In this document: one piece after another, positions 1 to 64,000 of the stretch | Layout of the letters: every line of letters begins with the position of its first letter | Numbering within the stretch: the stretch's first letter is position 1 | From: a virus | Virus record (IMG/VR): IMGVR_UViG_3300020419_001305 | Span: 14,285 to 78,284 of that record | Direction: 5' to 3' (one strand) | DNA length: 64,000 nucleotides | Program-made: the position numbers and the translations under genes | The notes under the pieces: model-generated | What the model saw: the letters and a program-made list of their open reading frames with translations, nothing else | Told to the model about the DNA's origin: nothing | Database searches by the model: none

Positions 1-2
1 TA

Positions 3-434
3 GAAAAAGAACCAGAAGTTATAACAGGTATCGGGGCAGTTAAAGGTACTTTCAAACAAGCAGAAGTAGAAAAACAAAAACAAGAAGAAGTAAAAGATTT
101 AGGTGAAGATATTACTCCCGAACAGATATCTGAAAGATCTTCTCTTGTACAAAAGTATGATCAAGATAGTGTATGGTCTGAAGCGAAAAGAGTATGGAAA
201 TCTAAGCATCCAGATCAAAATATAAAAGATTGGAAACATGCTTATATTTCAGGCAGGATACATGAACTACCATGGCAACAATACTTAGACTATAAAGATC
301 AAGAAGTACAAAAAGCACTTGAAAGTCGTATTAAACCAGATCTCACAGAAGTTATTAATCCAGATGGGTACGAACAAAATGCTGAACAAAGTGAAAAGTC
401 AGTATGGAACAAGATACGTGACAAGGACAAATAA
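3..434 (+). CDS. Hypothetical protein, 5'-truncated by window edge
   Basis: Open frame EKEPEVITG...WNKIRDKDK ending TAA at 432-434; no start in window. Confidence 0.7.
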   Translation, partial: EKEPEVITGIGAVKGTFKQAEVEKQKQEEVKDLGEDITPEQISERSSLVQKYDQDSVWSEAKRVWKSKHPDQNIKDWKHAYISGRIHELPWQQYLDYKDQEVQKALESRIKPDLTEVINPDGYEQNAEQSEKSVWNKIRDKDK

Positions 435-442
435 GTATTAGG

Positions 443-832
443 ATGACTGATACTCTTATTAATTTAATTACATACCCTGACAAACTTTTTAATGATAACA
501 AAAGTATAATTTTGGTTAATCCAAGTGATATGCTAAAAGAGCATTTCAATTTATTAGCCAAAGATTTAAAAAGTCCAATTAACGTATATCTTTATGAAAA
601 CAACGAAACTGAGATAGAATGGCTTCTAGATGTTTGCCAAAATGTAGATAATATTATACTAGATATTGATAATACCAAAATACAACAGTGGGTAATTGGT
701 TACATACTTAATTTTAGCAAAACTTTTTACTTGACAAACCAGGTGGGTATGCCTTATAATATAATTAATTCAAATAGAATATATGAGTTCAAACAATTTA
801 TGGAAGGAGTAAATTATTTTGAGGTACAATAA
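443..832 (+). CDS. Hypothetical protein
   Basis: 129-aa ORF; TAAGTA (432-437) 5 nt before ATG. Confidence 0.7.
   Translation: MTDTLINLITYPDKLFNDNKSIILVNPSDMLKEHFNLLAKDLKSPINVYLYENNETEIEWLLDVCQNVDNIILDIDNTKIQQWVIGYILNFSKTFYLTNQVGMPYNIINSNRIYEFKQFMEGVNYFEVQ
731..760 (+). promoter_or_regulatory. Sigma70-type promoter upstream of rpsU operon
   Basis: TTGACA (731-736) N18 TATAAT (755-760). Confidence 0.7.
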
Positions 833-1085
833 ATTTAATCGAAGGCACGACAAGAATAAAGAAAAAGAAATTGGAAGTGGCATCTACGTAGAAGTTAGAG
901 GTGGCGATGCTACAAAAGCAATTAGGATTTTCAAGAAGAAAGTTCAAGACGCAGGGATTATACAAGAGTATAGAGAAAGACAATACTATGTCAAGCCAAG
1001 CGAAAAGAAAAGAAAAGCCAAACAAGCAGGTAGAAAACGTTGGCTTAAGAAACAAGAAAAAAATTTAGTAGATAGAGGTTTCTAA
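819..1085 (+). CDS. rpsU: Ribosomal protein bS21
   Basis: VEVRGGDATKAIRIFKKKVQDAGIIQEYRERQYYVKPSEKKRKAK matches the S21 pattern; SD AAGGAG, TTG start. Confidence 0.92.
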   Translation: MRYNKFNRRHDKNKEKEIGSGIYVEVRGGDATKAIRIFKKKVQDAGIIQEYRERQYYVKPSEKKRKAKQAGRKRWLKKQEKNLVDRGF

Positions 1086-1661
1086 ATGCCCCTAAAGGCT
1101 GAAGCATGGTTTCCTAGTCTAATCTGGTCTGGGTTGCTAGACAACACACACAACGATAAAATTAAAGATTTTGCTTATGAAAGAAAAAAGCAAGATAAAG
1201 GTGTAGAACTATCTAATTATATAGGGTGGCAAAGCACGTCAATTAGACAAGGTGACGATGACACATTTGATAGACTTGTTGAATCTATAACTTCTAACAT
1301 AGAAGATTGTAGAAATTTAGTTGAACTTCCTGAATTACAACTTTACAATATTTGGATTAATATTAATACTCCTGGAGCATATAACGCCTTACATAATCAT
1401 CCAGGAAGTGTTTTAAGCGGTGTTTACTATGTAGAAAGCACAGAAGAGCAGGGTAACATATTCTTTGAAAGAGGCGATAATGCTGAATATTTTTTACCAC
1501 CTGTACAACAAACTAATTATTTTAACGGAACTGCTACATCCTATAAAGCTATATCAGGTGCTATGTATGTATTTCCTAGTTGGTTAAAACATAGTGTACA
1601 ACCTAATAAAACAGATAAAGATAGAATATCAATATCATTTAACTACGGAGTGAAGAAATGA
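1086..1661 (+). CDS. 2OG-Fe(II) oxygenase-like protein (TIGR02466 type)
   Basis: WININ..HNHPGSVLSGVYY..FPSWLKHSV..RISISFN. Confidence 0.85.
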   Translation: MPLKAEAWFPSLIWSGLLDNTHNDKIKDFAYERKKQDKGVELSNYIGWQSTSIRQGDDDTFDRLVESITSNIEDCRNLVELPELQLYNIWININTPGAYNALHNHPGSVLSGVYYVESTEEQGNIFFERGDNAEYFLPPVQQTNYFNGTATSYKAISGAMYVFPSWLKHSVQPNKTDKDRISISFNYGVKK

Positions 1662-2707
1662 GAATCGAACAGGATATTAAACTAGACTACCAAGATGTGC
1701 TTTTTAAGCCTAAAAGATCTACTTTAACATCTAGGAAAGATGTAGACCTAACAAGAACATTCAAATTTTATAATAGTGGCAAAGAATGGACTGGTGTTCC
1801 TATCATGTCAAGTAACATGGATGGTGTAGGAACATTTTCTATGGCAAAGATTTTACAAGAAAAGAAAATGATCACTGTGTTAAGAAAACATTATACATTA
1901 GATGATTGGAAAACTGCTATAGGTGATGGAGTGAAAATGAAGTACCTAGCTGTCTGTACAGGTACAGGAGTAATATGGGATAAAGATGCTTTGGATTATA
2001 ACACTATGAAACAAGTGTTGGAAAAATATCCAGACATCCCTTTTATTTGTGTAGATGTAGCAAACGGTTATCACGAGAACTACGGTGACTTCATTGAAAA
2101 ACTAAGGTACGAATATCAGGATAAAACTATCATAGCAGGTAATGTTATTACTGGGGAAATGACTGAAGAATTAATCTTAAGAGGAGCCGACGTAGTTAAG
2201 TGTGGAATTGGTCCTGGATCAGTATGTACTACACGATTAATGACAGGTGTTGGAGTTCCGCAACTATCAGGCATCATTGAATGTGCTGATGCGGCCAATG
2301 GCGTTGGAGGACACATTATTGCTGACGGAGGTTGTGTACATCCAGGAGATGTTGCTAAAGCCTTTGGAGCAGGTGCTCACTTTGTAATGCTTGGCGGTAT
2401 GTTAGCAGGACACGATGAGAGCGAAGGTGAAGTAATTAATGGCAAAGTACAATTTTACGGAATGAGTTCAAATGCGGCTATGACGAAGCATGGTTCACGT
2501 AAAGATGGTTACCGTGGAGCAGAAGGCAAGGTGGTTGAACTTCCTTATAAAGGTGCGGTAAACGACACAGTAACAGAAATATTAGGCGGTGTACGTTCCG
2601 CGGCTACATATATTGGTGCTAAACGTATTAAAGACATGCCAAAATGTACTACCTTTGTACGTGTCAATAATGTAGTAAACAAGGTTTATACTCCGTTTGA
2701 AGCATAA
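1658..2707 (+). CDS. guaC: GMP reductase
   Basis: KLDYQDVLFKPKRSTLTSR, DVANGY, GIGPGSVCTTR (catalytic Cys), ADGGC, FYGMSS. Confidence 0.95.
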   Translation: MRIEQDIKLDYQDVLFKPKRSTLTSRKDVDLTRTFKFYNSGKEWTGVPIMSSNMDGVGTFSMAKILQEKKMITVLRKHYTLDDWKTAIGDGVKMKYLAVCTGTGVIWDKDALDYNTMKQVLEKYPDIPFICVDVANGYHENYGDFIEKLRYEYQDKTIIAGNVITGEMTEELILRGADVVKCGIGPGSVCTTRLMTGVGVPQLSGIIECADAANGVGGHIIADGGCVHPGDVAKAFGAGAHFVMLGGMLAGHDESEGEVINGKVQFYGMSSNAAMTKHGSRKDGYRGAEGKVVELPYKGAVNDTVTEILGGVRSAATYIGAKRIKDMPKCTTFVRVNNVVNKVYTPFEA

Positions 2708-2724
2708 AATGGTAAAAAAATCAC

Positions 2725-2772
2725 TTGACTTTTAGCCGTATTATGCTTATATTAATACTAGTATGATAAATA
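2725..2772 (+). promoter_or_regulatory. Tandem sigma70-type and TAAATA late-type promoters for hsp20
   Basis: TTGACT (2725-2730) N17 TATATT (2748-2753); TAAATA at 2767-2772. Confidence 0.6.
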
Positions 2773-2775
2773 CTA

Positions 2776-2862
2776 TTGTTGAAGATATGCCAGGGTTGGG
2801 TATTTTTAACAAGGGCACGAGCCCAAATAACGTTAACTTGCTTATATAAGGAGAAAACAATG
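2776..2862 (+). promoter_or_regulatory. ROSE-like RNA thermometer in hsp20 5'UTR
   Basis: Hairpins 2776-2812 and GGGC-acga-GCCC 2813-2824, then CTTGCTT-atat-AAGGAG (2837-2853) pairing the SD with a bulged G. Confidence 0.7.
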
Positions 2863-3300
2863 ACAAGAGTAACTACACTAAACCTACCCACTTTTCACAG
2901 ATCAATGATTGGATTCGATAGTTTGTTCGATGAAATGGACAGAATGTTCGAAAACAGTACAACTTCATCTGGTGGATATCCCCCATACAATATAGCTAAG
3001 ATCAACGAAGATGAGTTTATGATCTCAATCGCAGTTGCTGGCTTTGGTATGGATAACCTTAAGATTGAAAAGGACAAAAATGTGCTTACAATCGAAGGTA
3101 CACAGCCGAAAGGTACTGAAGAAGTGAACTACGTTCACAGAGGTATTGCTGGACGTAATTTCAGCAGACAGTTTACATTAGCAGAACATGTTGATGTAAC
3201 ATCAGCAAAACTAGAAAAAGGTATGCTAAACATACATTTGACTAGAGAAGTACCAGAAGCACTGAAACCTAAAACAATTGATATTGTAGAGGCAGAGTAA
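2860..3300 (+). CDS. Small heat-shock protein Hsp20 (IbpA-like)
   Basis: IGFDSLFD, YPPYNI, AVAGF, HRGIAGRNF, GMLNIHL; start moved to ATG 2860 (SD AAGGAG). Confidence 0.93.
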   Translation: MTRVTTLNLPTFHRSMIGFDSLFDEMDRMFENSTTSSGGYPPYNIAKINEDEFMISIAVAGFGMDNLKIEKDKNVLTIEGTQPKGTEEVNYVHRGIAGRNFSRQFTLAEHVDVTSAKLEKGMLNIHLTREVPEALKPKTIDIVEAE

Positions 3301-3309
3301 CTGAGGTAA

Positions 3310-3333
3310 GTTTAGGGGGGAAACCCCCTAAAC
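3310..3333 (+). terminator. GC-rich hairpin after hsp20 (stabiliser/attenuator; no U-tract)
   Basis: GTTTAGGGGG-GAAA-CCCCCTAAAC. Confidence 0.5.
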
Positions 3334-3347
3334 AGACAGGATTTATT

Positions 3348-3662
3348 ATGACTGAGATTATTTTAGAAAAAGAAATAAACGTAAAAGAGCAGATTGAAGA
3401 AGTTACTAAAGAACCTTCAAAATACAAGGTTATATTTATGAACGACAACGAAACTCCTATGGACTTTGTTGTTGCTCTATTGACAGAAGTATTCAAGCAT
3501 TCAGAAAAGACAGCCCAAGAACTTACCATGAAAATACATGCTGAAGGACAGGCAATAGTTGGTATATATTCATTTGAAATAGCAGAGCAAAAGGCAGTTG
3601 AAGCCACTAAATTATCACGTGAAAATGGGTACCCACTACAGATAGCAATAGACAAAGAATAG
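3348..3662 (+). CDS. clpS: Clp protease adaptor ClpS
   Basis: PSKYKVIFMNDNETPMDFVV..IHAEG..EIAEQK..GYPL. Confidence 0.92.
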   Translation: MTEIILEKEINVKEQIEEVTKEPSKYKVIFMNDNETPMDFVVALLTEVFKHSEKTAQELTMKIHAEGQAIVGIYSFEIAEQKAVEATKLSRENGYPLQIAIDKE

Positions 3663-3706
3663 CATAAATACTTTGTTGAATGATAATTTATTACAAGGAG
3701 TAAAGC

Positions 3707-4288
3707 ATGAGTTTAGAATCTTTAACACAAGCGTCACATCAGAACGCTGACAGAACGGAATTTGCTCGAGAGAAGATGGCCGGTAATTTGACTGAAGAAA
3801 AGTATAAAACTTTTTTATGGAATACTTACTTGGTATATGATATCTTAGAAGATGTAGCATCTAGCATGGGAGCATTTGCGCCTATGGATCCTTCTATGCC
3901 AGCTGATGATTTACCGCTTGATGGATTAAAACAAGCAGATGATATCCTAGCTGATTTTGTTGAGCTAGGTGGTAACCCAGATAGTCCTCCTACAGAAGTA
4001 CAAGCAACTGAGGATTATAGAAATCATATCGTGAAGAACATACAACATGATAAGCAAAAGTTAATTGCTCATCTGTATGTGAATCATATGGCAGATTTAA
4101 CTGACGGACCAACATTAGTAAAAAAAGTACCAGGTTCAGGAAAAATGTACAAGTTTGAAGAAATGAATCACTCTATAGAAGAGATGAAGGAACTTCTTTC
4201 AAGACGTGTTTCTGAAGGTGATGCTATAGAAGCTAACATTGGTTTCGGATTCAGAACACAACAGTACGAACAGTTAAACGCACTATAA
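3707..4288 (+). CDS. Heme oxygenase-like protein (divergent distal helix)
   Basis: Proximal His in SHQNADR; AHLYVNHMADLTDG; GSGKMYKF; EANIGF; directly upstream of a bilin reductase. Confidence 0.8.
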   Translation: MSLESLTQASHQNADRTEFAREKMAGNLTEEKYKTFLWNTYLVYDILEDVASSMGAFAPMDPSMPADDLPLDGLKQADDILADFVELGGNPDSPPTEVQATEDYRNHIVKNIQHDKQKLIAHLYVNHMADLTDGPTLVKKVPGSGKMYKFEEMNHSIEEMKELLSRRVSEGDAIEANIGFGFRTQQYEQLNAL

Positions 4289-4289
4289 A

Positions 4290-4973
4290 ATGATTTGGGA
4301 TAGGCTGGTTGAATGCCAGGACCAAATCATTAAACTGTTCGATCATCACGGAACTGAGATAAATGAACCAGGAATGGATCATTTTAATCAACCAGATAGC
4401 GGATGGATTAACAGAGTCTGGGCGAACGACGATATCAGAAGAGCTCATATAGACGTAGTAGATGCTAGAGGTTCAAAAGGCCTTTGGATGATGCACGTCT
4501 GTGTATTTCCTCAACTTAACAACAATGGACCAATTTATGGCTTTGATGTTATATCAGGAAAAAGTAAAATGACAGGAGCCTTTCATGATTTTTCAGCAAG
4601 TTCAGGTGGCGAAGATCATCCAATGGTTCAGTGGTATCAAGATGAAGTAAAAGACTTTATTCCAGAAAAACAAAGAGAACTTCCGGAATGGGCAACAAAC
4701 ATTTTTACTCCTAGCATGATTGCGGCAAGTAATGTTAGAGAAGAAGAAGCATCAGTTATCATTCAAATTGCTTTAGACAATCTTTTCACATATCTTGATA
4801 CCATTGGTGAACACACTGGTGAAGGTGACAGAGATTTAACCTTAGCTAGTCAAAATTATTATTGCCATAATCAGCAACAGAATCCACATACGCCTAGAGT
4901 AATGAAATCCTTAGGATTAAATGAAACTGACGTAGAAAAATTCTGTACTGATATGTTATTTCCAAAAAGTTAA
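4290..4973 (+). CDS. Ferredoxin-dependent bilin reductase (PcyX/PcyA-like)
   Basis: RRAHIDVVD, MMHVCVFP, PIYGFD, GAFHDFS, RELPEWA..IF, QNYYCHNQQQNPHTPRVM. Confidence 0.88.
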   Translation: MIWDRLVECQDQIIKLFDHHGTEINEPGMDHFNQPDSGWINRVWANDDIRRAHIDVVDARGSKGLWMMHVCVFPQLNNNGPIYGFDVISGKSKMTGAFHDFSASSGGEDHPMVQWYQDEVKDFIPEKQRELPEWATNIFTPSMIAASNVREEEASVIIQIALDNLFTYLDTIGEHTGEGDRDLTLASQNYYCHNQQQNPHTPRVMKSLGLNETDVEKFCTDMLFPKS

Positions 4974-5486
4974 TTATTTAGATATCACAGGATTATTAAG
5001 AGGATTGTCCAAAGCCTTTTGAATCTTGTTGTCTAATTGAGTTTCAAGTTCATCTATCTTCTTATCTATTCTATCAAGTTTACTATCCATTCTTAATTCG
5101 AATGTATTGATAACGCCTCTGACTGTATCAGTGTTAGCCCTGTTTCTTTCGTCTTGTTTGTCCATACTATCGTGTAAGTCACCTACATCGTCTTTCATTT
5201 CTATCTTCATATCGTGTACGTCACTTTTCACATCTCCTAACATTTCCTTAAAGATACCGATTTCTTCTTTCATTAAGATATAATCTTCTTTTAGTATTGC
5301 TAGGTTTTTATCGAATCCACTCATATCAGGAGCCACATAGGCATCTATCTTTTGTTCCATCATAAGATATCTGTTATAAAGTTCAAAGCCTCCCCAAAGT
5401 CCACCGATAATGGTACCTATTAAAGGCAGTATGAGTAACATCTTACTACCGCCTACTTTGATACCTTTGTATTCTATTTCTGCCAT
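4974..5486 (-). CDS. Membrane-anchored coiled-coil hypothetical protein
   Basis: N-terminal TM LLILPLIGTIIGGLWGGF then heptad-rich helix; SD AGGAG; TAAATA upstream on minus strand. Confidence 0.75.
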   Translation of the reverse strand: MAEIEYKGIKVGGSKMLLILPLIGTIIGGLWGGFELYNRYLMMEQKIDAYVAPDMSGFDKNLAILKEDYILMKEEIGIFKEMLGDVKSDVHDMKIEMKDDVGDLHDSMDKQDERNRANTDTVRGVINTFELRMDSKLDRIDKKIDELETQLDNKIQKALDNPLNNPVISK

Positions 5487-5512
5487 TTGTTTCTCCTATT
5501 AAATGTAGTTAT

Positions 5513-7684
5513 TTATTGTAAACCAAGTCCATATCCTGGTTTGTATTGCTCATTAATCATATCGTTCATCAAGTTATCCTGTGCTGAACCAAATAGGGCA
5601 CCGTATGGATCGCCCATCATTACCTGATCTCTATAAACCTGTGTATCAGAGTACCAATCTATTGCGTCTTCATTCTGTTTTTGTACGTATTTCTTAAAAT
5701 TTTCTGTATCTGCTAATGATTGCATCAAAGCAATTTTGGTTGTTTCGTTTATAGCACTATAAGTATCAGCCATAGCACTTAGGATTCTATTAGCAATCTT
5801 CTGTTTAGCCTTAGCTATTTCAGTCTTGATTTTTTCCTTAGTCTGTTTTGTTGTTCCCTTGGACTTAGATTTCTTATCTCCTTTGCTTCCTTTTCCATCT
5901 GTCTTTTGTCCGCCAGTGTCTTCTCTCCCGGCATCATCTCCATCTGCTTCACTAGCAGACTCTGACTCTGTGCTATCTCCGGCTTCTGACTCGCTTTCTG
6001 ATTCACTGGTATCTCCTCTAGAATCAGAATCTCCGTCGGCTTCTGATGAACTGTCGCTGTTATTTTCTTCCACTGACTGTTCAGCATCACTACCGGACTC
6101 TTGTATATCTTCTGAAGCCGATTCATTGCTGTTCGTATCATTTGAACTTTCGGCTTCGGAAACTTCCGCTTCCACACTGGCATTTTCTGTTGCTCCCTCT
6201 TCTACAGTATTTACTTCTACTTCAACTGTAGCTTCTGTAGTAGCTTCAACATTTACATCCATCTCAACGTTTGTTGATCCTGCGTCAGCCATTTCTATAT
6301 TAGTGTCTGGCATATCAATTTCTATTTCTATTTCTCCGACTGCGTCTGCTACTGCTGAATCTATCTGCGAACCAATGTCTGCTTCTATTTCTGCTACCGC
6401 AATTTCTGGTAGTTCTGTTGGGCCTACATCTAAATCAAAGTTTAGATCTATCTCAGCAATGGTTTCTACTTGTACTATACCTGTGTCTAAGTTTGTAGAA
6501 TTCATTTCAACTGTGGCTACATTAGTTGTTTCGTCTACTTCTACACTAAACTCCATTTCTATTCCACCACCTGTGTCGTCATTTACTATAGCTATTTCAA
6601 ATGAATCAACGTCTGTATAATCTATATCAATTACTCCTGTGCTTCCGTCATCTATTGTAGGATCACCTATGAACACACTTGTCAATGTATCTTCGCTTGT
6701 ATTATAAACTGTTTGTTGTGTGCTTAATATTATGTTTGTTATTGTTTCTGTGATAGTTGTTATAGCATCGTATGTAAGTGTCATAAAAGGATCGCTAAAC
6801 ACAGGACCATAATAACCTGAGTGGTATCCCGCATCAACTCCCCACAGTTCCATTTGTCCCCATACCTCAGTGTAACTGTTTGAAGCAATGTCTTGCGTGA
6901 ATGAATGTGTTTGTGTGCCGTTGTAAGTAAGTGTTACAAATTGACTATACTCTCCTATTAGGTTAGTAGCATTTGCTCCTGCCGCCTTGTAAAGTTTTGC
7001 TGTAATTCTAAATACGTCTTTACAGTCGCCGCCGGTTGCTGAACACAAAGGCACAGTAGTATTTGATTTGTGTGATTGTACATCAACACCATAGTTTAAT
7101 TGGAAGCCTGATTGTATTTCTGCAACAGTTAAGTCTAACCCCATTTCAAATTGTTCTGACTGTATTTCGCCGCCACCTAATGCAAGGAAGTTTGAATTTT
7201 GTTCCGTTACAAGATTGTTATTATTATTAGCTTGATAACCTGTACAGGCTTCACCTGCGCCAACAGTTGAACTTGATCCACCTGTTCTACATTGGGTTTG
7301 ACCTTGTAACTTTACTCTACCAGTTGAAGACCAATCCGAATCATTTATTGTAGGCAAACTATTTGTAGTTGTTGTAGACGTTAGTACAGTTGTCTGTTGT
7401 GTTGTAGTGCTTGTTGTAGCAATTTGTTCAATAACTGTTTCTGTATATTGTGTCGTGGTTGTTGTATCTTCAAAGCCACCATTGAGAGCAACTTCTGTGT
7501 TTGTAATCACAGATGTAATTGTGCTAGATGTAACAGTACCGCCGTTAGGTCCGGTATCACCTACATTATATTGTTGTGTGTATGATAGTGCTGGACTAGA
7601 GTAAGAACAACAACAAAGCACCAATACCAATACTCCAAGTAGTTGCCTTATTTTGCCATTCTTTTTCGTATGCTTCAAGATCAT
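5513..7684 (-). CDS. Large secreted/membrane-anchored acidic protein
   Basis: 723 aa; signal-like N-terminus, Thr-rich linkers, Cys-pair domain, long D/E/S tract, basic patch. Confidence 0.8.
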   Translation of the reverse strand: MILKHTKKNGKIRQLLGVLVLVLCCCSYSSPALSYTQQYNVGDTGPNGGTVTSSTITSVITNTEVALNGGFEDTTTTTQYTETVIEQIATTSTTTQQTTVLTSTTTTNSLPTINDSDWSSTGRVKLQGQTQCRTGGSSSTVGAGEACTGYQANNNNNLVTEQNSNFLALGGGEIQSEQFEMGLDLTVAEIQSGFQLNYGVDVQSHKSNTTVPLCSATGGDCKDVFRITAKLYKAAGANATNLIGEYSQFVTLTYNGTQTHSFTQDIASNSYTEVWGQMELWGVDAGYHSGYYGPVFSDPFMTLTYDAITTITETITNIILSTQQTVYNTSEDTLTSVFIGDPTIDDGSTGVIDIDYTDVDSFEIAIVNDDTGGGIEMEFSVEVDETTNVATVEMNSTNLDTGIVQVETIAEIDLNFDLDVGPTELPEIAVAEIEADIGSQIDSAVADAVGEIEIEIDMPDTNIEMADAGSTNVEMDVNVEATTEATVEVEVNTVEEGATENASVEAEVSEAESSNDTNSNESASEDIQESGSDAEQSVEENNSDSSSEADGDSDSRGDTSESESESEAGDSTESESASEADGDDAGREDTGGQKTDGKGSKGDKKSKSKGTTKQTKEKIKTEIAKAKQKIANRILSAMADTYSAINETTKIALMQSLADTENFKKYVQKQNEDAIDWYSDTQVYRDQVMMGDPYGALFGSAQDNLMNDMINEQYKPGYGLGLQ

Positions 7685-8138
7685 TTTCTTTCAACCATTT
7701 CTCATAATCAGGACGCCTCTCAGGATTTTCAGCCCAAGCCTTGGCCGCTTCGATACCAATCTTGCCTTTGTAAGGACAAGGTGTACCTGCCATTTCCATA
7801 GCTTCAAAAACTCTAGCATCTTGACATAGTAAACTGACTGCCGCTACCTTCATTCCCATACCATATAACGATCTGGATAGTTTCAGTCTTTCACAATTTA
7901 GATCTCTTATTGTTGTTCCTCCGGCAATACCTAGTACCTGTGTTTGTACTGCGGCACTGGTTCCTGTGGAACACACATCTTGATTGTTTATCATAACGTT
8001 TGGTGCCGATGCTGTTGGAGGAGTTTTATCAACCGTCGTAGTTCCTGTTACAGTTGATGTCACTGTATTAGTTTCTGCGTGTATGGCCATTGGCCAAAAG
8101 AATACGATAAATGAAATTAGAATAAAATATTTTTTCAC
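7596..8138 (-). CDS. Secreted Cys-containing protein with C-terminal TM anchor
   Basis: Signal peptide ending AIHA, PPTASAP, four Cys (DVC, LNC, LLC, TPC), C-terminal hydrophobic tail. Confidence 0.8.
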   Translation of the reverse strand: MKKYFILISFIVFFWPMAIHAETNTVTSTVTGTTTVDKTPPTASAPNVMINNQDVCSTGTSAAVQTQVLGIAGGTTIRDLNCERLKLSRSLYGMGMKVAAVSLLCQDARVFEAMEMAGTPCPYKGKIGIEAAKAWAENPERRPDYEKWLKENDLEAYEKEWQNKATTWSIGIGALLLFLL

Positions 8139-8202
8139 GGTTTTTTTGCCCTCTTAACTTTCTTTTTATAAGCTAAATTTACTTCAATGTTATTTATCGT
8201 TT

Positions 8203-8244
8203 GGTGTAAAAATTTTTACACCTAGTATTATACTATCGTATAAT
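8203..8244 (+). promoter_or_regulatory. 20-bp perfect palindrome overlapping the -35 of a sigma70-type promoter
   Basis: GGTGTAAAAATTTTTACACC (8203-8222); TTTACA (8215-8220) N18 TATAAT (8239-8244). Confidence 0.7.
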
Positions 8245-8258
8245 GAATAAATAAAGCT

Positions 8259-8534
8259 ATGGACCATGAAACAGATACAAATAAGCAGATGCATGTAGAA
8301 GCAGAAGAGTTCAATAAGGCGTTTGATGAGTTATGGGGTCCCATAATTATTGATACGTCTCCTGTGACGTTACCCCAAGAAATAGCAGTCCTTGAACAAA
8401 AAAGGATAAGTTTAGCACTTGATAACAATCAGGGAAATAGGACGAAAGCGGCTGAAGAACTAGGTTTAGGTAGAACAAATTTAATAGCTAAACTGAAAAA
8501 GTACAAATTGGATGAGTACTTAGAAGCCTGTTAG
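8259..8534 (+). CDS. Stand-alone Fis-family HTH protein
   Basis: LEQKRISLALDNNQGNRTKAAEELGLGRTNLIAKLKKY. Confidence 0.85.
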   Translation: MDHETDTNKQMHVEAEEFNKAFDELWGPIIIDTSPVTLPQEIAVLEQKRISLALDNNQGNRTKAAEELGLGRTNLIAKLKKYKLDEYLEAC

Positions 8535-8651
8535 AGCCCTCACGCTCTGCAATTTTATTTAGCTTAGATTTCACTTTTAAGCTAGACAAATCTTTTGCCC
8601 TATTAAATACATAAAAAGCAGATATTGCTAACCCAAAAAAAGGACTTAAAG

Positions 8652-9188
8652 ATGATAGAAGGATTTAGTATTCCGAAATCCACATTTAGAACACGGGTGT
8701 TCGACGAAACTACTATGGAATATAAGTGGCAAGATGTCACTACAGATGATTATTTCAAAGGAAAAAGAGTAGTACTCTTTAGCTTACCAGGAGCATTTAC
8801 GCCTACATGTTCAACTTACCAATTACCTGGCTTTGAAGAAAATTATGATATGATTCGTAACCAAGAAATAGATGAAATTTATTGTGTATCAGTAAATGAC
8901 GCATTTGTAATGAATGCTTGGGGCAAGGATCAAAAAATACAACACGTGAAAATGATACCAGATGGTTCAGGAAATTTTACGAGATTCATGGGAATGTTAA
9001 TCGGAAAAAATCACTTAGGATTTGGTATGCGTAGTTGGAGATACATGGCTGTAATAAAAGACGGCATCGTTGAAAAATGGTGGCAAGAGCCAGGTATTAA
9101 TAATGACGGATCAGACGATGATCCTTATATTCAAACCACTCCAGAAAATTGTTTAGAATATCTTAAAACAAAAATTACTGGTTTTTAA
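8652..9188 (+). CDS. Peroxiredoxin (PRX5/redoxin type)
   Basis: LPGAFTPTCS, SVNDAFVM, DGSGNFT, GFGMRSWRY; start set at ATG 8652. Confidence 0.92.
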   Translation: MIEGFSIPKSTFRTRVFDETTMEYKWQDVTTDDYFKGKRVVLFSLPGAFTPTCSTYQLPGFEENYDMIRNQEIDEIYCVSVNDAFVMNAWGKDQKIQHVKMIPDGSGNFTRFMGMLIGKNHLGFGMRSWRYMAVIKDGIVEKWWQEPGINNDGSDDDPYIQTTPENCLEYLKTKITGF

Positions 9189-9199
9189 CAGGAGATTAA

Positions 9200-9400
9200 A
9201 TGTATAAGTTAATACTGATCGTTTCGGCTGGCCTAATCCTCTCGGCTTGTCAAACAAATTATATAACAAGCGACGGAAAAAGACTATTAGAAAATAGTGC
9301 TGTAGGTTGTGTTGCTGGTGAAATTCTATTTGGAGAATGTGCTAAAGGAGCCGCGGTAGGAGCGGGTGCTACAGTGATTTCAGATCAAAAGAAGAATTAG
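9200..9400 (+). CDS. Small lipoprotein with glycine-zipper-like segment
   Basis: Lipobox LSAC; GAAVGAGA; SD AGGAG. Confidence 0.7.
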   Translation: MYKLILIVSAGLILSACQTNYITSDGKRLLENSAVGCVAGEILFGECAKGAAVGAGATVISDQKKN

Positions 9401-9800
9401 GTTTTACCGACAGTTGTATAAAGTCACCTAGAAAGTCAAAGTGGTTAGCTAATTTGCCAAACAGTTCTGGGTGTAATACTTCTGACACACTTTCGTAACT
9501 AGACTTACCTATTTGCGTATAATAATTTTTGTTTAATCCATAACGACTACCATAGTTGGGAAAAACTCCACGAACGAATAAACAAGTATCGCCTAAAGTC
9601 TTAGCATCATACTTGCTTTGTTCTTGTAGTGTCAAGTAGCAAATAGCAAAAGTTTTTTCAGGAACAAAGTTTGGTTTATCAATGAAAGAAGCCAATAGCA
9701 TTACGATGTAAGACTCAATCTCAACAGGGAGATCGTAACCCGACTTACATTGTGTTTCTTTTACTACATTGTAAAAGGCCGAAGAGTAAGCATCTTCCAT
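9369..9800 (-). CDS. Hypothetical protein
   Basis: MEDAYSSAF start; TAAATA (9811-9806) 5 nt before ATG; LGDTCLF motif. Confidence 0.7.
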   Translation of the reverse strand: MEDAYSSAFYNVVKETQCKSGYDLPVEIESYIVMLLASFIDKPNFVPEKTFAICYLTLQEQSKYDAKTLGDTCLFVRGVFPNYGSRYGLNKNYYTQIGKSSYESVSEVLHPELFGKLANHFDFLGDFIQLSVKPNSSFDLKSL

Positions 9801-9869
9801 AAAAATATTTACCATTTTTTCTTGACAAGTAATAAAAAGTTTGTTAGTATGCAATAAATTAACAAGAAT

Positions 9870-9943
9870 AGGGGACAAGTGTTACGGTAGCACGGCTGGC
9901 TCCAACCCAGCAAGACAGGGTTCAATTCCTTGGTCCTCTGCCA
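9870..9943 (+). tRNA. tRNA-Trp(CCA)
   Basis: Acceptor AGGGGAC/GTCCTCT, anticodon arm GCTGG-CTCCAAC-CCAGC, TTCAATT loop, encoded CCA; TTGACA promoter at 9822. Confidence 0.9.
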
Positions 9944-9965
9944 GAGTAAAGAGTAAATAGAAAGT

Positions 9966-10451
9966 ATGAAAATTTTTCAAAAAAAGATAGACGATTTTTT
10001 CAAATGGGTAAAAGGCACTGAACTTGTAATATTGGAAGATATAGATGTTACAGAAGATCCAGTTAGACCTGAGCTTAGTCTAGAATGGCGAAAGGAATAC
10101 AACCGACAAATATTTGGTTTAAAGTACGAAGACAATATTGAGGGTGTAGTCTGTGTTGCTTATACCAAAGGTGTACCACATAGTGTTAGGGAACTTGAAC
10201 TCATGAGTGAAAATGCCAGTATGAAAAACGATGCTGATACAGCCGTGGCTTATACAGTTTGGTCTAGAAAACGTGGAGCAGGCAAGGAGATTATTCATAA
10301 ATTATCCGAACATGCCCAAAAAAATCCAGAGCTAAAACGTATGGTGACATTATCACCCTTGACTCCTATGGCTACACATTTTCACATCAGAAATGGTGCT
10401 AAATTGATCCAACATAACCCGGATACTCAAAATTTTGAATACAAACTGTAA
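9966..10451 (+). CDS. GNAT-fold protein resembling malonyl-CoA decarboxylase catalytic core
   Basis: AVAYTVWS, RGAGKEII, VTLSP, HFHIRNGA. Confidence 0.55.
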   Translation: MKIFQKKIDDFFKWVKGTELVILEDIDVTEDPVRPELSLEWRKEYNRQIFGLKYEDNIEGVVCVAYTKGVPHSVRELELMSENASMKNDADTAVAYTVWSRKRGAGKEIIHKLSEHAQKNPELKRMVTLSPLTPMATHFHIRNGAKLIQHNPDTQNFEYKL

Positions 10452-10579
10452 ATTTGGCTGATCGGCTCAAATTATCTACAATTAAGTATAGTTTTAATGG
10501 GCAGATCTCCCACCAAAAAAGTTGACAAACTGATTAAATATTGTTATAATTAATTACATTATTCATAGCGGAGATCAAA

Positions 10580-11065
10580 ATGCTTATTACAACTAGAGGC
10601 GGTTCAAAAACACAGAAAAAATATGTCAAAAGCATGGCAGATTTTTGCGGACAAAAGCTTCTAGGTTCGAGATTGTATCCAAAAATTGAACTTAGAATAG
10701 AACTTGTAAAAGACCTTATGAAAAAAGAAAAAATCTATGGTGATGCTATTTGGGAGGACGATGAACGTTATCCTAAAGAGTTCCATATCAGAGCAGATGC
10801 TTCGCAACCCTTAAGACGTGTGTTAGAAACTATAGCACATGAAATGGTCCATGTCAAACAGTATGCTAAAGATGAATTACATGAATACACTATGAAAAAA
10901 GGACACAGATATAAGGGAAAATTCTTTTCAGACAAATTGGATTACTGGGACGAACCTTGGGAGATAGAAGCTCATGGTAGAGAAACTGGTTTATTTGTAC
11001 GTTGGGCTGAAAAAAACAAACTTGGTAAAAGAAAATGGACCCAAGATCCTGGAGAAGCACAATAA
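10580..11065 (+). CDS. HExxH zinc metallopeptidase-like protein
   Basis: TIAHEMVHVKQY..PWEIEA; TTGACA-N17-TATAAT at 10522-10550. Confidence 0.75.
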   Translation: MLITTRGGSKTQKKYVKSMADFCGQKLLGSRLYPKIELRIELVKDLMKKEKIYGDAIWEDDERYPKEFHIRADASQPLRRVLETIAHEMVHVKQYAKDELHEYTMKKGHRYKGKFFSDKLDYWDEPWEIEAHGRETGLFVRWAEKNKLGKRKWTQDPGEAQ

Positions 11066-11070
11066 CAAGC

Positions 11071-11163
11071 ATGGATATTCTTCTTGCTTTACTTCCTTTA
11101 ATTGGCATATACGGATTTATAATTTGGTTGTTATTAATGTGGAACAACGAAAAAATCTCTTGA
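11071..11163 (+). CDS. Small single-TM peptide (30 aa)
   Basis: MDILLALLPLIGIYGFIIWLLLMWNNEKIS; fills intergenic gap. Confidence 0.45.
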   Translation: MDILLALLPLIGIYGFIIWLLLMWNNEKIS

Positions 11164-11194
11164 CAAATTAGCTTTTCTTTGTTATATTAGTAGT

Positions 11195-11908
11195 ATGACA
11201 TTTTTAACAAAAGAGGCAACAATGACCAAGGCAATCCAAACCCAAACTGCTCTGGCTGTAGCATTTATGGCTGATAGACTTAATGAAGGCTACATTAGAG
11301 AAACAAGAAGATTCTCTGAAGACGTTCCTACACAGTTTGCTAATAAAGAAATAGTAAAATTTTATTTCACAGAATCAGATAACTTTACACCAGAAGATTT
11401 TGTAAAAGCTATTCCCACTGATGAGGACTTTGATAACGTTGATTTAGCATTAAAACATTTCAAAAGATATACTTTGGAACTTTTAGGTAACACACTATCT
11501 GATTTTCAAAAACAAGTATTCAATTCTATTCAAGGTCCAACTGTCCATAAAGGTACACTAGGGTTAGTATCATATGTTCCTGAACTTATTCGTAGAGAAT
11601 TACAAGACGCAAAATTAAAAAAAATGCTTAGAACAGAATATCGTGAAAGCATCGCATTAGGAAAGTACGGTGAAAAATGTACAGGTAACCTAAAAATTAT
11701 CGATGCTCGTTGGTCTAAGAATTGGGAAAGCTATAATTATACCGCAGACTTTGGAGGCAACATAGTAAGTTTCATGAACAAAGAAAAGTTAGATATTGGA
11801 CAAAGAATTAATTTTAAAGCTAAAATAAAAGCACACCAAAGAAACAAATTCTTTGACATTCCGGAAACTAGATTAAACTATATGAGAAAAATGAAAGATG
11901 CCAGATAA
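11195..11908 (+). CDS. Hypothetical protein, possible C-terminal OB fold
   Basis: 237-aa ORF; TTGACA (11160) N17 TATATT promoter; alternative SD-led start at 11222. Confidence 0.7.
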   Translation: MTFLTKEATMTKAIQTQTALAVAFMADRLNEGYIRETRRFSEDVPTQFANKEIVKFYFTESDNFTPEDFVKAIPTDEDFDNVDLALKHFKRYTLELLGNTLSDFQKQVFNSIQGPTVHKGTLGLVSYVPELIRRELQDAKLKKMLRTEYRESIALGKYGEKCTGNLKIIDARWSKNWESYNYTADFGGNIVSFMNKEKLDIGQRINFKAKIKAHQRNKFFDIPETRLNYMRKMKDAR

Positions 11909-12392
11909 CATCAAGGTAATAACAAATAATGTTATACAAAAAGATTCATGGAGACACGACTTACAAGGAAAATGGTTTGATACCTATTCTAAATTATCAC
12001 ACCTAGAACCAATGCTGGTTAATATACATCAACTCCAAAAAAATATTATTATAATGGAAAACTTAAAAATCAGCCACCAATTTACATATCGATCATTCTT
12101 AGACAATATGGGATCAAATGAAACTAACATTAACCAAAATTTTATATCCAATTTATTCTCTTTAATTAAAAACTTGTGTATATTCGCTGAAAAGTATAAC
12201 TTTTTTCACAATGACTTAAACAATGCGAATATACTGATAGATAATAAGGGAAACATAAAACTTATAGATCCTGACTCCTTTGTCTTTATTGATAAGTTTG
12301 AGAGATATAGATGTCAATGGAAATATACACAAATAACAAAAGAATTTTTTGATGCTTTTTTTGAAAGGAAATATCATGAGACCTATGTATGA
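11898..12392 (+). CDS. Kinase-like protein (protein kinase/APH catalytic lobe)
   Basis: HNDLNNANILID..KLIDPDS. Confidence 0.65.
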   Translation: MPDNIKVITNNVIQKDSWRHDLQGKWFDTYSKLSHLEPMLVNIHQLQKNIIIMENLKISHQFTYRSFLDNMGSNETNINQNFISNLFSLIKNLCIFAEKYNFFHNDLNNANILIDNKGNIKLIDPDSFVFIDKFERYRCQWKYTQITKEFFDAFFERKYHETYV

Positions 12393-12609
12393 TAATAAAT
12401 GTATGGTAACCTGTACAGATAACGACAAAGTGGCAGAAGCTGAAGTAGACCATTTAATTGATAAAGACAGACTTACAATCTTTCTTGCCCAAAATAAGAT
12501 CCATATGAAATATAACGGAAGTGTTTATGTTGGCAATCAGTTTGGTTATGAATTTACAACAAAAGGGCCAGTAGAATTAACAAAGATGAAAGGAAGAGGC
12601 GATGCCTAA
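12376..12609 (+). CDS. Hypothetical protein
   Basis: SD AAGGA before ATG 12376. Confidence 0.65.
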
Positions 12610-13186
12610 TTTAGTACCAGTAATTATTGAGAAAGAAGCAAGAGGAGAAAGAAGCTACGATATCTATAGTAGGCTTCTTAAGGATAGAATCATTATGTTA
12701 GACACAGATGTTAATAGCACCAGTGCCAGTTTAATTGTAGCCCAGATGTTATTCTTGGAATCAACTAACCCAGGCAAGCCTATTAATTTTTATATTAATT
12801 CGCCAGGAGGTAGTGTTACGGCAGGTATGAGTATATACGACACAATGCAATTTATTAAATCACCTATTCATACAACTGTGATGGGTATAGCGGCGAGCAT
12901 GGGAAGTTTCCTAGCAATGGCCGGTGAAAAAGGTAAAAGAGCAATTCTTCCACATGCTAGACATATGATACATCAACCAAGCGGTGGTGCGTCAGGGCAG
13001 GCAAGTGATGTAGAAATAAGATATAAAGAATTACAATATTGGAAAGAAACACTTACAGATATCTACGTAACACACACAGGTTTAGATAGAGAAAAAGTTG
13101 CCAAAGACATGGATAGAGATTTCTTTATGAGTGCGAAAGAATCGATAGAATATAATTTAGCTGATTTTATAGCAGAGAAAAAATAA
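12602..13186 (+). CDS. clpP: ATP-dependent Clp protease proteolytic subunit
   Basis: [31 protein letters not shown] (Ser), MIHQP (His), DRDFFMSA (Asp). Confidence 0.96.
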
Positions 13187-13617
13187 TGAAGATAATGGTA
13201 GATTTAAATAAAATTAACAGTGGCTTACATTGGACTACTTTGTATAGTGAAAAAATATTATTAGCTATAATAGGTATGTTAACAATGTTAGCGGCAGGAA
13301 TGGATATCTATAAGATGGTAATAGACTTAAAGGTCACTCTTGCTGATTTATTTTTACTTTTTATCTATGCTGAGATTATCGGCATGGTAGGAGCATTTTA
13401 TATCAGTAACAGAATACCTGTCACGTTACCTATTGTCATTGCCATGACGGCATTGTGTAGGCTAATTGTGTTACACAGTAAAGATGCTGATCCATGGGTG
13501 CTTATCGCAGAAGCAGGTGCTATATTAGTATTAGGCGGAGCCGCTTATATAATGAGTTACAAGGACAAATTAAGTTTAGAAAAAGAACAGTTAAGGAAAC
13601 AAAATGAATCTAGTTAA
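13186..13617 (+). CDS. PsiE-family phosphate-starvation-inducible membrane protein
   Basis: 4 TM; LADLFLLFIYAEIIGMV..IPVTLPIVIAMTALCR. Confidence 0.8.
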   Translation: MKIMVDLNKINSGLHWTTLYSEKILLAIIGMLTMLAAGMDIYKMVIDLKVTLADLFLLFIYAEIIGMVGAFYISNRIPVTLPIVIAMTALCRLIVLHSKDADPWVLIAEAGAILVLGGAAYIMSYKDKLSLEKEQLRKQNESS

Positions 13618-13891
13618 AGAAAAAGTTGCTGAAATGAAGGGTATACCTGAAGAAAAGGAACTCGTCGAAGCATTACAAAAAGCAATATTTGAAATTACGT
13701 TTAATAAGTTGGACGGCGAAGAAAGAATTATGACATGTACGAAACTTACAGATATGATTCCAGAAGATAAAAGACCAAAGACAGATAAACCTGCTAAAGA
13801 AGGCACTATTACTGTTTGGGATATTAAAGCTGACGGATGGCGAAGTTTTCGATACGATCGTGTTACAAAGGCAGTAGCATGTGTGTTCTAA
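13604..13891 (+). CDS. Sm/SH3-like WYL-related protein (DUF2693-like)
   Basis: ITFNKLDGEERIMTCT..VWDIKADGWRSFRYDRV. Confidence 0.7.
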   Translation: MNLVKEKVAEMKGIPEEKELVEALQKAIFEITFNKLDGEERIMTCTKLTDMIPEDKRPKTDKPAKEGTITVWDIKADGWRSFRYDRVTKAVACVF

Positions 13892-13894
13892 AGA

Positions 13895-13971
13895 CTTCTC
13901 GTAGCTCAGCTGGATAGAGCGTCGGTTTGCGGAACCGAAGGCCACAGGTTCGAATCCTGTCGAGAAGGCCA
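13895..13971 (+). tRNA. tRNA-Arg(GCG)
   Basis: Acceptor CTTCTCG/CGAGAAG, anticodon arm TCGGT-TTGCGGA-ACCGA, TTCGAAT loop, CCA. Confidence 0.92.
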
Positions 13972-13987
13972 AAAAGAAGGAGGTAAA

Positions 13988-14239
13988 ATGAGCGATAAAG
14001 ACTTTTCAGGAAACTTAATTAGAATATCTATGCTGGAAAAAGAAATAGAATATGCTAAGAGTCAATTACAACCACATGACACGGGACATATTTACACCGC
14101 GATTAGTTGGTTGGAACATAGAATAAATGAGCTCAAAGGTATAGATGAAGATAACGAAGACTATTCATATACTGAGCAACATATTCAACAACAAAAAGAT
14201 CCTAGACATAATCAGTCGGCTTTCAAAGGAAATAGATAA
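13988..14239 (+). CDS. Hypothetical protein
   Basis: SD AGGAGG; LQPHDTGHIYTAISWL motif. Confidence 0.75.
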   Translation: MSDKDFSGNLIRISMLEKEIEYAKSQLQPHDTGHIYTAISWLEHRINELKGIDEDNEDYSYTEQHIQQQKDPRHNQSAFKGNR

Positions 14240-14823
14240 TGGAATATCTTAGTCTCTTTCCTACCCTTATAGGGACTTTTAATCTTAAAGAAGTTGATAA
14301 CGATATCTTAATTAAAAAGATGGAGATGTCAGGCAATGTTCAACACGGACTTATAGAAAACGGAGTCAGTAGTTATGTAGGCGGAGAAGATTGTTTTCTT
14401 ACTAGACTAGGAGTATCAGATTTAAAAAATAGTATTAAAACAAAAATTAATGAATATTGTTTCCAATCAGGCATAGCACCTAATTTTATTATAAACAGTT
14501 GGGCTAATGTCATTGGACAATCAGGATATGTAAAAAGACATAGACATGAAAAATCTATTCTCAGCGGAGCATACTATCCAACGAATAGTAATGCTAATTT
14601 AATACTTGAGAATCCTAATACAAACTTTCAAATGACACAAACGAACGTTAACGAAACAATATTTAATTGTGACAAAGTTACAATAAAACCAGAGGCAGGC
14701 AAATTAGTAATTTGGCCTAGCTACATATATCATTCAACCGAGAATAACAGTGATGAAAAAAGATATACAGTAAGTTTCAATACTTTAGATGAATCTTACA
14801 AAATTGCAATAAATAGACAGTAA
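14239..14823 (+). CDS. 2OG-Fe(II) oxygenase-like protein (TIGR02466 type)
   Basis: SWANV..HRH..SGAYY..WPSYIYHST..RYTVSFN. Confidence 0.8.
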   Translation: MEYLSLFPTLIGTFNLKEVDNDILIKKMEMSGNVQHGLIENGVSSYVGGEDCFLTRLGVSDLKNSIKTKINEYCFQSGIAPNFIINSWANVIGQSGYVKRHRHEKSILSGAYYPTNSNANLILENPNTNFQMTQTNVNETIFNCDKVTIKPEAGKLVIWPSYIYHSTENNSDEKRYTVSFNTLDESYKIAINRQ

Positions 14824-14849
14824 AATTTTTTTCAGTAAAGGAGTAAATT

Positions 14850-15050
14850 ATGATAACAGGATTTATAGTCTTGGTCACGGCTTTGTGGTCAATGGATAAC
14901 GCAGAATATATAGACACAATGAACAACCAACTTGCTAAAGGTTTCAGTTGGGAACAAATAGAGTGTAGAGCTCCTACGCCAGGAGTACCACATATTGCTT
15001 TAGAGAGTCCTCTAGGCAATAAGTACGTCTGTAATAAACTTACAAAGTAA
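14850..15050 (+). CDS. Small secreted/membrane protein
   Basis: SD AAGGAG; hydrophobic N-terminus, two Cys. Confidence 0.65.
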   Translation: MITGFIVLVTALWSMDNAEYIDTMNNQLAKGFSWEQIECRAPTPGVPHIALESPLGNKYVCNKLTK

Positions 15051-15051
15051 T

Positions 15052-15127
15052 GCTGGCATAGCTCAGCTGGTAGAGCAACTGATTTGTAATCAGTAGGTCC
15101 GCGGTTCGAATCCGTGTGCCAGCACCA
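15052..15127 (+). tRNA. tRNA-Thr(TGT)
   Basis: GCTGGCA/TGCCAGC acceptor, ACTGA-TTTGTAA-TCAGT, TTCGAAT, CCA. Confidence 0.95.
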
Positions 15128-15131
15128 TTAC

Positions 15132-15350
15132 CTAATGATCGTATATATCTGGCCCGTCTTTGACTTTGACAGGTTTACAATAAGCAGTGACTCTGTGCTC
15201 AGGTGGTACTAGGCTACTGTAACTATAGTTTCCATATTGTCTTGGAATACGTTTGGCATAATATTGGCAAACATCTATACTTCTAAATATCATAGCATTA
15301 GGTAGTTGAGCTTCTCCTATTATCACTACTAACAGGAAAGCATGTATCAT
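15132..15350 (-). CDS. Small hypothetical protein (two Cys)
   Basis: 72 aa, translationally coupled to upstream gene. Confidence 0.7.
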   Translation of the reverse strand: MIHAFLLVVIIGEAQLPNAMIFRSIDVCQYYAKRIPRQYGNYSYSSLVPPEHRVTAYCKPVKVKDGPDIYDH

Positions 15351-15826
15351 TAATATCCTCTATTCATGTAAAGGTAAATTACACCTACAAAAAATCCTGC
15401 TATTGCTAAACATAAGATTCCTATCATTATTATTTCTATAAATTTTTGCCTGCGTTCTTCTTGAGCATATATTGCGGCTTGACGTTTCTTTCTTATGTCT
15501 CCTTCAGTCGCTAATAACTCGTCCCAAGCAGATAATCCTCTTGTCATAATAATAATCTGTTTCAGTTGGTCTCGCATATCATCAGCTTTTTTTCTAGCCA
15601 TAAAAATAGTCATTGCTTCTTCTTCTACAGATCCAGATTGAAAAAGTTTTTTAAATAATGGAGGTTTCTTGTTATATTCTTCTGCTTTTTTGATATCACT
15701 TACAGCACCCATCCAACGTCCGAGATCACCTGCCATAGACTCTATGTCTCGGCCGACTGAAAATCCTGCTTTGATTGTGTTGAAAGCGGCGGTGGCCCCT
15801 GCCAATGCGGTTATTGGATCTATCAA
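15350..15826 (-). CDS. Hypothetical membrane protein
   Basis: IDPITALAGATAAFNTIK N-terminus, C-terminal TM; probable TTG start at 15826. Confidence 0.7.
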   Translation of the reverse strand: MIDPITALAGATAAFNTIKAGFSVGRDIESMAGDLGRWMGAVSDIKKAEEYNKKPPLFKKLFQSGSVEEEAMTIFMARKKADDMRDQLKQIIIMTRGLSAWDELLATEGDIRKKRQAAIYAQEERRQKFIEIIMIGILCLAIAGFFVGVIYLYMNRGY

Positions 15827-15979
15827 GATATTAGCCCTTATTCTGTAACCTGTGGCCCTACTTTGGGTCTTCATTATATTTATATGATAACCGTTTTGGT
15901 AAAGTAAGCATAAAATAATGGTTGACTAATTAAGTGCAAGGTGTTATTATAAGTAATAATTAAATATTGAGAGGCACAA

Positions 15980-17317
15980 ATGAGAACACAACCACAAGAA
16001 GTAATTTCAAAATTAGAGGCAGACAACAGTCGTTTAGCAAAAGAAAAAGTTATACTAGAAGCAATGGAAGAAGGGCTAGACGAATTCTTTGAAGGAGTCA
16101 AAATGGCACTTGATCCTTTATATACTTTTGGTGTAAAGAAAGTTCCTGAATCCAAAGTAGATGGACAAGGGCTCAAATGGGAAGTATTTAAAAAACTAGC
16201 AGACCAATTACACAATAGAGAACTTACAGGGCATGATGCTAGAGATGCAATATTGTTGACTAGAGATATAGCAACAATGGATCAATGGAATAAATTTTAT
16301 AGAAGAATATTAATAAAAGATCTACGTTGTGGTGTAAGTGAGAAAACTGTAAACAAGGTAGCAAAAAAGTTTCCACAGTTTTCAATTCCAATTTTTACTT
16401 GTCCTCTAGCACATGATTCTGCTAACCATGAAAAGAAAATGGTTGGTAAGAAACAAGTAGAGGTAAAACTTGATGGAGTAAGGGTAATTACAATCATCCA
16501 AGGAGACACAAGCCACGGTAACTTTAGTAGGGTAGAAATGTTTAGTCGTAATGGTAAACAGTTTCATAACTTTGGACATATCATAAGTGAAATTGAAGAA
16601 GTCATTAAAGATAATCCTCCACCATATGATTTGGTTTTGGACGGTGAAGTTATGAGTGCTAACTTTCAGGACCTTATGAAACAGGTACATAGAAAAGATG
16701 GTAAGCAATCAGATGATGCCGTATTACATTTATTTGATATGTGTCCATTATCTGAATTCCAAAAGGGAGTTTGGGACAAAGATCAAGCATTCAGAAGCCA
16801 AGCAGTAAAGGCTTGGGTAGACCAGCATAAAGGCGTCTTAAAGCACGTACAAACACTTGATTGGGAAGATGTGGACTTAGATACCCAAGAAGGTCAAGAA
16901 CGCTTTGTAGAGCTTAATAAAGCGGCTGTAGACGGTGGTTATGAAGGGGTTATGATCAAAGATCCTGAAGCACCATATGAATGTAAAAGAACACATAGTT
17001 GGTTAAAGGCAAAACCATTTATAGAAGTAACATTAAAGGTTGTTGCGGTTGAAGAAGGCACAGGCCGTAACGAAGGTAGATTGGGTGCCGTAATAGTAGA
17101 AGGAGAAGATGATGGATACAATTATAGCCTTAACTGTGGGAGCGGTTTCACTGACGATCAACGTGATAAGTTCTGGGCTGAACGTGCTAGTCTCATTGGT
17201 GACTTAATAGAGATTAGAGCAGATGCTAGAACGCAGTCTCAAGATTCTGAAACGTATAGTCTCAGGTTTCCAAGGTTCAAATGCTTCCGAGGTTTCGAAG
17301 CAGGAGAAAAAATTTAA
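15980..17317 (+). CDS. ATP-dependent DNA ligase
   Basis: EVKLDGVR (adenylated Lys), LDGEV, EGVMIK, WLKAK, GSGFTD, SLRFPRF. Confidence 0.95.
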   Translation: MRTQPQEVISKLEADNSRLAKEKVILEAMEEGLDEFFEGVKMALDPLYTFGVKKVPESKVDGQGLKWEVFKKLADQLHNRELTGHDARDAILLTRDIATMDQWNKFYRRILIKDLRCGVSEKTVNKVAKKFPQFSIPIFTCPLAHDSANHEKKMVGKKQVEVKLDGVRVITIIQGDTSHGNFSRVEMFSRNGKQFHNFGHIISEIEEVIKDNPPPYDLVLDGEVMSANFQDLMKQVHRKDGKQSDDAVLHLFDMCPLSEFQKGVWDKDQAFRSQAVKAWVDQHKGVLKHVQTLDWEDVDLDTQEGQERFVELNKAAVDGGYEGVMIKDPEAPYECKRTHSWLKAKPFIEVTLKVVAVEEGTGRNEGRLGAVIVEGEDDGYNYSLNCGSGFTDDQRDKFWAERASLIGDLIEIRADARTQSQDSETYSLRFPRFKCFRGFEAGEKI

Positions 17318-17423
17318 TCCCCGTGAACGGATAGACGGGAAAAACCTTACCGATGTTGAGAAGATGGACAAAGGTTACAAAGGTAAAACATTCACAATTA
17401 ACGGCTTAGATGGAGATTTTTGA
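17223..17423 (+). CDS. Small hypothetical protein overlapping ligase 3' end
   Basis: 66-aa ORF filling the gap to the next gene; 95-nt overlap. Confidence 0.5.
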   Translation: MLERSLKILKRIVSGFQGSNASEVSKQEKKFNPRERIDGKNLTDVEKMDKGYKGKTFTINGLDGDF

Positions 17424-17613
17424 TATGTATTGGTTAGTTGTAATTTTAAGTATAGCGAGTTATCCTGAAATGAATTTACAGTTTGAATTTAGTAGGAGTT
17501 ACTACTGTAATTTGGCAAAAGACAAATTTATTCAGGCTGATCCGCCAACAATGATAATTGGAGGGAAAGTTGTTTCGTCCAAGATTGAGAAAATTTATTG
17601 TGACAAGAGATAG
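17410..17613 (+). CDS. Small hypothetical protein (two Cys)
   Basis: Hydrophobic N-terminus; possible internal start MYWLVV. Confidence 0.55.
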   Translation: MEIFDMYWLVVILSIASYPEMNLQFEFSRSYYCNLAKDKFIQADPPTMIIGGKVVSSKIEKIYCDKR

Positions 17614-17623
17614 GTATAAGTAA

Positions 17624-17791
17624 ATGAGAAATTTAAAAAGCATGTGGGCAGACTTTAGAAGAGATGACAGACCCGACTGGGAACGTATGTCAGATGACGG
17701 TATGAATAAAGTTTTAAAAACTGTTATACTTTGTATATTTGCTTACGGAACTTATGTTTTATTCATAGAATTAATTGGGAGATTTTTATAA
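17624..17791 (+). CDS. Small membrane protein (55 aa)
   Basis: MRNLKSMWADF..VILCIFAYGTYVLFIELIGRFL; stop overlaps next ATG. Confidence 0.6.
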   Translation: MRNLKSMWADFRRDDRPDWERMSDDGMNKVLKTVILCIFAYGTYVLFIELIGRFL

Positions 17792-18174
17792 TGAGAAGAT
17801 GGGTATACGATTGTTGGAATCATATAATGGATGCTGAAGTTAATCCATTAAGAAATATTCCGGATTTACAAGTTAGGCATATGGTTATGCAGATACTGGC
17901 ATTTATGTGGTCGGCAGTATTTGCTCTGCTTATTGCTGATAGCATTATGGCATTTGGTGTTAGTGCTATAGGTCATGTTATGCTTGTTGCGGCTGTTGTT
18001 GTTACTGTAGGAACATTTAAGGTAGCAGAACATAAACCTAGTATGTTCGAATTTAGAAAAGACGGTTATCATTCGCATGGTAGAGGTAGAACATATACAA
18101 TTTACAGGGACAAAAAAGGCAATGCTCATAAAGTAGAACTGCCTCCAGGTGATCCCGGCGGCGAGCATGAATAA
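17791..18174 (+). CDS. Hypothetical membrane protein
   Basis: NPLRNIPDLQVRHMVMQILAFMWS, two TM, DPGGEHE end. Confidence 0.75.
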   Translation: MRRWVYDCWNHIMDAEVNPLRNIPDLQVRHMVMQILAFMWSAVFALLIADSIMAFGVSAIGHVMLVAAVVVTVGTFKVAEHKPSMFEFRKDGYHSHGRGRTYTIYRDKKGNAHKVELPPGDPGGEHE

Positions 18175-18889
18175 CGGTTGGCAATTTCCTTCCGGCTTTA
18201 AAACTATGAATGATATAAAATTTATAAGCCACGACAAGCATGTACTAAAGCATTTTCCTATTGTACCTGCTAAAGATTGCTTACCTAAATGGTATGCTAA
18301 ATTAAAAGCCAACGAACCTAACATATCAAAATGTATGCCAGTACGTGATATGATCACTGCTGGTTACATTATTCCTAATCCCACTGAACAAGTAGTAGGA
18401 TTATTAACGGAAGATGATATTCAAAACCCTGATGTTGTATATCCTGTGGAAATAGCAGGAAAATTTTTTACATCTTTAAATTATATGACTGCCCCTAATG
18501 CTTTTCATACTCATGACCAATGTCCTGTAAAAATTGATGGAGCAAAAAAGTCATATTACAAAATTAAATTACCTTGGAAGATTATAACTCCTAAAGGTTA
18601 TAGCACTTTATTTTTACAACCTTTTTACGAGTTCCAAAAAGATTTCGTTATGATGCCTGCTATAATAGATACAGACTTGTATGATCATAGTAATTTAATA
18701 TTTCCTTGTTACTTTAATAAGGATGTCGACCTAGCCCCTGGACAACCGTTAGTTCAGTGTATTCCTTTCAAACGTGATGAATGGAAACATTCGTTATCAC
18801 ACCAAGAAGAAGAAAAGTCTAGTAAGATGAATTTGTTTCTTCACAACATGTATAAGAGAGCTTTTCATCAGAAAAAGACTTTCAAATAA
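18167..18889 (+). CDS. Hypothetical protein (DUF6065-like)
   Basis: KCMPVRDMITAGYII, PWKIITPKGYS, GQPLVQCIPFKR. Confidence 0.65.
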   Translation: MNNGWQFPSGFKTMNDIKFISHDKHVLKHFPIVPAKDCLPKWYAKLKANEPNISKCMPVRDMITAGYIIPNPTEQVVGLLTEDDIQNPDVVYPVEIAGKFFTSLNYMTAPNAFHTHDQCPVKIDGAKKSYYKIKLPWKIITPKGYSTLFLQPFYEFQKDFVMMPAIIDTDLYDHSNLIFPCYFNKDVDLAPGQPLVQCIPFKRDEWKHSLSHQEEEKSSKMNLFLHNMYKRAFHQKKTFK

Positions 18890-18945
18890 ATTGACTTTTA
18901 TATATAATGACTATATACTAAAAAAAATAGACAGTTGGAGATACC

Positions 18946-20220
18946 ATGGCAAAGAAAAGAAAAGGTAATATTTTCAAAACAAAAGCGACTGAACCTAAAT
19001 GGGATGATAGTAAAGACCTGACAGGTGAACAGTATAGCAGACGTATGCACGCCGCCCAAGAACACTATAGGATGGATTTTAAGTCTGACGCTTATAAGAG
19101 ATGGATATTAGAATATTGTAAAACATCTGAGAAATGGAAGGACCATGTCAAGACAATATCAAAGAATAGAGATGGTGAATTTAGAAGTACACTAGGAGGC
19201 TTATGTAGACTTGCTAACTTAGGTTGTCCTGACTACCATAAACCTTATGCTGACTACTGGTTGACTTTAGCAGGCACTATGGGCGAAGTAGAACCACGTT
19301 CAGTTATTATAGATAAATGGATGCAAGAGCTAGTAGACTCTGGAAGTAGAATCGTAGAAACAGAAGACAAGAAAAAAGAAGCAGAAAAGAAAAAGGGTAA
19401 TGTATACAAACCTAGTATACAAGAAAGAATTAAAGAACAAGCGAACACTCAATCTGAAGCAATTGAAGATTGGTTAGATAAATGGACTAATGATCCTAAG
19501 AAATTTAAAAAAGATGACTTCAAGTTTAGCAAACATTTTATAGCCTATAAGGTTACACAGGCTCATGCTAGGGTAATGCTTACATGGTATGAACCAGTGG
19601 CCACTGAATTACATGAAGTGCTTAATCCACCTACTAAGGCTGAGTTTAATAGAATGACCGAAAAGGAACAAGATTATTCTGAACAGCTGATAGAAGGTTA
19701 TTCAATATACGATAAAAAGGATTTACATAACTTATACGAAGGTTATGCTAATCTAATAGGTGCTTTAAATATGCTTATTGATATGGCAAAAGCAAGTAGG
19801 AAAACAAGGAAACGTGTACCCAAAAGTAAAGACAAACTAATACAAAAATTAAAATATAAAGTATCAGACGATAAGTTTAAAGTAGCAAGTATTAATCCAA
19901 TCGAGATAATAGGATGTAACGAGCTATGGGTGTTTAATGTAAAAACACGTAAGATAGGAAAATACGTTGCGAGTCAAATAGATCCTTTGAAGCAAGAACG
20001 TGAAGGATCAGGTTTAAGTGTCAAAGGCACAACCATTACAGGATTTAAAGAATCACAAAGTGTTCAAAAAACAATTAGAAAGCCAGACGAAAAGCTGAAA
20101 GAATTTCATGACGCAGGTAAGGTAAAACTTAGAACTTATTTAGAGGATATAAACGCAGTTGAGATCAAGCTCAACGGTAGGGTAAATGCCGAAACTATTC
20201 TTCTTAAGGCAGTAAGATAA
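18946..20220 (+). CDS. Hypothetical phage protein
   Basis: 424-aa basic ORF; TTGACT promoter at 18891; SD GGAG. Confidence 0.8.
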   Translation: MAKKRKGNIFKTKATEPKWDDSKDLTGEQYSRRMHAAQEHYRMDFKSDAYKRWILEYCKTSEKWKDHVKTISKNRDGEFRSTLGGLCRLANLGCPDYHKPYADYWLTLAGTMGEVEPRSVIIDKWMQELVDSGSRIVETEDKKKEAEKKKGNVYKPSIQERIKEQANTQSEAIEDWLDKWTNDPKKFKKDDFKFSKHFIAYKVTQAHARVMLTWYEPVATELHEVLNPPTKAEFNRMTEKEQDYSEQLIEGYSIYDKKDLHNLYEGYANLIGALNMLIDMAKASRKTRKRVPKSKDKLIQKLKYKVSDDKFKVASINPIEIIGCNELWVFNVKTRKIGKYVASQIDPLKQEREGSGLSVKGTTITGFKESQSVQKTIRKPDEKLKEFHDAGKVKLRTYLEDINAVEIKLNGRVNAETILLKAVR

Positions 20221-20228
20221 ATACTTGC

Positions 20229-21293
20229 ATGGATCAGATAACAAACATACGAGAAGGTCTTGCTAAACTTACATCAGCATTAGAGACCATTGTAACAATT
20301 GACACACCAGCAACACCAGATGCTACAATTAATAGTATCAGCGGTAATGCTATACATGGTGGTAAAATTACGTTACTTAGAAGCACAGGTATTAGAGATC
20401 AAGCAAGTAGAACATCTTTACTAGTTGAAGATGATAAAATTACTGTTGGTAGCGCCGACATTGATAGTGTAGTAGGCGATTTGACTGTAGAAGATAATCT
20501 TACTATAGGAGGAGAACTTACTGCTAAAACATTGAGAGTAGCAGAAACATTTACTGATCAAAAACATAATAGTTCATTAGATTTCCAAGTAGAAGGAGAT
20601 ACACGTTTAATAGGATTACAGTGGCGTAAAAAAGGCGAAGCTACTAAACAAATTGTATGGCGTGATGACAGATTTTATATAAGCAACAACGTAGACTTAC
20701 ACAGAGATGCTTCATATAACATAGATAATATTCCAGTAATTAAACTAGATTCATTAGGTCCTACAATTAAAAAAAGTGATCTATCAAGTGTAGGAAGACT
20801 ACAAAATTTACAAACAGATGGCGACCTTACAATTGATGATTACATTTTTTATGAAAGTGGTACAAGTAGACTAGGTATAGGAACAGAAGCACCAAATGGT
20901 TCTTTAAGTGTTTCTAGTAACGAAGCAGAATTTATTGTAGATCCAGACTTTGATCATCTTAGAGTAGGTGCTTGGACAACAAGTAAAATGTCTTTGATTA
21001 CAGATAATAAAGAAAGAATTGTAATAAAACAACACGGCGGAGTTGAAGTAAAAGACAAATTAGGAGTCAATGTTTCTTATCCGGGTGAAGATGTAGATTT
21101 AGAAGTTAAAGGTAATATAAGATTCAACGCCAAGAAGTTTACAGTTGGCGAATTTCCTCCCACAGAAGGCAATTATAATTTGGGAGATATACAGTATGAT
21201 ACAAATCCAAGACAAGGTGGATTTATTGGATGGGTTTGTATTATTCCAGGTAATCCTGGTACATGGAAGGGCTTTGGAGCGATAGAAAAATAA
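20229..21293 (+). CDS. Probable virion fibre-type protein
   Basis: Beta-repeat shaft motifs (RLGIGTEAP), C-terminal G.Y..GD..GWVC..G.PGTW; TAAATA 5 nt before ATG. Confidence 0.65.
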   Translation: MDQITNIREGLAKLTSALETIVTIDTPATPDATINSISGNAIHGGKITLLRSTGIRDQASRTSLLVEDDKITVGSADIDSVVGDLTVEDNLTIGGELTAKTLRVAETFTDQKHNSSLDFQVEGDTRLIGLQWRKKGEATKQIVWRDDRFYISNNVDLHRDASYNIDNIPVIKLDSLGPTIKKSDLSSVGRLQNLQTDGDLTIDDYIFYESGTSRLGIGTEAPNGSLSVSSNEAEFIVDPDFDHLRVGAWTTSKMSLITDNKERIVIKQHGGVEVKDKLGVNVSYPGEDVDLEVKGNIRFNAKKFTVGEFPPTEGNYNLGDIQYDTNPRQGGFIGWVCIIPGNPGTWKGFGAIEK

Positions 21294-21709
21294 TGACAAA
21301 ACTTTTTAATATTGACAATCAAGCTATTTCTGAAATAAAGTCAGGATTAAGCGATCTTTCAAATTGGATTTTAACAATGGAAAGATTGGCAGGCACATCT
21401 AATTCAAAACTTTCAATAGACGCGAAAGGAAGATTAAATGTTGCTGGCAAAGAAGATACTATAATCCACGGTAAGCTCGGAGTTGGAGTTGATACCGTAC
21501 CAAATGATGTAGCTATAGAAACAAGTCTACCAGTTAGATTTCAAGGAAAAAAATTCGAAGTAAATAATGATGTTCCAAAGACTGGACTATACAACAAAGG
21601 TGATATGATATGGAATGACAACCCTGTGCCAAACGGTACACTTGGTTGGATCTGTATTAGAACAGGCACACCTGGAGAGTGGCGCACATTTGGGATGATT
21701 GGTGGATGA
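21293..21709 (+). CDS. Short paralogue of the preceding protein's C-terminal part
   Basis: GLYNKGDMIWNDNP..GWICIRTGTPGEW. Confidence 0.7.
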   Translation: MTKLFNIDNQAISEIKSGLSDLSNWILTMERLAGTSNSKLSIDAKGRLNVAGKEDTIIHGKLGVGVDTVPNDVAIETSLPVRFQGKKFEVNNDVPKTGLYNKGDMIWNDNPVPNGTLGWICIRTGTPGEWRTFGMIGG

Positions 21710-22041
21710 CAGATTACAAAAAAGTAAATAAACATGTAAACATATGGTACATGTTAGGACGAGTAGCGCCTTTTGGTGCCTTGTTTATAATCTGTGTTAT
21801 GTTGATGTTTGATCTTAATACATATCTAGAATACGTTTTATTAGCAGTAGCAATCTTTTTTGCCCTTTTCGCATTTACATGGTGGTGGTGGGTATTGGAT
21901 ACTGTAAAGCAACTTTTCGCTATGATGGAAATGACACATAAAAAATTCGACGATGTTCTAGGTGAACTAACCAGAGTGAAACGAGACCTGAATGATAGTA
22001 ATTGGGAACGGTCAAAGTCGGAAAAAAATAAACCTAAATAA
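21706..22041 (+). CDS. Two-TM membrane protein
   Basis: Two hydrophobic helices, WWWW motif. Confidence 0.7.
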   Translation: MTDYKKVNKHVNIWYMLGRVAPFGALFIICVMLMFDLNTYLEYVLLAVAIFFALFAFTWWWWVLDTVKQLFAMMEMTHKKFDDVLGELTRVKRDLNDSNWERSKSEKNKPK

Positions 22042-22561
22042 TTATCACGAAGAAAAAATTGGTTGTAATGCGATCATTAGAGATCTCCATGTCAATCATT
22101 TAGTTTGTTGTGATAAGAAAATGGTTAAGCAGGCTCTTAGTCAAAACTATTCTCCTATATACACAAGACACAGATGGGTATCCGATTTTCCTATGGAACA
22201 AGTTATAGCACTTCCCAACCTACCTTATAAAGGTGACAAACGGCAAGATGATCCGTTTAATTGGGGTAGCGGTCCATATGCTATGTTGTTGGCAACTACT
22301 TTGTCTAAATATATAAAAGTTGTAGGATTTGATCTTTATGGTACTAAAGATGGAAATATCAACAATGTATATGCTAGTACAGATGGATATAAAAATTTAC
22401 TTGACGAAGCAGTTGATTGGTCATATTGGGTTTATCAAATAGCAAAAATTATTGAATATAATCCAGACATAACATTTCATTTTTACAATTTGGAGGACTG
22501 GAAATGTCCAAAACAATGGAATTTTAAAAATATAAAGGTTGACAATATTACAAAATTATAA
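21992..22561 (+). CDS. Glycosyltransferase-like (sialyltransferase/DUF115-type) protein
   Basis: VIGNGQSR, IGCNAIIRD, GSGPYA, VVGFDLYG. Confidence 0.55.
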   Translation: MIVIGNGQSRKKINLNNYHEEKIGCNAIIRDLHVNHLVCCDKKMVKQALSQNYSPIYTRHRWVSDFPMEQVIALPNLPYKGDKRQDDPFNWGSGPYAMLLATTLSKYIKVVGFDLYGTKDGNINNVYASTDGYKNLLDEAVDWSYWVYQIAKIIEYNPDITFHFYNLEDWKCPKQWNFKNIKVDNITKL

Positions 22562-22591
22562 TATAATGTAATAAACTTGGAAAGGTAAACT

Positions 22592-23041
22592 ATGGGAAAA
22601 TACTATTCTACTAAAACTTATGGACACAACATTGGATTGAGTGCTGTATTTAGACAGCCAAATGCTGATCATAGTCATTGTCATTTGTTACATGGATATA
22701 GCTTACAATTTAAATTTACATTTGGTTGTGATAAACTAGATAACAAGAACTGGGCTGTTGACTTTGGTGGCCTAAAGCCTTTGAAGGCTTGGCTAGAAGA
22801 TAACTTCGATCATAAATTATGTTTAGATAATAACGATCCGCACATAGGAAAATTTAAAGAACTTGAAGCATTGGATTTAGCTGAGCTTAGAATGTTTGAT
22901 GGTGTAGGCGCTGAAAAATTTGCCGAACACGCATTTAACTTCGCAGATGAATTAATTAGAAAACATACAAATAATAGATGTTACGTGGTAAAAGTCGAGT
23001 GTGCCGAGCATGGTGCTAATTCTGCTATATATGAGAAATAA
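22592..23041 (+). CDS. queD: 6-carboxytetrahydropterin synthase/PTPS-like (QueD-like)
   Basis: HCHLLHGYS, VDFGGLK, FDHKL, GAEKFA, ECAEH; TTGACA-N17-TATAAT at 22539. Confidence 0.75.
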   Translation: MGKYYSTKTYGHNIGLSAVFRQPNADHSHCHLLHGYSLQFKFTFGCDKLDNKNWAVDFGGLKPLKAWLEDNFDHKLCLDNNDPHIGKFKELEALDLAELRMFDGVGAEKFAEHAFNFADELIRKHTNNRCYVVKVECAEHGANSAIYEK

Positions 23042-23055
23042 GGCATCCATGTACA

Positions 23056-23937
23056 ATGGCAAAAGTAGATAAATCTAAATATACAAAAGAACAATGGAAG
23101 ATCGTTAGAGAGCAGAGGCGAAGGCAAAAAGCACTTGATCGATCTAAAAAGGCACAAAAGGTTTCTGTAGACGCAAAAGATACAGAAAGAACAATTAAAG
23201 TAGCAGTTAATGAGCCGGCCACAGATAACCGTTCAAATTATATCGTTTGTTTAAAACACGGCACAAAGTATGGTCCGGAGTATGTTAATAACCTATACAA
23301 CATGGTTAAAAGGCATTGTACTGTTCCTTTCGAATTTGTTTGCTTTACAGACGACATTAGAAACATTAACCAAGATATAAAAACAATAACACTAAAAGAA
23401 ATAGGTGTAAGTGGATGGTGGTATAAGCCTATCTTCTTTGATAAAAATTTTCCTTTGAATGGCAACATATTATATTTTGATTTAGATGTTGTAGTTCACA
23501 AAAACATAGATAACCTTTTTACATACAATCCAGGAAAGTTTTTAATTTGTAGAGATTTTAATAGAAGTATAAGACATGACTGGAATAGAATGAACAGTAG
23601 TGTATTTAGATTAGTATCCGGTTCATTGCCTCATGTATATGATGACTTTATGGAAAATGCTCCTATGAACATGCGTAGATTTCATGGAGACCAAGATTGG
23701 ATTTATGAAATGTTAAAGGATAGAAAAAGTTTATGGTTGTTTTGGCCTGATGAATGGATCAGAAGTTATAAATGGGAAATGAGAGATCGATCCCATTTAG
23801 ATAGAATTGGCGGCATAAGAAATTTCAAAGTGAAAGCAGAACCATTGGTACACAACTTATGTAATGTAGCAGTCTTTCACGGAGAACCTCACCCTCATCA
23901 GGTTGAAGATGATTGGGTAAAGGAGAATTGGAGATGA
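23056..23937 (+). CDS. Glycosyltransferase (GT-A fold)
   Basis: VCLKHGTKY, FVCFTD, YFDLDVV (DxD), NSSVF, GDQDWI, VFHGEPHPH. Confidence 0.8.
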   Translation: MAKVDKSKYTKEQWKIVREQRRRQKALDRSKKAQKVSVDAKDTERTIKVAVNEPATDNRSNYIVCLKHGTKYGPEYVNNLYNMVKRHCTVPFEFVCFTDDIRNINQDIKTITLKEIGVSGWWYKPIFFDKNFPLNGNILYFDLDVVVHKNIDNLFTYNPGKFLICRDFNRSIRHDWNRMNSSVFRLVSGSLPHVYDDFMENAPMNMRRFHGDQDWIYEMLKDRKSLWLFWPDEWIRSYKWEMRDRSHLDRIGGIRNFKVKAEPLVHNLCNVAVFHGEPHPHQVEDDWVKENWR

Positions 23938-24104
23938 TTAGGATATGGCATTATTGGTGTAAAGCAATGGGTAGTAGAGCTTATGATAATGACCGAAAAG
24001 ACGATCATGTACATAATATAATTAGAACATTTTGGTTCTTATTACACATAGTTACTTGTTGTATGATTATAGCTGGTAACGGAAGGATGTTGAATATATG
24101 GTAG
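23934..24104 (+). CDS. Small membrane protein
   Basis: SD AGGAG/GGAG; WCKAMG motif, one TM. Confidence 0.65.
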   Translation: MIRIWHYWCKAMGSRAYDNDRKDDHVHNIIRTFWFLLHIVTCCMIIAGNGRMLNIW

Positions 24105-24808
24105 ATAAATTTATTTTTGATGTGGACGGAACACTCACACCTAGTAGACGGCAAATAGATGATGACTTTGCCGTTTTCTTTTCAGACTTCTGTGCTGAAA
24201 ATGATGTATATCTTGTTACTGGAAGTGATAGAGAAAAAACAATCGAACAGGTTGGAGAAGAAATATACAGTCTTGCTGATAGAGTTTACAACTGTTCTGG
24301 AAGTGATGTCTGGGAAGGAAATGTAAATGTTTATACAAGCGACTGGCAAATACCAGAAGAAGCAGAAAAATGGCTCAAGGGAGAATGTAGGTGTAGTGAA
24401 TTTCCTCTAAGGACAGGATTACATATTGAGAAAAGACCAGGTATGGTAAATTTCAGTGTTGTTGGTAGGAATGCTACAATGGGAGAACGTCAACTTTATG
24501 TTGAATGGGATACTAAAGAAAATGAACGAATTAAAATAGCTAAAGAATTCCAAAAGTTTTTTCCTGCTATCCAGGCAGTGGTAGGTGGTGATACTGGAAT
24601 TGATATTTTTCCGTATGGAAAAGATAAGGCCCAAATTATAAATGACTTTAATGAATTAGATGATACTTTACACTTTTTTGGAGATAGAATGGATCCTGCT
24701 GGAAATGATTATCCACTTAAGAAAGTAATACTTGACAACGATCTTGGTGTATGCTACAATGTAGAAGGTTGGAAACACACATGGAAGTTATTAAAAAAAC
24801 ATGACTAA
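24098..24808 (+). CDS. HAD-IIB hydrolase, eukaryote-type phosphomannomutase-like
   Basis: FDVDGTLTPSR, VTGSD, IEKRPGMVNFS, GGDTGIDI, DKA, FFGDRMDPAGNDY. Confidence 0.85.
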   Translation: MVDKFIFDVDGTLTPSRRQIDDDFAVFFSDFCAENDVYLVTGSDREKTIEQVGEEIYSLADRVYNCSGSDVWEGNVNVYTSDWQIPEEAEKWLKGECRCSEFPLRTGLHIEKRPGMVNFSVVGRNATMGERQLYVEWDTKENERIKIAKEFQKFFPAIQAVVGGDTGIDIFPYGKDKAQIINDFNELDDTLHFFGDRMDPAGNDYPLKKVILDNDLGVCYNVEGWKHTWKLLKKHD

Positions 24809-25832
24809 ACGTATAGGATTCGCATGTAAATACATGCACGAGAATCAAAACCAAAAAAAGAAAATATTAGAAGAAATACAAAGACCTTTGAATACAAGGT
24901 CAACAACTGTTGCTTGGTTAAATAGACAAACAAAAGAAGTAGCAGAAGAAAGATTATGGGATATTTGTAAACATAATATCCAATCATATTATAACTTGAT
25001 AAAGTATGTAGGAGGATTGCCACATGAGTTACGAATGGTTAGACTTGGTTCCGATGTATTGCCTGTTTATACTGAGCCTACTTGGGGCTATTTCTGGAAG
25101 TTACCTGATGTACGTAAATATTGCGAACAGGCTTTGGCACCAGTCGGTAAGTTGGCTCGCGATCTTGATGTACGCCTTAGTATGCACCCTGGTCAGTTTA
25201 CTGTCCTTGCTAGTGCTAGTGACGATATAGTTGAAAGAAGTATAGAGGAGTTTGAATATCATGTTGATGTCGCCAGATGGATGGGCTTCGGCCAGCAATT
25301 CCAAGATTTTAAGATCAATGTCCACATCTCCGGCCGTAAGGGTCCAGCCGGTATCCTCGACATCCACCCAAGATTATCTCCGGAGGCGAGAAACACAATT
25401 ACAATCGAGAACGACGAAAACTCGTGGGGGCTTGACGCAAGTCTTGAACTTGGACACAAACTCGCTTTGGTCCTCGACATACACCATCACTGGGTCAAAA
25501 CAGGTGAGTATATTAACCCCTCCGACGATAGATTTTCTCGCGTGATAGATAGCTGGCGTGGTGTACGTCCTGTTATACACTATTCTGTTTCTAGAGAAGA
25601 TTATCTTGTAGATTTTGATCCTAATACAAAACCCGTAATGGATACACTATTGCTTGAAGGTTACAAAAAACAAAAACTAAGAGCCCATAGTGATTTTATG
25701 TGGAACAACTCAGTCAATGATTGGGCATTAAGTTTTTGGGAACACGCAGATATTATGGTAGAGAGCAAGGCTAAAAACCTAGCTAGTGAGAAGTTATTTC
25801 AACACTGGATGTCAACCACGCAACACTACTAA
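24801..25832 (+). CDS. uvsE: UV damage endonuclease
   Basis: RIGFAC, VRLSMHPGQFTVL, IENDE, LVLDIHHHW, PVIHYS, RAHSD, DIMVESKAK. Confidence 0.92.
   Translation: MTKRIGFACKYMHENQNQKKKILEEIQRPLNTRSTTVAWLNRQTKEVAEERLWDICKHNIQSYYNLIKYVGGLPHELRMVRLGSDVLPVYTEPTWGYFWKLPDVRKYCEQALAPVGKLARDLDVRLSMHPGQFTVLASASDDIVERSIEEFEYHVDVARWMGFGQQFQDFKINVHISGRKGPAGILDIHPRLSPEARNTITIENDENSWGLDASLELGHKLALVLDIHHHWVKTGEYINPSDDRFSRVIDSWRGVRPVIHYSVSREDYLVDFDPNTKPVMDTLLLEGYKKQKLRAHSDFMWNNSVNDWALSFWEHADIMVESKAKNLASEKLFQHWMSTTQHY
25024..25230 (+). CDS. Candidate overprinted two-TM protein in +1 frame of uvsE
   Basis: AGGAGG (25010-25015) 8 nt before ATG; two long hydrophobic segments. Confidence 0.45.
   Translation: MSYEWLDLVPMYCLFILSLLGAISGSYLMYVNIANRLWHQSVSWLAILMYALVCTLVSLLSLLVLVTI
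25261..25545 (+). CDS. Candidate overprinted Ser/Thr-rich protein in +1 frame of uvsE
   Basis: AGAGGAG (25244-25250) 10 nt before ATG; coincides with a GC-rich patch. Confidence 0.4.
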   Translation: MLMSPDGWASASNSKILRSMSTSPAVRVQPVSSTSTQDYLRRRETQLQSRTTKTRGGLTQVLNLDTNSLWSSTYTITGSKQVSILTPPTIDFLA

Positions 25833-25839
25833 ATACAGT

Positions 25840-26400
25840 ATGCGTTTTTTAGAAATACAAGACTGCCAAAGAACCAAGGCTAGGACATGTCAATGTAAAG
25901 ATATTGAAAAAATATCTGAAGATGTAGACATTCCGGTGGTAGCAATAAGTGATCTAGAACACTCCGATAAAGTCAAAGGTACTATATTATTCATGCAGAA
26001 GAAAGGTTCTCCTACTCTTATTAAAGGTAAAGTAACAGGATTAGAACCAGGAGCACATGGATTTCATATACACGAGTTCGGAGACCTAAGTCAAGGTTGT
26101 GAATCAGCAGGCGCCCATTATAATCCAGACGGTGTAGATCATGGCGATCTCGAAGATGGACATGTGGGAGATTTAGGAAACATCGAAGCAAACGAAGACG
26201 GCATTGCCGAATTTTCTTTTCCAGCAAAAAGAGTAGAATTGATTGGTGAAAGAAGTATTGTAGGTAGAGCTGTTGTCGTTCACAGTGATGAAGATGATCT
26301 AGGTAAAGGCGGAGACGCAGAAAGCCTTAAGACAGGTAACGCAGGCGACAGGTTAGCTTGTGGTGTTATTACCTTAACAAAAGGAGAAAATAATGATTAA
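25840..26400 (+). CDS. sodC: Cu/Zn superoxide dismutase
   Basis: HGFHIH, GAHYNP, HVGDLGN, GRAVVVH, GNAGDRLACG; start ATG 25840 after TAAATA. Confidence 0.95.
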   Translation: MRFLEIQDCQRTKARTCQCKDIEKISEDVDIPVVAISDLEHSDKVKGTILFMQKKGSPTLIKGKVTGLEPGAHGFHIHEFGDLSQGCESAGAHYNPDGVDHGDLEDGHVGDLGNIEANEDGIAEFSFPAKRVELIGERSIVGRAVVVHSDEDDLGKGGDAESLKTGNAGDRLACGVITLTKGENND

Positions 26401-26557
26401 ATGGTTAAAATCAAGAATCGAAGAACGTACTTCATGGGACGGCGCGGCCTTAATCCTAATGGGAGTTGTAGTTCTTATCGCGGGTCCATTCGCGAAGTTG
26501 GCGGCTTATGCGGCCATTGCCTATGGAATATGGACAATCTGGAAAAAAGAGAACTAA
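26393..26557 (+). CDS. Small membrane protein (54 aa)
   Basis: SD AAGGAG; MIKWLKSRIEERTSWDGAALILMGVVVLIAGPFAKLAAYAAIAYGIWTIWKKEN. Confidence 0.75.
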   Translation: MIKWLKSRIEERTSWDGAALILMGVVVLIAGPFAKLAAYAAIAYGIWTIWKKEN

Positions 26558-26841
26558 AGTTCGTCTATAGTAACTTTGGAATCAACGGGTAAATTTAATT
26601 TATTTCGTTGCTCCACTCCTTTACGTTGAGCAAAACGTTTAGGATCACAGGAAGGGCAAACGTGGACATAATAATCGTCAAGGCGTTTAGGATCTACTTT
26701 GCCCTTTTCTCTTCTAAACTCGTTATGGCACTCGTCACACTGAAAAATGGCATAACTACGTAGACGCTTGTAAGGATGGTTTTTTCCAGATTTACTTTTT
26801 CTAACGTAAAAACGTATTTCTTTTTCTATTCTTATGAACAT
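26554..26841 (-). CDS. Small Zn-finger-like protein
   Basis: CDEC..CPSC; TAAATA 4 nt before ATG on minus strand. Confidence 0.7.
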   Translation of the reverse strand: MFIRIEKEIRFYVRKSKSGKNHPYKRLRSYAIFQCDECHNEFRREKGKVDPKRLDDYYVHVCPSCDPKRFAQRKGVEQRNKLNLPVDSKVTIDEL

Positions 26842-26895
26842 ACTGTATTTATTTACGTTCGGATTATAAAAGATTACATAAATACTAAGGAGCAG

Positions 26896-27225
26896 ATGAT
26901 GTCAAACATTGTATTTTTAACAGATCAAGCTAAAACTCAAATGGTTTCAATGCTTGAAGAACATGCTAAACAGGCAGTAAGACTGTCCTTAAAAGGCGGA
27001 GGTTGTGCTGGCTTTAAATATGATTGGACATTAACTGACGAAGCAGAAAAGGACGATGAGGTTATAGAACTTCCAAAAGGTAAGTTTTTAATTGATCCAG
27101 CTAGTATTATGTACTTGATAGGATCAAAAGTAGATTACAAAAAAGAAGTTTTTGGATCATATTTTTCAATCGAAAATCCAGCTTCAACATCAAGTTGTGG
27201 TTGTGGAGAGAGCATAGGATTTTAA
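26896..27225 (+). CDS. A-type Fe-S cluster carrier (IscA/HesB family)
   Basis: GGGCAGFKY, GSKVDY, NP..SSCGCGES; SD AAGGAG. Confidence 0.9.
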   Translation: MMSNIVFLTDQAKTQMVSMLEEHAKQAVRLSLKGGGCAGFKYDWTLTDEAEKDDEVIELPKGKFLIDPASIMYLIGSKVDYKKEVFGSYFSIENPASTSSCGCGESIGF

Positions 27226-27228
27226 TTA

Positions 27229-30200
27229 ATGGCAAGACAAGATATTTACTTAGGGGTTGAGGGTAACGACGGTACTGGTGATAGTATCCGCGAAGCGTTT
27301 AAAAAAGCTAACGAGAATTTTACAGAACTGTATGCTGTATTCGGGCAAGGCGGTACTATAAGTTTTACAGCTTTAAGTGATTCTCCTTCAGCTATTACAC
27401 CCAACGGAGTTTTAATTGGAAACACAACTGGTACAGAATTAATTGCGAAAACACTTACTGGTGGCACAGGAATATCTATAGATAATACCAGTTTAACAAA
27501 TATTACAATTACAAACACTGGTGCTAATATTAATGCTGATACAAGTCCTATTTTAGGAGGACCTTTAAGTGGTAATGCTGTATATCCTATAGGAAAGATA
27601 AACACATCTGCCGCGGCTATAGCAGAATTTAATTCAACACACGCATCACAAATTACTATTGATGACATTGTTACAGACAAAAAATACCAAGATAAAAATT
27701 ATGCACCACACACTATTACACAATCTAACAAATCTGTATATGCTAGAACAGAGCCAACTGATGATAATGAATACACACAAACAATTACAGAATATAGTTC
27801 AGGTAATGTTGTTATATCGGGTCACGGGTTTGATAACAGCTTCAATGGTACTCAGTGGAAATATTCTACTACAAATACAGCACCAAACGGTTTAACAAAT
27901 AATACAAATTACTTTATTAGATTTGTAAGTGAAAATCAAATTAGTTTACATACAAGTAAAGCAGAAGCACAAAACGATAACGATTTAACTAGAGTAAAAG
28001 TTAATATAGGTTTAGGAACTACAACTGCTGTCACAGGCACAGATGTAATTAAAGACCAAAGCTATAATGAAAGTCTATACGGTAATTACAGAGTAGACGA
28101 AGTAATGCCAAGAAACGCTTCAGTAAGAAGACAAGGCGATGAATTAGCAGGGTCACTTTACCTAGCAGACCATCCAGGATATCTAGCAGGCACTACAGGA
28201 CCAATAGAAGATAGACAAGCGGCAACTAAACTTTATGTTGATAACTCTTCTTATGCTTCTACAGAAGATCTATTTGTTACTAAACAAGGTGACGATACAC
28301 AGGCAAACACTCCAGTAGGATTTGAAGGTAGGGGTTTAAGTTATGCCTATGGTAGTTTAAAAGCGGCGGCCTTAAAGGCACAAGAAATTATGGAGTCAGC
28401 TCCTATTGAACCTGGTGCCTATAGACAAACTATTACATACAACGCAGGTGATAATATATCACTTGTTACACTAGCTGAAACAAAAACAACAAATGCTTTG
28501 GCAAAAAGTGCTATTAAATATTTACAAGGCAGTAAAAAGTTTGTACAGAAATCTGTTGTTGATTATGTAAAAGATAATTTCCCACAACATAGTTTCTTTG
28601 ACACTAATGTTATTAATAAAAATACAGAAAGTTTATTATTTAAAAATAAAAAGTTTATACAAGAAGAAGTAACAGCTTGGATCAACTATCAAATTAATAC
28701 AGGCGCTACAGTAAGTTATAGTGACGGTACAGCTAACTTTACAGGATTTAAATATAGTTCGGCAAAGTGTAAAAGAGATGTAGGCTATATTGTTGATGCT
28801 TGGGAAAATGACTTAGCTAGAGGCGGCAACATTGAAACAAGAAGAATAGCATCAAGCTATCTAGCTGGTGCTGTAAATGCTGTCAATAAAAATACATCTA
28901 ACGCAGGCAATACAGTTAATCAAATAGCACAAACAAATGCCGCACTTGAATTTGCTAGAGATCTTGTTAAAGATTATATTTTAACAGGAACAGCATATCC
29001 GACAAAACAAGGTTACTTCCAAGTTAACGCATCTAACTTAACAGCAAACGCATTTAGATTCTATATAGGTACATCATCATATGCTAATGTATATGTAAAC
29101 GGCGGAGTTGTTACTAAATCAGACGGGACGGCACTTAATGTAAGTAATTTTACCTATGATTATACAACAGGATTTGCTGATGTAACTACTACTACAACAC
29201 ACGGATTGTCCGCAGGTAACACAGTCCAATTAACAGGTGTAAATGTTAATTGTACTTACGATGGTGCTACTACAGAAAAAATATATCCAGAGCTAAACAG
29301 CCAAGCAAATTGTTATAAATTTGTAGTTCAAAATGCTGACTTCTTAGGAAATAGTCCTACAACTAACGGTTTCCAAATATATGTAGGACCTAGTAAATAT
29401 GCTCACACTTATATTAGTGGCGGTACAGCAAAAGGAAACCTAACAGAATTTTCACCAACAGGAGCAACATATAATCCAACAACTGGAGATATGGTAATTA
29501 CTATTGGAAGTCACAGCTTAACAACATCAAACACAATAGAAATAGAACCAAACAGTTTTACATTTACCTGTGCGAAAGATAATAATGCTACTCTTCATTC
29601 TTATCCAAGAAAAGAATCTGTTACATCATCACCAAGCAGTGATCCAGCATATAATACAGCTTTAGCAATTACGGCAGTTGGCGGAACAACAATTACAGTC
29701 AACGTAGGGATATCTTCAGATACAAGTGCACACACTTTTGTAGGTGCTAGAAGAAATGCTGTAAAATATTACACAGCAAACACAAGTATTTCAGGATTTA
29801 ATTACAGTAATACAAACGGGTATGCTACAGTAACAACGTCAAGTGCTCATGGACTAGTCGCAGGTAATAAAGTTGAATTAGCAGACATATATCTATCTTG
29901 TACTGCTCCTACAACAAGTAACACATATTACCCACAACCTATATATGGTGACTATGGAACAGGTAACAGTGACATTCCTACAAGAGCAACAGCATTAACA
30001 GAACTTATAGTTGATGTTATTGCCAACGGATTAGGTAAAGTTCCTGCTCCAGTACAACCGCAAAAATCTAATAACACCTGTGAAAGAGATTTAGGATTAA
30101 TAATCGATGGAATGATTATTGATATAAGGAACGGAACCAACTCTAACTTCAATGCCTTACAAGCGGCTAAGAGATACTTTAGTACACCAAGTGGAGCTAA

Positions 30201-33200
30201 AGCTAGAATAAGTCAAAAAGCAGAAACACTTGCGGCATTGACAAAAGCAAAATCATATGTTAGAAGTGTAGTTTCAAATACGGATTTAAAAAGACAATCA
30301 AGATTGTTTTCAGTTGAAAGTGCCAACTTAACTACAACACAATTTCAAATTGCTGTAGGAACTTCGAATACAGTACACACTTATGTAAGAGGCGGAACAG
30401 TTACTTTTGGAAATACTGTCTTTACTATTAACAATTTTTCATATAATAATGTTACAGGAAAAGGATTAATTACTACAACTACAGCACATGGATTAACAAC
30501 AGGTAATGTTGTACAGATTGATGATGTAGTATTTGAATGTAATACTGGTATAAAAGAATATCCTGGAGAGTTTTCAACAGATATTCCACAATACTTAGAT
30601 AGTACATTAACAACAGTATCAGATACCATTAAAAATGCTTTAGACAACCAATTTGATATTATTATAGACATTTTAACAAATGGATTTACAGCAGTTGATA
30701 CTTATACCGTAGTAGAAGGTAGTACATATAAAATACAATTTAGTAATGGTGGATCAAACTATTATACTGATCAAGGTATAAACAGCAACGTAGATATACT
30801 TCCAGGAAAAATTATTGTAGGTAAAACTACCGGAGCAAGAGGTAGAATTGTAAAATATACAAGTGGTGTAGATTTAGGTAATGTTGCCTACGACGAAGTA
30901 GAAGTAGTATTAGTTGAACCAAAAGAATTTAGAATCGGTGAGGAACTAGAGTATGGTAATGGAACAAAAGAGAAACAAATTTGTATCCATGTAGAATCAG
31001 GAATATACTACGAAGATTATCCAATCAAAGTTCCGGATAACGTTTCTATTAAAGGTACAGACTTTAGACGTTGTCAAATTAGGCCGGCTCCTAGAATTTC
31101 TCAATCACCTTGGGCTAAAACTTATTTTTATAGAGATAAACTTTTAGACAACTTACAAATTACAGACTTTACCGGAGCCGATATTGCTACGGCACAAGAT
31201 ATTACGCTTACAGGAATAAATGAAGCAGGTGGAATTATCACTGTTAGTCCAGCAGATAATATTGCTCCTATCGCTTGGGACGGTGCTTGGTTCTATACAG
31301 ATAACGGCGCAGTTGGATTAATTTCAAATGCTGATGGCGGAAGTGATTTTAATGTTACTTTGACTGTAGACATTTTACCAAACTTAGGTACAATAAGTGC
31401 AGGTGCTTGGCACGTTAAGAAAACTGTAAATTACGGATATCACTATCTAACTGATCCAGGAGACGCAACCAGTGTAGCAAAACGTAACGATCAAATGGAC
31501 GTATTCTTAATGAATGATGCTACAAGGTTAGCAAACATGTCATTCCAAGGACACGGTGGATTTGCTCAGGTACTTGACCCAGCAGGACAGGTTCTAATTA
31601 AATCTCCATATACACAGGTTTGTGGAAGTTTCTCAGGTAGTGCTAACAAACAAGCATTTAGAGGTGGTATGTTTATTGATGGTTTCTCAGGAAACTTAGA
31701 AACTGTTATCACAAGTAAAGATGACAATTATACACTTAATGTTCAATCAGCGGCTGGCACAGGTTTAAGAGTTAGAAGACCACAAACACCAGCACCGTTC
31801 TTTATAAACGGAGTAAGATACCAAGTTGATGCTATTTCAGAATATGATGGCGGAGCAGGTACTGCCAAACTGTTAATTAATAAACTATCAAATGGCGGAA
31901 GTGGTTATTCAGATGCTATACCAGGAGGCGGTACAAACATCTTTATTCAAACTGCTGGTAACAGAAGTATGTTGGCAAACGACTATACTCAGGTTAACGA
32001 TTTAGGTTATGGATTATTTGTTAACAACGCAGGACTTTCAGAACAAGTTTCAACTTTTACATATTATAACCACATTGCTTTCTTTAGTAATAATGGTTCA
32101 GAAATTAGAGCCCTTAACTGTTCTAACGCAAATGGTAACTTTGGTTTAGTTGCGGCAGGATCAGATCCAAACGAAACTGTTGATGCTATCACATCTATTA
32201 GAACTATGCAACAACCAGCAAAAGTTTATAACGATGCTAGTAACACTTACGGCTTTGGTGCTATTTCACATGCGGCAGGTGTTAACACAATCCATTTATA
32301 TGATTGTGATTATCATCCTTATCCGAACAGTTTAATTGATGTATATGAAAGAGATGGTAGTGGCAATATTACGGCACTAAACACTTACGAAGTTACAGCA
32401 GTATCAGTCTTATCAGTACCTACTTCAAACTCAGGAGGGTACAGTGGTGCTACAGGTCCTACGGGACGTAAAGGTGCTAACTTACCAATTTACAGATTAA
32501 ATATTTCAGGAGATACTGGACTAGCAAGTGCTATAACAGGAAATCATAATCCTTCATTGGCATCAGATGCTTCATCATATGTGATAATGAGAATGAACAA
32601 GAATCACTTGTTCTCAGGTGTATCAGGTGTGACAAGTATACGACCTTCAACAGCATTAATATTTGATGAGAATCCAGGAAGAGTATACAGAACAATTAGT
32701 TTTAACAATCAAGATTCTGATAATAGTGCATTAGCGGCAGATAGATTCCAAATTGTTTTTGATTCAGGATTTAGTCATTTAAATCTTACAGTAAATCAAA
32801 CAGAGGCAGTAAACAATACATACGCTGGTTCTGGAACAACAATGGGTGCGACAGTAGGTGACGTTGTCATTGCTATCGAAAAACTTACTGCTACTGGTAT
32901 AGCTAGAATTAACAACAACGATATGATTATGGCTTGGGGTGGTAAATTACACCAAGTTACAAATTATACAGATAGAACAACATTTGCCACAGTACAACTA
33001 GGTGATGTTGCGGCATCAAACATTAACAGTGACAGTGGATTATTCAGTGGAGCAGGTATAGCTAAAAAAGTTTACAGCGCCGGTGGAACCACTGCTATAA
33101 CATTAACATTATCATTAGCAGGAAACGAAGCCGCTAATATTACAGTTGGTATCTCAACACTTAGAGCAAACGGACACGACTTTGATAAAATAGGTACTGG

Positions 33201-35112
33201 TGGATTTAATACAACTAACTATCCAAGTATTATTTACGGTGAGCCTGTTAATGCGGCTACCCAAGCAAATGAGGTTGTTGAAAGAGGAAAAGGAAGAGTA
33301 TTCTTTGCCTCAACTGACCAAGACGGATTCTTTAGAATTGGTAAGTTCTTTAGTGTAGACCAAGGAACAGGTACAGTTACATTCGCGGCAAGCATAGCAA
33401 TCAGTAACTTAGACGGACTAGGATTTAAACAAGGTGTAAGAATTACAGAATTCAGTAATGACGACACTATGTCAGATGCTGATCCAGCGGCAGTTCCAAC
33501 TGAATTTGCAACTGAATCGTTTACTACAAGAAGGTTACACTTTGACCGCGGCGGCATACTACAAACAGTAGGAACCATAGGTCCAGGTGTTGTTGCTAGA
33601 GATGGTACAACGCCATTGACAGGAAATTTAAGTGCTGGTAGCTTTAAAATATTTAACCATGCTGATCCAACTAACCAACAAGATGTAACAACTAAATCTT
33701 ATGTAGATGCTAGAACACCTTTTGGTAGTGAAGCAATAGGAGTTAATATTGCTAACAGAGCAACAAACGATTTCTTAGTTTGGAATGGATCCAGTTATGA
33801 TAACGCTAGTCCGGCAGGTGATATTGGTATAAGCGTTGTTGGTAACATTGCTACGTTTTCAATTACCGCAGATAGTATTGTTAACGCAGACGTTAACACT
33901 AATGCCGCAATAGCTCAAAGCAAGTTGGCAATGAATGCCGCAAGTACAAGGGCTAACGCAACAGGTATTACACAAGCCGACTTAGGATTAGCAAGTTTTG
34001 ATTCAGGTGACTTTACTGTTACTAACGGATTTGTTACATTAAAAGAAGGTAGTGTTGATTACTCAGACTTACCTGATATGGCAACTAAAACAGTTTTAGC
34101 TAACATCACAGGTGGAACAGCAGATACGGTTGCAGTTACAATTGACGACTTAGTTGATAACTACAGTAAATTTACAACCACTGGTGTTGCTTCTAGAATT
34201 GTTAAGACTGGAACAGATGGTAGTATTGACACACAAAAATTAAAATTAGATAACTATGAAGTTTTAGATCAAACTAACTTAACAATGACACTTAAGACAC
34301 CTGGTGGTGCTAAAGTGTTTGATACTGTTGGATCTGTACCAAGTAATACTACAACAACATATCCTGGTTCAATACAAATTGGTGGAACAGATACAACACC
34401 ATCTTTCTTCCAAAAGAATAGTAGTTATGGAGATCCAAGTGATGCTACTCTTAATGAACCAAGACTAGCAAGTGATTGGGTGTATACTTCGTTTATTGAA
34501 GCACCTGGAGAAAAAGGAGCTTCGTCAACTGGTATTGCTGTTGGAGCTGGTACAGGATTTACAGCGGCAGGTGAGATAGCAATTATAGCAAACAATAACG
34601 TAGCGGCTATCAAGTTTACACAAACAGCGGCAAGTCCTTCAAGTAATAACGGTTATGCTTTAGGAACATCAGCTTTAAGATACTCAACTGTATATGCCAC
34701 AGCATTAGATGGGTTGGCTACATCAGCAAAATATGCTGACTTGGCAGAGAATTATCTAGCAGATGCGGAATACGAAGTAGGAACTGTTTTGATCTTTGGT
34801 GGTGAACAGGAACTTACAACGACAGATATGAAAGGTGATACCAAAGTAGCAGGAGTTGTTTCGGAAAATCCAGCACACTTGATGAACAGTCAACTAGAAG
34901 GCGATCATGTAACACCGTTAGCATTACAAGGTAGAACTCCTTGTAAGGTAATTGGACAAGTTAAAAAAGGTGACATGATAGTTACAAGTGCTATAGCAGG
35001 GTATGGTATGGTAAACAACGTACCAGGTATAGGAACAATAATTGGTAAAGCAGTGGGCACAAAAGATGATGACGGACACGGCATTGTTGAAGTTGTGATA
35101 GGGAGAGTATAA
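27229..35112 (+). CDS. Giant tail fibre/baseplate structural protein (2627 aa)
   Basis: N-terminal gp9/gp10-like NDGTGDSIREAFKKANENFTELY; internal repeats; C-terminal YADLAENY..GTVLIFGG..GVVS.NPAHLMN intramolecular-chaperone-like domain. Confidence 0.85.
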   Translation: MARQDIYLGVEGNDGTGDSIREAFKKANENFTELYAVFGQGGTISFTALSDSPSAITPNGVLIGNTTGTELIAKTLTGGTGISIDNTSLTNITITNTGANINADTSPILGGPLSGNAVYPIGKINTSAAAIAEFNSTHASQITIDDIVTDKKYQDKNYAPHTITQSNKSVYARTEPTDDNEYTQTITEYSSGNVVISGHGFDNSFNGTQWKYSTTNTAPNGLTNNTNYFIRFVSENQISLHTSKAEAQNDNDLTRVKVNIGLGTTTAVTGTDVIKDQSYNESLYGNYRVDEVMPRNASVRRQGDELAGSLYLADHPGYLAGTTGPIEDRQAATKLYVDNSSYASTEDLFVTKQGDDTQANTPVGFEGRGLSYAYGSLKAAALKAQEIMESAPIEPGAYRQTITYNAGDNISLVTLAETKTTNALAKSAIKYLQGSKKFVQKSVVDYVKDNFPQHSFFDTNVINKNTESLLFKNKKFIQEEVTAWINYQINTGATVSYSDGTANFTGFKYSSAKCKRDVGYIVDAWENDLARGGNIETRRIASSYLAGAVNAVNKNTSNAGNTVNQIAQTNAALEFARDLVKDYILTGTAYPTKQGYFQVNASNLTANAFRFYIGTSSYANVYVNGGVVTKSDGTALNVSNFTYDYTTGFADVTTTTTHGLSAGNTVQLTGVNVNCTYDGATTEKIYPELNSQANCYKFVVQNADFLGNSPTTNGFQIYVGPSKYAHTYISGGTAKGNLTEFSPTGATYNPTTGDMVITIGSHSLTTSNTIEIEPNSFTFTCAKDNNATLHSYPRKESVTSSPSSDPAYNTALAITAVGGTTITVNVGISSDTSAHTFVGARRNAVKYYTANTSISGFNYSNTNGYATVTTSSAHGLVAGNKVELADIYLSCTAPTTSNTYYPQPIYGDYGTGNSDIPTRATALTELIVDVIANGLGKVPAPVQPQKSNNTCERDLGLIIDGMIIDIRNGTNSNFNALQAAKRYFSTPSGAKARISQKAETLAALTKAKSYVRSVVSNTDLKRQSRLFSVESANLTTTQFQIAVGTSNTVHTYVRGGTVTFGNTVFTINNFSYNNVTGKGLITTTTAHGLTTGNVVQIDDVVFECNTGIKEYPGEFSTDIPQYLDSTLTTVSDTIKNALDNQFDIIIDILTNGFTAVDTYTVVEGSTYKIQFSNGGSNYYTDQGINSNVDILPGKIIVGKTTGARGRIVKYTSGVDLGNVAYDEVEVVLVEPKEFRIGEELEYGNGTKEKQICIHVESGIYYEDYPIKVPDNVSIKGTDFRRCQIRPAPRISQSPWAKTYFYRDKLLDNLQITDFTGADIATAQDITLTGINEAGGIITVSPADNIAPIAWDGAWFYTDNGAVGLISNADGGSDFNVTLTVDILPNLGTISAGAWHVKKTVNYGYHYLTDPGDATSVAKRNDQMDVFLMNDATRLANMSFQGHGGFAQVLDPAGQVLIKSPYTQVCGSFSGSANKQAFRGGMFIDGFSGNLETVITSKDDNYTLNVQSAAGTGLRVRRPQTPAPFFINGVRYQVDAISEYDGGAGTAKLLINKLSNGGSGYSDAIPGGGTNIFIQTAGNRSMLANDYTQVNDLGYGLFVNNAGLSEQVSTFTYYNHIAFFSNNGSEIRALNCSNANGNFGLVAAGSDPNETVDAITSIRTMQQPAKVYNDASNTYGFGAISHAAGVNTIHLYDCDYHPYPNSLIDVYERDGSGNITALNTYEVTAVSVLSVPTSNSGGYSGATGPTGRKGANLPIYRLNISGDTGLASAITGNHNPSLASDASSYVIMRMNKNHLFSGVSGVTSIRPSTALIFDENPGRVYRTISFNNQDSDNSALAADRFQIVFDSGFSHLNLTVNQTEAVNNTYAGSGTTMGATVGDVVIAIEKLTATGIARINNNDMIMAWGGKLHQVTNYTDRTTFATVQLGDVAASNINSDSGLFSGAGIAKKVYSAGGTTAITLTLSLAGNEAANITVGISTLRANGHDFDKIGTGGFNTTNYPSIIYGEPVNAATQANEVVERGKGRVFFASTDQDGFFRIGKFFSVDQGTGTVTFAASIAISNLDGLGFKQGVRITEFSNDDTMSDADPAAVPTEFATESFTTRRLHFDRGGILQTVGTIGPGVVARDGTTPLTGNLSAGSFKIFNHADPTNQQDVTTKSYVDARTPFGSEAIGVNIANRATNDFLVWNGSSYDNASPAGDIGISVVGNIATFSITADSIVNADVNTNAAIAQSKLAMNAASTRANATGITQADLGLASFDSGDFTVTNGFVTLKEGSVDYSDLPDMATKTVLANITGGTADTVAVTIDDLVDNYSKFTTTGVASRIVKTGTDGSIDTQKLKLDNYEVLDQTNLTMTLKTPGGAKVFDTVGSVPSNTTTTYPGSIQIGGTDTTPSFFQKNSSYGDPSDATLNEPRLASDWVYTSFIEAPGEKGASSTGIAVGAGTGFTAAGEIAIIANNNVAAIKFTQTAASPSSNNGYALGTSALRYSTVYATALDGLATSAKYADLAENYLADAEYEVGTVLIFGGEQELTTTDMKGDTKVAGVVSENPAHLMNSQLEGDHVTPLALQGRTPCKVIGQVKKGDMIVTSAIAGYGMVNNVPGIGTIIGKAVGTKDDDGHGIVEVVIGRV

Positions 35113-35393
35113 TGGCTATTCTAACTATAAACATAGGAACAAGTGCAAACAAAGGCGATGGTGATCCGTTAAGAGTAGCATTTGATAAAATTAACAAAAA
35201 CTTTGCGGAACTTGATGTTAGTAATACTAAAAGAGACGTTGTTGGTTCAGTGTTCGCAGACGATTCTACATTATTAGTAGATGCTGTAAATGGAGTAATA
35301 CCAGGGTACGTTAGTTTAACAACACTAAAATCAACAGTAGCGGCAAGCACCGACTTCGCAGATTTTAAAAACCGAATAGCGGCGCTGAGTTAG
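35112..35393 (+). CDS. Small baseplate/tail protein
   Basis: INIGTSANKGDGDPLRVAFDKINKNF motif. Confidence 0.75.
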   Translation: MAILTINIGTSANKGDGDPLRVAFDKINKNFAELDVSNTKRDVVGSVFADDSTLLVDAVNGVIPGYVSLTTLKSTVAASTDFADFKNRIAALS

Positions 35394-35408
35394 AGAGGAT
35401 GATTAAAC

Positions 35409-37448
35409 ATGGCAAATAGATTTCCAATTATAGTTGATAGAGATGATCAAAACAAGCTAAAAGAATTACCGGCAGGTGATAATCTCGATCTTACAGGATC
35501 AGGTATAGTTGGTGCTGGAAGCATTGCGGCAACAGGACTAACAATAGGTGGTGTCAGTTATAATCCTTTCAGTGGTAGCTACACAGATCTAACAAATAAA
35601 CCAACAGTAGCCGCGAACACAGGCGAATTACCAGAAGGTACTAATTTATACTTTACCAATGAGCGAGTAGACGATAGGGTTGCGGCAGTACTAAGAGAAG
35701 GTACTGGAATAGATATCGTGTATGACGATCTTGCTGGAACTATTACAATTACAAATACAGGAACAAGCAGTGGAGGTAGTGGAGGACTTGCTCCAGCGAC
35801 AAACTTTGACGGATTAGCAAATAATCAAATTATTAAATATTCAACTACAGGCAATACCGATGGTGGAGCGGCATGGGTAAACGGAAGCATTAACTACAGT
35901 GAGATAATCGGAACACCTAGTCTTGCTACTGTGGCTACCACTGGTAGTTATACTAATCTTACAAATAAACCTACTTTGGTAGATGACATAAGTGATTTAC
36001 TAGATGTAGATACTATTTCAAATCCTCCTTCTACAGGACAGGTACTTAAATGGGACGGTGCTAAATGGGCACCCGCAGATGATATTACAACAGGAGGCTC
36101 GGGACTCAACGCAGATACACTTGATGGATTCGATGGATCATACTATTTAAATTACGCAAACTTAACAAACAAACCAACTTTATTTGACAGTCAGTTTAGT
36201 TCGTTGACAGGAACTCCTACAACTTTATCAGGTTATGGAATTACAGATGCCATTAGTTCTAATCAAAGCTATACACAAAACGGATCTATTACTATTAATG
36301 ATGACAATGGATTACAAATCGGCGGCAGTTCTATTAGTAAAGTTTCATTAGGTATAACAGGCGGTAATGTTGTTTTACAAAATTTAGTTAATGAACAAGA
36401 CTTTGAAATAAAAGTCAAACCTATTGCTGGTGTAATCACAGCATTAAAAGTTGATACAGGTTCTGGTAGAGTAGGTATATACAAAACAACACCAACAAGA
36501 ACACTAGACGTTGGAGGCGACGTTGGTGCTACAAACTTCTTTGGTGGCGGATCAAACTTAACAGATATTACTCTTACACAGGTTACTACAGCTGGATCAG
36601 AAACAACCAACAGCGTAAGTTTTGGAAATGTAAATCCATCGGCTGATAGCACATACAGTTTAGGATCTAACACTATTAGATGGGCAAACACTTATACGGA
36701 TAACTTGTCCATTGACGGAGGTTCAACATTCGCAGATGGAGCATTAAGTATTAAAACAGGCACAGGTAGTGTAGCTAGAATTGATTTATATTGTGAAACA
36801 AACAATGTACACTACGTTAGAATAGAACCACCAGCACATGCTAACTATAGCGGAAACGTAACATTGACATTGCCTAACGCTTCAGGTACTATTGCTCGTA
36901 CAGCAGATATCCCAACTGTTCCTTCTACTATAAGTTCGTTTACTAATGACTCAGGTTATCTTACAGGAATAACAGGCCAGGCTATTAATAATTTGGCTGA
37001 TGTAAACATCTCAGCTTTGGCAAACGGCGAAATTTTAAAATGGAATAGTAGTACTAATTATTGGGAAAACGGCACAGGCGGCGGTCAGGTTGGAAACTTT
37101 ACACTATCTAATAGTGTAATTGACACAGACGATAGTTCACAGATTGTAATGACTCCAAGTGTTAGAATGAGCAGTGACCTTACTGTTGATGGAAATTTAA
37201 CAGCACAAAAATTTACAGCTGATACATTTGAAAGTTCTGGTGTAGGTACACCACAAATAGATAGTGCTAGTTCTATTGAACTTATAGCACAGGATCAAGT
37301 TAAGATTACAAGCAGTCCTTTACGTCTAGCAAGTTTTACAAGCACACAAAGAGATGCATTAACAGCCGGCAACGGAGATACTATTTACAATACAACAACT
37401 AACAAGTTCCAAGGATATGCAAACGGTGCTTGGGTTGATTTACATTAA
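35409..37448 (+). CDS. Tail fibre-like protein
   Basis: Repeated Y..LTNKP, GQVLKWDG..W, GLNADTLDG motifs. Confidence 0.8.
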   Translation: MANRFPIIVDRDDQNKLKELPAGDNLDLTGSGIVGAGSIAATGLTIGGVSYNPFSGSYTDLTNKPTVAANTGELPEGTNLYFTNERVDDRVAAVLREGTGIDIVYDDLAGTITITNTGTSSGGSGGLAPATNFDGLANNQIIKYSTTGNTDGGAAWVNGSINYSEIIGTPSLATVATTGSYTNLTNKPTLVDDISDLLDVDTISNPPSTGQVLKWDGAKWAPADDITTGGSGLNADTLDGFDGSYYLNYANLTNKPTLFDSQFSSLTGTPTTLSGYGITDAISSNQSYTQNGSITINDDNGLQIGGSSISKVSLGITGGNVVLQNLVNEQDFEIKVKPIAGVITALKVDTGSGRVGIYKTTPTRTLDVGGDVGATNFFGGGSNLTDITLTQVTTAGSETTNSVSFGNVNPSADSTYSLGSNTIRWANTYTDNLSIDGGSTFADGALSIKTGTGSVARIDLYCETNNVHYVRIEPPAHANYSGNVTLTLPNASGTIARTADIPTVPSTISSFTNDSGYLTGITGQAINNLADVNISALANGEILKWNSSTNYWENGTGGGQVGNFTLSNSVIDTDDSSQIVMTPSVRMSSDLTVDGNLTAQKFTADTFESSGVGTPQIDSASSIELIAQDQVKITSSPLRLASFTSTQRDALTAGNGDTIYNTTTNKFQGYANGAWVDLH

Positions 37449-37457
37449 GGAGCAGAC

Positions 37458-39062
37458 ATGAGTGAAAAAGAATATGTTGTTACCTTAAACAAAGGTGTTG
37501 ACTATAGTGAATTTAATCAAGAAATGATTGCTTCGACTGGAGCAGGAGATATTCCGAATAGAACTGTAGACGTTGCTGACCCTAGAGCTTTATCAACAAG
37601 AAACACGCACTATGCTCTTACAGATGCTGAAGCAGTCGCTTTACGCAGTGATAGTAGAGTTACTGATGTACAGCTACGTCCTGAAGATAGAGATGATATT
37701 GAAATTGGATATGATGCTGTTCAAACAGCTAATTTTAATAAGTCATCTTCTGATTCGGGCGATTACAGAGACTGGGGTAAAATAAGACATAGCTTTGTAG
37801 AAAACAAATATGGAACATCAACTTCTTTAAGTTCTAATCCATTTGATAGACCTTATTCAATGGACGGCACTGGTGTTGATATTGTTATACAAGATAGCGG
37901 TCTCCAAGTAGACCATCCTGAATTTAATGATGCCAGCGGAGTATCAAGAGTACAGCTAATTGATTGGTATTCAGAATCAGGAATATCTGGTTCACAAAGT
38001 GTTAACCATTACAGAGACTATGATGGACATGGTACACATTGTGGAGGAACAGCAACTGGATTAAACTTTGGTTGGGCTAATAATTCAAAAGTATATAGTG
38101 TAAAAGTAAGTGGTTTAGAAGGTAGTGGAGATAGTGGCGGTATTAGTACAAGTTTATGCTTTGATGTAATCAAAGGTTGGCATCAAAATAAACCAGTAGA
38201 TCCAAAGACAGGATATAAAAGACCTACTATAGTAAATGCTAGTTGGGGTTACAGCGGAAATATAGGACAAAGTTTTTCTAACATAGAAAGCTACGTCTAT
38301 AGAGGAGTCACTTATAATTCAAGCACAGCTGGTTGGGATAGCACATCAACAGCATATCATAGAGACACATATGGATTTTATCCTTATTATAGATTTCCAG
38401 CTTACAGATATCCATTAAGGATTGCTTCTGTTGATGCTGATGTACAAGATTGTATAGATGCTGGCGTACATATTTGTATAGCCGCAGGTAATAATAGTTT
38501 CAAAGCAGATACTTCTGTAGGACCAGGAGTGGATTACAATAATGTAATTTTTTGGAGTGGTGGTTCAAACAACTTCTATCATAGAGGTAGTTCTCCTTTT
38601 GATGAAGGAGCCAATATGGTAGGTTGTACAGATAGCACTCCTGAAAACGCAACAACAGAAAGAAAGACCAGTTTCAGTACAACAGGACCAGGAGTAAGTA
38701 TTTTTGCCGCTGGTGAAAATATAATGAGCTGTTTCAGTACAACAAATAGATATACTGATGGTGCGTACTTTGGGAATAGTAGTTTTAGAGTAGGAAACAT
38801 AAGCGGAACATCAATGGCATCACCACAGGTATGCGGAGTGGGTGCTTTATATTTACAAGCTGATCCTAGCTTAACTCCAGCTCAATTAAAAAGTAAATTA
38901 GAAAATGATGCCTTGGCAGTCTTGAAAGACGAATCAAATAACGCTAACTACGGTGACACAACAGATATATGTGGTGCTGAAAACAGAATGTTATTTAATA
39001 GATACAATAGAGCTAATCCTTATACCAGTAACATATACGGTATGAGAAAAAAGAATAGGTAA
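37458..39062 (+). CDS. Subtilisin-like S8 serine protease in tail module
   Basis: VIQDSG (Asp), HGTHCGG (His), AAGN, GTSMASPQV (Ser). Confidence 0.9.
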   Translation: MSEKEYVVTLNKGVDYSEFNQEMIASTGAGDIPNRTVDVADPRALSTRNTHYALTDAEAVALRSDSRVTDVQLRPEDRDDIEIGYDAVQTANFNKSSSDSGDYRDWGKIRHSFVENKYGTSTSLSSNPFDRPYSMDGTGVDIVIQDSGLQVDHPEFNDASGVSRVQLIDWYSESGISGSQSVNHYRDYDGHGTHCGGTATGLNFGWANNSKVYSVKVSGLEGSGDSGGISTSLCFDVIKGWHQNKPVDPKTGYKRPTIVNASWGYSGNIGQSFSNIESYVYRGVTYNSSTAGWDSTSTAYHRDTYGFYPYYRFPAYRYPLRIASVDADVQDCIDAGVHICIAAGNNSFKADTSVGPGVDYNNVIFWSGGSNNFYHRGSSPFDEGANMVGCTDSTPENATTERKTSFSTTGPGVSIFAAGENIMSCFSTTNRYTDGAYFGNSSFRVGNISGTSMASPQVCGVGALYLQADPSLTPAQLKSKLENDALAVLKDESNNANYGDTTDICGAENRMLFNRYNRANPYTSNIYGMRKKNR

Positions 39063-39080
39063 ATACAGTAGGAAACAGAT

Positions 39081-39779
39081 ATGGCAATACAAACAGTAAA
39101 CATAGGAACAATAGCAAACGACGGCACAGGTGATGACCTACGTGAAGCGTTTGTAAAAGTTAACAACAACTTCACAGAACTAGATGCTAGAGATCCTGAA
39201 AAAACTACAGGTGCTAATCTTGGCTCAGCAGGTGAAGGAGTATTTGCTCAAGTCAATGCCGCAGAGATGCAATTTAAAAAATTAGTTGCTGGTACTGCCG
39301 TAAGTTTAGCAAGTGATAATAACACTATTACAATAAATTCTACAGCAACTGGATTACCTCAATTACAAGTGTTTGCTGACAATACTAATGCTACTTTTGA
39401 TGCTAACAATACAGCATTAACAATAGCAGGTGGAAATTTAGTAACAACTAATTTAGTTGGAAGTACAATTACTATTACATCTGAAACTTCATTATTTACA
39501 GATACAACACCTAAACTAGCCGCAAACTTAGACGGACAACAAAAAGAGATTATTAATACAAGCGATATTAAAAGTAAGATATACGGAGTAGATATTAGAG
39601 ATATAAAAGATGTTGCTCCTTACTTGACATTTGATCAAGGACTTGTTTTTCCAACATCTTTTTCTAGTTCACTAGATTACCTAGTAGACGCTTTAAGTAT
39701 TGATTTTGATAACGGATCATCTACATTTACAGCTTCTGCTTTACCTACCGCAGATATGGGTACACTTCCTACAGCATAA
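39081..39779 (+). CDS. Baseplate/tail protein
   Basis: VNIGTIANDGTGDDLREAFVKVNNNFTEL; TAAATA at 39060. Confidence 0.8.
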   Translation: MAIQTVNIGTIANDGTGDDLREAFVKVNNNFTELDARDPEKTTGANLGSAGEGVFAQVNAAEMQFKKLVAGTAVSLASDNNTITINSTATGLPQLQVFADNTNATFDANNTALTIAGGNLVTTNLVGSTITITSETSLFTDTTPKLAANLDGQQKEIINTSDIKSKIYGVDIRDIKDVAPYLTFDQGLVFPTSFSSSLDYLVDALSIDFDNGSSTFTASALPTADMGTLPTA

Positions 39780-39799
39780 ATATAGTATAGGAGTACAAA

Positions 39800-42757
39800 A
39801 TGTCTGAACTATGGACTGTAAACACAGGGCACAACCTCGGAACATACAATGAAAGCGTAACGCAAACTATCGCATTACCTGTGAATGCTGTGGACAGCAT
39901 TACACTTATAACAGGATCTCTTCCAGGAGGTTTACGTTTAGCAAATAATAATAGTTTGATAGGTACTCCCTATGAAGTCAAATCTTTAAAAGAATTTCAA
40001 TTTGTCTTAAGAGCTAGAAAAGGCAATACAATAGATGATAGAACATTTAAAATTACAATAGATGGAGCCGATGCTCCGTCCTGGGTAACAACACAAGGTT
40101 CATTGCCGTTAGGTCCTAATCAAAAATTTTATATATTGGACAGTAGTCCTGTAGACTTTCAATTACAAGTAATTGATCCTGATATTCCAGCAGGAGATAA
40201 CTTAGAATATTTTATAGCAGACGGTGAGGGAGAATTACCACCTGGAATAGAACTAGGTAGAACTACTGGAAAACTTACAGGAATAGTTGAACCGTTGTTA
40301 GCTTTAGAAAAGAGAGCGGCATCGGGGTTTTACGATTCTAATACGTTCGGCGAATTTCCTTTTGATTTTGGTGTTCAGAGTTTTAATGGTTATAGTAGTT
40401 TTTATTATGATACAAACTTTTATGATTTTGCTATTCCAACACAAAGTCCAAGAAAATTAAATAGATTTTACGATTTTACTGTATCAGTAAGTGACGGCAT
40501 AGTCATAGCAAAAAGAAGCTTTCAAATCTATTTGGTAGGTGACGATTTCCTCAGAACTGATAACACATTAATGCAGTTAGGAACAGGATTATTCTCAGCA
40601 GATAACACTTTTCTTAGAGCACCTGTTTGGTTAACTCCAAGTGATTTAGGTTACAGACGTGCTAACAATTATGTAACATTATTTTTAGATGTTTACGATC
40701 CAACAAGTAATCAAGGTATTATTAGTTTTACAGTTAAAAAAGCAAATCCAGATGGAACAGCAAGTGCGTTACCTCCAGGTTTAAGTATAGATTCAACAAC
40801 AGGTGAAATAGGAGGATTAGTTCCTTATCAACCTGCTGTTACAAAAGAATATAAATTTACTATAGAAGCCTTAAGACAGTTAGGTTCCGCGGCAAGTACA
40901 TCTTTCCAATCATTTTTTAATAACATCGGAGTTGGACAAACTTGGTCAGGAGAGCAAAATGTTCCTTTCTTTAATTTTGCTGAGCAAAACTTTATTGGAC
41001 AAAATAATGAAACTGGTTGGATAGTTTTTAATAGTGTTCCTGTAACTACAGCAGATGCTAGTGATAATTCAAAATATACATTACAAGGAATAATTGATCA
41101 ATCTGTATGGGTGGTTAAAAATGGTAGAGTAGTTGGTACAGCAACAGATAAAACTTTGACAAGAGTAGAGCAAGGTGATAGTGATTTAATTAGATCAAGT
41201 TTTAAAGGAAGTATTACTGATGTTGGTTTTAGAACATTTGATTCTAGTGGGCAAGTAACTGCCAATAAAGTTGTTACAATGTCCTTTTATGATTATGATG
41301 AAAGAATTACATCAGAAACTAATCAAGTTATAGCAAAAGATAAAACGTTTACTGTAAAACTTCTAGGAGAAGTTGAAAGTGTTATAACTTGGAATACATT
41401 AAGTGATCTAGGAAACCTAAGAGCAAATTTTATTTCAACGTTATCAGTTAATGCTACAAGCACAGTTCCTAATGCTGTATTAGTGTATTCACTAGACAGT
41501 GGAAAGTTGCCTCCAGGAATTACTTTAGCTATAGACGGACAGCTACAAGGTAAGATAAGACAGTTTGGAGAAACAGGTAAGCCTGGACTTACCACATTAG
41601 ATAAGTCAACAGGTGTGTTTACTTTAGATGGTGGCACAACAACTTTAGATAGAAAATATACATTCACAGTAAAAGCTCAAGATCAATTTGGATTCAGTGC
41701 TACTACTAGAACGTTTACTTTGTCTACTACTGATCCAAACGATTTACTTTATAGTAATATTAGTATGGTGCCATTAATGAAAAATAAAGATAGGTTAAGT
41801 TTTAGAAACTTTATATCAGATCCTAATATCTTTCCGCCTCAAGCAGTATACAGACCAAATGATCCTGCGTTCGGATTACAAGATCAAATTAAGGCATTAG
41901 CCTATGCTGGAATTGAAACAAAAACAGTAGGAGAATTTGTTGGAGCAGTAGCAAAAAACCATTTAAGTAAAAAATACAAATTTGGTTCAGTCAAAAAAGC
42001 TATAGCAAAAGCAACAGGAACCAACACAACTGTATATGAAGTAATTTATGTAGAACTTGTTGATCCATCTGAACCTACTACAGGAGAAACTAACCAACAA
42101 TTTATTACTACCACTAGTAAGAAAGTTACAGTTGACAGTATACAATTTGAAGTTAACGATGATAATACTGGTGTAGGTACTGGACAAGGATTCTTTGATA
42201 TAGGGTTACGTGGAGGAGATGGAAAGTCTCCAGCGTCAACAGGAACAATTACTATCTTTACCAGAACAGCGCCGTTGTTATTCAATCCAGGTAATCAAAT
42301 CACTGTAACAGATCAAAATGGAAGTGTTATAGTAGTGGCAAACATTGACGATAGTATAAACAGTGATCCTTTAAGATTAAGACCGGTAACGAACACAATC
42401 AAAATAGACAGTGATGCTGTTAAGATAAGCGATAGTGCTGATCAAAGAAAGTATATTAGTAATATAACAAATATGAGAAAACGCATAAGAGCATTAGGAA
42501 ATAACTTGCGTGAATTTTATCCGTTATGGATGCGTACATCTCAAACTACAGGACAAGGTGAATTGGGTTTTGTGTTAGCAGTACCTTTAGTTTACTGTAA
42601 ACCAGGACAAGCAGATGCTGTCTTATTGAATATTACAAATAGTACTTTTGATTTCAAAACTTTAAATATAGAGATTGATAGATATAATATCGATTCAACT
42701 AAAAATAACAGTAATGAACAATATATCAAATTCGCTGATTTCCAGTTCAACGTATAA
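39800..42757 (+). CDS. Baseplate wedge-like protein with Ig-like repeats
   Basis: Repeated G.LPPG..L...G...G; C-terminal PLWMRT.Q, YCKPG, EIDRY. Confidence 0.75.
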   Translation: MSELWTVNTGHNLGTYNESVTQTIALPVNAVDSITLITGSLPGGLRLANNNSLIGTPYEVKSLKEFQFVLRARKGNTIDDRTFKITIDGADAPSWVTTQGSLPLGPNQKFYILDSSPVDFQLQVIDPDIPAGDNLEYFIADGEGELPPGIELGRTTGKLTGIVEPLLALEKRAASGFYDSNTFGEFPFDFGVQSFNGYSSFYYDTNFYDFAIPTQSPRKLNRFYDFTVSVSDGIVIAKRSFQIYLVGDDFLRTDNTLMQLGTGLFSADNTFLRAPVWLTPSDLGYRRANNYVTLFLDVYDPTSNQGIISFTVKKANPDGTASALPPGLSIDSTTGEIGGLVPYQPAVTKEYKFTIEALRQLGSAASTSFQSFFNNIGVGQTWSGEQNVPFFNFAEQNFIGQNNETGWIVFNSVPVTTADASDNSKYTLQGIIDQSVWVVKNGRVVGTATDKTLTRVEQGDSDLIRSSFKGSITDVGFRTFDSSGQVTANKVVTMSFYDYDERITSETNQVIAKDKTFTVKLLGEVESVITWNTLSDLGNLRANFISTLSVNATSTVPNAVLVYSLDSGKLPPGITLAIDGQLQGKIRQFGETGKPGLTTLDKSTGVFTLDGGTTTLDRKYTFTVKAQDQFGFSATTRTFTLSTTDPNDLLYSNISMVPLMKNKDRLSFRNFISDPNIFPPQAVYRPNDPAFGLQDQIKALAYAGIETKTVGEFVGAVAKNHLSKKYKFGSVKKAIAKATGTNTTVYEVIYVELVDPSEPTTGETNQQFITTTSKKVTVDSIQFEVNDDNTGVGTGQGFFDIGLRGGDGKSPASTGTITIFTRTAPLLFNPGNQITVTDQNGSVIVVANIDDSINSDPLRLRPVTNTIKIDSDAVKISDSADQRKYISNITNMRKRIRALGNNLREFYPLWMRTSQTTGQGELGFVLAVPLVYCKPGQADAVLLNITNSTFDFKTLNIEIDRYNIDSTKNNSNEQYIKFADFQFNV

Positions 42758-42780
42758 TAAATATTTTGTTGGAGTAACAA

Positions 42781-43530
42781 ATGGCTGGTATTAGCAAATC
42801 TCAAAAACTAGAATTATCAAATATAGCAGTTGAACTAGATTCAGAGGAAGTTGGATTAATAAGGTATGTATTAGAAAGCTACTTTACTATGACATCTGTA
42901 GCTAGATTAGTCAATACGCTAAAATCTTGCAAATACGCTGTACAGAATAATATTCCAGGAGATTTTGTTGAATGCGGTGTTTGGCGTGGAGGTCATGGAA
43001 TACTGGCTAAAAAAATATTTGAACGAATGGGATCAAACAAAAAAGTTTGGATGTTTGATACATTTGAAGGAATGGCAGAACCTACAGAGTTTGATGTAAA
43101 CGCAAGAACAAAAGAGTTAGCAACAGTAAAATATAATGAAACAAAAACCAATACGCATGTTGATTGGTGTTACGCATCTTTAGAAGATGTGAAAAAATGT
43201 TGTGTATCATCAGGTATAGACACAACTAACATAAATTTTATTAAGGGTGATGTTTGCGAAACATTAAAAGACCCAGATAATAGACCAACACAGATATCAG
43301 TGCTTAGATTAGACACTGATTGGTATAAGTCAACTAAGACTGAATTACATTGGTTGTATCCTATTTTAAGTGCTAATGGTGTGTTAATCATTGATGATTA
43401 CGGGCATTGGCAGGGATCGCGTAAAGCAGTAGACGAATATTTTGCCAAAACACAATACAAACCTTTGTTTAACGTGGTAGATTTTACAGGACGTTCAGCA
43501 ATTAAGATAAATAATATGACAGGAGAATAG
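42781..43530 (+). CDS. TylF/MycF/NovP-family O-methyltransferase
   Basis: IPGDFVECGVWRGG, FDTFEG, LRLDTDWY, GVLIIDDYGHWQGSRKAVDEY. Confidence 0.9.
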   Translation: MAGISKSQKLELSNIAVELDSEEVGLIRYVLESYFTMTSVARLVNTLKSCKYAVQNNIPGDFVECGVWRGGHGILAKKIFERMGSNKKVWMFDTFEGMAEPTEFDVNARTKELATVKYNETKTNTHVDWCYASLEDVKKCCVSSGIDTTNINFIKGDVCETLKDPDNRPTQISVLRLDTDWYKSTKTELHWLYPILSANGVLIIDDYGHWQGSRKAVDEYFAKTQYKPLFNVVDFTGRSAIKINNMTGE

Positions 43531-43531
43531 C

Positions 43532-44104
43532 ATGGCTAGTAATATAAATGATACGGGTGTAAACAAGGATTACCCAGTAGCAGGTCAAGATAACGATTCA
43601 CAAGGATTCAGAGATAACTTCAACGTTATCAAGGATAACTTTGTTGCCGCAAAAAGCGAAATTGAAACCCTACAAACTAATACAGCAAAGCTGAATGCTT
43701 CAAATAACTTCTTAGCAAATAATATTCAAAACGCAAACTTCATTAACAACAGTTATGGTTATTTTGCTGGTGGAACAGTCAACTCTAGTCAAAACGTAAA
43801 CTATAGTAACGGAAACTATCAGGCATTTACTGTTGGTGCTGATATTACACTTACATTCGCAGAATGGCCAGCAACAACTAAAACTGGTGTAGTCAGAGTT
43901 TTTGTAAACAATGACGGTGTACAAAGAACAATTACTTTCGCTTCGAATGCCGGAGCAGGTACAATCAAAAGAAATAATAATTGGTCAGGAGCAGGAAATA
44001 CATTTGTTATAGACACTCCTAACACAAGGACTTATGTATTCGAGTTTATTAGTTTCGATGCTGGTGCGACTGTATTCGCAGATTACATTGGTTACTATGA
44101 ATAA
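43532..44104 (+). CDS. Probable structural protein
   Basis: YPVAGQDNDSQGFRDNF motif; TAAATA and SD upstream. Confidence 0.75.
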   Translation: MASNINDTGVNKDYPVAGQDNDSQGFRDNFNVIKDNFVAAKSEIETLQTNTAKLNASNNFLANNIQNANFINNSYGYFAGGTVNSSQNVNYSNGNYQAFTVGADITLTFAEWPATTKTGVVRVFVNNDGVQRTITFASNAGAGTIKRNNNWSGAGNTFVIDTPNTRTYVFEFISFDAGATVFADYIGYYE

Positions 44105-44334
44105 TGATTCATCCATTTAGTGAAGATACTGCTGACCTATCTGTAAACGAGTTACATGACAAAGTAGCAGAGTTATCCAAAAAATATTTTCAAACTCAAA
44201 ATCCTCAGGTAAAAGAACAAATATCTACGTTTATTGAGTTTTACAAACAAGAAGCCCGAATAAAAGAAGAAAAACAACGCCAAGAAGAACAAAATGGCAA
44301 TTTAGATCTTGACAATTTGATCAATGTATCGTAA
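44104..44334 (+). CDS. Hypothetical protein
   Basis: 76 aa, coupled start. Confidence 0.7.
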   Translation: MIHPFSEDTADLSVNELHDKVAELSKKYFQTQNPQVKEQISTFIEFYKQEARIKEEKQRQEEQNGNLDLDNLINVS

Positions 44335-44344
44335 AATATAATTA

Positions 44345-44866
44345 ATGCTTATGAAGACAGATAATTTCGGAATACCCAAGTTCACGGGCGAAGATCTAGT
44401 AGATTTGATTTACGAAGGTAAAATCAATAAATGCCACACGGTGTTATGTGAACCTACTGAGGAAGTTGATAAGTTCAACACCTTGGCAGAAGAGTTTGGT
44501 ATTCCTACACTAAAAAAATACAAAGAAGTAGATGTTTCAAAAGAGCAGTTTGATGAGATTTGTCAAAGCGAATGGTTTATGCCTGATTACTACAAACGCA
44601 TAGACGTCGAAAAGTATCTTAAAGACAAATGTACAAATTCAAAAGAAATTGAAAGAGTTGAACAAGAACTAGTAGAGTATGAACAAAGGCAGATGTATAA
44701 TTTGTTAAGGTACATGATCTATCTAGTAGACTTTATGAGAGAAAATCATATTGTTTGGGGTGTAGGCAGAGGATCTAGTGTAGCCAGTTACATACTATAT
44801 TTAATTGGTATACATAAAGTAAATTCAATCCAATATGACCTGGATTACACCGAGTTCTTGAGATAA
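44345..44866 (+). CDS. DNA polymerase III alpha (DnaE)-like fragment
   Basis: RVEQEL..YLVDFMREN.IVWGVGRGSSVASYILYLIGIHKVNSIQYDL..EFLR; TTGACA (44309) N17 TAAAAT. Confidence 0.8.
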   Translation: MLMKTDNFGIPKFTGEDLVDLIYEGKINKCHTVLCEPTEEVDKFNTLAEEFGIPTLKKYKEVDVSKEQFDEICQSEWFMPDYYKRIDVEKYLKDKCTNSKEIERVEQELVEYEQRQMYNLLRYMIYLVDFMRENHIVWGVGRGSSVASYILYLIGIHKVNSIQYDLDYTEFLR

Positions 44867-44894
44867 GTACATATATAATAGAAGGAGGTCAGTT

Positions 44895-45287
44895 ATGGCA
44901 GTTAGACAAACAGGTAGAAAACAATACCGTACAATGCAAGGTAAAAACGTTGATATGGATCTTCTACGTCAAAGAAATGAACTTACACCAGCAGTTGGTA
45001 ACGTAAGAGTTAACGCAAGAGGCGACGAGCTAGGCCCAGGTGGTAAGATTGTTAGAAAACGTGAAGAAGTCCTTAGAGACTATTACGAAGACAATGTACC
45101 TGCTACCGAGTTCGAAACACCAGTTCAGTCAGCAAAAGTAGAAGCGGACGAAGCTCCAGCAGTACAAGTAGAAGAACAAAAAAAATCTTCTAGTGTAAAA
45201 GCAAAGTCTGGAAAAACTAAAGCGGAAACCGCTGAAGAAGATTGGGTTGAAGACAAAGACGGCAATTTTGTTAAAAGAGGTGCGTAA
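44895..45287 (+). CDS. Hypothetical phage protein
   Basis: SD AGGAGG; AVGNVRVNARGDELGPGG. Confidence 0.75.
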   Translation: MAVRQTGRKQYRTMQGKNVDMDLLRQRNELTPAVGNVRVNARGDELGPGGKIVRKREEVLRDYYEDNVPATEFETPVQSAKVEADEAPAVQVEEQKKSSSVKAKSGKTKAETAEEDWVEDKDGNFVKRGA

Positions 45288-45685
45288 TGGCAACTAATCT
45301 ACATACAATTCAGGGAGACCTTACCCCTGTAAAAAATAGAGTATTAGTAAGGGACATGTATTTCGGAGAGCAGAAAACAGCAGGTGGTTTGATTATTTCA
45401 AACGACGATGGTACTACCCGAGGTATATATCCTAGATGGGGTAAAGTTTATGCTAAAGGACCAACCAACATAGATGATTATGATGTTGGTGATTGGATAC
45501 TAATACAGCATGGAAGATGGACTAGAGGAATTAACATTCATAACGGAGCAGAAGAAGTCGAGCTTAGAATGGTTGAAGCAGAAAGTGTTTTAGCAGTAAG
45601 TGAAGAAAGACCAAGTGATGCTATGATTGGTCAAGAATATTCCGATGGCCCAGTTGACATTCGACCTGAAGAATTTATGGGGTGA
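45287..45685 (+). CDS. GroES-like co-chaperonin
   Basis: PVKNRVLV..EQKTAGGLII..GKVYAKGP..VGDWIL. Confidence 0.8.
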   Translation: MATNLHTIQGDLTPVKNRVLVRDMYFGEQKTAGGLIISNDDGTTRGIYPRWGKVYAKGPTNIDDYDVGDWILIQHGRWTRGINIHNGAEEVELRMVEAESVLAVSEERPSDAMIGQEYSDGPVDIRPEEFMG

Positions 45686-46143
45686 CCAAATTGATAGATT
45701 TAGAAACAGTTAAAAGAAATACAGTAGATAAGAAACCCACTAGCATAGTAGACCTAAACAAATATAAACAGTTTGTAGAAAAAGTTACATCAGATGAATC
45801 CAATGATTGGTCATTTACCCAAGCCAGACTTCACGAGCTTAATGACGAAGTTAATATATCATTGTTGTTAACCGGAGCAATTGGTATTGCTTCAGAAGGA
45901 GGCGAGTATGCTGAGATTGTTAAGAAATGTATATTCCAAGGTAAGCCTTTGGATGATGACACGAAATTTCATATTAAGCGAGAACTTGGTGATATTATTT
46001 GGTATTGGATTAATTCATGCCGGGCGTTGGATCTAGACCCAAATGAAGTAATATCAGAGAATGTGAATAAATTAAGTTCTAGGTATCCAGATGGAGAGTT
46101 TGATGTCCATTATTCAGAGAATAGAAAAGAAGGCGATTTGTAA
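45682..46143 (+). CDS. MazG-like NTP pyrophosphohydrolase
   Basis: GIASEGGEYAEIVKK..ELGDIIWY..NVNKLSSRYP. Confidence 0.85.
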   Translation: MTKLIDLETVKRNTVDKKPTSIVDLNKYKQFVEKVTSDESNDWSFTQARLHELNDEVNISLLLTGAIGIASEGGEYAEIVKKCIFQGKPLDDDTKFHIKRELGDIIWYWINSCRALDLDPNEVISENVNKLSSRYPDGEFDVHYSENRKEGDL

Positions 46144-46204
46144 TACCAAAAAGTCTTGACATTCCGTGTTGTTTATGTTATTATATACAAAATAGGAGTG
46201 TAAA

Positions 46205-46369
46205 ATGAAGTTTCCAAAACCACAATCAAGCGGTATCGGTACAACAGGAGTTGTAGGCGTTGCCCTTATGACATTACATTTACTAGATATTATACAAGGC
46301 TGGGGATGGCCAATACTGTATGTATTACTTATTTTAATAGCAATGGGTCAAGAAAATAGGAAAGGCTAA
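46205..46369 (+). CDS. Small two-TM protein (54 aa)
   Basis: TTGACA promoter at 46156; SD AGGAG. Confidence 0.65.
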   Translation: MKFPKPQSSGIGTTGVVGVALMTLHLLDIIQGWGWPILYVLLILIAMGQENRKG

Positions 46370-46494
46370 TGGCAAAAAGAAACAAACTTGAAAGAAAGCT
46401 AGACGAATACAATCATACAATGGAACTTATTAGAACCATTGTACCAATTGCTGTCTTAGTTTTACAAGTTATTATTTTAGTGAAGTTAATGTAA
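46369..46494 (+). CDS. Small single-TM protein (41 aa)
   Basis: Coupled TAATG start; abuts next ATG. Confidence 0.6.
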   Translation: MAKRNKLERKLDEYNHTMELIRTIVPIAVLVLQVIILVKLM

Positions 46495-47169
46495 ATGGGT
46501 AAAAGTGTTTATGATATAATAAAAAGACGTAAACATGTGGTTCATTACGACATGAATCAAATTCCATCAAAAGTAGAGATAGAGAAATGTTTAAGAGCGG
46601 CATGGTCAATGACTCCTTCAAAACAAAACTGCCATCCTTATAGTATTAATATATTAGGTCCAGAACACAAAGAACAAAAAATTAAACTATGGAATTTAGT
46701 AAAAGGTAATCATTATACAATGGAAGAAAAAGGTGTACAAGTAGGAATGATAGACTCAGTAAGCGGTAGACCTAATCCTTACTATTATCATATAAAGATA
46801 AATCCTTACACACTTATCATTACACCAAGACTAATTTTAAAACAAAATGAACATTATACAAGGCAGATTAAAGGGGGACATTACATGGAGCAAATGGACC
46901 CTGTTAGAATGGAGAGCAGAAAAGATATAGATTCAATTTCAGTTGAAGTAGGATTTTTCTGTGCGAATCTATGTGCTTTATTGATGGAAAGAGGATTAGA
47001 TATAAGTTATACAAATTGCTTTCCAAGACGTTTAGAATATTGGAAAGAGTTTCCTTTTTTAAAGTATGCTCCTGTTCTACTAGTTAGTATAGGAAAGGCT
47101 GAACATTATAGAGGACTTGTTGAAGGAGATACGAAAGCACCCTTTAAAGATATAATAGAATGGAGATAG
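46495..47169 (+). CDS. Nitroreductase-like flavoprotein
   Basis: IIKRRKHV..AAWSMTPSKQNCHPY..ERGLDISY. Confidence 0.65.
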   Translation: MGKSVYDIIKRRKHVVHYDMNQIPSKVEIEKCLRAAWSMTPSKQNCHPYSINILGPEHKEQKIKLWNLVKGNHYTMEEKGVQVGMIDSVSGRPNPYYYHIKINPYTLIITPRLILKQNEHYTRQIKGGHYMEQMDPVRMESRKDIDSISVEVGFFCANLCALLMERGLDISYTNCFPRRLEYWKEFPFLKYAPVLLVSIGKAEHYRGLVEGDTKAPFKDIIEWR

Positions 47170-47170
47170 T

Positions 47171-47716
47171 ATGGCAACACATGGAATGATAGATTTAGAA
47201 ACACTAGGAGTTAATCCTGATAGTGTTATTATCACACTAGGTGCGATAAAGTTCAACCCTTTCAATAATACAGAGCCACATAACCCTTTGTACTTAAGAT
47301 GCGACATAGAAGAACAAAGTGAAAATCTAAATAGAAAAATAGATGAAAATACTATGAAATGGTGGGGTAAACAATCGCAAGAAATACAAGACGAAGCGTT
47401 TGGTGATCATGATCGAGTTGACAGTGAAGAACTTACTAAACAACTAAACAAATGGTGTGTTGGACTAGATTATATTTGGTGCCAAGGTCCTGCGTTTGAT
47501 TTTGTTATGTTACAAGATTTATACAAGGATTTAGGAAAACCTGTGCCCTGGAACTTCTGGCAAATAAGAGATAGTAGAACATTATTTAAGATGCTTCCAC
47601 AAGATCCTAGAAAAAAGATTCAACAGTCGGCACATAACGCATTAGCAGATTGTTACTATCAAGCAAAATGTGTTCAAGAAACATACGAACATTTTGGAGT
47701 TAAAAGTGAAAGCTAG
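47171..47716 (+). CDS. DEDDh 3'-5' exonuclease/exoribonuclease
   Basis: MIDLETL, FDFVML, RDSRT, HNALAD. Confidence 0.85.
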   Translation: MATHGMIDLETLGVNPDSVIITLGAIKFNPFNNTEPHNPLYLRCDIEEQSENLNRKIDENTMKWWGKQSQEIQDEAFGDHDRVDSEELTKQLNKWCVGLDYIWCQGPAFDFVMLQDLYKDLGKPVPWNFWQIRDSRTLFKMLPQDPRKKIQQSAHNALADCYYQAKCVQETYEHFGVKSES

Positions 47717-48017
47717 AAAATTAATTGATGGAAGTATAGTAGAAGAACTAGATAAACCTACAAAATTGGTTATAGAAACAAAATGTCCAGGTAAATGGAA
47801 AATAGTCGACATGGAAACAGGTCAAGCATATATTGGAACGGACAAAGATAAAAAGTTTCAGTATTGGCAATCTATAGACAATGATAGATTGACAAATATA
47901 GAAAAAGAAATTAAACTACTTAATGAGAAGTTAGGTAAACATATTGAATTTATTGATCAAACTTATGAAGGACTTAAAAATCCAATTAACGCGGCAAGGA
48001 GGTGGTTAGGACGATGA
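47706..48017 (+). CDS. Hypothetical protein
   Basis: GTG start with GGAG SD; TKCPGKWKIVDMETG. Confidence 0.65.
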   Translation: MKARKLIDGSIVEELDKPTKLVIETKCPGKWKIVDMETGQAYIGTDKDKKFQYWQSIDNDRLTNIEKEIKLLNEKLGKHIEFIDQTYEGLKNPINAARRWLGR

Positions 48018-48931
48018 AGGAACTTTGGGTAGAAAAATATAGACCAAAAGATGTCAAAGGCTATGTGTTCCGAGATGAACATCAACGTAAACAAGTTGAA
48101 CAATGGATCAAAGACGGAACTATTCCGCACTTGCTATTTTCAGGAAATGCTGGTATTGGTAAAACTACCCTTGCTAAGATATTACTCAATCAACTAGAAG
48201 TAAATGATTTAGATGTATTAGAAATTAATGCTAGTAGGACTAATAGTGTAGAAGACGTTAGAGATAAGGTTGTAAACTTTGTACAAATGATTCCTTTTGG
48301 AGAATTTAAAGTTGTACTATTAGATGAAGCAGATTATCTAAGTCCAAACGCACAAGCGGCATTGCGTGGTGTAATGGAAGAATATCATACGACAAGTAGG
48401 TTCATACTTACTTGTAACTATCCAAATAGGATTATTCCGGCACTCCATAGTAGATGCCAAGGCTTTCATATTGAAAGAATTGATCAAACTGAGTTTACTG
48501 CCCGTGTAGCAGAAATACTTATTGCTGAAGAAATTACTCCAGATATTGATACATTAGATACATACGTAAAGGCAACATATCCTGACTTACGTAAGTGTAT
48601 AAATATGGTACAAATGAATAGTGTCAGTGGTGAATTAGTTCCACCAGAAAAAAGCGACACTGGAGAAAGCGATTGGAAACTTGAAATGACTGAACTGTTT
48701 AAAGCAGGTCAGATTTCAAAAGCAAGAAAATTAGTTTGTAGTCAGGCCCGCCCTGAGGAGATCGAAGACGTGTACAAGTGGTTATATGACAACATTGATT
48801 TGTTTGGTGATGAAGCAAAGCAGGAAAGTGCTATTCTAATCATTAAACAAGGACTTGTTGATCATACACTTGTATCTGATCCAGAGATAAATCTAGCGGC
48901 AACTATGATTAGACTAGCAAGGATGAAATGA
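48014..48931 (+). CDS. Clamp loader AAA+ subunit (RFC small/gp44-like)
   Basis: [33 protein letters not shown]. Confidence 0.93.
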
Positions 48932-49278
48932 CATACCTAGTTACTGAGGATTGTATTAAATGTAAACATATGGATTGCGTAGAAGTATGTCCTGTGGACT
49001 GTTTTTACGAGGGTGAAAACATGCTAGTAATACATCCAGACGAATGTATTGATTGCGGAGTATGTGAACCAGAATGTCCTGTTGATGCTATTGTTCCAGA
49101 TGCGAATTTAGAAGGTACTGAATTAGATTATTGGATGAAAATTAATACAGACATGTCTAACAAGTGGCCAAACATCACAGAAGTAAGGTCCGATGATGTA
49201 CCTGCTGATGCTAAAGAATGGGCAGGCAAACCTAATAAGAGAGAACTTTTATCCTTTGAGCCTGGTAAAGGTGATTAA
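48928..49278 (+). CDS. fdxA: Dicluster ferredoxin (FdxA/FdI type)
   Basis: [29 protein letters not shown]. Confidence 0.92.
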
Positions 49279-49598
49279 TGAAACTTAGATGTAAACACAT
49301 TCTTTTAAGTCACAAAGACGCAGAAAATACTTCACATCAACGACCCTTAGGTACAGCCGTAACAGATGCTGAAAACATAATTAAAGATTTGAAAACAGGT
49401 AAAATTAAATTTGAAGATGCGGCCGCAGAACATAGTGCCTGTGCTAGTGGACCTAGACATGGCGGAGATCTTGGCTGGTTTGAAGAACATAAAATGCACC
49501 CTGACTTTACAAATGCTGTAAAAGTCATAGGAATAGATACTATAGGTCCACCTGTAATATCACCTTGGGGTGTTCATATTGTATTGAGGACAGGATGA
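49278..49598 (+). CDS. Parvulin-type peptidyl-prolyl isomerase
   Basis: HILL, FEDAA.EHS.C.S..GGDLGWF, SPWGVHIV. Confidence 0.9.
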   Translation: MKLRCKHILLSHKDAENTSHQRPLGTAVTDAENIIKDLKTGKIKFEDAAAEHSACASGPRHGGDLGWFEEHKMHPDFTNAVKVIGIDTIGPPVISPWGVHIVLRTG

Positions 49599-50125
49599 AT
49601 ATAAAAAGATATGATTGGAATCATCTAATCACTCAACGAGATAGAGATGCGGTTTGTGACGATGTAGTACAAGCTGTAAAAGATGGAAAATTTTGGACCA
49701 ATAGTCCCAAGTTTCAAACAAACTTCAATGTGTTTGGATTACCAAGTCCGCATTGGATGAAACTTAAAATGAGCTTTATAATGAGTTGTTTTATGTTTCT
49801 AGAAAAAGAAGTACAAATTAAAAACATTCAAGCATGGAGTTTTATGACTAAGCTACCAGGAGAAGATAGAGAAAAGCTATGGCATCATCACTGGCATGAT
49901 ATCAGCACCAATAGTATAAGTGGTGTGTATTATGTACACTTACCTGAAGCAGATGATGACTGTGGAACTGAGTTCGCTCCTAATGGTCCTAAAGAAAAAG
50001 AAAGATATATGGAGCCACCTTTCCTAGGTGGTTGGATAATTTACGAAAGTAAAGAATGGCATAGACCTGGATTGTTAAAATCTAATAATAATAGGTTTAT
50101 CGTTGCCGCTGATATGATGTACTAG
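49595..50125 (+). CDS. 2OG-Fe(II) oxygenase-like protein
   Basis: WHHH..ISGVYYV..GTEF..WHRP..RFIVAAD. Confidence 0.65.
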   Translation: MNIKRYDWNHLITQRDRDAVCDDVVQAVKDGKFWTNSPKFQTNFNVFGLPSPHWMKLKMSFIMSCFMFLEKEVQIKNIQAWSFMTKLPGEDREKLWHHHWHDISTNSISGVYYVHLPEADDDCGTEFAPNGPKEKERYMEPPFLGGWIIYESKEWHRPGLLKSNNNRFIVAADMMY

Positions 50126-50134
50126 GAGTTTAAA

Positions 50135-50800
50135 ATGGAAGTAAAATTAATAAGCTATTCACAGCCTGTGGAAAATTTAACAGCTCGGCATCTTATAGAT
50201 GCTCAGGACTTAATTGCCTTTTGTGCTAGGGTAAGTAATCCTTCTAACCAAATGAACACAGAGACTAGTGAAAAGCTAATAAAATATCTAGTAAAACATA
50301 AACATTGGTCACCATTAGAAATGGTAAGTGCTTGTTTAGAAATTAAAACAACACGTGATATAGCACACCAAATTGTAAGACATCGAAGTTTTAGTTTTCA
50401 AGAATTTAGTCAGCGATACGCCGATCCTGAAGCACAAGGAGATATGTTTGAGTATAGCGAAGCTAGACTACAAGATACAAAGAACAGACAAAACTCTATT
50501 GAAGTAGAAGACAAAAAACTTCAACAGGAATGGGATTGGGCACAAAGACGTATTGCTGTATTAGCCAAAAAGGAATACGACTGGGCTATCAAAAAGGGTA
50601 TAGCTAAAGAACAAGCCAGAAAAGTTCTTCCTGAAGGAATTACCAAAACAACACTTTACATGAATGGAACCCTAAGAAGTTGGGCCCATTACATTGAATT
50701 ACGTGGCGCTAACGGTACCCAAAAAGAACATATGGATATTGCTCACGCTTGTGCCAGCGTCATCAGTAACATCTTTCCTTTGGTTGACGAACTAAACTAG
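50135..50800 (+). CDS. thyX: Flavin-dependent thymidylate synthase
   Basis: HWSPLE, QIVRHRSFSFQEFSQRY, EQAR.VLP, LRSWAHY. Confidence 0.95.
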   Translation: MEVKLISYSQPVENLTARHLIDAQDLIAFCARVSNPSNQMNTETSEKLIKYLVKHKHWSPLEMVSACLEIKTTRDIAHQIVRHRSFSFQEFSQRYADPEAQGDMFEYSEARLQDTKNRQNSIEVEDKKLQQEWDWAQRRIAVLAKKEYDWAIKKGIAKEQARKVLPEGITKTTLYMNGTLRSWAHYIELRGANGTQKEHMDIAHACASVISNIFPLVDELN

Positions 50801-51520
50801 TTCATCACCATACACTTCTAACACTTCTTTTACTGCTTCGTGTCGTTCGATATCCTTGTGTGAAAAGGTCACATATGATAGTCTACTAGCAGACGGATGT
50901 CTACTAAGGTTTCCTATAAAATCTAGCAGTCCGTTATCTTTCATACGGTCAGCTTGATTAAGGTCACCTGTTACTGCCATCTTTGATCCTTCTCCTAAAC
51001 GAGTGAGTAACATTTTCATTTGACTTACTGTTGAATTCTGCATTTCATCCGCAATGATATAGGCATTTTTAAAAGTTCTACCACGCATATATGCTAATGG
51101 AGAAATTTCTATAATTCCTTCGTTTATCATTCCTTCTATTTCTCGAGCGTTAAAATACTCTCTCAAAACATCAAATACAGGTCGTGTCCATGGAGCCATC
51201 TTTTGCTCCAAAGTTCCTGGTAAAAATCCAAGATCTTCATCTACAGAAACTGCGGGTCTAGTTACAATAATCTTGTCAACTTTACCTTCTTTAAAAAGTT
51301 TTACAGCAGTCAAAACCGCAATGATCGTTTTTCCTGTTCCAGCTGGACCAATTCCAAAGACTACGTCTTTACTCGAGTCAGTAAGGGTAAGCAGGTATGT
51401 TTCCTGGGATCTATTTCGCGGGTATATTTTAACGACTTTTTTCTTTTCTGGAAGATAATTATTTAATTGAACAACATTACTGTGAAAGTTTTTGCTCTTG
51501 CGAGCTCGCTTTGCACTCAT
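50792..51520 (-). CDS. phoH: PhoH-like ATPase
   Basis: GPAGTGKT, LGFLPG, LAYMRGRTF, DEMQN, LTRLG, GDLNQAD. Confidence 0.93.
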   Translation of the reverse strand: MSAKRARKSKNFHSNVVQLNNYLPEKKKVVKIYPRNRSQETYLLTLTDSSKDVVFGIGPAGTGKTIIAVLTAVKLFKEGKVDKIIVTRPAVSVDEDLGFLPGTLEQKMAPWTRPVFDVLREYFNAREIEGMINEGIIEISPLAYMRGRTFKNAYIIADEMQNSTVSQMKMLLTRLGEGSKMAVTGDLNQADRMKDNGLLDFIGNLSRHPSASRLSYVTFSHKDIERHEAVKEVLEVYGDELV

Positions 51521-51644
51521 GAAGTGTCCTCCTTTATATGACTTCAGTAGGTGTCTTTCCTACACAAATATTTAGTAGGTCAATCCAACAAGTTAAACAC
51601 AAAGACAATTATGGATAAATAATAGTAACATACAGGAAACACCA

Positions 51645-52169
51645 ATGAAAGACGTTTTAGAGGTAATAAAGAACATACAAAGCATATACGAAAGCGATAT
51701 GTCTTTTCAGGTTTTAAAGGACTTTGAAAGAGTGCTTGACGACCTTGATTTGTATGTCTACGACAACTGGATGGACGGAGAGCTAGTAAGCGGCCCTAAA
51801 ATAGGTAGGCATTGGGTAACTTGTGCGTTTATGTGGGATTTAGATAAAATGCCTGATCCTATGGGTGGCAAAAGATTACTAGATTACGACTGTAAGGTTA
51901 CCTATAAACGAGATGGTATTATTAAGCCACGAAAAATAAGAAAGCCCGACGACATTAGACCAGGTACTAAGAAGGGTAAATTAGATATAACACCTATCTG
52001 GGTAGTAGAAATTATGATGCCTAAGAAACTAATAGCTGATATCTATACTGGTTATAGAGCACAGGAAGATATAGGTACAGATCCTACTATTACTCCAACC
52101 ATTGCTCCAGAAATAGAACCAGCTGAAACAGGTGTTGAAGCTACACAGGGTACGGAGGAAGTTGTTTAA
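51645..52169 (+). CDS. Hypothetical phage protein
   Basis: LKDFERVLDDLDLYV..NW..GEL..GP; TAAATA at 51616. Confidence 0.75.
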   Translation: MKDVLEVIKNIQSIYESDMSFQVLKDFERVLDDLDLYVYDNWMDGELVSGPKIGRHWVTCAFMWDLDKMPDPMGGKRLLDYDCKVTYKRDGIIKPRKIRKPDDIRPGTKKGKLDITPIWVVEIMMPKKLIADIYTGYRAQEDIGTDPTITPTIAPEIEPAETGVEATQGTEEVV

Positions 52170-52873
52170 TGGGATTAATTAAAAACGATTTACAATTACT
52201 AGTCGACAATGTACTAGAGATAGATTCTTATAAATCAAAAATGGGTACAGATAGAGATATTGTTACCCTTGCTTTTTCTGTGAACGGAAAAGACCCAGCA
52301 ACAGATTTAGAAAACTTTATTGAAAAAGGATATCCTTTTGTATTAGACGCTGATGTTACTTCAGGTGAACAAAGCGACGGAACTTATAAAGTGTTTGTCG
52401 AAATAGAAAGAAACAAAGATGTAGGTTCACAAATAATGGAAATTGCTGACGGTGTAACAAAACTTGCTGATGTCGATAAGTTAAGATTTAGATATTACAA
52501 AAATTTTAAAAGCAAAGAATTAAACAACGAAAACATCACTGAAGAGATACCATTGGATGGAGATTCATATGATGTTAAAACAAAAGAGTCTCATTTAGAA
52601 AATTACAAGAACTTTTTTACAAACAGTTATGCTGAAAGTATAAAATTAGTAGGTGATACATTAACCGTTAAAAACACTTATCAGCAACCTGTACATTTTG
52701 AAGTTATAGATTTTGGCAAAGGAATGCCAATTAAAGAAACAATTAATATGGATCACATGTCTGAAGTAATTTGGTTAACAAAATACTTAGGCGACTACAA
52801 TATAAACAAATTCGGTAAAGATCTTGTTTTAGAAAACCAAGGATATGTGTTAAAGTTACGAAGGATCTTTTAG
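52169..52873 (+). CDS. Hypothetical phage protein
   Basis: IDSYKSKMG, FIEKGY..VLDAD..GE. Confidence 0.75.
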   Translation: MGLIKNDLQLLVDNVLEIDSYKSKMGTDRDIVTLAFSVNGKDPATDLENFIEKGYPFVLDADVTSGEQSDGTYKVFVEIERNKDVGSQIMEIADGVTKLADVDKLRFRYYKNFKSKELNNENITEEIPLDGDSYDVKTKESHLENYKNFFTNSYAESIKLVGDTLTVKNTYQQPVHFEVIDFGKGMPIKETINMDHMSEVIWLTKYLGDYNINKFGKDLVLENQGYVLKLRRIF

Positions 52874-53013
52874 TGACTAATTGCCAAAACTGCGGCCACG
52901 AATCACATTGTGGTACACCCTTGTACAAGGACATGATAGACGGCGATAATCGACAAGTAAATATAGAAGTATGCAAACAATGTAGATGTGAAGTTTGCCA
53001 AAAAAAGGATTAG
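52873..53013 (+). CDS. Small Cys-rich metal-binding protein (46 aa)
   Basis: GTG overlapping upstream stop; MTNCQNCGHESHCG..VCKQCRCEVC. Confidence 0.65.
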   Translation: MTNCQNCGHESHCGTPLYKDMIDGDNRQVNIEVCKQCRCEVCQKKD

Positions 53014-53017
53014 ACTA

Positions 53018-53866
53018 ATGGCTAAAGAACATTTTAAATTTGATTTTGACGAGTGGATGGCTGAAGAGCTTATTCACAGAGATGACTGGAAAGACTGGTA
53101 TGAGGCAATGTGTGAAATACTTCCTTTGTGGGGAGTAGATACTATTGAAAGAGTTTCAATGTTTATAGCACAATGTGGACACGAATCAGGCGGCTTTAGG
53201 GTTTTATCAGAAAACCTTAATTATAGTGCTAGTGCTTTGAATAAAATCTTTCCTAAATATTTTGTAAGGGCAGGAAGAAATGCACAAGATTATCATAGAC
53301 AACCTGAGAATATTGCTAATGTTATCTACGCAAGTAGGATGGATAATGGAGATACTGATTCAGGAGACGGTTGGCGTTTCAGAGGAGGTGGCATACTTCA
53401 GCTCACGGGAAGATACAACTACACGCAATTCGGAAAGGCAGTAGAAATGTCACCCGAAGAGGCAGTTGACTATGTACGCACAAAAAAAGGTGCGTTAGAT
53501 TCAGCTTGTTGGTTTTGGGACACAAATGATATCAACAAATACTGTGATGACCAAGATATCAAAGGCGCAACTAAACGTATTAACGGTGGATACATTGGCT
53601 TAGAAGATCGTAAAAAACATTACCTACATGCTCTTGATGTATTAGGTGGAGATTTTGAAGAGCCAGAAGTAGACTATAATCAAACTATTAGAGTAGGATC
53701 ACGAGGTCCGTTAGTAGCAGAAGTACAACAAAAATTAGACATTGATCCTGCGGACGGTATCTTTGGCCCAGGAACAGCTAAAATTGTTAAACACTGGCAA
53801 AGCTCTAACGGATTGGTAGCTGATGGTATAGTAGGACCGAAAACCATCGGAAAGTTGTTAGGCTAA
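53018..53866 (+). CDS. GH19 endolysin with C-terminal peptidoglycan-binding domain
   Basis: HESGGF, ENLNYS, FRGGGILQLTGRYNY, TKRINGG; DGIFGPGT..WQ..GL.ADGIVGPKT. Confidence 0.92.
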   Translation: MAKEHFKFDFDEWMAEELIHRDDWKDWYEAMCEILPLWGVDTIERVSMFIAQCGHESGGFRVLSENLNYSASALNKIFPKYFVRAGRNAQDYHRQPENIANVIYASRMDNGDTDSGDGWRFRGGGILQLTGRYNYTQFGKAVEMSPEEAVDYVRTKKGALDSACWFWDTNDINKYCDDQDIKGATKRINGGYIGLEDRKKHYLHALDVLGGDFEEPEVDYNQTIRVGSRGPLVAEVQQKLDIDPADGIFGPGTAKIVKHWQSSNGLVADGIVGPKTIGKLLG

Positions 53867-53874
53867 ATAAAATT

Positions 53875-54363
53875 ATGTTTAGTGGATTAAAGATTGCTGT
53901 AGTACTGATAATTCTAAGTGTTGCTGGAGGTGGGTTTTTCTATGTAAAACAGTTACAGTCCAACTTAGAAATAGCAAGATTAAACAATGCTAAACTTTCA
54001 TCAGCAGTTGAAACTAGTGAAGCAAGTATAGCATTACTAAAAGAAGATAATGTAAGACTAAACAACTTATCAGACCAATTACAAAACGATTTACAAAAAG
54101 CAGAAAAGTATGGTGATAATTTACGTAATAGATTACGTGAACTTGATCTAGTACAAGATGCTATAAGAGATAGTAAAGACTTAGAAGGAAGGATGAATGG
54201 TGCCACAGCTAAATTATGGCGCGAGCTTGAAGCCGCTACTGGCGGTGATGGTAGTACTCCTCTTCCTAACTGGGTGCTCGACGTTCCGGGAACCGGAAAT
54301 AAAAGTAGTGACTCAGATAGAGAAGACAACAGTACCGATAGTAGCTCGACCAAAACCGATTGA
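53875..54363 (+). CDS. Inner-membrane spanin (Rz-like)
   Basis: N-terminal TM plus coiled coil, right after endolysin, overlapped by a lipoprotein gene. Confidence 0.75.
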   Translation: MFSGLKIAVVLIILSVAGGGFFYVKQLQSNLEIARLNNAKLSSAVETSEASIALLKEDNVRLNNLSDQLQNDLQKAEKYGDNLRNRLRELDLVQDAIRDSKDLEGRMNGATAKLWRELEAATGGDGSTPLPNWVLDVPGTGNKSSDSDREDNSTDSSSTKTD

Positions 54364-54595
54364 TCTAGTAGATACTAGAGTTTATGTTGTCACAAAGGAC
54401 AACTATGAATCCTTTGTGAAAGAATTTACTGCCGAACATGGTGAGTTAGCTTATGTAGTCTTATCTATGAAAGACTATGAAAATCTAGCTATAAATGTAG
54501 CAGACCTAAGACGCTATATTGAACAGCAGACGGAAATAATTGTATATTATGAGAACGCTGTTAAGCCTAATCCTACTGACGACACTTCTAAGTAG
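54197..54595 (+). CDS. Outer-membrane spanin lipoprotein (Rz1-like)
   Basis: Lipobox LTGC, Pro-rich segment, partial overlap with i-spanin. Confidence 0.75.
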   Translation: MVPQLNYGASLKPLLAVMVVLLFLTGCSTFREPEIKVVTQIEKTTVPIVARPKPIDLVDTRVYVVTKDNYESFVKEFTAEHGELAYVVLSMKDYENLAINVADLRRYIEQQTEIIVYYENAVKPNPTDDTSK

Positions 54596-54701
54596 TTGTA
54601 GTAAAAAGATCAACTGCGAAGCCAAACCCGATCCCAAAATACAAATAGAAAATAATGTTGCTACTGTAGACCCTGGAGCAACTGTTTCTTGTTCATTTTA
54701 A
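54549..54701 (+). CDS. Small lipoprotein (50 aa)
   Basis: MRTLLSLILLTTLLSSC lipobox; ends VSCSF. Confidence 0.6.
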   Translation: MRTLLSLILLTTLLSSCSKKINCEAKPDPKIQIENNVATVDPGATVSCSF

Positions 54702-54716
54702 TTTATAAATATTTGT

Positions 54717-55388
54717 ATGAGCTGTTTAGATATTTTACAGGTACACGAACCTAAGAGATTTCCTAAAAACAAACACAATAGTTATGGCTATAGATGTAAT
54801 GAATTTGAAAGCTATGATTGGAGTGATAGTATCTTATTTCTAGGATGTAGCCATGTTTATGGTATGTCAAATTTAAATGAAAATACTATTCCTTATTTGT
54901 ATTCAACCATTTCAGGAAATACTGCTATTAATATGGGTATTTGTGGTGGTAACCCTGAAACTATTTTCCATAATACTTTCGCTTTAATTGAAAAAGAATT
55001 TATTCCGAAACAGGTAGCTATATTATGGCCAGAAATTAGTAGACAACTATATTACAAAGGTGATAAACTAGGAAGCAGAAAAAGACCATTATTGTTAGGT
55101 AATTGGAGTGAAAAGGCAGAAAAGGCGTTATGGCAACAACACATATTGTATACCGAAAATTATATGACAAAAGCATACCTAATACAGAAGGCTGTAAACA
55201 ACGCTTGGCAATTAGAAAACACAAAAGTTACTAACTTTACGTTTAGAAAAAAGAAACTTACACAAGAAGGAAAAATATTATTTCCTTTTACCGTTCTACC
55301 AGCACAGGTTGATGAAGCACAAGATGGTGTTCACCATGGCCCTAAAAGTAACATAAACTACGCAAAATTTATACATAAATACTTGTGA
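54717..55388 (+). CDS. SGNH-hydrolase-like protein
   Basis: FLGCSHVYG, NMGICG, DGVHHGP. Confidence 0.65.
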   Translation: MSCLDILQVHEPKRFPKNKHNSYGYRCNEFESYDWSDSILFLGCSHVYGMSNLNENTIPYLYSTISGNTAINMGICGGNPETIFHNTFALIEKEFIPKQVAILWPEISRQLYYKGDKLGSRKRPLLLGNWSEKAEKALWQQHILYTENYMTKAYLIQKAVNNAWQLENTKVTNFTFRKKKLTQEGKILFPFTVLPAQVDEAQDGVHHGPKSNINYAKFIHKYL

Positions 55389-55678
55389 TGGAACAGATTT
55401 ACGAAATGATAGCAAGAATGGCGACAGACCGTTTATGGATATACACAGCATTGGCAGGGTCTTTATTTGGTGCGGCATTTTTGTTTTGGTTTAAAGATAC
55501 AAGAATGGCTATATGGGCAGTTTCTAAATTTGATAGTACATTAGAGCACCTAGCAAATCGCTGGGGTTGGACATGGTTACAGAATGATCCAAATGCTTGG
55601 CGTGTAAAATATCCTAAAATCACAAGTAAGATAGATGATTTAGAAGCACGTATTAAAAAATTAGAAAAGAAGAAATAA
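55388..55678 (+). CDS. Membrane protein
   Basis: One TM plus C-terminal coiled coil; TAAATA upstream. Confidence 0.7.
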   Translation: MEQIYEMIARMATDRLWIYTALAGSLFGAAFLFWFKDTRMAIWAVSKFDSTLEHLANRWGWTWLQNDPNAWRVKYPKITSKIDDLEARIKKLEKKK

Positions 55679-55679
55679 A

Positions 55680-56132
55680 ATGTTTGACCAATTAGGAATG
55701 GAACTAACAGACTTATTAGCACCTTGGATTGCTATTTTGATATCCTTGTCAGCAGTATTTTGGTTTAAGGATTTTGCTGTAAATTTGATGAGCGGATTGA
55801 AGTTTAAATTTAATCCTGCTTTTAACGAAGGCGATAGTATTATTCTTGACGATTGTGATGCTATAATTGTTAAAATTGGCTTAAGAGAATCTGTGTTTGG
55901 TGTGTATAGTGATAAAGGTTATGTTTGGCAATATATCTCAAACGATAGAATTAAATTACATAAGTTAGAAAAAATTATCAATAAAAATCTTCATTTAGAT
56001 AGTCCCGCAGAAAAGGGACGTCGCATACAATCTATGATTGATAAGGCACAAGATGAGGACATTGATCACAACAAAAACGATATAGCAAAAAATAAAAGAG
56101 AAATCGAAGATATCAAAAGAGGGAGAAAATAA
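55680..56132 (+). CDS. Membrane protein with MscS-like TM3/beta segment
   Basis: FKDFAVNLMSGL..FNEGD.I.LD..AIIVKIGL. Confidence 0.5.
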   Translation: MFDQLGMELTDLLAPWIAILISLSAVFWFKDFAVNLMSGLKFKFNPAFNEGDSIILDDCDAIIVKIGLRESVFGVYSDKGYVWQYISNDRIKLHKLEKIINKNLHLDSPAEKGRRIQSMIDKAQDEDIDHNKNDIAKNKREIEDIKRGRK

Positions 56133-56497
56133 TGCCAAGAAAGAAGCCTGAAGAGCTAGAAGTAAAAAAGCCAGAAGCAGATGCTGAAGTAGTAGTTCCT
56201 GCCTCAAAAGAAGGTGTAAGTAAAAAAGTAAAATTAGATCTTGAAGTAGACACTACTGTAAAAGATTTAGGACCAAATCCGTATGTAAAAATTATTCATA
56301 TGGCAAGAGCTGTAGATGCTTGGAGAATATTTCCAAGAGTTTTTATTACCACATACATATATCTATTATATAAGGTTGTTTTGTGGTACATGGCTTTACC
56401 AAGTCCAACTATGGAACAATCAGGACTAGTTTCTATTGTAGTAGGTGCTGGTGCGGCTTGGTTTGGCTTATATACTGGTTCTAGAAGTAAAAAATAA
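56132..56497 (+). CDS. Two-TM membrane protein (holin candidate)
   Basis: DAWRIFPR, two TM, GAGAAWFGLY; near lysis genes. Confidence 0.5.
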   Translation: MPRKKPEELEVKKPEADAEVVVPASKEGVSKKVKLDLEVDTTVKDLGPNPYVKIIHMARAVDAWRIFPRVFITTYIYLLYKVVLWYMALPSPTMEQSGLVSIVVGAGAAWFGLYTGSRSKK

Positions 56498-56534
56498 ACT
56501 TGACAAATATAAGAGAAAGTATTATAATTAAGCT

Positions 56535-57620
56535 ATGAGATTTAGAGATATAAAAATTATAGAATCTAATAAAGGATCTAATGTAGTTAGGTATAACACA
56601 GAACTAGCTATGCTTACTGCCTTTAGTGGCGGAACAACACCAAACGACATACCAGACGATGCTCTTGTAAATCCCAAAGAAACTAGATCAGAAATAAAAA
56701 AAGTAGCAAAGTATTTTGATCAGAAAAAATTTGATCAATGGATGTCTATCAGTAATACTTACAAAGATAAAATACTTTCTCATAGCGGGTCATTACCTCA
56801 AAAATATGATTGGGTTGGTGGAAGTAATATAGGACCTGTAGCTGATTTAGTATTTAAAGATCATCCAGCTAGTGGAATAAGCATAAAAGACGCCTCTGGA
56901 ATCACCCTAGCAAACTTAACTCCTAAAGCATTAGGACTAGAACCGTTAAAGGGCAAAGACGTATTTCAAACCTACGCAGATAAAGAATTTAAAAAATTTA
57001 AAATAAGAGTCTTTAACCTTATGATGGATGAAGCAGAAAATGCTCCTGGAACAATAATACACCCAAGACCAAGTGGAAAAGAAAGAAGCTTGATGTTCGA
57101 CGAAGAAAGTAAAAAGTTTGTAATTAAATATGACAAAGGTGTGCTAAATCTTGACCGAAGTGAAGTAATAAGAACTTCACCAAAAAATGCTCTGTGGCAA
57201 AGGGTATTTGGTGACTGGTATCAATCAAATTTTCAAAAATACAAAGATATTATGCGACCGCTTGTAAAAACAATTTCGAGAAGCTTTAAAGAAATAATGG
57301 GCAATGCTCTTGCTGATAGTGACAAACTAAAAAAACTTTTACAGTTTGAAAACAAACCTTACTATTATGCTACTCCAAAAAAGATGTACTATGTACCGTC
57401 AGCGGATGCCGCTGGTGACTTAGAACTTAAAGCAATTGACTATGACGATCCTGATGGAACAAGTCAATTATTTAAAGCGAAGATTGGAAACGTTAACAGT
57501 GATGACGGAGCAGTCATAGATATCTATATACGTTTCGCAAATGGATTATTTGCTACAAATTCAACAGCCCGAGTACAAAGTATTAAGAACCCTGAACTGA
57601 TAGCTTGGGACCTCATTTAA
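56535..57620 (+). CDS. Hypothetical protein, PD-(D/E)xK-like motif
   Basis: ADLVF..GISIK; N-terminus MRFRDIKIIE; TTGACA (56500) N17 TATAAT 6 nt before ATG. Confidence 0.65.
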   Translation: MRFRDIKIIESNKGSNVVRYNTELAMLTAFSGGTTPNDIPDDALVNPKETRSEIKKVAKYFDQKKFDQWMSISNTYKDKILSHSGSLPQKYDWVGGSNIGPVADLVFKDHPASGISIKDASGITLANLTPKALGLEPLKGKDVFQTYADKEFKKFKIRVFNLMMDEAENAPGTIIHPRPSGKERSLMFDEESKKFVIKYDKGVLNLDRSEVIRTSPKNALWQRVFGDWYQSNFQKYKDIMRPLVKTISRSFKEIMGNALADSDKLKKLLQFENKPYYYATPKKMYYVPSADAAGDLELKAIDYDDPDGTSQLFKAKIGNVNSDDGAVIDIYIRFANGLFATNSTARVQSIKNPELIAWDLI

Positions 57621-57633
57621 AATAAGTAACTGC

Positions 57634-58479
57634 ATGGACTATTACGATCTTCTAGGCGTACGGAAACAAGCCACCGATAAAGACTTAAAAGATGCTTTCA
57701 AAAATAAAGCAAGAGAACACCATCCTGACAAAGGTGGTGATCCAGAAAAGTTCAAACAAATTAACGAGGCTTACCAAAATCTATCTGATCCGCAAAAGCG
57801 GCAAATGTATGATCAATTCGGTACTGTTGATCCACAACAGCAAATGCCTAGAGGTGGACAAACTTTCCATTTTACAGGAGATGGATTTGGCGGTGGTATT
57901 AATATTAATGATATAATGAATCAATTTGGTATGGGTGGCTTTGGACAAAGACAAATGGCAAATCAGGATATCACGATCGGCTGTCGCATTACCTTAAATG
58001 AAGTATATACTGGTAAGAATGTTATTGCTAATTATAGACTTAATAATGGACAAGAACAAACTGTAGACATAAAAATTCCACCTGGAATATCTCCTGGAGA
58101 CAAGATTAAATATTCAGGTATGGGCCAAAAAGACATAAATGGTATTCCGCCGGGAGACCTCTATGTTCAGATACAGGTCTTAGGAGACAGAGATTGGTCT
58201 ATTAACGGATTAGATTTACTAGTCCAAAAGAAAGTGAGTGTTTTAGATTTAATGACTGGAACTACTTTTAATTTAGATACTCCAGAAGGCACAAGTATAA
58301 GGCTAACTATTCCAAAAGGCACACAACCCAACACCGTGTTCAATGTTACAGGCAAAGGATTACCTAATAGAAAAATAGGTACACAAGGAAATATCCATGT
58401 CAAGATTATAGGCACAGTTCCTAAAAATTTAGACGAAGAAGATGTAACGGCAATTGAGCAGATACGAAGGAAAAATTAG
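57634..58479 (+). CDS. DnaJ-class chaperone (type II, no Zn finger)
   Basis: DYYDLLGV, HPD, G/F-rich linker, GDLYV, C-terminal domain. Confidence 0.92.
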   Translation: MDYYDLLGVRKQATDKDLKDAFKNKAREHHPDKGGDPEKFKQINEAYQNLSDPQKRQMYDQFGTVDPQQQMPRGGQTFHFTGDGFGGGININDIMNQFGMGGFGQRQMANQDITIGCRITLNEVYTGKNVIANYRLNNGQEQTVDIKIPPGISPGDKIKYSGMGQKDINGIPPGDLYVQIQVLGDRDWSINGLDLLVQKKVSVLDLMTGTTFNLDTPEGTSIRLTIPKGTQPNTVFNVTGKGLPNRKIGTQGNIHVKIIGTVPKNLDEEDVTAIEQIRRKN

Positions 58480-58534
58480 TTGACAAAATTGTACAAAAAA
58501 TGTATAATAAATAAAAAATTAGGAGTGAAAACGA

Positions 58535-60796
58535 ATGGTTGAACCATCTGAAGAATTACAGGTAGTTTTTGAAAAAGCAAATAACGATGCTAAAAAGTTA
58601 AAGCATGAATATGTAACTTTAGAGCATTTGTTCTTTGCCATGTGTTGTAGTGACAACTTCATGAAAATATTAGAAGGATATGGAGTAGAAATCGCAAAAC
58701 TTAAAGACGAGCTACATGAATATCTTCAAAATAAGTTAGACGATATTAAGCTAGATATAGACAAGCCTTATAAGCCAAAGAAAACACAAACTGTTGAAAG
58801 AGTAATGAATAGAGCTTTCACACAAGTATTGTTTAGTGGTAGACAACATATAGACATTACAGATGTATTTTTATCAATGCTTAACGAGAAAAAGTCTTTT
58901 AGCACATATATTGCTACTGCTAATGGTGTTAACAAAGATAAGTTTAACGAATATATTAACGCAGAATATGTAAGTACCATTGAAGACGAAGAACTAGCCG
59001 GTGTTGCTCAAAGAGCGTTACGAGCATTTACAACCAATCTTAATACTAAAGTTAGTCAAGGAAAAATTGATCCTGTAATAGGTAGACAAGAAGAGCTAGA
59101 AACTATTTGTTTAAGCCTGGGTAGACGTTTAAAAAATAATGTACTACTTGTAGGTGATCCTGGAGTAGGTAAGACTGCTATCGCAGAAGGATTGGCATAT
59201 AGAATCGTAAACAAAGTTGTACCTAAGTTCTTAGAAGAATATAGTGTTTATAACTTAGACATAGGTTCGATGTTAGCCGGTTCTAAATATAGAGGAGACT
59301 TTGAAGAACGTTTCAAATTAGTCATGTCAGCTATTAAGAAACAAGGTAAAACAATAGTATTCATCGACGAAGCACATATGATGAACGGTGCTGGTGCTGG
59401 TGGTGGCAATAGTTCAAATGATTTGGCTAATATGTTAAAGCCTGCTTTAGGTAAAGGTGATATCAAAGTTGTTGCGTCAACTACTTGGGACGAATATAGA
59501 AAATACTTTGAAAAGGATCGTGCTTTAATGCGTAGATTCCAACGTGTCAGTGTAGACGAACCTGATAAGAAAACATCTGAAGATATATTAAAAGGCATTA
59601 AAAAATACTATGAAGAGTTTCATAATGTTGTTATAACTGATGAAGCAATTGATGAAGCTATTAAATTAAGTGTAAAATATATGACTGATAAGAAACTACC
59701 AGATAAAGCAATAGATCTTATAGACCTAGCTTGTTCTAGATTTAATTTAAAAGAAGAAATTCCAGAAGAGAAAATTGTATCTCCAGAAGAAATTAAATTT
59801 GAATTAGCTAAGGTAGTTAACTTGCCTCCTGAACAAATTCAACAAAAAGAGACAAACAACCTAAATCAACTTAACAAAAATCTTAAATTAAACGTGTATG
59901 GTCAAGACAATGCTATAGATGAAATTGTAGATAAAATTTTAGTAGCACAAGCGGGGCTTAAATCTGAAGACAAGCCTATTGGCTCTTTTGTATTCATGGG
60001 TCCTACAGGCGTAGGTAAAACTGAATTAGCAAAACAGTTAGCTAAACATTTAAGTATAAATTTAGCAAGATTTGATATGAGTGAATATCAGGAAAAACAT
60101 TCTGTATCTAAACTAATTGGTTCACCTCCAGGATATGTTGGGCATGACGAACACTCAGGACAGTTAATTAACAAGCTACAAGAACATCCGAATTGTGTGT
60201 TACTACTAGATGAAATCGAAAAAGCACATCCTGATGTTTCACAGATTCTTTTACAACTTATGGATAACGGTAAAGTAACAGGAAGTGACGGTAAAGAAGC
60301 AGATGCTAGAAACTGTATTTTAATTCTTACAACAAATCTTGGTGCTGAACAGGCAGAAAAAAATACTATTGGATTTAGTCAAGACATGGACTTGGATTAT
60401 GGTGATGATGAATTCAAAAGATTCTTTGCTCCAGAATTTAGAAATAGATTAGACGGTGTTGTAGTATTTGGCAAACTTGATAAACCTATTATGTTAAAAA
60501 TTGTTGGTAAGTTTCTTGTAGAACTAAGAAACATGTTAACAGATAAAAACGTAAAATGTGAAATATCCGACTCTGCTTTAGATCATCTAGTAGACAATGG
60601 ATTTGATAATAAAATGGGTGCTAGACCTATGCAGAGATATATCGACAAAAATATTAAACGTCCTTTAAGTAAGATGTTACTGTTCGGTGATTTAAAAGAA
60701 GGCGGAACTGTTAAGATTGATGTTGAAAAAGATCAAATAAAACTTATTTCATTAGAAAAAAAGGTGAAGCATGTTACAGAAACAGAAAACAACTAG
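58535..60796 (+). CDS. clpA: ATP-dependent Clp protease ATPase ClpA
   Basis: HEYVTLEHL N-domain, GDPGVGKT and GPTGVGKT Walker A motifs, no M-domain, IGF loop (NTIGFS). Confidence 0.92.
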   Translation: MVEPSEELQVVFEKANNDAKKLKHEYVTLEHLFFAMCCSDNFMKILEGYGVEIAKLKDELHEYLQNKLDDIKLDIDKPYKPKKTQTVERVMNRAFTQVLFSGRQHIDITDVFLSMLNEKKSFSTYIATANGVNKDKFNEYINAEYVSTIEDEELAGVAQRALRAFTTNLNTKVSQGKIDPVIGRQEELETICLSLGRRLKNNVLLVGDPGVGKTAIAEGLAYRIVNKVVPKFLEEYSVYNLDIGSMLAGSKYRGDFEERFKLVMSAIKKQGKTIVFIDEAHMMNGAGAGGGNSSNDLANMLKPALGKGDIKVVASTTWDEYRKYFEKDRALMRRFQRVSVDEPDKKTSEDILKGIKKYYEEFHNVVITDEAIDEAIKLSVKYMTDKKLPDKAIDLIDLACSRFNLKEEIPEEKIVSPEEIKFELAKVVNLPPEQIQQKETNNLNQLNKNLKLNVYGQDNAIDEIVDKILVAQAGLKSEDKPIGSFVFMGPTGVGKTELAKQLAKHLSINLARFDMSEYQEKHSVSKLIGSPPGYVGHDEHSGQLINKLQEHPNCVLLLDEIEKAHPDVSQILLQLMDNGKVTGSDGKEADARNCILILTTNLGAEQAEKNTIGFSQDMDLDYGDDEFKRFFAPEFRNRLDGVVVFGKLDKPIMLKIVGKFLVELRNMLTDKNVKCEISDSALDHLVDNGFDNKMGARPMQRYIDKNIKRPLSKMLLFGDLKEGGTVKIDVEKDQIKLISLEKKVKHVTETENN

Positions 60797-61454
60797 TCTT
60801 TTTTACAACAAATACCTTTACAAATTAAGACTTAGAAATCCAATTGGTGCTATTTTTAGAGGAATGAATCTAAGCTATGCTAAACAAAAGCTAGATGAAA
60901 TGCAAAGACAGGCTGAATCTGAATTGCCTATAAAAAGTCCTTTTAGAGTATGGCGTGGTGAAAAAGAAAACATTTCATTAGAAACTTTTATGGATAATTG
61001 TATTATCTTTACGGCATTGGAATCAAATAAAGAAAAAGCATCAGTAAGGTGTGAAGGACAAAAGTTAGATATCTATTCAAACGAATCCAGTTGGTTACTT
61101 AAAATAGCAGAAAAAATAGGTGCCCTTGAATTCCACGAACCTGCTACTGATTCTATTGCTGATTTTTTATCAAACAATGCCATTAATACGGTAGTAACGG
61201 ATAAAGAAAACGATTGGCCATATAAAGCCTTTTTAGCAAAACAAGTAGACCGTAGATTCTCTGACTTTTGTAAACAGAATTCTAAACATATTAAAATAGG
61301 TAGTAAAGCACTAGAAGCCGTTGAAAAACATCAATGGACACAGGGATTTTATTTTAGATGTAAGACAGAAAAGTATTTGATGTTAGCTAAGATAGCGGCA
61401 GGAACCGGAATTACCAAAGTCATCAAATATGTGAGCGAAGACGAATTGGCATAA
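60771..61454 (+). CDS. Hypothetical protein
   Basis: 227-aa ORF; LFYNKYLYKL. Confidence 0.7.
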   Translation: MLQKQKTTSLFYNKYLYKLRLRNPIGAIFRGMNLSYAKQKLDEMQRQAESELPIKSPFRVWRGEKENISLETFMDNCIIFTALESNKEKASVRCEGQKLDIYSNESSWLLKIAEKIGALEFHEPATDSIADFLSNNAINTVVTDKENDWPYKAFLAKQVDRRFSDFCKQNSKHIKIGSKALEAVEKHQWTQGFYFRCKTEKYLMLAKIAAGTGITKVIKYVSEDELA

Positions 61455-61462
61455 ATAGTTGC

Positions 61463-61804
61463 ATGCCGAGTAGTAGTGAAATAATTTTATCAGCAAATAC
61501 ACACCCTGGAGATAGTACGACAGAAACTATCACAGGAAGCAACTTCCGTGGTGACGGTTATTATGGTAGAGCCGATGGTTTACATACAGTACAGTATGAT
61601 TATAACGGTTTAACTGGCACAATTACTATACAAGGAACGTTAGCTACAAATCCAGAATCTACAGACTGGTTCGATGTTACTTCTCTTACTGTATCAACAG
61701 AGACAGCGGTTAAGTATGCGAATTTTACTGGTAACTTTGTTTACATTAGAGCCAAAGTTATATACACAGATGGTACTATAAATAGTATTAGGATGAATCA
61801 TTAA
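61463..61804 (+). CDS. Hypothetical beta-rich protein, probably structural
   Basis: GDGYYG..DGLHTV, IQGTLAT.P...DWF; TAAATA 5 nt before ATG. Confidence 0.7.
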   Translation: MPSSSEIILSANTHPGDSTTETITGSNFRGDGYYGRADGLHTVQYDYNGLTGTITIQGTLATNPESTDWFDVTSLTVSTETAVKYANFTGNFVYIRAKVIYTDGTINSIRMNH

Positions 61805-61813
61805 GGAAGTGCT

Positions 61814-62080
61814 ATGGAAAACTTTATAAACATAGTTTTTGACACAAAGCAGGAAGTAGATGACATAGTTGTCTCTGAAGTAGCAACATCAGCATCAAAT
61901 GCCTTATTAGAAGAAGAAACAGGCTATGAGCTGTACGATACAAATGATGGTAAAACAGTTCTAACAGTTGAAACACATGTTCAACTAGATGAACAAGAGT
62001 CAAACAATGTGGCAGAGAAAATAGCAAATAAATTATTTGATTTAGGATATAACAACTTTGATATTGAAGTGAGTGTTTAA
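61814..62080 (+). CDS. Acidic hypothetical protein
   Basis: SD AAGGA. Confidence 0.65.
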   Translation: MENFINIVFDTKQEVDDIVVSEVATSASNALLEEETGYELYDTNDGKTVLTVETHVQLDEQESNNVAEKIANKLFDLGYNNFDIEVSV

Positions 62081-63138
62081 TGCGTTTCCGTCAATTCAAG
62101 TTAAATGAAAAACGTCCTGTCACAGGTTTAGACAAAGAGCGTTTAAAAAAAATTGATAGAATTACACGACAGCTACAAGGCGATCCTGAATTAGTAGATG
62201 AAATTTTTACACAGATTAGCACAAAAGCAAAAGATATTGAAGGCAATTTTATTAATAGATTTATTGCTATGCTTGCCCCGGAAAATACAAGACCAGAAGC
62301 CGATCAAGCATTTTCAAATTTTTTAAGAAAATATGCTGAAGTTATTTCCGAAGTTGAAAGTACAACAGAAGAAAAATTTGCTTTTATAGGTAATTTAGGA
62401 AAGAAAAGCTACGTAGACTCAGGCAAACTTCTAAAGCCAGGAAAGTCTAGCTGGGACGATTGGTTATCTAATGATGATTTTGCTAGAAAATTATTTGACC
62501 ATGCGTTTGGCGATCCAAGACTTACTACTGACAACAAGGGTCCAGGTGAAGCGGCCCTGGCTATTCTTTCTCCAGAGATAAAATTATCATTGGGTGGAAG
62601 TGGAGACATAGAAGTAAAAAATACACCTGTGGAAGTTAAGGCGGCGGCAGGTAGCAGTACAGGAGCAGGCAGACTTACTCCTACAAAAAATACACTAGGT
62701 ATGTACAATTCTAAACAAGTAGCTAAGATGCTATTTCCGAATGATCAAACAAAACAAGACGCTTTGGTCCAAGGATATCCTAACTGTTCAGCTAACATAT
62801 TTGGTAAATTTGTTGATGACTTCCAACTAGAAACTGCTCAAATACAAAACTTACTAGCAAACATTTTTAAAGAAGAATCCATACAAGATATGATTAGCAA
62901 GGTTGCCGAAAAAGGCAAGAATATTACTGGTAAAGATCTTTTACAATTAAGTATATACAATTACGGAAGATCACAGAATGATGAACATTTCCTAATTCTT
63001 GTGAAATCTACAAGATCTAGCTTATACTTCCAGATTGATAATTGGGATCAACCAGGATTACAGTTTAGTTTAAATATATTTGGCAATGATCTACGTACAG
63101 TAGGACAAACACAAATAGGTATCCTAAAAAGAGCTTAG
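62080..63138 (+). CDS. Hypothetical protein, PD-(D/E)xK-like motif
   Basis: GPGEAALAIL..GDIEVKNTPVEVK; N-terminus MRFRQFKLNE. Confidence 0.65.
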   Translation: MRFRQFKLNEKRPVTGLDKERLKKIDRITRQLQGDPELVDEIFTQISTKAKDIEGNFINRFIAMLAPENTRPEADQAFSNFLRKYAEVISEVESTTEEKFAFIGNLGKKSYVDSGKLLKPGKSSWDDWLSNDDFARKLFDHAFGDPRLTTDNKGPGEAALAILSPEIKLSLGGSGDIEVKNTPVEVKAAAGSSTGAGRLTPTKNTLGMYNSKQVAKMLFPNDQTKQDALVQGYPNCSANIFGKFVDDFQLETAQIQNLLANIFKEESIQDMISKVAEKGKNITGKDLLQLSIYNYGRSQNDEHFLILVKSTRSSLYFQIDNWDQPGLQFSLNIFGNDLRTVGQTQIGILKRA

Positions 63139-63486
63139 ACTAGTTTCTCTATCTAAAAATTTATAATCAATATTCAACGGAGCAAAGGGTTTTAACGAAT
63201 CAAATACCACTTGTTTACTAAGATTGCTACAAGTATAAACATCTAATTGTACTAAAGCAGGAGTACATTCGTCCCAAACGTGTATGACAACGTGGCTTGT
63301 TTCTATTGCTGTAATACAAGTAATGCCTCTATTACCTTCCATATCACAATACTTGGCATAAGGACCAAGCATTATCTTCATTCCAACTGATTCTATTAAT
63401 TGTTTAGTCCACTCTACTATTTGCTGTTCGTTATTAGGTGGATTGTTTACTTCTGCCCTAACTATTAGATGCTTGTGCTGTAACAT
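63124..63486 (-). CDS. speD: Pyruvoyl-dependent S-adenosylmethionine decarboxylase-like proenzyme
   Basis: HKHLIV, IETSHVVIHVW, QLDVYTC; TAAGTA and AGGA upstream on minus strand. Confidence 0.85.
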   Translation of the reverse strand: MLQHKHLIVRAEVNNPPNNEQQIVEWTKQLIESVGMKIMLGPYAKYCDMEGNRGITCITAIETSHVVIHVWDECTPALVQLDVYTCSNLSKQVVFDSLKPFAPLNIDYKFLDRETSLSSF

Positions 63487-63581
63487 AAGCGTGTCCTTTT
63501 TAGGTTTTACTTATCTCAATCTAACTTTTGTATTAGCATATATTGATAAATACTTTATATTACAACATACAAGGTGGTATC

Positions 63582-64000
63582 ATGGGAAAAACATTTAAAG
63601 ATTACTTATTAGAAGTAACAAACGAAAATGCTTTAGATCCAACTCTAGATGATCAAGGCAGATATAACCCACACTGGAATAGACCAAATCCAATGGGAGC
63701 AATAGATAGTGATAAGAAAAAACAAAAAGCACAGGTTAAAAAGAAACCTGTAAAAAAACCCAAAGATACCGCATATGATAAAGCCTGGAAAAAAGCACAA
63801 GACTCAGCCTTTCAAGACTATATGAATAGGCCCATGCCTAGATCACCTAGTGGAAAATATGGTGAAGCAAGTGTGTCGGAAAACATTAAAGTTACAGACA
63901 AAATGCGTGGAGAAATCCAACAGTGGAATGAAAAGTTCAGCAGATATACAGGTATGAACGGAGACGATTTACCAAATGGACTTATCCAAGCAGGATTAAA
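63582..64000 (+). CDS. Hypothetical protein, 3'-truncated (possible internal head protein)
   Basis: MGKTFKDYLLEVTNE...; TAAATA at 63547; frame open to window end. Confidence 0.65.
   Translation, partial: MGKTFKDYLLEVTNENALDPTLDDQGRYNPHWNRPNPMGAIDSDKKKQKAQVKKKPVKKPKDTAYDKAWKKAQDSAFQDYMNRPMPRSPSGKYGEASVSENIKVTDKMRGEIQQWNEKFSRYTGMNGDDLPNGLIQAGL

Follow-up and report, generated by a model that had tools for sequence, protein, structure and literature searches.

The avoidance of restriction sites was recognized decades ago, and loss of the site is a classic route by which phages escape DNA-cutting enzymes. The known enzymes of the TseI/ApeKI/BbvI class stem from thermophiles and from Brevibacillus, with BbvI being a Type IIS enzyme that recognizes GCAGC. 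Site avoidance concentrates on orthodox Type II sites in non-temperate dsDNA phages (Rusinov et al. 2018, PMC6286503), and the pentanucleotide GCWGC (i.e., GCAGC or GCTGC) is what the Type IIP enzymes TseI and ApeKI are known to recognize (PMC3643589, PMC4926085). Enzyme specificities for GCNGC (Fsp4HI-like) and GCSGC (TauI-like) have also been described (PMC4926085).

The DNA analysed here (a window of 64,000 nt within a longer viral record) resembles the surveyed cases in that a short site of the orthodox Type II kind has been fully eliminated via synonymous change (PMC6286503). It differs from them in that it concerns an uncultured jumbo-phage clade with 400 kb of diverged, site-free relatives. 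The recognition words of TseI/ApeKI (Type IIP, G^CWGC) are exactly the missing set, and the site set of BbvI (Type IIS, GCAGC) equals that missing set as well. Since both classes define the same sites, avoidance does not separate the one from the other.

Absence of GCWGC and synonymous recoding

Neither GCAGC nor GCTGC occurs on either strand from position 1 to 64,000 of the window, against an expectation of 54–70 copies (53.9 ± 6.9 when dinucleotides are preserved on shuffling). Upstream of the window, the remaining 14,284 bases lack both words too, and the whole 78,284-base record contains no GCWGC vs. 67.8 expected from a maximal-order Markov estimate. Total avoidance, as claimed in the first-pass annotation, therefore holds for the window and for the full record. 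The comparison with an amino-acid-preserving expectation that it proposed was made by shuffling synonymous codons within each gene, thereby retaining amino acids and codon usage. This null yielded 69.8 ± 4.8 copies for the record (with a minimum of 57 in 500 shuffles), so that the observed zero is a significant depletion. Moreover, 1,527 words in the record are a single substitution away from GCWGC, indicating that mutational input is high, yet not one site is present.

The removal of GCWGC is synonymous, extends over all three reading frames and acts at the DNA level, as is well supported by codon choice. Alanine is mostly encoded by GCA (39%) and GCT (40%), together 79%, with GCG (9%) and GCC (12%) as minor codons. 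Nevertheless, the first codon of the 78 Ala-Ala pairs is GCG in 51 cases and GCC in 27 cases, and never GCA or GCT, in full agreement with what had earlier been noticed by eye. The four Ala runs quoted at the time are all present on the plus strand and are all recoded such that no GCWGC arises: GCC GCG GCT (27610–27618), GCG GCG GCC (28363–28371, in a gene of 2627 aa that is tail-fibre-like by family match), GCG GCC GCA (49419–49427) and GCG GCG GCA (62641–62649). In the remaining frames, AGC or TGC directly follows NGC in 0 of 28 cases, and between a codon ending in G and one starting with C, neither CAG (0 of 15 Gln cases) nor CTG (0 of 45 Leu cases) is found, while all four codons are in use elsewhere. 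Ala-Ala dipeptides are also somewhat rarer.

The five-base specificity is exact for GCWGC. The twelve one-mismatch neighbours of the word (GCSGC excluded) occur at 0.92–1.19 of expectation, and the synonymous substitute words GCSGC are enriched 2.8-fold (98 observed vs. 34.8 expected). Since GCSGC is enriched, GCNGC (Fsp4HI-like) and GCSGC (TauI-like) specificities are excluded. There is also no sign in the record of flank-dependent shielding: sites with a preceding G or a following C, which make up 16 of the 70 expected, are absent as well.

Distribution among relatives and a second avoided word

The record represents about 22% of the genome of an uncultured marine jumbo phage, the nearest cultured relatives of which are PA5oct- and Atu_ph07-type phages. 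Across 31 close relatives recovered from numerous ocean metagenomes and totalling 400,109 bases, GCWGC was found 0 times vs. 471 expected, and a relative of 124.7 kb contains none vs. 151 expected. Between this record and L002, both belonging to these close relatives, 41% of the codons for the same amino acid differ, and the GCWGC-free state thus persists across a clade with heavily diverged synonymous sites. Among deeper relatives the state is patchy, with the marker tree requiring at least four state changes and a few of these relatives retaining one to three copies. In a pair of sister loci, L032 has 27 sites (30 expected) and L033 has none (20 expected), and each of three aligned L032 sites has been swapped synonymously in L033. 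Other lineages purge other words, e.g., AGCT in G426 (12 vs. 131 expected). This patchiness, combined with the purging of different words per lineage, is what host-specific restriction enzymes would be expected to leave behind.

A second word, TGCA, is depleted as well, with 58 copies in the record vs. about 280 expected; 41 of the 58 copies lie in the window (positions 1–64,000). This purge is younger and incomplete, and varies within the close clade. For 22 of the 58 surviving copies the site is unavoidable, being imposed by Met-His or Met-Gln (ATG CAN), and these dipeptides are not significantly avoided at the protein level (22 vs. 27.4 ± 5.2). A TylF-like methyltransferase gene (42781–43530) seemed to go along with TGCA avoidance among clade members, but was rejected as its partner because three TGCA-poor relatives do not carry the gene and because 80%-identical copies reside in contigs with normal TGCA counts.

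Host candidates and gene content

The phage tmRNA is of the alphaproteobacterial type and provides the only lineage hint to the host. In aquatic bacteria, GCWGC methylation is known from Chloroflexi MAGs of lake and ocean (PMC6329791, PMC8919816), which speaks for the host-restriction explanation favored below. The marine methylome surveys, however, report it only in Chloroflexi and not in Alphaproteobacteria, so that the tmRNA hint counts against that explanation. As a more specific pointer the tmRNA failed, with BLAST against 401 alphaproteobacterial genomes returning only short matches of about 20–90 bases. ClpP was equally uninformative (55–62% identity to many Proteobacteria), and a 534-aa marker matched no contig of 185,579 GTDB species genomes. 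When GCWGC was counted in about 20 kb sampled from 17 small alphaproteobacterial genomes, a single GCWGC-poor genome emerged (G093, at 0.28 of expectation). It was rejected as a host match because its profile differs from that of the phage, in that it avoids many palindromes which the phage keeps (GGCC, GATC, CCGG and ACGT). As host proxies, phages cultured on Pelagibacter HTCC1062 and on SAR116 were also tried and none proved free of GCWGC, with three HTCC1062 phages showing 65 sites (59 expected), 57 (66 expected) and 13 (49 expected, i.e., partly depleted); these counts, too, speak against the host-restriction explanation. The fingerprint for host identification that the first-pass annotation envisaged has thus led to no host, and neither a GCWGC endonuclease nor a cognate methylase was found.

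Within the roughly 22% of the genome that the record covers, no DNA methyltransferase or DpdA/TGT gene was found; this includes C5, N4/N6 and D12 DNA methyltransferases, with zero matches to PF00145, PF01555, PF02086 and PF01702. A C5 methyltransferase, considered as an alternative strategy of the GCWGC-normal relatives, was likewise found in none of 31 relatives' records, all of which are fragments. That the phage DNA would be unprotected by modification at GCWGC, as the first-pass annotation held, is a fair inference, with a phage-borne enzyme or modification system being possible in a genome of which only about 22% is in the record.

Origin of the selection against GCWGC

The lineage has been selected against GCWGC and recoded accordingly, and this long and strong selection was probably exerted by a host-encoded Type II restriction endonuclease. 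The candidate agent would be TseI/ApeKI-like (Type IIP) or else BbvI-like (Type IIS). Phage DNA with any GCWGC would be cut on entry, and mutations creating a site would consequently be lost. Old sites were purged via codon choice, i.e., by GCG or GCC preceding another Ala codon, by AGT or TCN and TGT following NGC, and, between G and C, by CAA and by Leu codons other than CTG. The first-pass annotation had likewise proposed strong selection by a host restriction or methyl-dependent system: the selection stands as sequence-specific and acting on DNA (synonymous, in three frames, exact and clade-wide), a GCWGC-cutting restriction enzyme is its best explanation, and the methyl-dependent option has become unlikely.

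That option would invoke a BisI-family enzyme preferring modified GCWGC, together with methylated cytosines in the phage. The family does cut m5C-modified GCNGC, and for some of its enzymes, which come from Rhodobacteraceae genera of marine type, GCWGC is the preferred or the assayed substrate (PMC4926085). However, such a system is very improbable here, since it requires two unproven components, GCSGC is enriched rather than avoided, and neither the methyltransferase classes looked for in the record nor a C5 enzyme in the 31 relatives' records turned up. Even less credible is an origin without any link to DNA cutting, such as mutation bias, a preference in codon pairing or in translation, or the word being set aside as a rare phage signal. 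A signal word could in principle be purged elsewhere, and the one to three copies in a few deeper relatives would suit this, but five bases are too short for a unique signal. Moreover, the removal in three frames, the unaffected one-mismatch neighbours, and the normal GCWGC counts of sister lineages that resemble this one in genes and composition all argue against it.

The phage itself might instead encode a GCWGC nuclease that, in the absence of a partner methylase, degrades host or competitor DNA, with site loss providing self-immunity. We consider this rather unlikely, although the absence being total instead of partial is what self-immunity would produce, about 78% of the genome lies outside the record, and many ORFs within it belong to no family. 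About 90 of the 104 called ORFs were compared with at least one of Pfam, PHROGs, NCBIfam and PADLOC and gave no restriction endonuclease family match; the nuclease-like genes found (SNase-like, UvdE and an exonuclease) are not site-specific; and no gene of the sequenced part tracks the GCWGC-free state among relatives.

The conceptual addition is small, the avoidance phenomenon being long established. In a broader and still doubtful scenario, a single GCWGC-specific cutter, either a widespread defence of abundant uncultured hosts or a phage-carried nuclease rendered harmless to its carriers by site loss, may shape many unrelated ocean phage lineages, in which case the GCWGC-free state would point to a host guild, or else to a weapon, that these lineages share. 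DNA of the clade would stay uncut by TseI or ApeKI, offering a route to its enrichment from viral-fraction DNA, and GCWGC-methylated bacteria from the same waters, as revealed by methylome surveys, would nominate hosts. The missing GCWGC documents, cleanly and with unusual completeness, the action of a single selective agent on a marine jumbo-phage clade that is both abundant and uncultured.

Absence of GCWGC and synonymous recoding in the record

The first-pass annotation claimed that GCWGC (i.e., GCAGC or GCTGC) was avoided altogether, and counting bore this out: neither strand of the 64-kb window contained the word (0 vs. 53.9 ± 6.9 in dinucleotide-preserving shuffles), nor did the rest of the 78,284-base record, of which the window spans bases 14285-78284 (0 vs. 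67.8 expected for the record under a maximal-order Markov model). When synonymous codons were permuted inside each gene, so that proteins and per-gene codon usage were kept (104 crudely called genes, 94% coding), 500 such shuffles yielded 69.8 ± 4.8 GCWGC with a minimum of 57. A 5′ G or 3′ C was expected for 16 of 70 copies, of which none was observed; survival of sites conditional on their flanks does not apply to this phage.

The claim that this avoidance was visible in Ala-Ala codon choice proved exact, and the four alanine runs quoted as examples were recovered within one base of their positions. Despite GCA and GCT making up 79% of the Ala codons, all 78 Ala-Ala pairs started with GCG (51) or GCC (27). 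Likewise, Ser AGC or Cys TGC never directly followed an NGC codon (0/28), and neither Gln CAG (0/15) nor Leu CTG (0/45) stood between a codon ending in G and one starting with C; AGC, TGC, CAG and CTG were all in use at other positions of the record.

Ranking of all 4- to 6-mers against the codon-shuffle null placed GCWGC (0 vs. 69.6, z = –14) and TGCA (58 vs. 280, z = –18) above all other words, with weaker depletions of AGCT (0.69), GCGC (0.39), TCGA (0.64) and GCTAGC (0 vs. 7–13). The one-mismatch neighbours of GCAGC remained at 0.92–1.19 of expectation, except for the synonymous substitute GCSGC (i.e., GCCGC or GCGGC), which was 2.8-fold enriched, and 4-mers within GCAGC were frequent (e.g., CAGC, 372 vs. 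441). Near-expectation neighbours and common inner 4-mers thus indicate a sharp five-base specificity of the kind seen with Type II enzymes; cutters specific for GCNGC or GCSGC can be excluded. BbvI is a Type IIS enzyme with the site GCAGC, and since GCAGC on either strand gives the same set of sites as GCWGC, the avoidance reads the same for a palindromic TseI/ApeKI-like cutter and a BbvI-like one.

Persistence and turnover of purged words among relatives

A 534-aa subtilisin-like virion protein (window positions 37458-39062) served as marker for searching marine viral contigs, and yielded 54 loci. All 31 loci of the close clade (full-length marker matches at 74–92% aa identity) were free of GCWGC (0 vs. 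471 expected over 400,109 bases). Because 41% of identical-amino-acid codons differ between this record and its nearest neighbour L002, the GCWGC-free state has been maintained through heavy synonymous turnover, and the 1,527 words in this record alone that a single substitution would turn into GCWGC imply a large mutational input. Deeper relatives were patchy (0 vs. 151 in a 124.7-kb contig, 3 vs. 55 in another, normal in others), with at least four GCWGC state changes on the marker tree and a sister pair in which L032 carries 27 copies (30 expected) and L033 none (20 expected). GCWGC-free loci contained 0.78 times the Ala-Ala dipeptides expected from shuffling, compared with 1.14 times in GCWGC-normal relatives (same gene neighbourhood), i.e., a mild protein-level footprint.

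The purged words differ between lineages: one relative (G426, L201-L204) is depleted in AGCT (12 vs. 131) with normal GCWGC, and one further lineage lacks both words. In the marine viral contigs L231-L234, AGCT was at 0 vs. 34–48 and GCWGC at 0 vs. 13–18. TAAATA was depleted in relatives regardless of their restriction-word profile (G422, G415, G428 and G426; loci L186-L204; e.g., 86/187, 123/172, 75/161 and 106/171), as was the related TAAGTA in this record (52/85); a possible cause is selection against spurious late-promoter-like sequences.

The TGCA purge is independent of the GCWGC purge, and younger or weaker. TGCA is five-fold reduced in this record and normal in most close-clade members, including L002 (139 sites, 154 expected), with at least three state changes on the marker tree; the low state is characteristic of a nine-member subclade, which includes this phage as well as the TGCA-normal L002, and recurs in L019. 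Among the 58 surviving sites, 22 are ATG CAN (Met-His or Met-Gln) and irremovable by synonymous change, leaving 36 avoidable sites vs. about 258 expected. Of 118 TGCA sites in the aligned genes of L002, 69 were synonymously replaced in this record and 4 kept. A 249-aa TylF-like O-methyltransferase gene (window 42781-43530, plus strand) forms a clean ~745 bp insertion between two conserved virion genes in six genomes of one subclade and is absent from 17 relatives, which show a 32–50 base gap at the same place; its apparent link to TGCA avoidance failed outside the clade.

Gene content and possible host of the phage

The record, a linear fragment from IMG/VR, is ~22% complete according to CheckV, which puts the whole genome at roughly 350 kb. 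None of 50,697 phage records matched it closely at the DNA level, and no temperate-gene signs were seen within its 78,284 bases (~22% of the genome). Among cultured phages, jumbo phages of the PA5oct (clamp loader 56% aa) and Atu_ph07 (46%) types are the nearest. Encoded are ribonucleotide reductase, hemC, hemE, a heme-oxygenase-like protein, bilin reductase, GMP reductase, ATP-dependent ligase, UvdE, ThyX, PhoH, MazG, Hsp20, DnaJ, a ClpA/B-like ATPase, ClpP, three 2OG-Fe(II) oxygenases, an RFC-like clamp loader, a 2627-aa tail-fibre-like protein, baseplate-wedge-like proteins and three tRNAs. A minus-strand island (window 4974-8138) with reversed GC and AT skew holds a 723-aa ORF, flanked by 170-aa and 180-aa ORFs, that matched nothing in Pfam, PHROGs, NCBIfam, PADLOC or any phage record. 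On the plus strand, a PTPS/QueD-like gene lies beside glycosyltransferase-like and phosphomannomutase-like genes and UvdE (window 22592-25832); QueC/QueE/FolE-type families were absent among scanned ORFs, as was TGT/DpdA in a six-frame search of the record, so that a 7-deazaguanine pathway is at most a possibility. A 173-aa plus-strand ORF (window 44345-44866), whose sole match is to PF07733 (E = 1e-11), the NTPase domain of bacterial DNA polymerase III alpha, could represent either a gene fragment or a polymerase gene that has been split.

The alphaproteobacterial model RF01849 recognised, with a score of 101 bits, a two-piece tmRNA that lies upstream of the window (L001:5354-5730, record bases). 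Phage tetrapyrrole genes of the hem/bilin kind have been placed in aquatic phages, one with Pelagibacteraceae affinities (PMC11480375), and together these make an alphaproteobacterial host a reasonable inference and no more. The proposal that GCWGC would serve as a host-identifying fingerprint was not realised: the marker was on no contig of GTDB species genomes, and ClpP and tmRNA similarity resolved no finer than Proteobacteria or Alphaproteobacteria. No close counterpart of the tmRNA was found in 401 sampled alphaproteobacterial genomes, and GCWGC methylation has been reported from Chloroflexi alone in published marine and lake methylomes (PMC8919816, PMC6329791).

Three cultured phages of Pelagibacter ubique HTCC1062 varied in GCWGC, from 65 vs. 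59 expected in HTVC008M (L206, bases 1-50000) and 57 vs. 66 in HTVC010P to partial depletion in HTVC019P (13 vs. 49); SAR116 phage HMO-2011 had 98 vs. 145. The majority of copies in the HTVC008M stretch lacked GG/CC flanks. The set of purged words differs from one of these cultured phages to the next (GATC, TCGA, CCWGG, CTAAG and others), which shows that word purging is ordinary in marine phages. An alphaproteobacterial sample genome (G093; L150, L166-L184; about 1.4 Mb, 38–43% GC) is GCWGC-poor (0.28 of expectation), but its avoidance of palindromes is very broad (GGCC 0.11, ACGT 0.06, CCGG 0.17, GATC 0.32, CCWGG 0.24) and takes in many that are retained in the phage; this breadth suggests many restriction systems.

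Agent of selection and placement among known cases

GCWGC is under negative selection in this phage, and the data fit sequence-specific cleavage of unmodified double-stranded DNA. The agent is probably a GCWGC-specific endonuclease of the phage's hosts, whose cutting of such DNA at GCWGC would select against sites. The main rival, a phage-borne nuclease with self-immunity through site loss, is rather improbable. Of the 104 called ORFs, ~90 were compared with at least one of Pfam, PHROGs, NCBIfam and PADLOC, and no restriction endonuclease or DNA methyltransferase family was found among them, nor C5, N4/N6 or D12 methylases by six-frame search of the record (~22% of the genome), nor a C5 methylase in the records of 31 relatives, although, as all these records are fragments, such absence of a phage-borne agent or shield weighs lightly. 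The first-pass annotation had left the choice between a restriction and a methyl-dependent system; the sharp, Type II-like selection favours the former, and a BisI-type methyl-dependent cause is unlikely given the enrichment of GCSGC, even though BisI homologues preferring GCWGC exist (PMC4926085).

A GCWGC-specific host endonuclease would be in keeping with the restriction-site avoidance surveyed in phages by Rusinov et al. 2018 (PMC6286503), in which, as here, an orthodox Type II-type word is eliminated from a dsDNA phage. The present case is set apart by its completeness, sharpness and clade-wide persistence, and by a candidate cutter that is deduced from the avoidance itself; the GCWGC purge is a further instance of this known phenomenon.

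Follow-up and report, generated by a model that had tools for sequence, protein, structure and literature searches.

The gene for a UV damage endonuclease (uvdE) of an uncultured marine jumbo phage, tailed and with a genome of roughly 250-350 kb, contains one stretch of DNA that, judged from its sequence, very probably encodes three proteins. The reading that we favor and consider quite likely is that two lineage-specific overprinted genes, ORF-A and ORF-B, lie in the +1 frame of uvdE and are started at internal ribosome-binding sites. The gene is located in a window of 64,000 nucleotides from IMG/VR record IMGVR_UViG_3300020419_001305 (positions 14,285 to 78,284 of that record), and all positions given here are those of the window. 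A preliminary description had proposed hidden genes nested in a DNA-repair gene, and this proposal is supported by stop depletion, synonymous constraint, and conserved starts and stops. The two frames display the sequence features by which overprinted genes are recognized, namely ORFs longer than those of the nulls, a conserved frame with conserved boundaries, lowered synonymous divergence, and a start and ribosome-binding site of their own.

The host gene runs on the plus strand from ATG 24801 to TAA 25832 (343 aa, frame 0) and represents the ancestral host frame. Its product gives a full-length profile match to PF03851 (E 8e-39, 133.9 bits versus a cut-off of 24, residues 6-267), and residues 44-263 are homologous to solved UVDE structures (3tc3, E 3.7e-19; 2j6v, E 4e-18); the host frame is a regular member of the UVDE family, aligned through both overlap regions. 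IMG/VR holds more than 600 relatives of UvdE, and a DNA-level search of cultured phages returned no match. The neighbors of uvdE are a PMM-like gene and a Cu/Zn SOD, not lysis genes. Within the upstream PMM-like gene, a consensus scan found a candidate sigma-70-like promoter on the plus strand (TTGACA-17-TACAAT with TG, 24732..24760, 11/12 consensus matches), which by this pattern match may drive a uvdE mRNA bearing all three frames.

ORF-A extends from ATG 25024 to TAG 25230 on the plus strand (68 aa), with the Shine-Dalgarno motif AGGAGG at 25010..25015, 8 nt 5' of its start codon. ORF-B, on the same strand and likewise in the +1 frame, extends from ATG 25261 to TGA 25545 (94 aa) and has a second in-frame ATG at 25267 and a Shine-Dalgarno-like GAGGAG at 25245..25250, 10 nt 5' of ATG 25261. 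The spacer between the two (plus strand, 25228..25245) holds conserved +1-frame stops, TAG 25228-30 and TAG 25243-45. The coordinates, frame, Shine-Dalgarno motifs, and lengths first noted for these ORFs all agree with the sequence, and dual coding covers more than 490 nt of uvdE. Motifs of the Shine-Dalgarno type precede about 60% of the phage's genes.

We compared 160 distinct relatives that were picked by UvdE similarity alone (65-88% amino acid identity). The ORF-A frame is without stops in 141 of them and interrupted in 19, and the ORF-B frame is without stops in 126 and interrupted or truncated in 34; stops in the +1 frame of close homologs had been named beforehand as an observation that would speak against nested genes, and there the frame is uninterrupted. 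When the UvdE protein was re-encoded with the phage's codon usage, the +1 frame was open in 0.06% of runs over the ORF-A stretch (region A) and in 0/5000 over the ORF-B stretch (region B), and local codon shuffles gave a mean probability of an open frame per sequence of 0.098 (A) and 0.015 (B). The flanks carry 5.4 and 7.4 stops per sequence in the +1 frame, matching expectation. In contrast, where local codon usage predicts 2.1 stops for region A and genome usage 4.5, only 0.52 are observed; for region B the predictions are 2.5 and 6.6, respectively, and the observed number is 0.23. Shuffling codons within amino acids gave a ratio of observed to shuffled +1 stops of 0.24 in A (z = -14) and 0.08 in B (z = -20), z-scores that overstate independence because the sequences are related and recombine. 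A conservative set is formed by the 12 sequences that have diverged at 45% or more of synonymous codons; 9 of them have A open where 1.2 would be expected, and 6 have B open where 0.2 would be.

This depletion, 4- to 12-fold, is confined to the ORF-A and ORF-B stretches, and the spacer carries about 2 stops of the +1 frame in 11 codons among the relatives, at least the expected number. No comparable depletion was detected in the +2 frame or in the two antisense frames that can be tested by shuffling; with antisense stop ratios of 0.78-1.06 in B, an antisense overlapping gene was rejected. The comparison of relatives thus demonstrates, at the level of sequence, frame- and region-specific selection that keeps both frames open, with the ends of ORF-A and ORF-B conserved.

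The same selection can be seen in the choice of individual codons. In the flanks, NTA makes up 52% of Ile/Val/Leu codons before C/T and 39% before A/G. In region A the corresponding shares are 42% and 4%, and in region B 46% and 3%. For instance, Ile is written ATA in B at 298 of 496 sites where this is harmless and at 4 of 774 where a +1 stop would arise. An A or G following a nested second-position T is avoided before a codon that starts with a purine because TAA, TAG, or TGA would otherwise be formed.

The anomaly that first drew attention to the gene is one of composition. GC content over 25000-25600 is 45-50% as compared to 35.6% for the whole window, and among the 2961 segments of 60 codons drawn from all window genes, the 13 with the highest GC3 all fall in this patch of uvdE. 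Third positions were originally described as mostly T and then unusually C-rich, and the succession holds, with "mostly T" being slightly too strong: region A has a T3 of 0.50 (0.38 genome-wide) with a GC3 of 0.33, and region B has a C3 of 0.39 (0.13 genome-wide) with a GC3 of 0.56. Relative to UvdE re-encoded with the phage's codon usage, C3 in B has a z of 7.9 and pyrimidine at the third position in A a z of 4.1, and C/(C+T) at four-fold sites is 0.56 in B versus 0.16-0.24 elsewhere. Codon position 3 of uvdE is codon position 2 of both ORF-A and ORF-B, so selection on the nested proteins would be written into the synonymous sites of uvdE. The suggestion that composition follows the ORFs is borne out: a T at the third position of a uvdE codon specifies a hydrophobic residue in the ORF-A frame, and a C there specifies Ser, Thr, Pro, or Ala in the ORF-B frame. 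In region B, T would suffice for the avoidance of stops, yet C is preferred, which argues for selection on the composition of the +1 protein.

One rival to overprinting is an old recombinant or horizontal segment from a higher-GC donor, with the open frames and the Shine-Dalgarno-like motifs arising as by-products of GGA-GGA and GAG-GAG codons. Gly-Gly codons do always give GGNGG, higher GC removes stops generally, and uvdE is clearly mosaic among relatives; between the window and one relative (L002), differences at four-fold sites are 0.06 (A), 0.25 (B), and 0.64 (C). However, a T3-rich stretch followed by a C3-rich one was seen in all of the first 64 relatives, and the composition pattern is common to all 160 even though their synonymous sites have largely turned over. 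Since the GC patch is family-wide and persists where 45-56% of four-fold sites differ between relatives, it is no recent recombinant tract, an origin that the preliminary description had held open. Moreover, region A is T3-rich and not GC3-rich, the stop depletion survives local-usage shuffling and is limited to one testable alternative frame, and the use of NTA depends on the next base. The outgroups provide a further argument, as even with a GC3 of 0.4-0.6 they retain stops in B. We regard a recombinant patch as a very improbable explanation.

These outgroups are four cultured jumbo phages whose UvdE is 44-48% identical, and both frames are closed in all four, with 1-2 stops each in the ORF-A frame and 4-6 in the ORF-B frame. 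Within the ingroup tree (FastTree), the open state is spread throughout, basal branches included, with scattered losses, and ORF-A and ORF-B have been lost or truncated independently of each other.

Lower synonymous divergence of uvdE in both stretches had been proposed as a test of dual coding, and this test came out positive. In 71 independent close pairs, synonymous divergence is 0.70x that of the flanks in A, 0.58x in B, and 0.40x over the spacer at 25230-25259 (sign tests 55/71 and 59/71; Fisher p < 1e-29). The drop within the overlap is moderate, not strong, and entropy per column at four-fold sites equals that of the flanks in A and is slightly lower in B, so that constraint on the +1 protein sequence appears to be moderate only. 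Some rare codons are fixed at single sites in B, e.g., CGC 25539 in 57/64 relatives, and near the catalytic D-I-H-H-H-W motif, some synonymous sites hardly vary (for example GAC 62/64, ATA 61/64, CAC 58-60/64).

Such near-fixed sites could reflect codon-specific selection at active-site residues, and they are an argument for a constraint that does not act through protein at all. An RNA structure, tuning of UvdE translation or folding, or an element that serves regulation or packaging could then be its target, and translation of the open +1 frames would not be productive. Any element in the DNA or RNA would be blind to frame, whereas the depletion of stops is restricted to the +1 frame and to the intervals that the conserved ORF boundaries enclose. 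Rfam yielded no match, and the predicted folding of region B is less stable than that of its shuffles (z = +1.8); on these grounds an RNA structure was rejected. Tuning of translation would leave the conserved or compensated ATGs unexplained, as well as the point at which T3 gives way to C3, which coincides with the ORF boundary. As such, we consider a constraint of this type improbable.

The starts of both ORFs offer evidence of a different sort. Whether the +1-frame starts and stops are conserved had been put forward as a check, and among the 160 relatives they are conserved or compensated. For ORF-A, an ATG is present at 25024 or at 25006 in 157/160, with neither in the remaining 3. The alternative start on the plus strand at 25006..25008, which in the window is shut at once by TAG 25009-25011, is used by relatives: in 70/160 it is present with the frame open into ORF-A, and 62 of these are without ATG 25024. 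Where ORF-A starts at 25024, a Shine-Dalgarno-like core is found in 85 of 95 relatives, and the uvdE codon that supplies the AT of this start is NAT in 94 and NAC in 1, as compared to a genome-wide share of 30-42% for NAC.

For ORF-B, GAG makes up 16% of Glu codons genome-wide, and GAG-GAG precedes the ORF in 83/160 relatives, 82 of which have ATG 25261. Another 68 have GAAGAA at this position, of which 66 lack ATG 25261 and 50 use ATG 25267 without an obvious Shine-Dalgarno motif. Altogether, in about 40% of relatives the GAGGAG-ATG start is missing and ORF-B has a different ATG with no clear Shine-Dalgarno, and one or the other of ATG 25261 and 25267 is present in 141/160. Sixteen of the 68 GAAGAA relatives have neither ATG, and most of those inspected keep ORF-B open.

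These 16 relatives fit with programmed +1/-2 frameshifting out of the uvdE frame, which would produce not independent small proteins but fusions of a truncated UvdE with the other frame, and public protein sets do hold chimeras that pass from frame 0 to +1 (P0008, P0009, and P0021). Sequence is skipped in these chimeras, though, which suggests indels or errors of assembly. A conserved slippery site was not noticed, and the start codons are kept or compensated in nearly all relatives for ORF-A and in most for ORF-B. Because conserved stops lie directly 5' of both ORFs, entry by frameshifting would have to occur inside the ORFs themselves. Frameshifting is accordingly a poor candidate in our judgment.

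Under overprinting, a single mRNA would be read in two frames. Ribosomes starting at 24801 would produce UvdE, and others would be recruited internally, at AGGAGG-8 nt-ATG 25024 for ORF-A (at ATG 25006 in some relatives) and at GAGGAG-10 nt-ATG 25261 for ORF-B (at ATG 25267 in some relatives); we infer translation of both frames, and from these starts, from the patterns described above. T at the shared position would then specify the Leu/Phe/Ile/Val of a membrane helix in ORF-A, and C the Ser/Thr/Pro/Ala of a polar, disordered, and basic ORF-B.

ORF-A is predicted to be a small membrane protein. It has hydrophobic segments at residues 4-31 and 40-68, its AF2 model is helical (pLDDT 85), and at least one TM segment is found in 136 of 141 intact ORF-A sequences; the N-terminal TM helix is conserved, and only about one relative in two retains the second hydrophobic segment. 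ORF-B is predicted to be a basic, Ser/Thr-rich, mostly disordered protein, with 27% Ser+Thr and a pI of 8.6-10.9 across the frames of the family and an AF2 model with a pLDDT of 48 and one helix at 35-50. A comparison to holins and other lysis proteins found the TM helix in ORF-A, no Pfam or PHROG family, and no lysis-cassette context. No lipobox-type motif was seen by inspection of the two translations, and identity as a two-component spanin (Rz/Rz1) was rejected, the host gene being UvdE and no lipobox having been seen.

Pfam and PHROGs yielded no family for ORF-A or ORF-B, and a protein atlas returned only unnamed clusters with borderline recognition. A word-indexed search for stand-alone homologs found none, retrieving only P0001, a uvdE frameshift chimera, and a full HMM search with an ORF-B profile retrieved nested-ORF calls, frame chimeras, and two A-B fusions, with no independent family. 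Calls of the nested frames were found only in a few entries of public protein sets, and none of the four annotated phage records inspected has them. In rare relatives (P0003 and P0007), A and B form a single fused ORF of 157-173 aa; these fused forms, together with the adjacency of the ORFs and their shared frame, hint at a unit. A search with P0003 gave 59 new distinct IMG/VR loci, in which a continuous A-B fusion is absent and the spacer holds 1-3 stops each. These loci were left out of the unbiased tallies because they had been selected with +1-frame peptides.

Fully nested genes are textbook in tiny phages such as phiX174 and MS2 and in the Rz/Rz1 spanins, the Rz1 gene of which has a start of its own in the +1 frame. 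To our knowledge, nested genes are rarely documented in large dsDNA phages, in which annotation pipelines call almost none. Gene E within gene D of phiX174 (Microviridae) likewise lies wholly inside another gene and encodes a small membrane protein that has a TM helix at its N terminus, and the third positions of its host gene are T-rich over the overlap (PMC8227390). T at these sites would be the source of hydrophobic second positions in a gene read in the +1 frame. The narrow phylogenetic range of gene E marks the nested gene as the de novo frame, and the range of ORF-A and ORF-B is likewise narrow. Unlike in phiX174, the host here is a repair enzyme of a ~250-350 kb tailed phage and not a scaffold gene of a 5-kb ssDNA phage, and there are two consecutive nested ORFs with no sequence similarity to E. 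Lambda Rz/Rz1 is a case in which one tailed-phage gene entirely contains another, on the same strand and in a different frame (PMC5295617, PMC6139136). However, the embedded gene there encodes an outer-membrane lipoprotein (Rz1) that forms a complex with the inner-membrane spanin encoded by its host gene, whereas the host of ORF-A encodes the cytoplasmic UvdE and ORF-A shows no lipobox. With the de novo overprinted accessory proteins of viruses (Rancurel et al., Keese & Gibbs, reviewed in PMC8227390), ORF-A and ORF-B share restricted distribution, biased composition, disorder in the case of ORF-B, weak-to-moderate purifying selection, and a lack of homologs. Most documented overprinting concerns small RNA or ssDNA viruses, whose genomes are limited in size; a jumbo dsDNA phage, in contrast, has no shortage of coding space.

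As to function, we can only speculate that both products are accessory, ORF-A as a small inner-membrane protein and ORF-B as a basic, flexible protein with nucleic acid or a second protein as its possible binding partner. The original proposal of a membrane protein plus partner is supported as to the two nested ORFs and the membrane-type character of ORF-A; the partnership lacks such support, the ORFs having been lost or truncated independently. It is conceivable, if unlikely, that ORF-A as membrane anchor and ORF-B as basic flexible effector form a functional unit co-expressed with the UV-repair enzyme, linking repair to a membrane-level decision. If this were true, DNA-damage repair would be tied to lysis timing, exclusion, or host takeover, with three proteins obtained from one 1-kb gene of a jumbo phage.

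The comparative signal adds two new predicted small proteins inside a conserved repair enzyme of a widespread marine phage clade. It makes uvdE a clean natural example of dual coding reshaping codon usage, with T3 corresponding to a TM helix and C3 to a polar, disordered protein, and local anomalies in codon composition may be used in the same way to find hidden genes in metagenomic phage genomes. The "synonymous" sites of this uvdE are not neutral, which bears on dN/dS and recombination analyses of the gene.

The UV damage endonuclease gene uvdE (24801-25832, + strand) is a regular member of its family, with a PF03851 match (E 8e-39) and residues 44-263 of its product aligning to solved UVDE structures. 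The IMG/VR record spans 78 kb, 64 kb of it in the window, and CheckV estimates a completeness of 22%, which implies a genome of ~350 kb; the tail-fibre, virion protein, DNA ligase and Clp-type protease genes in the window identify the source as a tailed phage. Upstream of uvdE lies a eukaryote-type phosphomannomutase (PMM)-like gene (24098-24808, PF03332) and downstream a Cu/Zn superoxide dismutase (SOD) gene (25840-26400, ATG at 25840), in what looks like a small stress/auxiliary gene block of a marine jumbo phage. The first 8 nt of uvdE, with its ATG, lie within the final codons of the PMM-like gene (24801-24808), the 3' end of which holds a near-consensus sigma-70-type promoter candidate (24732-24760; TTGACA-17-TACAAT, with an extended -10 TG) ~40 nt ahead of the uvdE start. 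AGGAG-type Shine-Dalgarno (SD) motifs precede ~60% of the phage's genes; uvdE and the Cu/Zn SOD gene both lack one of their own, and that of ORF-A is among the strongest in the window.

The preliminary description had reported a composition anomaly inside uvdE and read it as two SD-led ORFs overprinted in the +1 frame, namely ORF-A (25024-25230, + strand; 68 aa, AGGAGG 8 nt upstream) and ORF-B (25261-25545, + strand; 94 aa, GAGGAG 10 nt upstream). The coordinates, SD motifs and frame all proved correct when re-checked against the sequence, and the anomaly is real. GC content rises from ~33% to 45-50% across 25000-25600; third codon positions of uvdE are 50% T over ORF-A (T3; 38% genome-wide) and 39% C over ORF-B (C3; 13% genome-wide), with a GC3 of 56% over ORF-B, and the top 13 GC3 values among the 2961 60-codon windows across the window's genes all fall within this patch. 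As a null model, the UvdE protein was re-encoded 5000 times using the phage's own codon usage, against which both stretches are extreme (z = 7.9 for C3 in region B, z = 4.1 for pyrimidine content in region A); the +1 frame was open by chance in 0.06% of re-encodings over ORF-A and in 0 of 5000 over ORF-B. Overprinting explains both stretches, since T at uvdE position 3 becomes the hydrophobic second position of ORF-A codons and C becomes the Ser/Thr/Pro/Ala second position of ORF-B codons.

The same anomaly could, as the preliminary description allowed, reflect a patch acquired from a higher-GC donor. Searching IMG/VR with UvdE frame-0 peptides only, we retrieved 160 distinct coding sequences with 65-88% protein identity to the window's UvdE. 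The T3-rich-then-C3-rich pattern was present in every one of the 64 distinct sequences that the first search yielded and is thus family-wide, despite 45-56% of four-fold sites differing between sequence pairs, i.e., near saturation. As a foreign compositional relic would decay at such silent-site distances, a private recombinant patch was rejected. The gene is nonetheless a mosaic: at four-fold sites the window differs from L002, the locus of one IMG/VR relative, by 0.19, 0.06, 0.25 and 0.64 in successive segments, a sequence pattern that implies frequent internal recombination of uvdE in this phage clade, yet recombination does not account for the T3/C3 pattern. Comparisons of the window with two further relatives' loci (L011 and L012) show that the mosaics differ from relative to relative.

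For a stop to arise in the +1 frame, codon position 2 of uvdE must be T, and the two bases after it (position 3 and position 1 of the following codon) must both be purines. In the N-terminal flank, 5.4 such stops per sequence were observed (6.5 expected from genome codon usage, 5.5 from local usage), and in the C-terminal flank 7.4 (7.5 and 7.9 expected), against 0.52 in the ORF-A region (4.5 and 2.1 expected) and 0.23 in the ORF-B region (6.6 and 2.5 expected). When synonymous codons were shuffled among positions of the same amino acid within each region of each sequence, which keeps local usage exactly, the observed/expected ratio of +1 stops was 0.24 for ORF-A (z = -14) and 0.08 for ORF-B (z = -20), against 0.97-1.19 for the +2 frame and 0.78-1.27 for the two testable antisense frames. 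The avoidance depends on codon context: the NTA share of Ile, Val and Leu codons is 42% before C/T and 4% before A/G over ORF-A, 46% and 3% over ORF-B, and 52% and 39% in the flanks. Over ORF-B, Ile is encoded by ATA in 298 of 496 harmless contexts and in 4 of 774 stop-creating ones. In a subset of 12 sequences differing at >=45% of synonymous codons, chosen to limit non-independence, ORF-A is open in 9 (1.2 expected) and ORF-B in 6 (0.2 expected). Since a DNA- or RNA-level signal cannot be reading-frame-specific, this pattern speaks for the +1 frame being translated. An antisense gene was rejected, the antisense frames having no comparable stop depletion, as was an RNA structure (no Rfam match; shuffled sequences fold more stably than region B, z = +1.8). 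At four-fold sites C/(C+T) is 0.56 in region B versus 0.16-0.24 elsewhere, and at most at-risk Ile sites ATC is more frequent than ATT. T, the genome default, would suffice for stop avoidance, yet region B uses C, which indicates that selection acts on the nature of the ORF-B residues, beyond mere openness.

Two further comparisons among uvdE homologues, both proposed in the preliminary description, bear on this reading. Across 71 phylogenetically independent close pairs, synonymous divergence is moderately reduced: 30.7% of codons differ silently in the flanks, 21.6% over ORF-A (0.70x; below the flanks in 55 of 71 pairs), 18.0% over ORF-B (0.58x; 59 of 71) and 12.4% (0.40x) in the 30-nt spacer that holds the putative ORF-B ribosome-binding site. 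Over ORF-A, four-fold sites have the same per-column entropy as in the flanks; over ORF-B it is slightly lower. Synonymous constraint over the two ORFs is therefore moderate, despite which some sites are nearly fixed on genome-rare codons: 57 of 64 sequences have CGC at 25539 (2% of the genome's Arg codons), 62 of 64 have GAC at three sites (30% genome-wide), and 44 of 64 have GAG-GAG at 25245-50 (GAG makes up 16% of Glu codons).

Starts and stops are also kept. An ORF-A start ATG is found in 157 of 160 relatives, being ATG 25024 in 95, of which 85 carry a GGAG-type core 8-9 nt before it, and ATG 25006 (18 nt further upstream, with the frame open) in 62; in the window itself, TAG 25009 closes the frame that ATG 25006 would open. 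The AT of ATG 25024 comes from a uvdE codon that is NAT in 94 sequences and NAC in 1, against 30-42% NAC genome-wide. ORF-B occurs in two linked forms, GAGGAG-N10-ATG 25261 (82 sequences) and GAAGAA (68 sequences, 66 without ATG 25261, of which 50 have ATG 25267 as their start but no clear SD and 16 lack both ATGs); as the SD and ATG sites lie 11 nt apart, we do not count their covariation as independent evidence. In relatives without a clear ORF-B start, programmed frameshifting out of uvdE is conceivable though unlikely, since the ATGs are conserved and so are the stops ahead of each ORF, which makes independent initiation the better reading. The stops bounding both ORFs are conserved, with approximately two +1 stops in the 11 codons of the spacer.

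Both frames are stop-free in 111 of 160 relatives; 30 keep only ORF-A open (17 of them have a single ORF-B stop that leaves a 66-76-codon ORF), 15 only ORF-B and 4 neither. On the UvdE tree, the open state extends throughout the ingroup, basal branches included, with scattered losses. Four cultured jumbo phages used as outgroups (Erwinia Y3, Erwinia pEa_SNUABM_13, Dickeya AD1 and Phage NCTB; 44-48% UvdE identity) each have 1-2 stops in ORF-A and 4-6 in ORF-B, although their GC3 is 0.4-0.6. Under the phylogenetic criterion for telling the de novo frame of an overlapping pair, reviewed in PMC8227390, the +1 ORFs are the de novo frames, as UvdE is widespread and they are confined to one clade. 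Protein and family searches found no stand-alone homologue or family match for either ORF, as expected of de novo genes.

The predicted ORF-A product is hydrophobic and retains an N-terminal TM helix, with at least one predicted TM segment in 136 of 141 intact copies and a second in about half; its AlphaFold2 model is a confident helix (pLDDT 85). The predicted ORF-B product is basic and polar (pI 8.6-10.9, mean net charge +6, range +2 to +11, 27% Ser+Thr) and, as modelled, largely disordered, with a single helix spanning residues 35-50 (pLDDT 48). The preliminary description had further proposed a two-gene module; the overprinted ORFs hold up, but the module finds no support, given that the UvdE tree shows the two being lost independently. 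Two public protein representatives, P0003 and P0007, do carry ORF-A and ORF-B as a single +1-frame ORF of 157-173 aa in which the stops of the spacer read as Gln, and such natural fusions hint at a functional link. The IMG/VR locus L260 covers the 3' portion of the locus encoding P0003. Four other public gene calls (P0001, P0008, P0009 and P0021) start in one uvdE frame and run on in the other, either from 0 to +1 or from +1 to 0, and some of them omit stretches of sequence; such chimeras probably stem from indels or misassembly of metagenomic contigs, or else represent genuine uvdE pseudogenes.

A small, here predicted, membrane protein nested inside another gene matches the architecture of E within D of phiX174, for which T-rich third positions in the host gene have been noted over the overlap (PMC8227390), and the nested architecture also matches the embedded Rz/Rz1 spanin arrangement (PMC5295617, PMC6139136). 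ORF-A and ORF-B belong to neither family: they have no sequence similarity to those systems, no lysis context and no lipobox, and their host gene encodes a cytoplasmic repair enzyme. A literature search found no description of overlapping genes in uvdE. The +1-specific stop avoidance, lowered synonymous divergence and kept starts and stops support the overprinting interpretation, and judged from these comparisons it is very probable that one nested ORF or both are genuine, translated genes. Two nested genes would stand out in a jumbo dsDNA phage, and the comparative signal for them is unusually clean.

Follow-up and report, generated by a model that had tools for sequence, protein, structure and literature searches.

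The fibre gene and the bilin genes of the window

The window analysed here, a stretch of 64,000 nucleotides of viral DNA, derives from an uncultured marine jumbo phage that is T4-like and probably not a cyanophage; psbA is absent from this phage. Four genes of the window are considered in this work:

27229..35112, plus strand: giant tail-fibre or baseplate-fibre gene, P0001, 2627 aa (open reading frame and PHROG families)
3707..4288, plus strand: heme oxygenase (HO), 193 aa (PF01126 over profile positions 7-138 of 204; 55.3 bits, cut-off 23)
4290..4973, plus strand: PcyX-type ferredoxin-dependent bilin reductase (FDBR), 227 aa (PF05996, 60 bits)
48928..49278, plus strand: FdxA-type (7Fe-like) ferredoxin (Cys motifs; PF00037 (Fer4) and PF11953 (DUF3470))

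The product of P0001 matches the PHROG tail-fibre families phrog_9851, 5342, 17885 and 19602 (E 8e-48 to 4e-14) and has a weak similarity to tail fibre gp9 in the PDB, and the genes downstream encode proteins with T4 gp9/10-like N-termini. Both this homology and the position of the gene among tail and baseplate genes identify P0001 as a phage tail or baseplate fibre protein.

The first-pass annotation of this DNA had assigned a heme oxygenase, a PcyX-like bilin reductase and a ferredoxin to the window, and all three are present. The reductase is a true PcyX, which matches PDB entry 5owg_A over its full length (E 9.3e-84) and shares 55% identity with the enzyme of Pelagibacter phage Mosig; its gene adjoins that of the heme oxygenase. 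The ferredoxin belongs to the bacterial FdxA type and is a possible electron donor. A plant-type 2Fe-2S ferredoxin was discarded as a candidate, PF00111 having no match in the window. The neighbours of the HO and PcyX genes are stress and iron genes, encoding a SOD, a peroxiredoxin, an IscA-like protein and 2OG-Fe oxygenases. The same annotation had seen no bilin lyase, and our search, which covered the T and S types, likewise detected no dedicated lyase: PF06206 (CpeT) and PF09367 (CpeS) are absent from the 78-kb record, itself incomplete, and PF06206 is also missing in five relatives, including a 73%-complete one, and in 47 records bearing the module described below, all of them incomplete.

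Two copies of one module in the fibre protein

Two Cys-x-Arg-Asp (CxRD) motifs are present in P0001, against 0.023 expected from the composition of the protein. The motifs and the regions that surround them are as follows:

28468..28596, plus strand: partial extra copy of the first long helix of the module, aa 414-456 (HMM positions 13-55, E 6.7e-7)
28546..29073, plus strand: phycobiliprotein-like module copy 1, aa 440-615 (family HMM E 4.7e-44)
28768..28779, plus strand: Cys514-Lys-Arg516-Asp517, aligned with Cys84-x-Arg86-Asp87 of phycocyanin alpha
29989..30363, plus strand: module copy 2, aa 921-1045 (family HMM positions 36-152, E 4.6e-26)
30079..30090, plus strand: Cys951-Glu-Arg953-Asp954

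Both motifs are retained in 13/13 orthologues examined. The segments lie where they had first been placed, AIKYLQ starting at aa 428 (nt 28510), the Cys of CKRD (Cys514) at nt 28768 and that of CERD (Cys951) at nt 30079, and the reading of the Cys951 region as a second copy was correct, since it belongs to the same module as the Cys514 region. Judged from their sequences, the two segments are homologous copies of one phage-specific, predicted helical module of ∼140 aa. The link between them was found only via the family HMM, blastp of P0001 against itself giving no internal repeats at E ≤ 0.01. The globin core of copy 1 spans approximately aa 459-592. Copy 2 is N-terminally shortened and more divergent, and it retains C951, R953 and D954 together with the later Asp, Tyr and Thr of the module family. 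A third copy, suspected by eye near aa 1115-1165, was unsupported by the family HMM.

One assignment of the first-pass annotation had to be corrected. It took the helix at aa 428-452 for the phycocyanin B helix of the Cys514 domain, whereas the AIKYLQ...DNFP segment sits in a partial copy of that helix located upstream, and the same partial match is found in orthologous contigs; the real B-helix counterpart of the Cys514 domain is aa 465-488. Thus, one of the three alignments originally offered used the wrong helix, while the register of Cys, Arg and Asp to Cys84, Arg86 and Asp87 was borne out.

The module family comprises 730 representative hits, with up to 36 copies per giant phage fibre protein. 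Conservation of the Cys among homologues had been proposed as a check, and over 2346 module copies the Cys is kept in 97%, the Arg in 96% and the Asp in 99%. All five residues of the pentad C-R-D-D-Y are present in 2087 of ∼2240 full copies, at a mean identity of only 21%, and in 270 giant homologues 40% of the Cys residues lie within a CxRD motif. The module also has invariant residues of its own (D528, N534, Y544 and T569 in the numbering of copy 1), which have no known counterpart in phycobiliproteins.

Relationship to phycobiliproteins

In phycobiliproteins, the bilin is bound through a thioether to Cys84, and Arg86 binds a propionate and Asp87 a pyrrole. The relationship to phycobiliproteins claimed for the P0001 segments is supported, with the equivalents of these three residues kept, by four partly independent tests, namely Pfam, a PDB profile search, hhalign and superposition of an AF2 model. 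In Pfam, the multi-copy homologues P0056, P0062 and P0096 scored 27.9, 31.0 and 36.9 bits with PF00502, above its curated cut-off of 22.2 bits, and 7/85 single module copies matched this family at E ≤ 0.01. The copies of P0001 itself gave no match to PF00502 even at E ≤ 10, and copy 1 alone gave none at E ≤ 0.01. When a profile of 85 copies was run against the PDB, all 22 matches were phycocyanin alpha chains (best E 0.0015), with the module Cys on Cys84. The Cys again fell on Cys84 with hhalign against A. marina CpcA/CpcB (82.5% probability, E 9.8e-6, 92 columns). At the profile level, homology to real and solved phycobiliproteins was therefore found by both the PDB profile and hhalign. Cys514/Arg516/Asp517 and Cys951/Arg953/Asp954 both align with Cys84/Arg86/Asp87 on helix E, and the module keeps the bilin-holding Cys, Arg and Asp of phycobiliproteins in register.

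The AF2 model of copy 1 has a pLDDT of 78.7 and a pTM of 0.71, its first 20 residues being below a pLDDT of 60. By VIA-align, it superposes on phycobiliproteins with Z 9.5-9.8 and an rmsd of 2.5-3.4 Å over 103-111 residues, a range of Z (9-10) that helical bundles can also reach through their common arrangement. The best superpositions (Z up to 9.8, rmsd 2.9 Å over 110 residues) were with cryptophyte and cyanobacterial phycobiliproteins, and they start near phycobiliprotein residue ∼31. In a first comparison the top matches were bilin-binding globins, including allophycocyanin (8or7_A, Z 9.5), photocobilin (Z 9.4) and ApcE (Z 8.6); in a second one, 114 of the 114 chains with Z ≥ 8 were phycobiliproteins. 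RsbR and the colicins, which have globin-fold domains free of cofactor, score below the bilin-binding globins. The fold check suggested by the first-pass annotation was nevertheless only partly successful: no PDB entry matched copy 1 in Foldseek at E ≤ 0.001, phycobiliproteins topping the list with a best E of 0.22, and a globin-type phycobiliprotein fold was recovered for copy 1 only. The model of copy 2 is poor (pLDDT 67, pTM 0.45) and a wide structure search with it found no fold match (best Z 4.1), so that the fold of copy 2 rests on its sequence homology to copy 1.

Could the likeness be due to convergence or chance, with an unrelated helical bundle sharing a short motif? The missing Pfam match of the phage's own copies and the Foldseek result would fit such an explanation, as would a PDB profile E value of just 0.0015, an hhalign probability below 95% and the frequency of Z values of ∼9 among helical bundles. 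However, four methods with different inputs agree on the family and on the register, the PDB sequence matches are phycocyanin alpha chains without exception, and the hhalign alignment extends well beyond the motif. We therefore consider convergence very improbable and conclude that, within the globin fold, the module is remotely related to the phycobiliprotein branch.

Distribution of the module and a possible pigmented fibre

A search of 50,697 deposited phage genomes located the module only in cyanophages (203 and 191 records), whose hosts are rich in bilins. Cultured cyanophages have it in genes annotated as a short tail fibre, a gp7 baseplate wedge or a structural protein. Taken over all sources, carriers span cyanophages, the non-cyanophage clade studied here and freshwater jumbo phages. 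The module is virtually absent from cellular genomes, a narrower alignment profile retrieving a single relative from 596 Gb of prokaryote genomes, on a contig of a Polynucleobacter MAG. Moreover, tblastn of the module against plasmids returned noise only, the ESM Atlas no usable match, and a search for stand-alone single-domain module proteins only 12 short fragments.

The infection of very different hosts by these carriers, the location in a receptor-recognising fibre and the single invariant Cys of each module, beside invariant charged residues, could point to another ligand or another Cys chemistry, such as an inter-chain disulfide or thioether locking the trimeric fibre, a redox switch or a pocket for a host-surface molecule. 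This seems improbable to us, as the Arg and Asp next to the Cys are the bilin-binding pair and the module family has no second conserved Cys for an intradomain disulfide. Furthermore, we know of no precedent for other Cys chemistry in the phycobiliprotein family.

Co-occurrence of the module with HO and PcyX, a further check proposed at the outset, was confirmed within one lineage but not beyond it. The module is present in all 12 PcyX-bearing relatives with a contig that extends to the fibre, and this reflects syntenic inheritance in a single lineage, not independent events. A PcyX-bearing contig devoid of the module (G073) was rejected as a counter-example because it contains no part of the fibre gene. 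The link between module and bilin genes is not general: HO and an FDBR occur together in only 3/47 module-bearing viral records, all three close relatives. A jumbo phage genome of 331 kb that is 93% complete (G040) carries 21 module copies and has no HO, FDBR, CpeT or psbA. Conversely, the complete genome of Pelagibacter phage Mosig encodes HO, PcyX and fibre homologues and has no module.

These observations give weight to a pigment-free structural role, in which a globin bundle derived from phycobiliproteins would have been recruited as a rigid spacer or knob of the fibre. The conserved Cys, Arg, two Asp and Tyr would then form an internal polar network fixing the fold, or an inter-chain contact of the fibre, and HO and PcyX would have other uses, for instance iron release from heme, antioxidant bilins or host manipulation. 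Many carriers without bilin genes, the near-complete jumbo phage among them, and the retention of HO and PcyX by Mosig are in accordance with this explanation, and so are the resemblance of the tandem arrays to building blocks, the module's own invariants beyond C-R-D, the position of HO and PcyX among stress and iron genes and the failure to find a lyase. However, packing alone explains poorly why a lone Cys should be so strictly kept in a protein that meets oxygenated sea water, the residues retained are exactly the bilin-contacting triad, in register, and the cofactor-free RsbR and colicins score lower than the bilin-binding globins. We regard a purely structural module as a substantial possibility, if a minority one.

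Binding of a bilin by the module, the reading that we prefer, is quite plausible in our view, while still falling somewhat short of an even chance. In its most likely form, each module would hold one linear tetrapyrrole, covalently attached to the CxRD Cys. The pigment would be phycoerythrobilin, made from host heme by the phage heme oxygenase and PcyX, and the electrons for PcyX would come from the phage FdxA or from a host ferredoxin. No lyase having been found, we propose that the bilin would attach autocatalytically, like those of ApcE and the bilin biosynthesis-associated globins. Attachment would occur inside the infected cell, during folding of the fibre, so that on release the fibres of a particle would bear a few dozen pigments. 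Light-dependent adsorption, photoprotection and simple stabilisation of the fold are candidate roles for such a pigment. The full proposal, that the phage particle is a biliprotein whose HO/PcyX-made phycoerythrobilin attaches itself to the fibre at Cys514 and Cys951, and that the cyanophage members load host bilins likewise, is rather unlikely to hold in every part. If it were true, the fibre would be the long-sought acceptor of the PcyX-made pigment in phages infecting non-photosynthetic hosts, and the adsorption or stability of the virion would respond to light.

Since the same phage encodes the pigment-making enzymes, the fibre is a testable candidate acceptor, which turns the question of HO and PcyX into a simple co-expression experiment on defined residues. 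In the literature searched, we found no description of a diverged branch of the phycobiliprotein fold, with its pigment site intact, in thousands of phage fibre modules. Should the modules bind pigment, virus particles absorbing green light would represent a new kind of phage biology; should they not, the family would still illustrate clearly the reuse of a light-harvesting fold for structural purposes.

Among known systems, the closest are the PF00502 phycobiliproteins (C-phycocyanin, allophycocyanin, phycoerythrin and the ApcE bilin domain), which serve as soluble antenna subunits in cyanobacteria and algae. Copy 1 shares with them the globin-type helix core and a helix E of the form K-C-x-R-D-[VI]-G-Y...G-G, in register with Cys84, Arg86 and Asp87. 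However, phycobiliproteins are free subunits of 160-170 aa, whereas the phage module is embedded singly or in tandem in fibre proteins of 2000-6000 aa. It also has no confident counterpart of the N-terminal X-Y helices, which in phycobiliproteins form the alpha-beta monomer and the (alpha-beta)3 ring, and it differs by a beta-hairpin insertion before helix E (in the AF2 model), by the invariant residues of its own described above and by its near-confinement to phages.

The bilin-binding globin domain of photocobilin (PDB 8j2y, 8j2w) ranks second among the structural matches of the copy 1 model (Z 9.4, rmsd 3.4 Å, 102 residues). Like the phage module, it is fused to a larger protein with no antenna function; the identity is only 9-13%, however, and that protein is a B12 photoreceptor, not a virion protein. 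The bilin biosynthesis-associated globins (BBAGs) are phycobiliprotein relatives of heterotrophic bacteria that are encoded with a bilin reductase of the PcyA lineage and self-attach bilin with no lyase (Rockwell, Martin and Lagarias 2023; PMC10151467). Compared by description, their lyase-free attachment is the mechanism that this phage would need, and PcyX is encoded in the same genome; BBAGs are, however, stand-alone cellular proteins, whereas the phage module lies in a structural gene, 23 kb from PcyX. Finally, HO and PcyX of the window adjoin as in the HO-PcyX cassette of marine phages (PDB 5owg), described by Ledermann et al. in 2016 and in 2018 (cited through PMC11480375). The purpose of HO and PcyX in phages of non-cyanobacteria is stated to be open, a bilin-binding globin being named as one possibility (PMC11480375). 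No acceptor is known in such phages, and the fibre module represents a new candidate, located outside the cassette described so far.

Phycobiliprotein-like modules in a giant tail-fibre protein

The window belongs to a 78-kb IMG/VR virus record (G000:C1:14285-78284; G+C 35%). CheckV rates this record as 22% complete and a 262-kb relative is rated 73% complete, which together indicate a genome of jumbo size (about 350 kb). The 2627-aa protein encoded at 27229-35112 matches four PHROG tail-fibre families, and its gene is followed by others whose products have N-termini resembling T4 gp9/gp10, as well as by genes for a subtilase and an Ig-domain protein. The subtilase (Peptidase_S8, 37458-39062, E 9e-29), encoded among the tail-fibre genes, may act in fibre processing or in attack on the host surface.

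The three segments that the first-pass annotation had likened to phycobiliprotein helices were all recovered in place. The fibre protein contains two CxRD motifs, against 0.023 expected from its composition, and both are conserved in 13/13 orthologues (63-90% identity). As had been proposed, the two Cys-bearing segments are homologous, since a family HMM finds both as copies of one helical module of ∼140 aa:

aa 440-615 (+ strand): module copy 1, with Cys514; family HMM E 4.7e-44
aa 921-1045 (+ strand): module copy 2, with Cys951, without the first quarter of the module; family HMM E 4.6e-26
aa 414-456 (+ strand): partial extra copy of the module's first long helix; family HMM E 6.7e-7

The segment AIKYLQ...DNFP, previously assigned to the Cys514 domain as its B helix, falls in the partial extra copy; in profile alignments, it is aa 465-488 that correspond to helix B of phycocyanin. 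In the AlphaFold2 model of copy 1, a short beta-hairpin that separates helix B from the helix bearing the Cys (aa ∼494-503; model residues 55-64; window 28600-28760) occupies the place of the loop before Cys84 in phycocyanin alpha. The hairpin residues are absent from most other module copies, leaving a gap in the alignment columns.

When 1.84 billion representative proteins were searched with aa 365-615, 730 matched, most of them giant proteins in which up to 35 stretches aligned. Proteins made of one free-standing module are practically absent. An iterated HMM located 2346 module copies in 262 of 270 retrieved proteins, with a mean identity of only ∼21%. Conservation of the cysteine among homologues, on which the earlier proposal depended, held: retention over these copies is 97% for Cys514, 96% for Arg516, 99% for Asp517, 99% for Asp528, 98% for Tyr544, 88% for Thr569 and 84% for Asn534. 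The complete C-R-D-D-Y pentad is present in 2087 copies, and 40% of all cysteines in these giant proteins fall within CxRD.

Among cultured phages, the module is restricted to cyanophages. In tblastn searches of 50,697 records, two different module copies matched 191 and 203 records, all from Synechococcus or Prochlorococcus phages except one whose organism name begins with 'Marine'. The matched genes carry the annotations short tail fibre, gp7 baseplate wedge or structural protein, and the hosts of these phages are bilin-rich. Cultured phages with the module include S-PM2, P-HM2 and S-RIM2. The core motif KC[EK]RDVGY was matched by five stretches in prokaryote genomes totalling 596 Gb, which yielded one relative. 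This sole cellular-genome relative, a 7960-bp contig of a Polynucleobacter sp. MAG (JBBAKF010000091.1), probably represents phage DNA that was binned with the MAG; likewise, the homologue P0014 bears the label 'Euryarchaeota archaeon' at NCBI.

Relation of the module to phycobiliproteins

Homology to phycobiliproteins is likely, and four comparisons with differing inputs agree on it. First, precomputed Pfam annotation carries PF00502 labels on fibre homologues, and a fresh scan gave 27.9, 31.0 and 36.9 bits for three of them (P0056, P0062 and P0096; cut-off 22.2; profile positions 34-150); the window's own module copies, taken alone, score below the Pfam threshold. Second, a profile of 85 diverse module copies (A2) searched against all PDB sequences gave 22 matches at E<=10, every one a phycocyanin alpha chain, the best being 6jpr_A (E 0.0015) with the family cysteine aligned to Cys84. 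Third, hhalign of A2 against CpcA/CpcB of Acaryochloris marina (plasmid pREB3) returned a probability of 82.5% and E 9.8e-6; the 92 aligned columns span helices B to G.

Fourth, the model of copy 1, built with A2 (pLDDT 78.7, pTM 0.71), was compared with 48,161 PDB representatives independently of Foldseek. Bilin-binding globins ranked first: far-red allophycocyanin (Z 9.5, rmsd 3.4 Å, 111 residues), photocobilin (9.4), a phycobilisome subunit (9.3), phycoerythrin (8.6) and ApcE (8.6), above heme globin sensors and RsbR (7.2-7.8), on a scale where ∼9 can be reached between unrelated helical bundles. When the Foldseek list was re-scored against the same model, all 114 chains at Z>=8 were phycobiliproteins (up to Z 9.8; rmsd 2.5-3.0 Å over 103-110 residues). 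The proposed fold is supported for copy 1, but the best E-value of Foldseek itself was only 0.22, and the poor model of copy 2 matched nothing. A resemblance of helical bundles without true homology could account for such Z-scores; given the agreement of sequence, profile and model comparisons, we consider it very improbable.

Bilin genes and their co-occurrence with the module

The heme oxygenase (HO) and bilin reductase genes read from the sequence were confirmed and adjoin each other (3707-4288 and 4290-4973). The reductase, described earlier as PcyX-like, is a PcyX, because its full-length match to the phage PcyX structure 5owg_A (E 9e-84) far exceeds that to PcyA (∼1e-14); PcyX is the phycoerythrobilin-making type (PMC11480375). 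The ferredoxin is present (48928-49278) but is a bacterial FdxA, and no plant-type ferredoxin is present. Searches of the 78-kb record for the lyases CpeT and CpeS found neither, in line with the first reading. Since searches of five relatives (96-262 kb) and of 47 module-bearing records found neither psbA nor CpeT, and the closest cultured PcyX (55% identity) is that of the Pelagibacter phage Mosig, the host is probably not a cyanobacterium. The module is here paired directly with a verified PcyX, an HO and a ferredoxin in a probable non-cyanophage.

Close PcyX is found in at least 294 viral contigs, and 15 of the 31 longest carry the module. Its presence follows coverage downstream of PcyX: with at least 32 kb downstream, the module was found in 12 of 13 contigs, 27-40 kb from PcyX, and with <20 kb in none of 10 ordinary contigs. 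The 262-kb contig G052 has <20 kb downstream by the same measure, yet carries three module copies elsewhere. The apparent counter-example among the 13, G073, was rejected as it lacks any part of the fibre gene, so that the informative contigs with the module amount to 12/12. This association is the shared synteny of one lineage and not independent evidence. The suggested co-occurrence holds within the PcyX lineage but not beyond it, where HO and a ferredoxin-dependent bilin reductase (FDBR) accompany the module in only 3 of 47 longer module-bearing viral records, all three close relatives. The jumbo phage G040 (331 kb, 93% complete) has 21 module copies (loci at G040:C1:141905-151063 and 32664-33998), which are shared between two giant ORFs encoding 3594 and 2809 aa, and HO, FDBR, CpeT and psbA are all absent from it. 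Conversely, the complete genome of Mosig encodes HO and PcyX, together with proteins homologous to fibre aa 1-132 and 1573-2103, and no module even at E<=1. In Mosig (EXVC030M, MT647606.1 39650-44735), a ferrochelatase gene and four genes for 2OG-Fe(II) oxygenases come before the HO-PcyX pair, and the neck genes come immediately after it.

Other genes of the window were also noted. Directly upstream of the fibre gene, a damage-defence run (24801-27225) encodes a UvdE UV endonuclease, a Cu/Zn superoxide dismutase and an IscA/HesB-like Fe-S assembly protein, the last of which stops 4 nt short of the fibre gene; a peroxiredoxin gene lies further upstream (8625-9188). ClpS, ClpP, a ClpA-like ATPase, DnaJ and Hsp20 (3348-3662, 12602-13186, 58535-60796, 57634-58479 and 2776-3300) form a near-complete proteolysis/chaperone set, the three Clp proteins being 40-45% identical to jumbo-phage counterparts. 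Auxiliary genes (13186-13617, 46495-47169, 50135-50800, 52988-53866 and 1658-2707) encode PsiE (phosphate starvation), a nitroreductase-like protein, ThyX, a GH19 and peptidoglycan-binding endolysin and an IMPDH/GMP-reductase-family protein.

Possible roles of the conserved triad

In every phycobiliprotein, the Arg and Asp beside the Cys grip the bilin, and the fibre protein faces oxygenated sea water. Conserved chemistry is the best explanation for the triad, because one cysteine is kept in 97% of copies in a seawater-exposed protein and is flanked by bilin-gripping residues. The triad may be conserved because a linear tetrapyrrole is still bound by it, a tentative reading to which we give somewhat less than an even chance. 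Counted against bilin binding are the module without bilin genes in G040, HO and PcyX without the module in Mosig, and the lyase searches, which found none. A purely structural, pigment-free role of the module is about as probable as bilin binding; some other chemistry at the cysteine seems unlikely.

Full-text literature searches brought up no description of phycobiliprotein-like domains in the structural proteins of phages. A 2024 paper on phage tetrapyrrole genes left the role of HO and PcyX open and named globins like the bilin biosynthesis-associated globins (BBAGs) as a possibility (PMC11480375). For bilin binding by the module, BBAGs offer a precedent of self-attachment (PMC10151467). 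The module probably represents a branch of the phycobiliprotein fold that is specific to phages, retains the whole bilin triad and serves as a building unit of fibre proteins.
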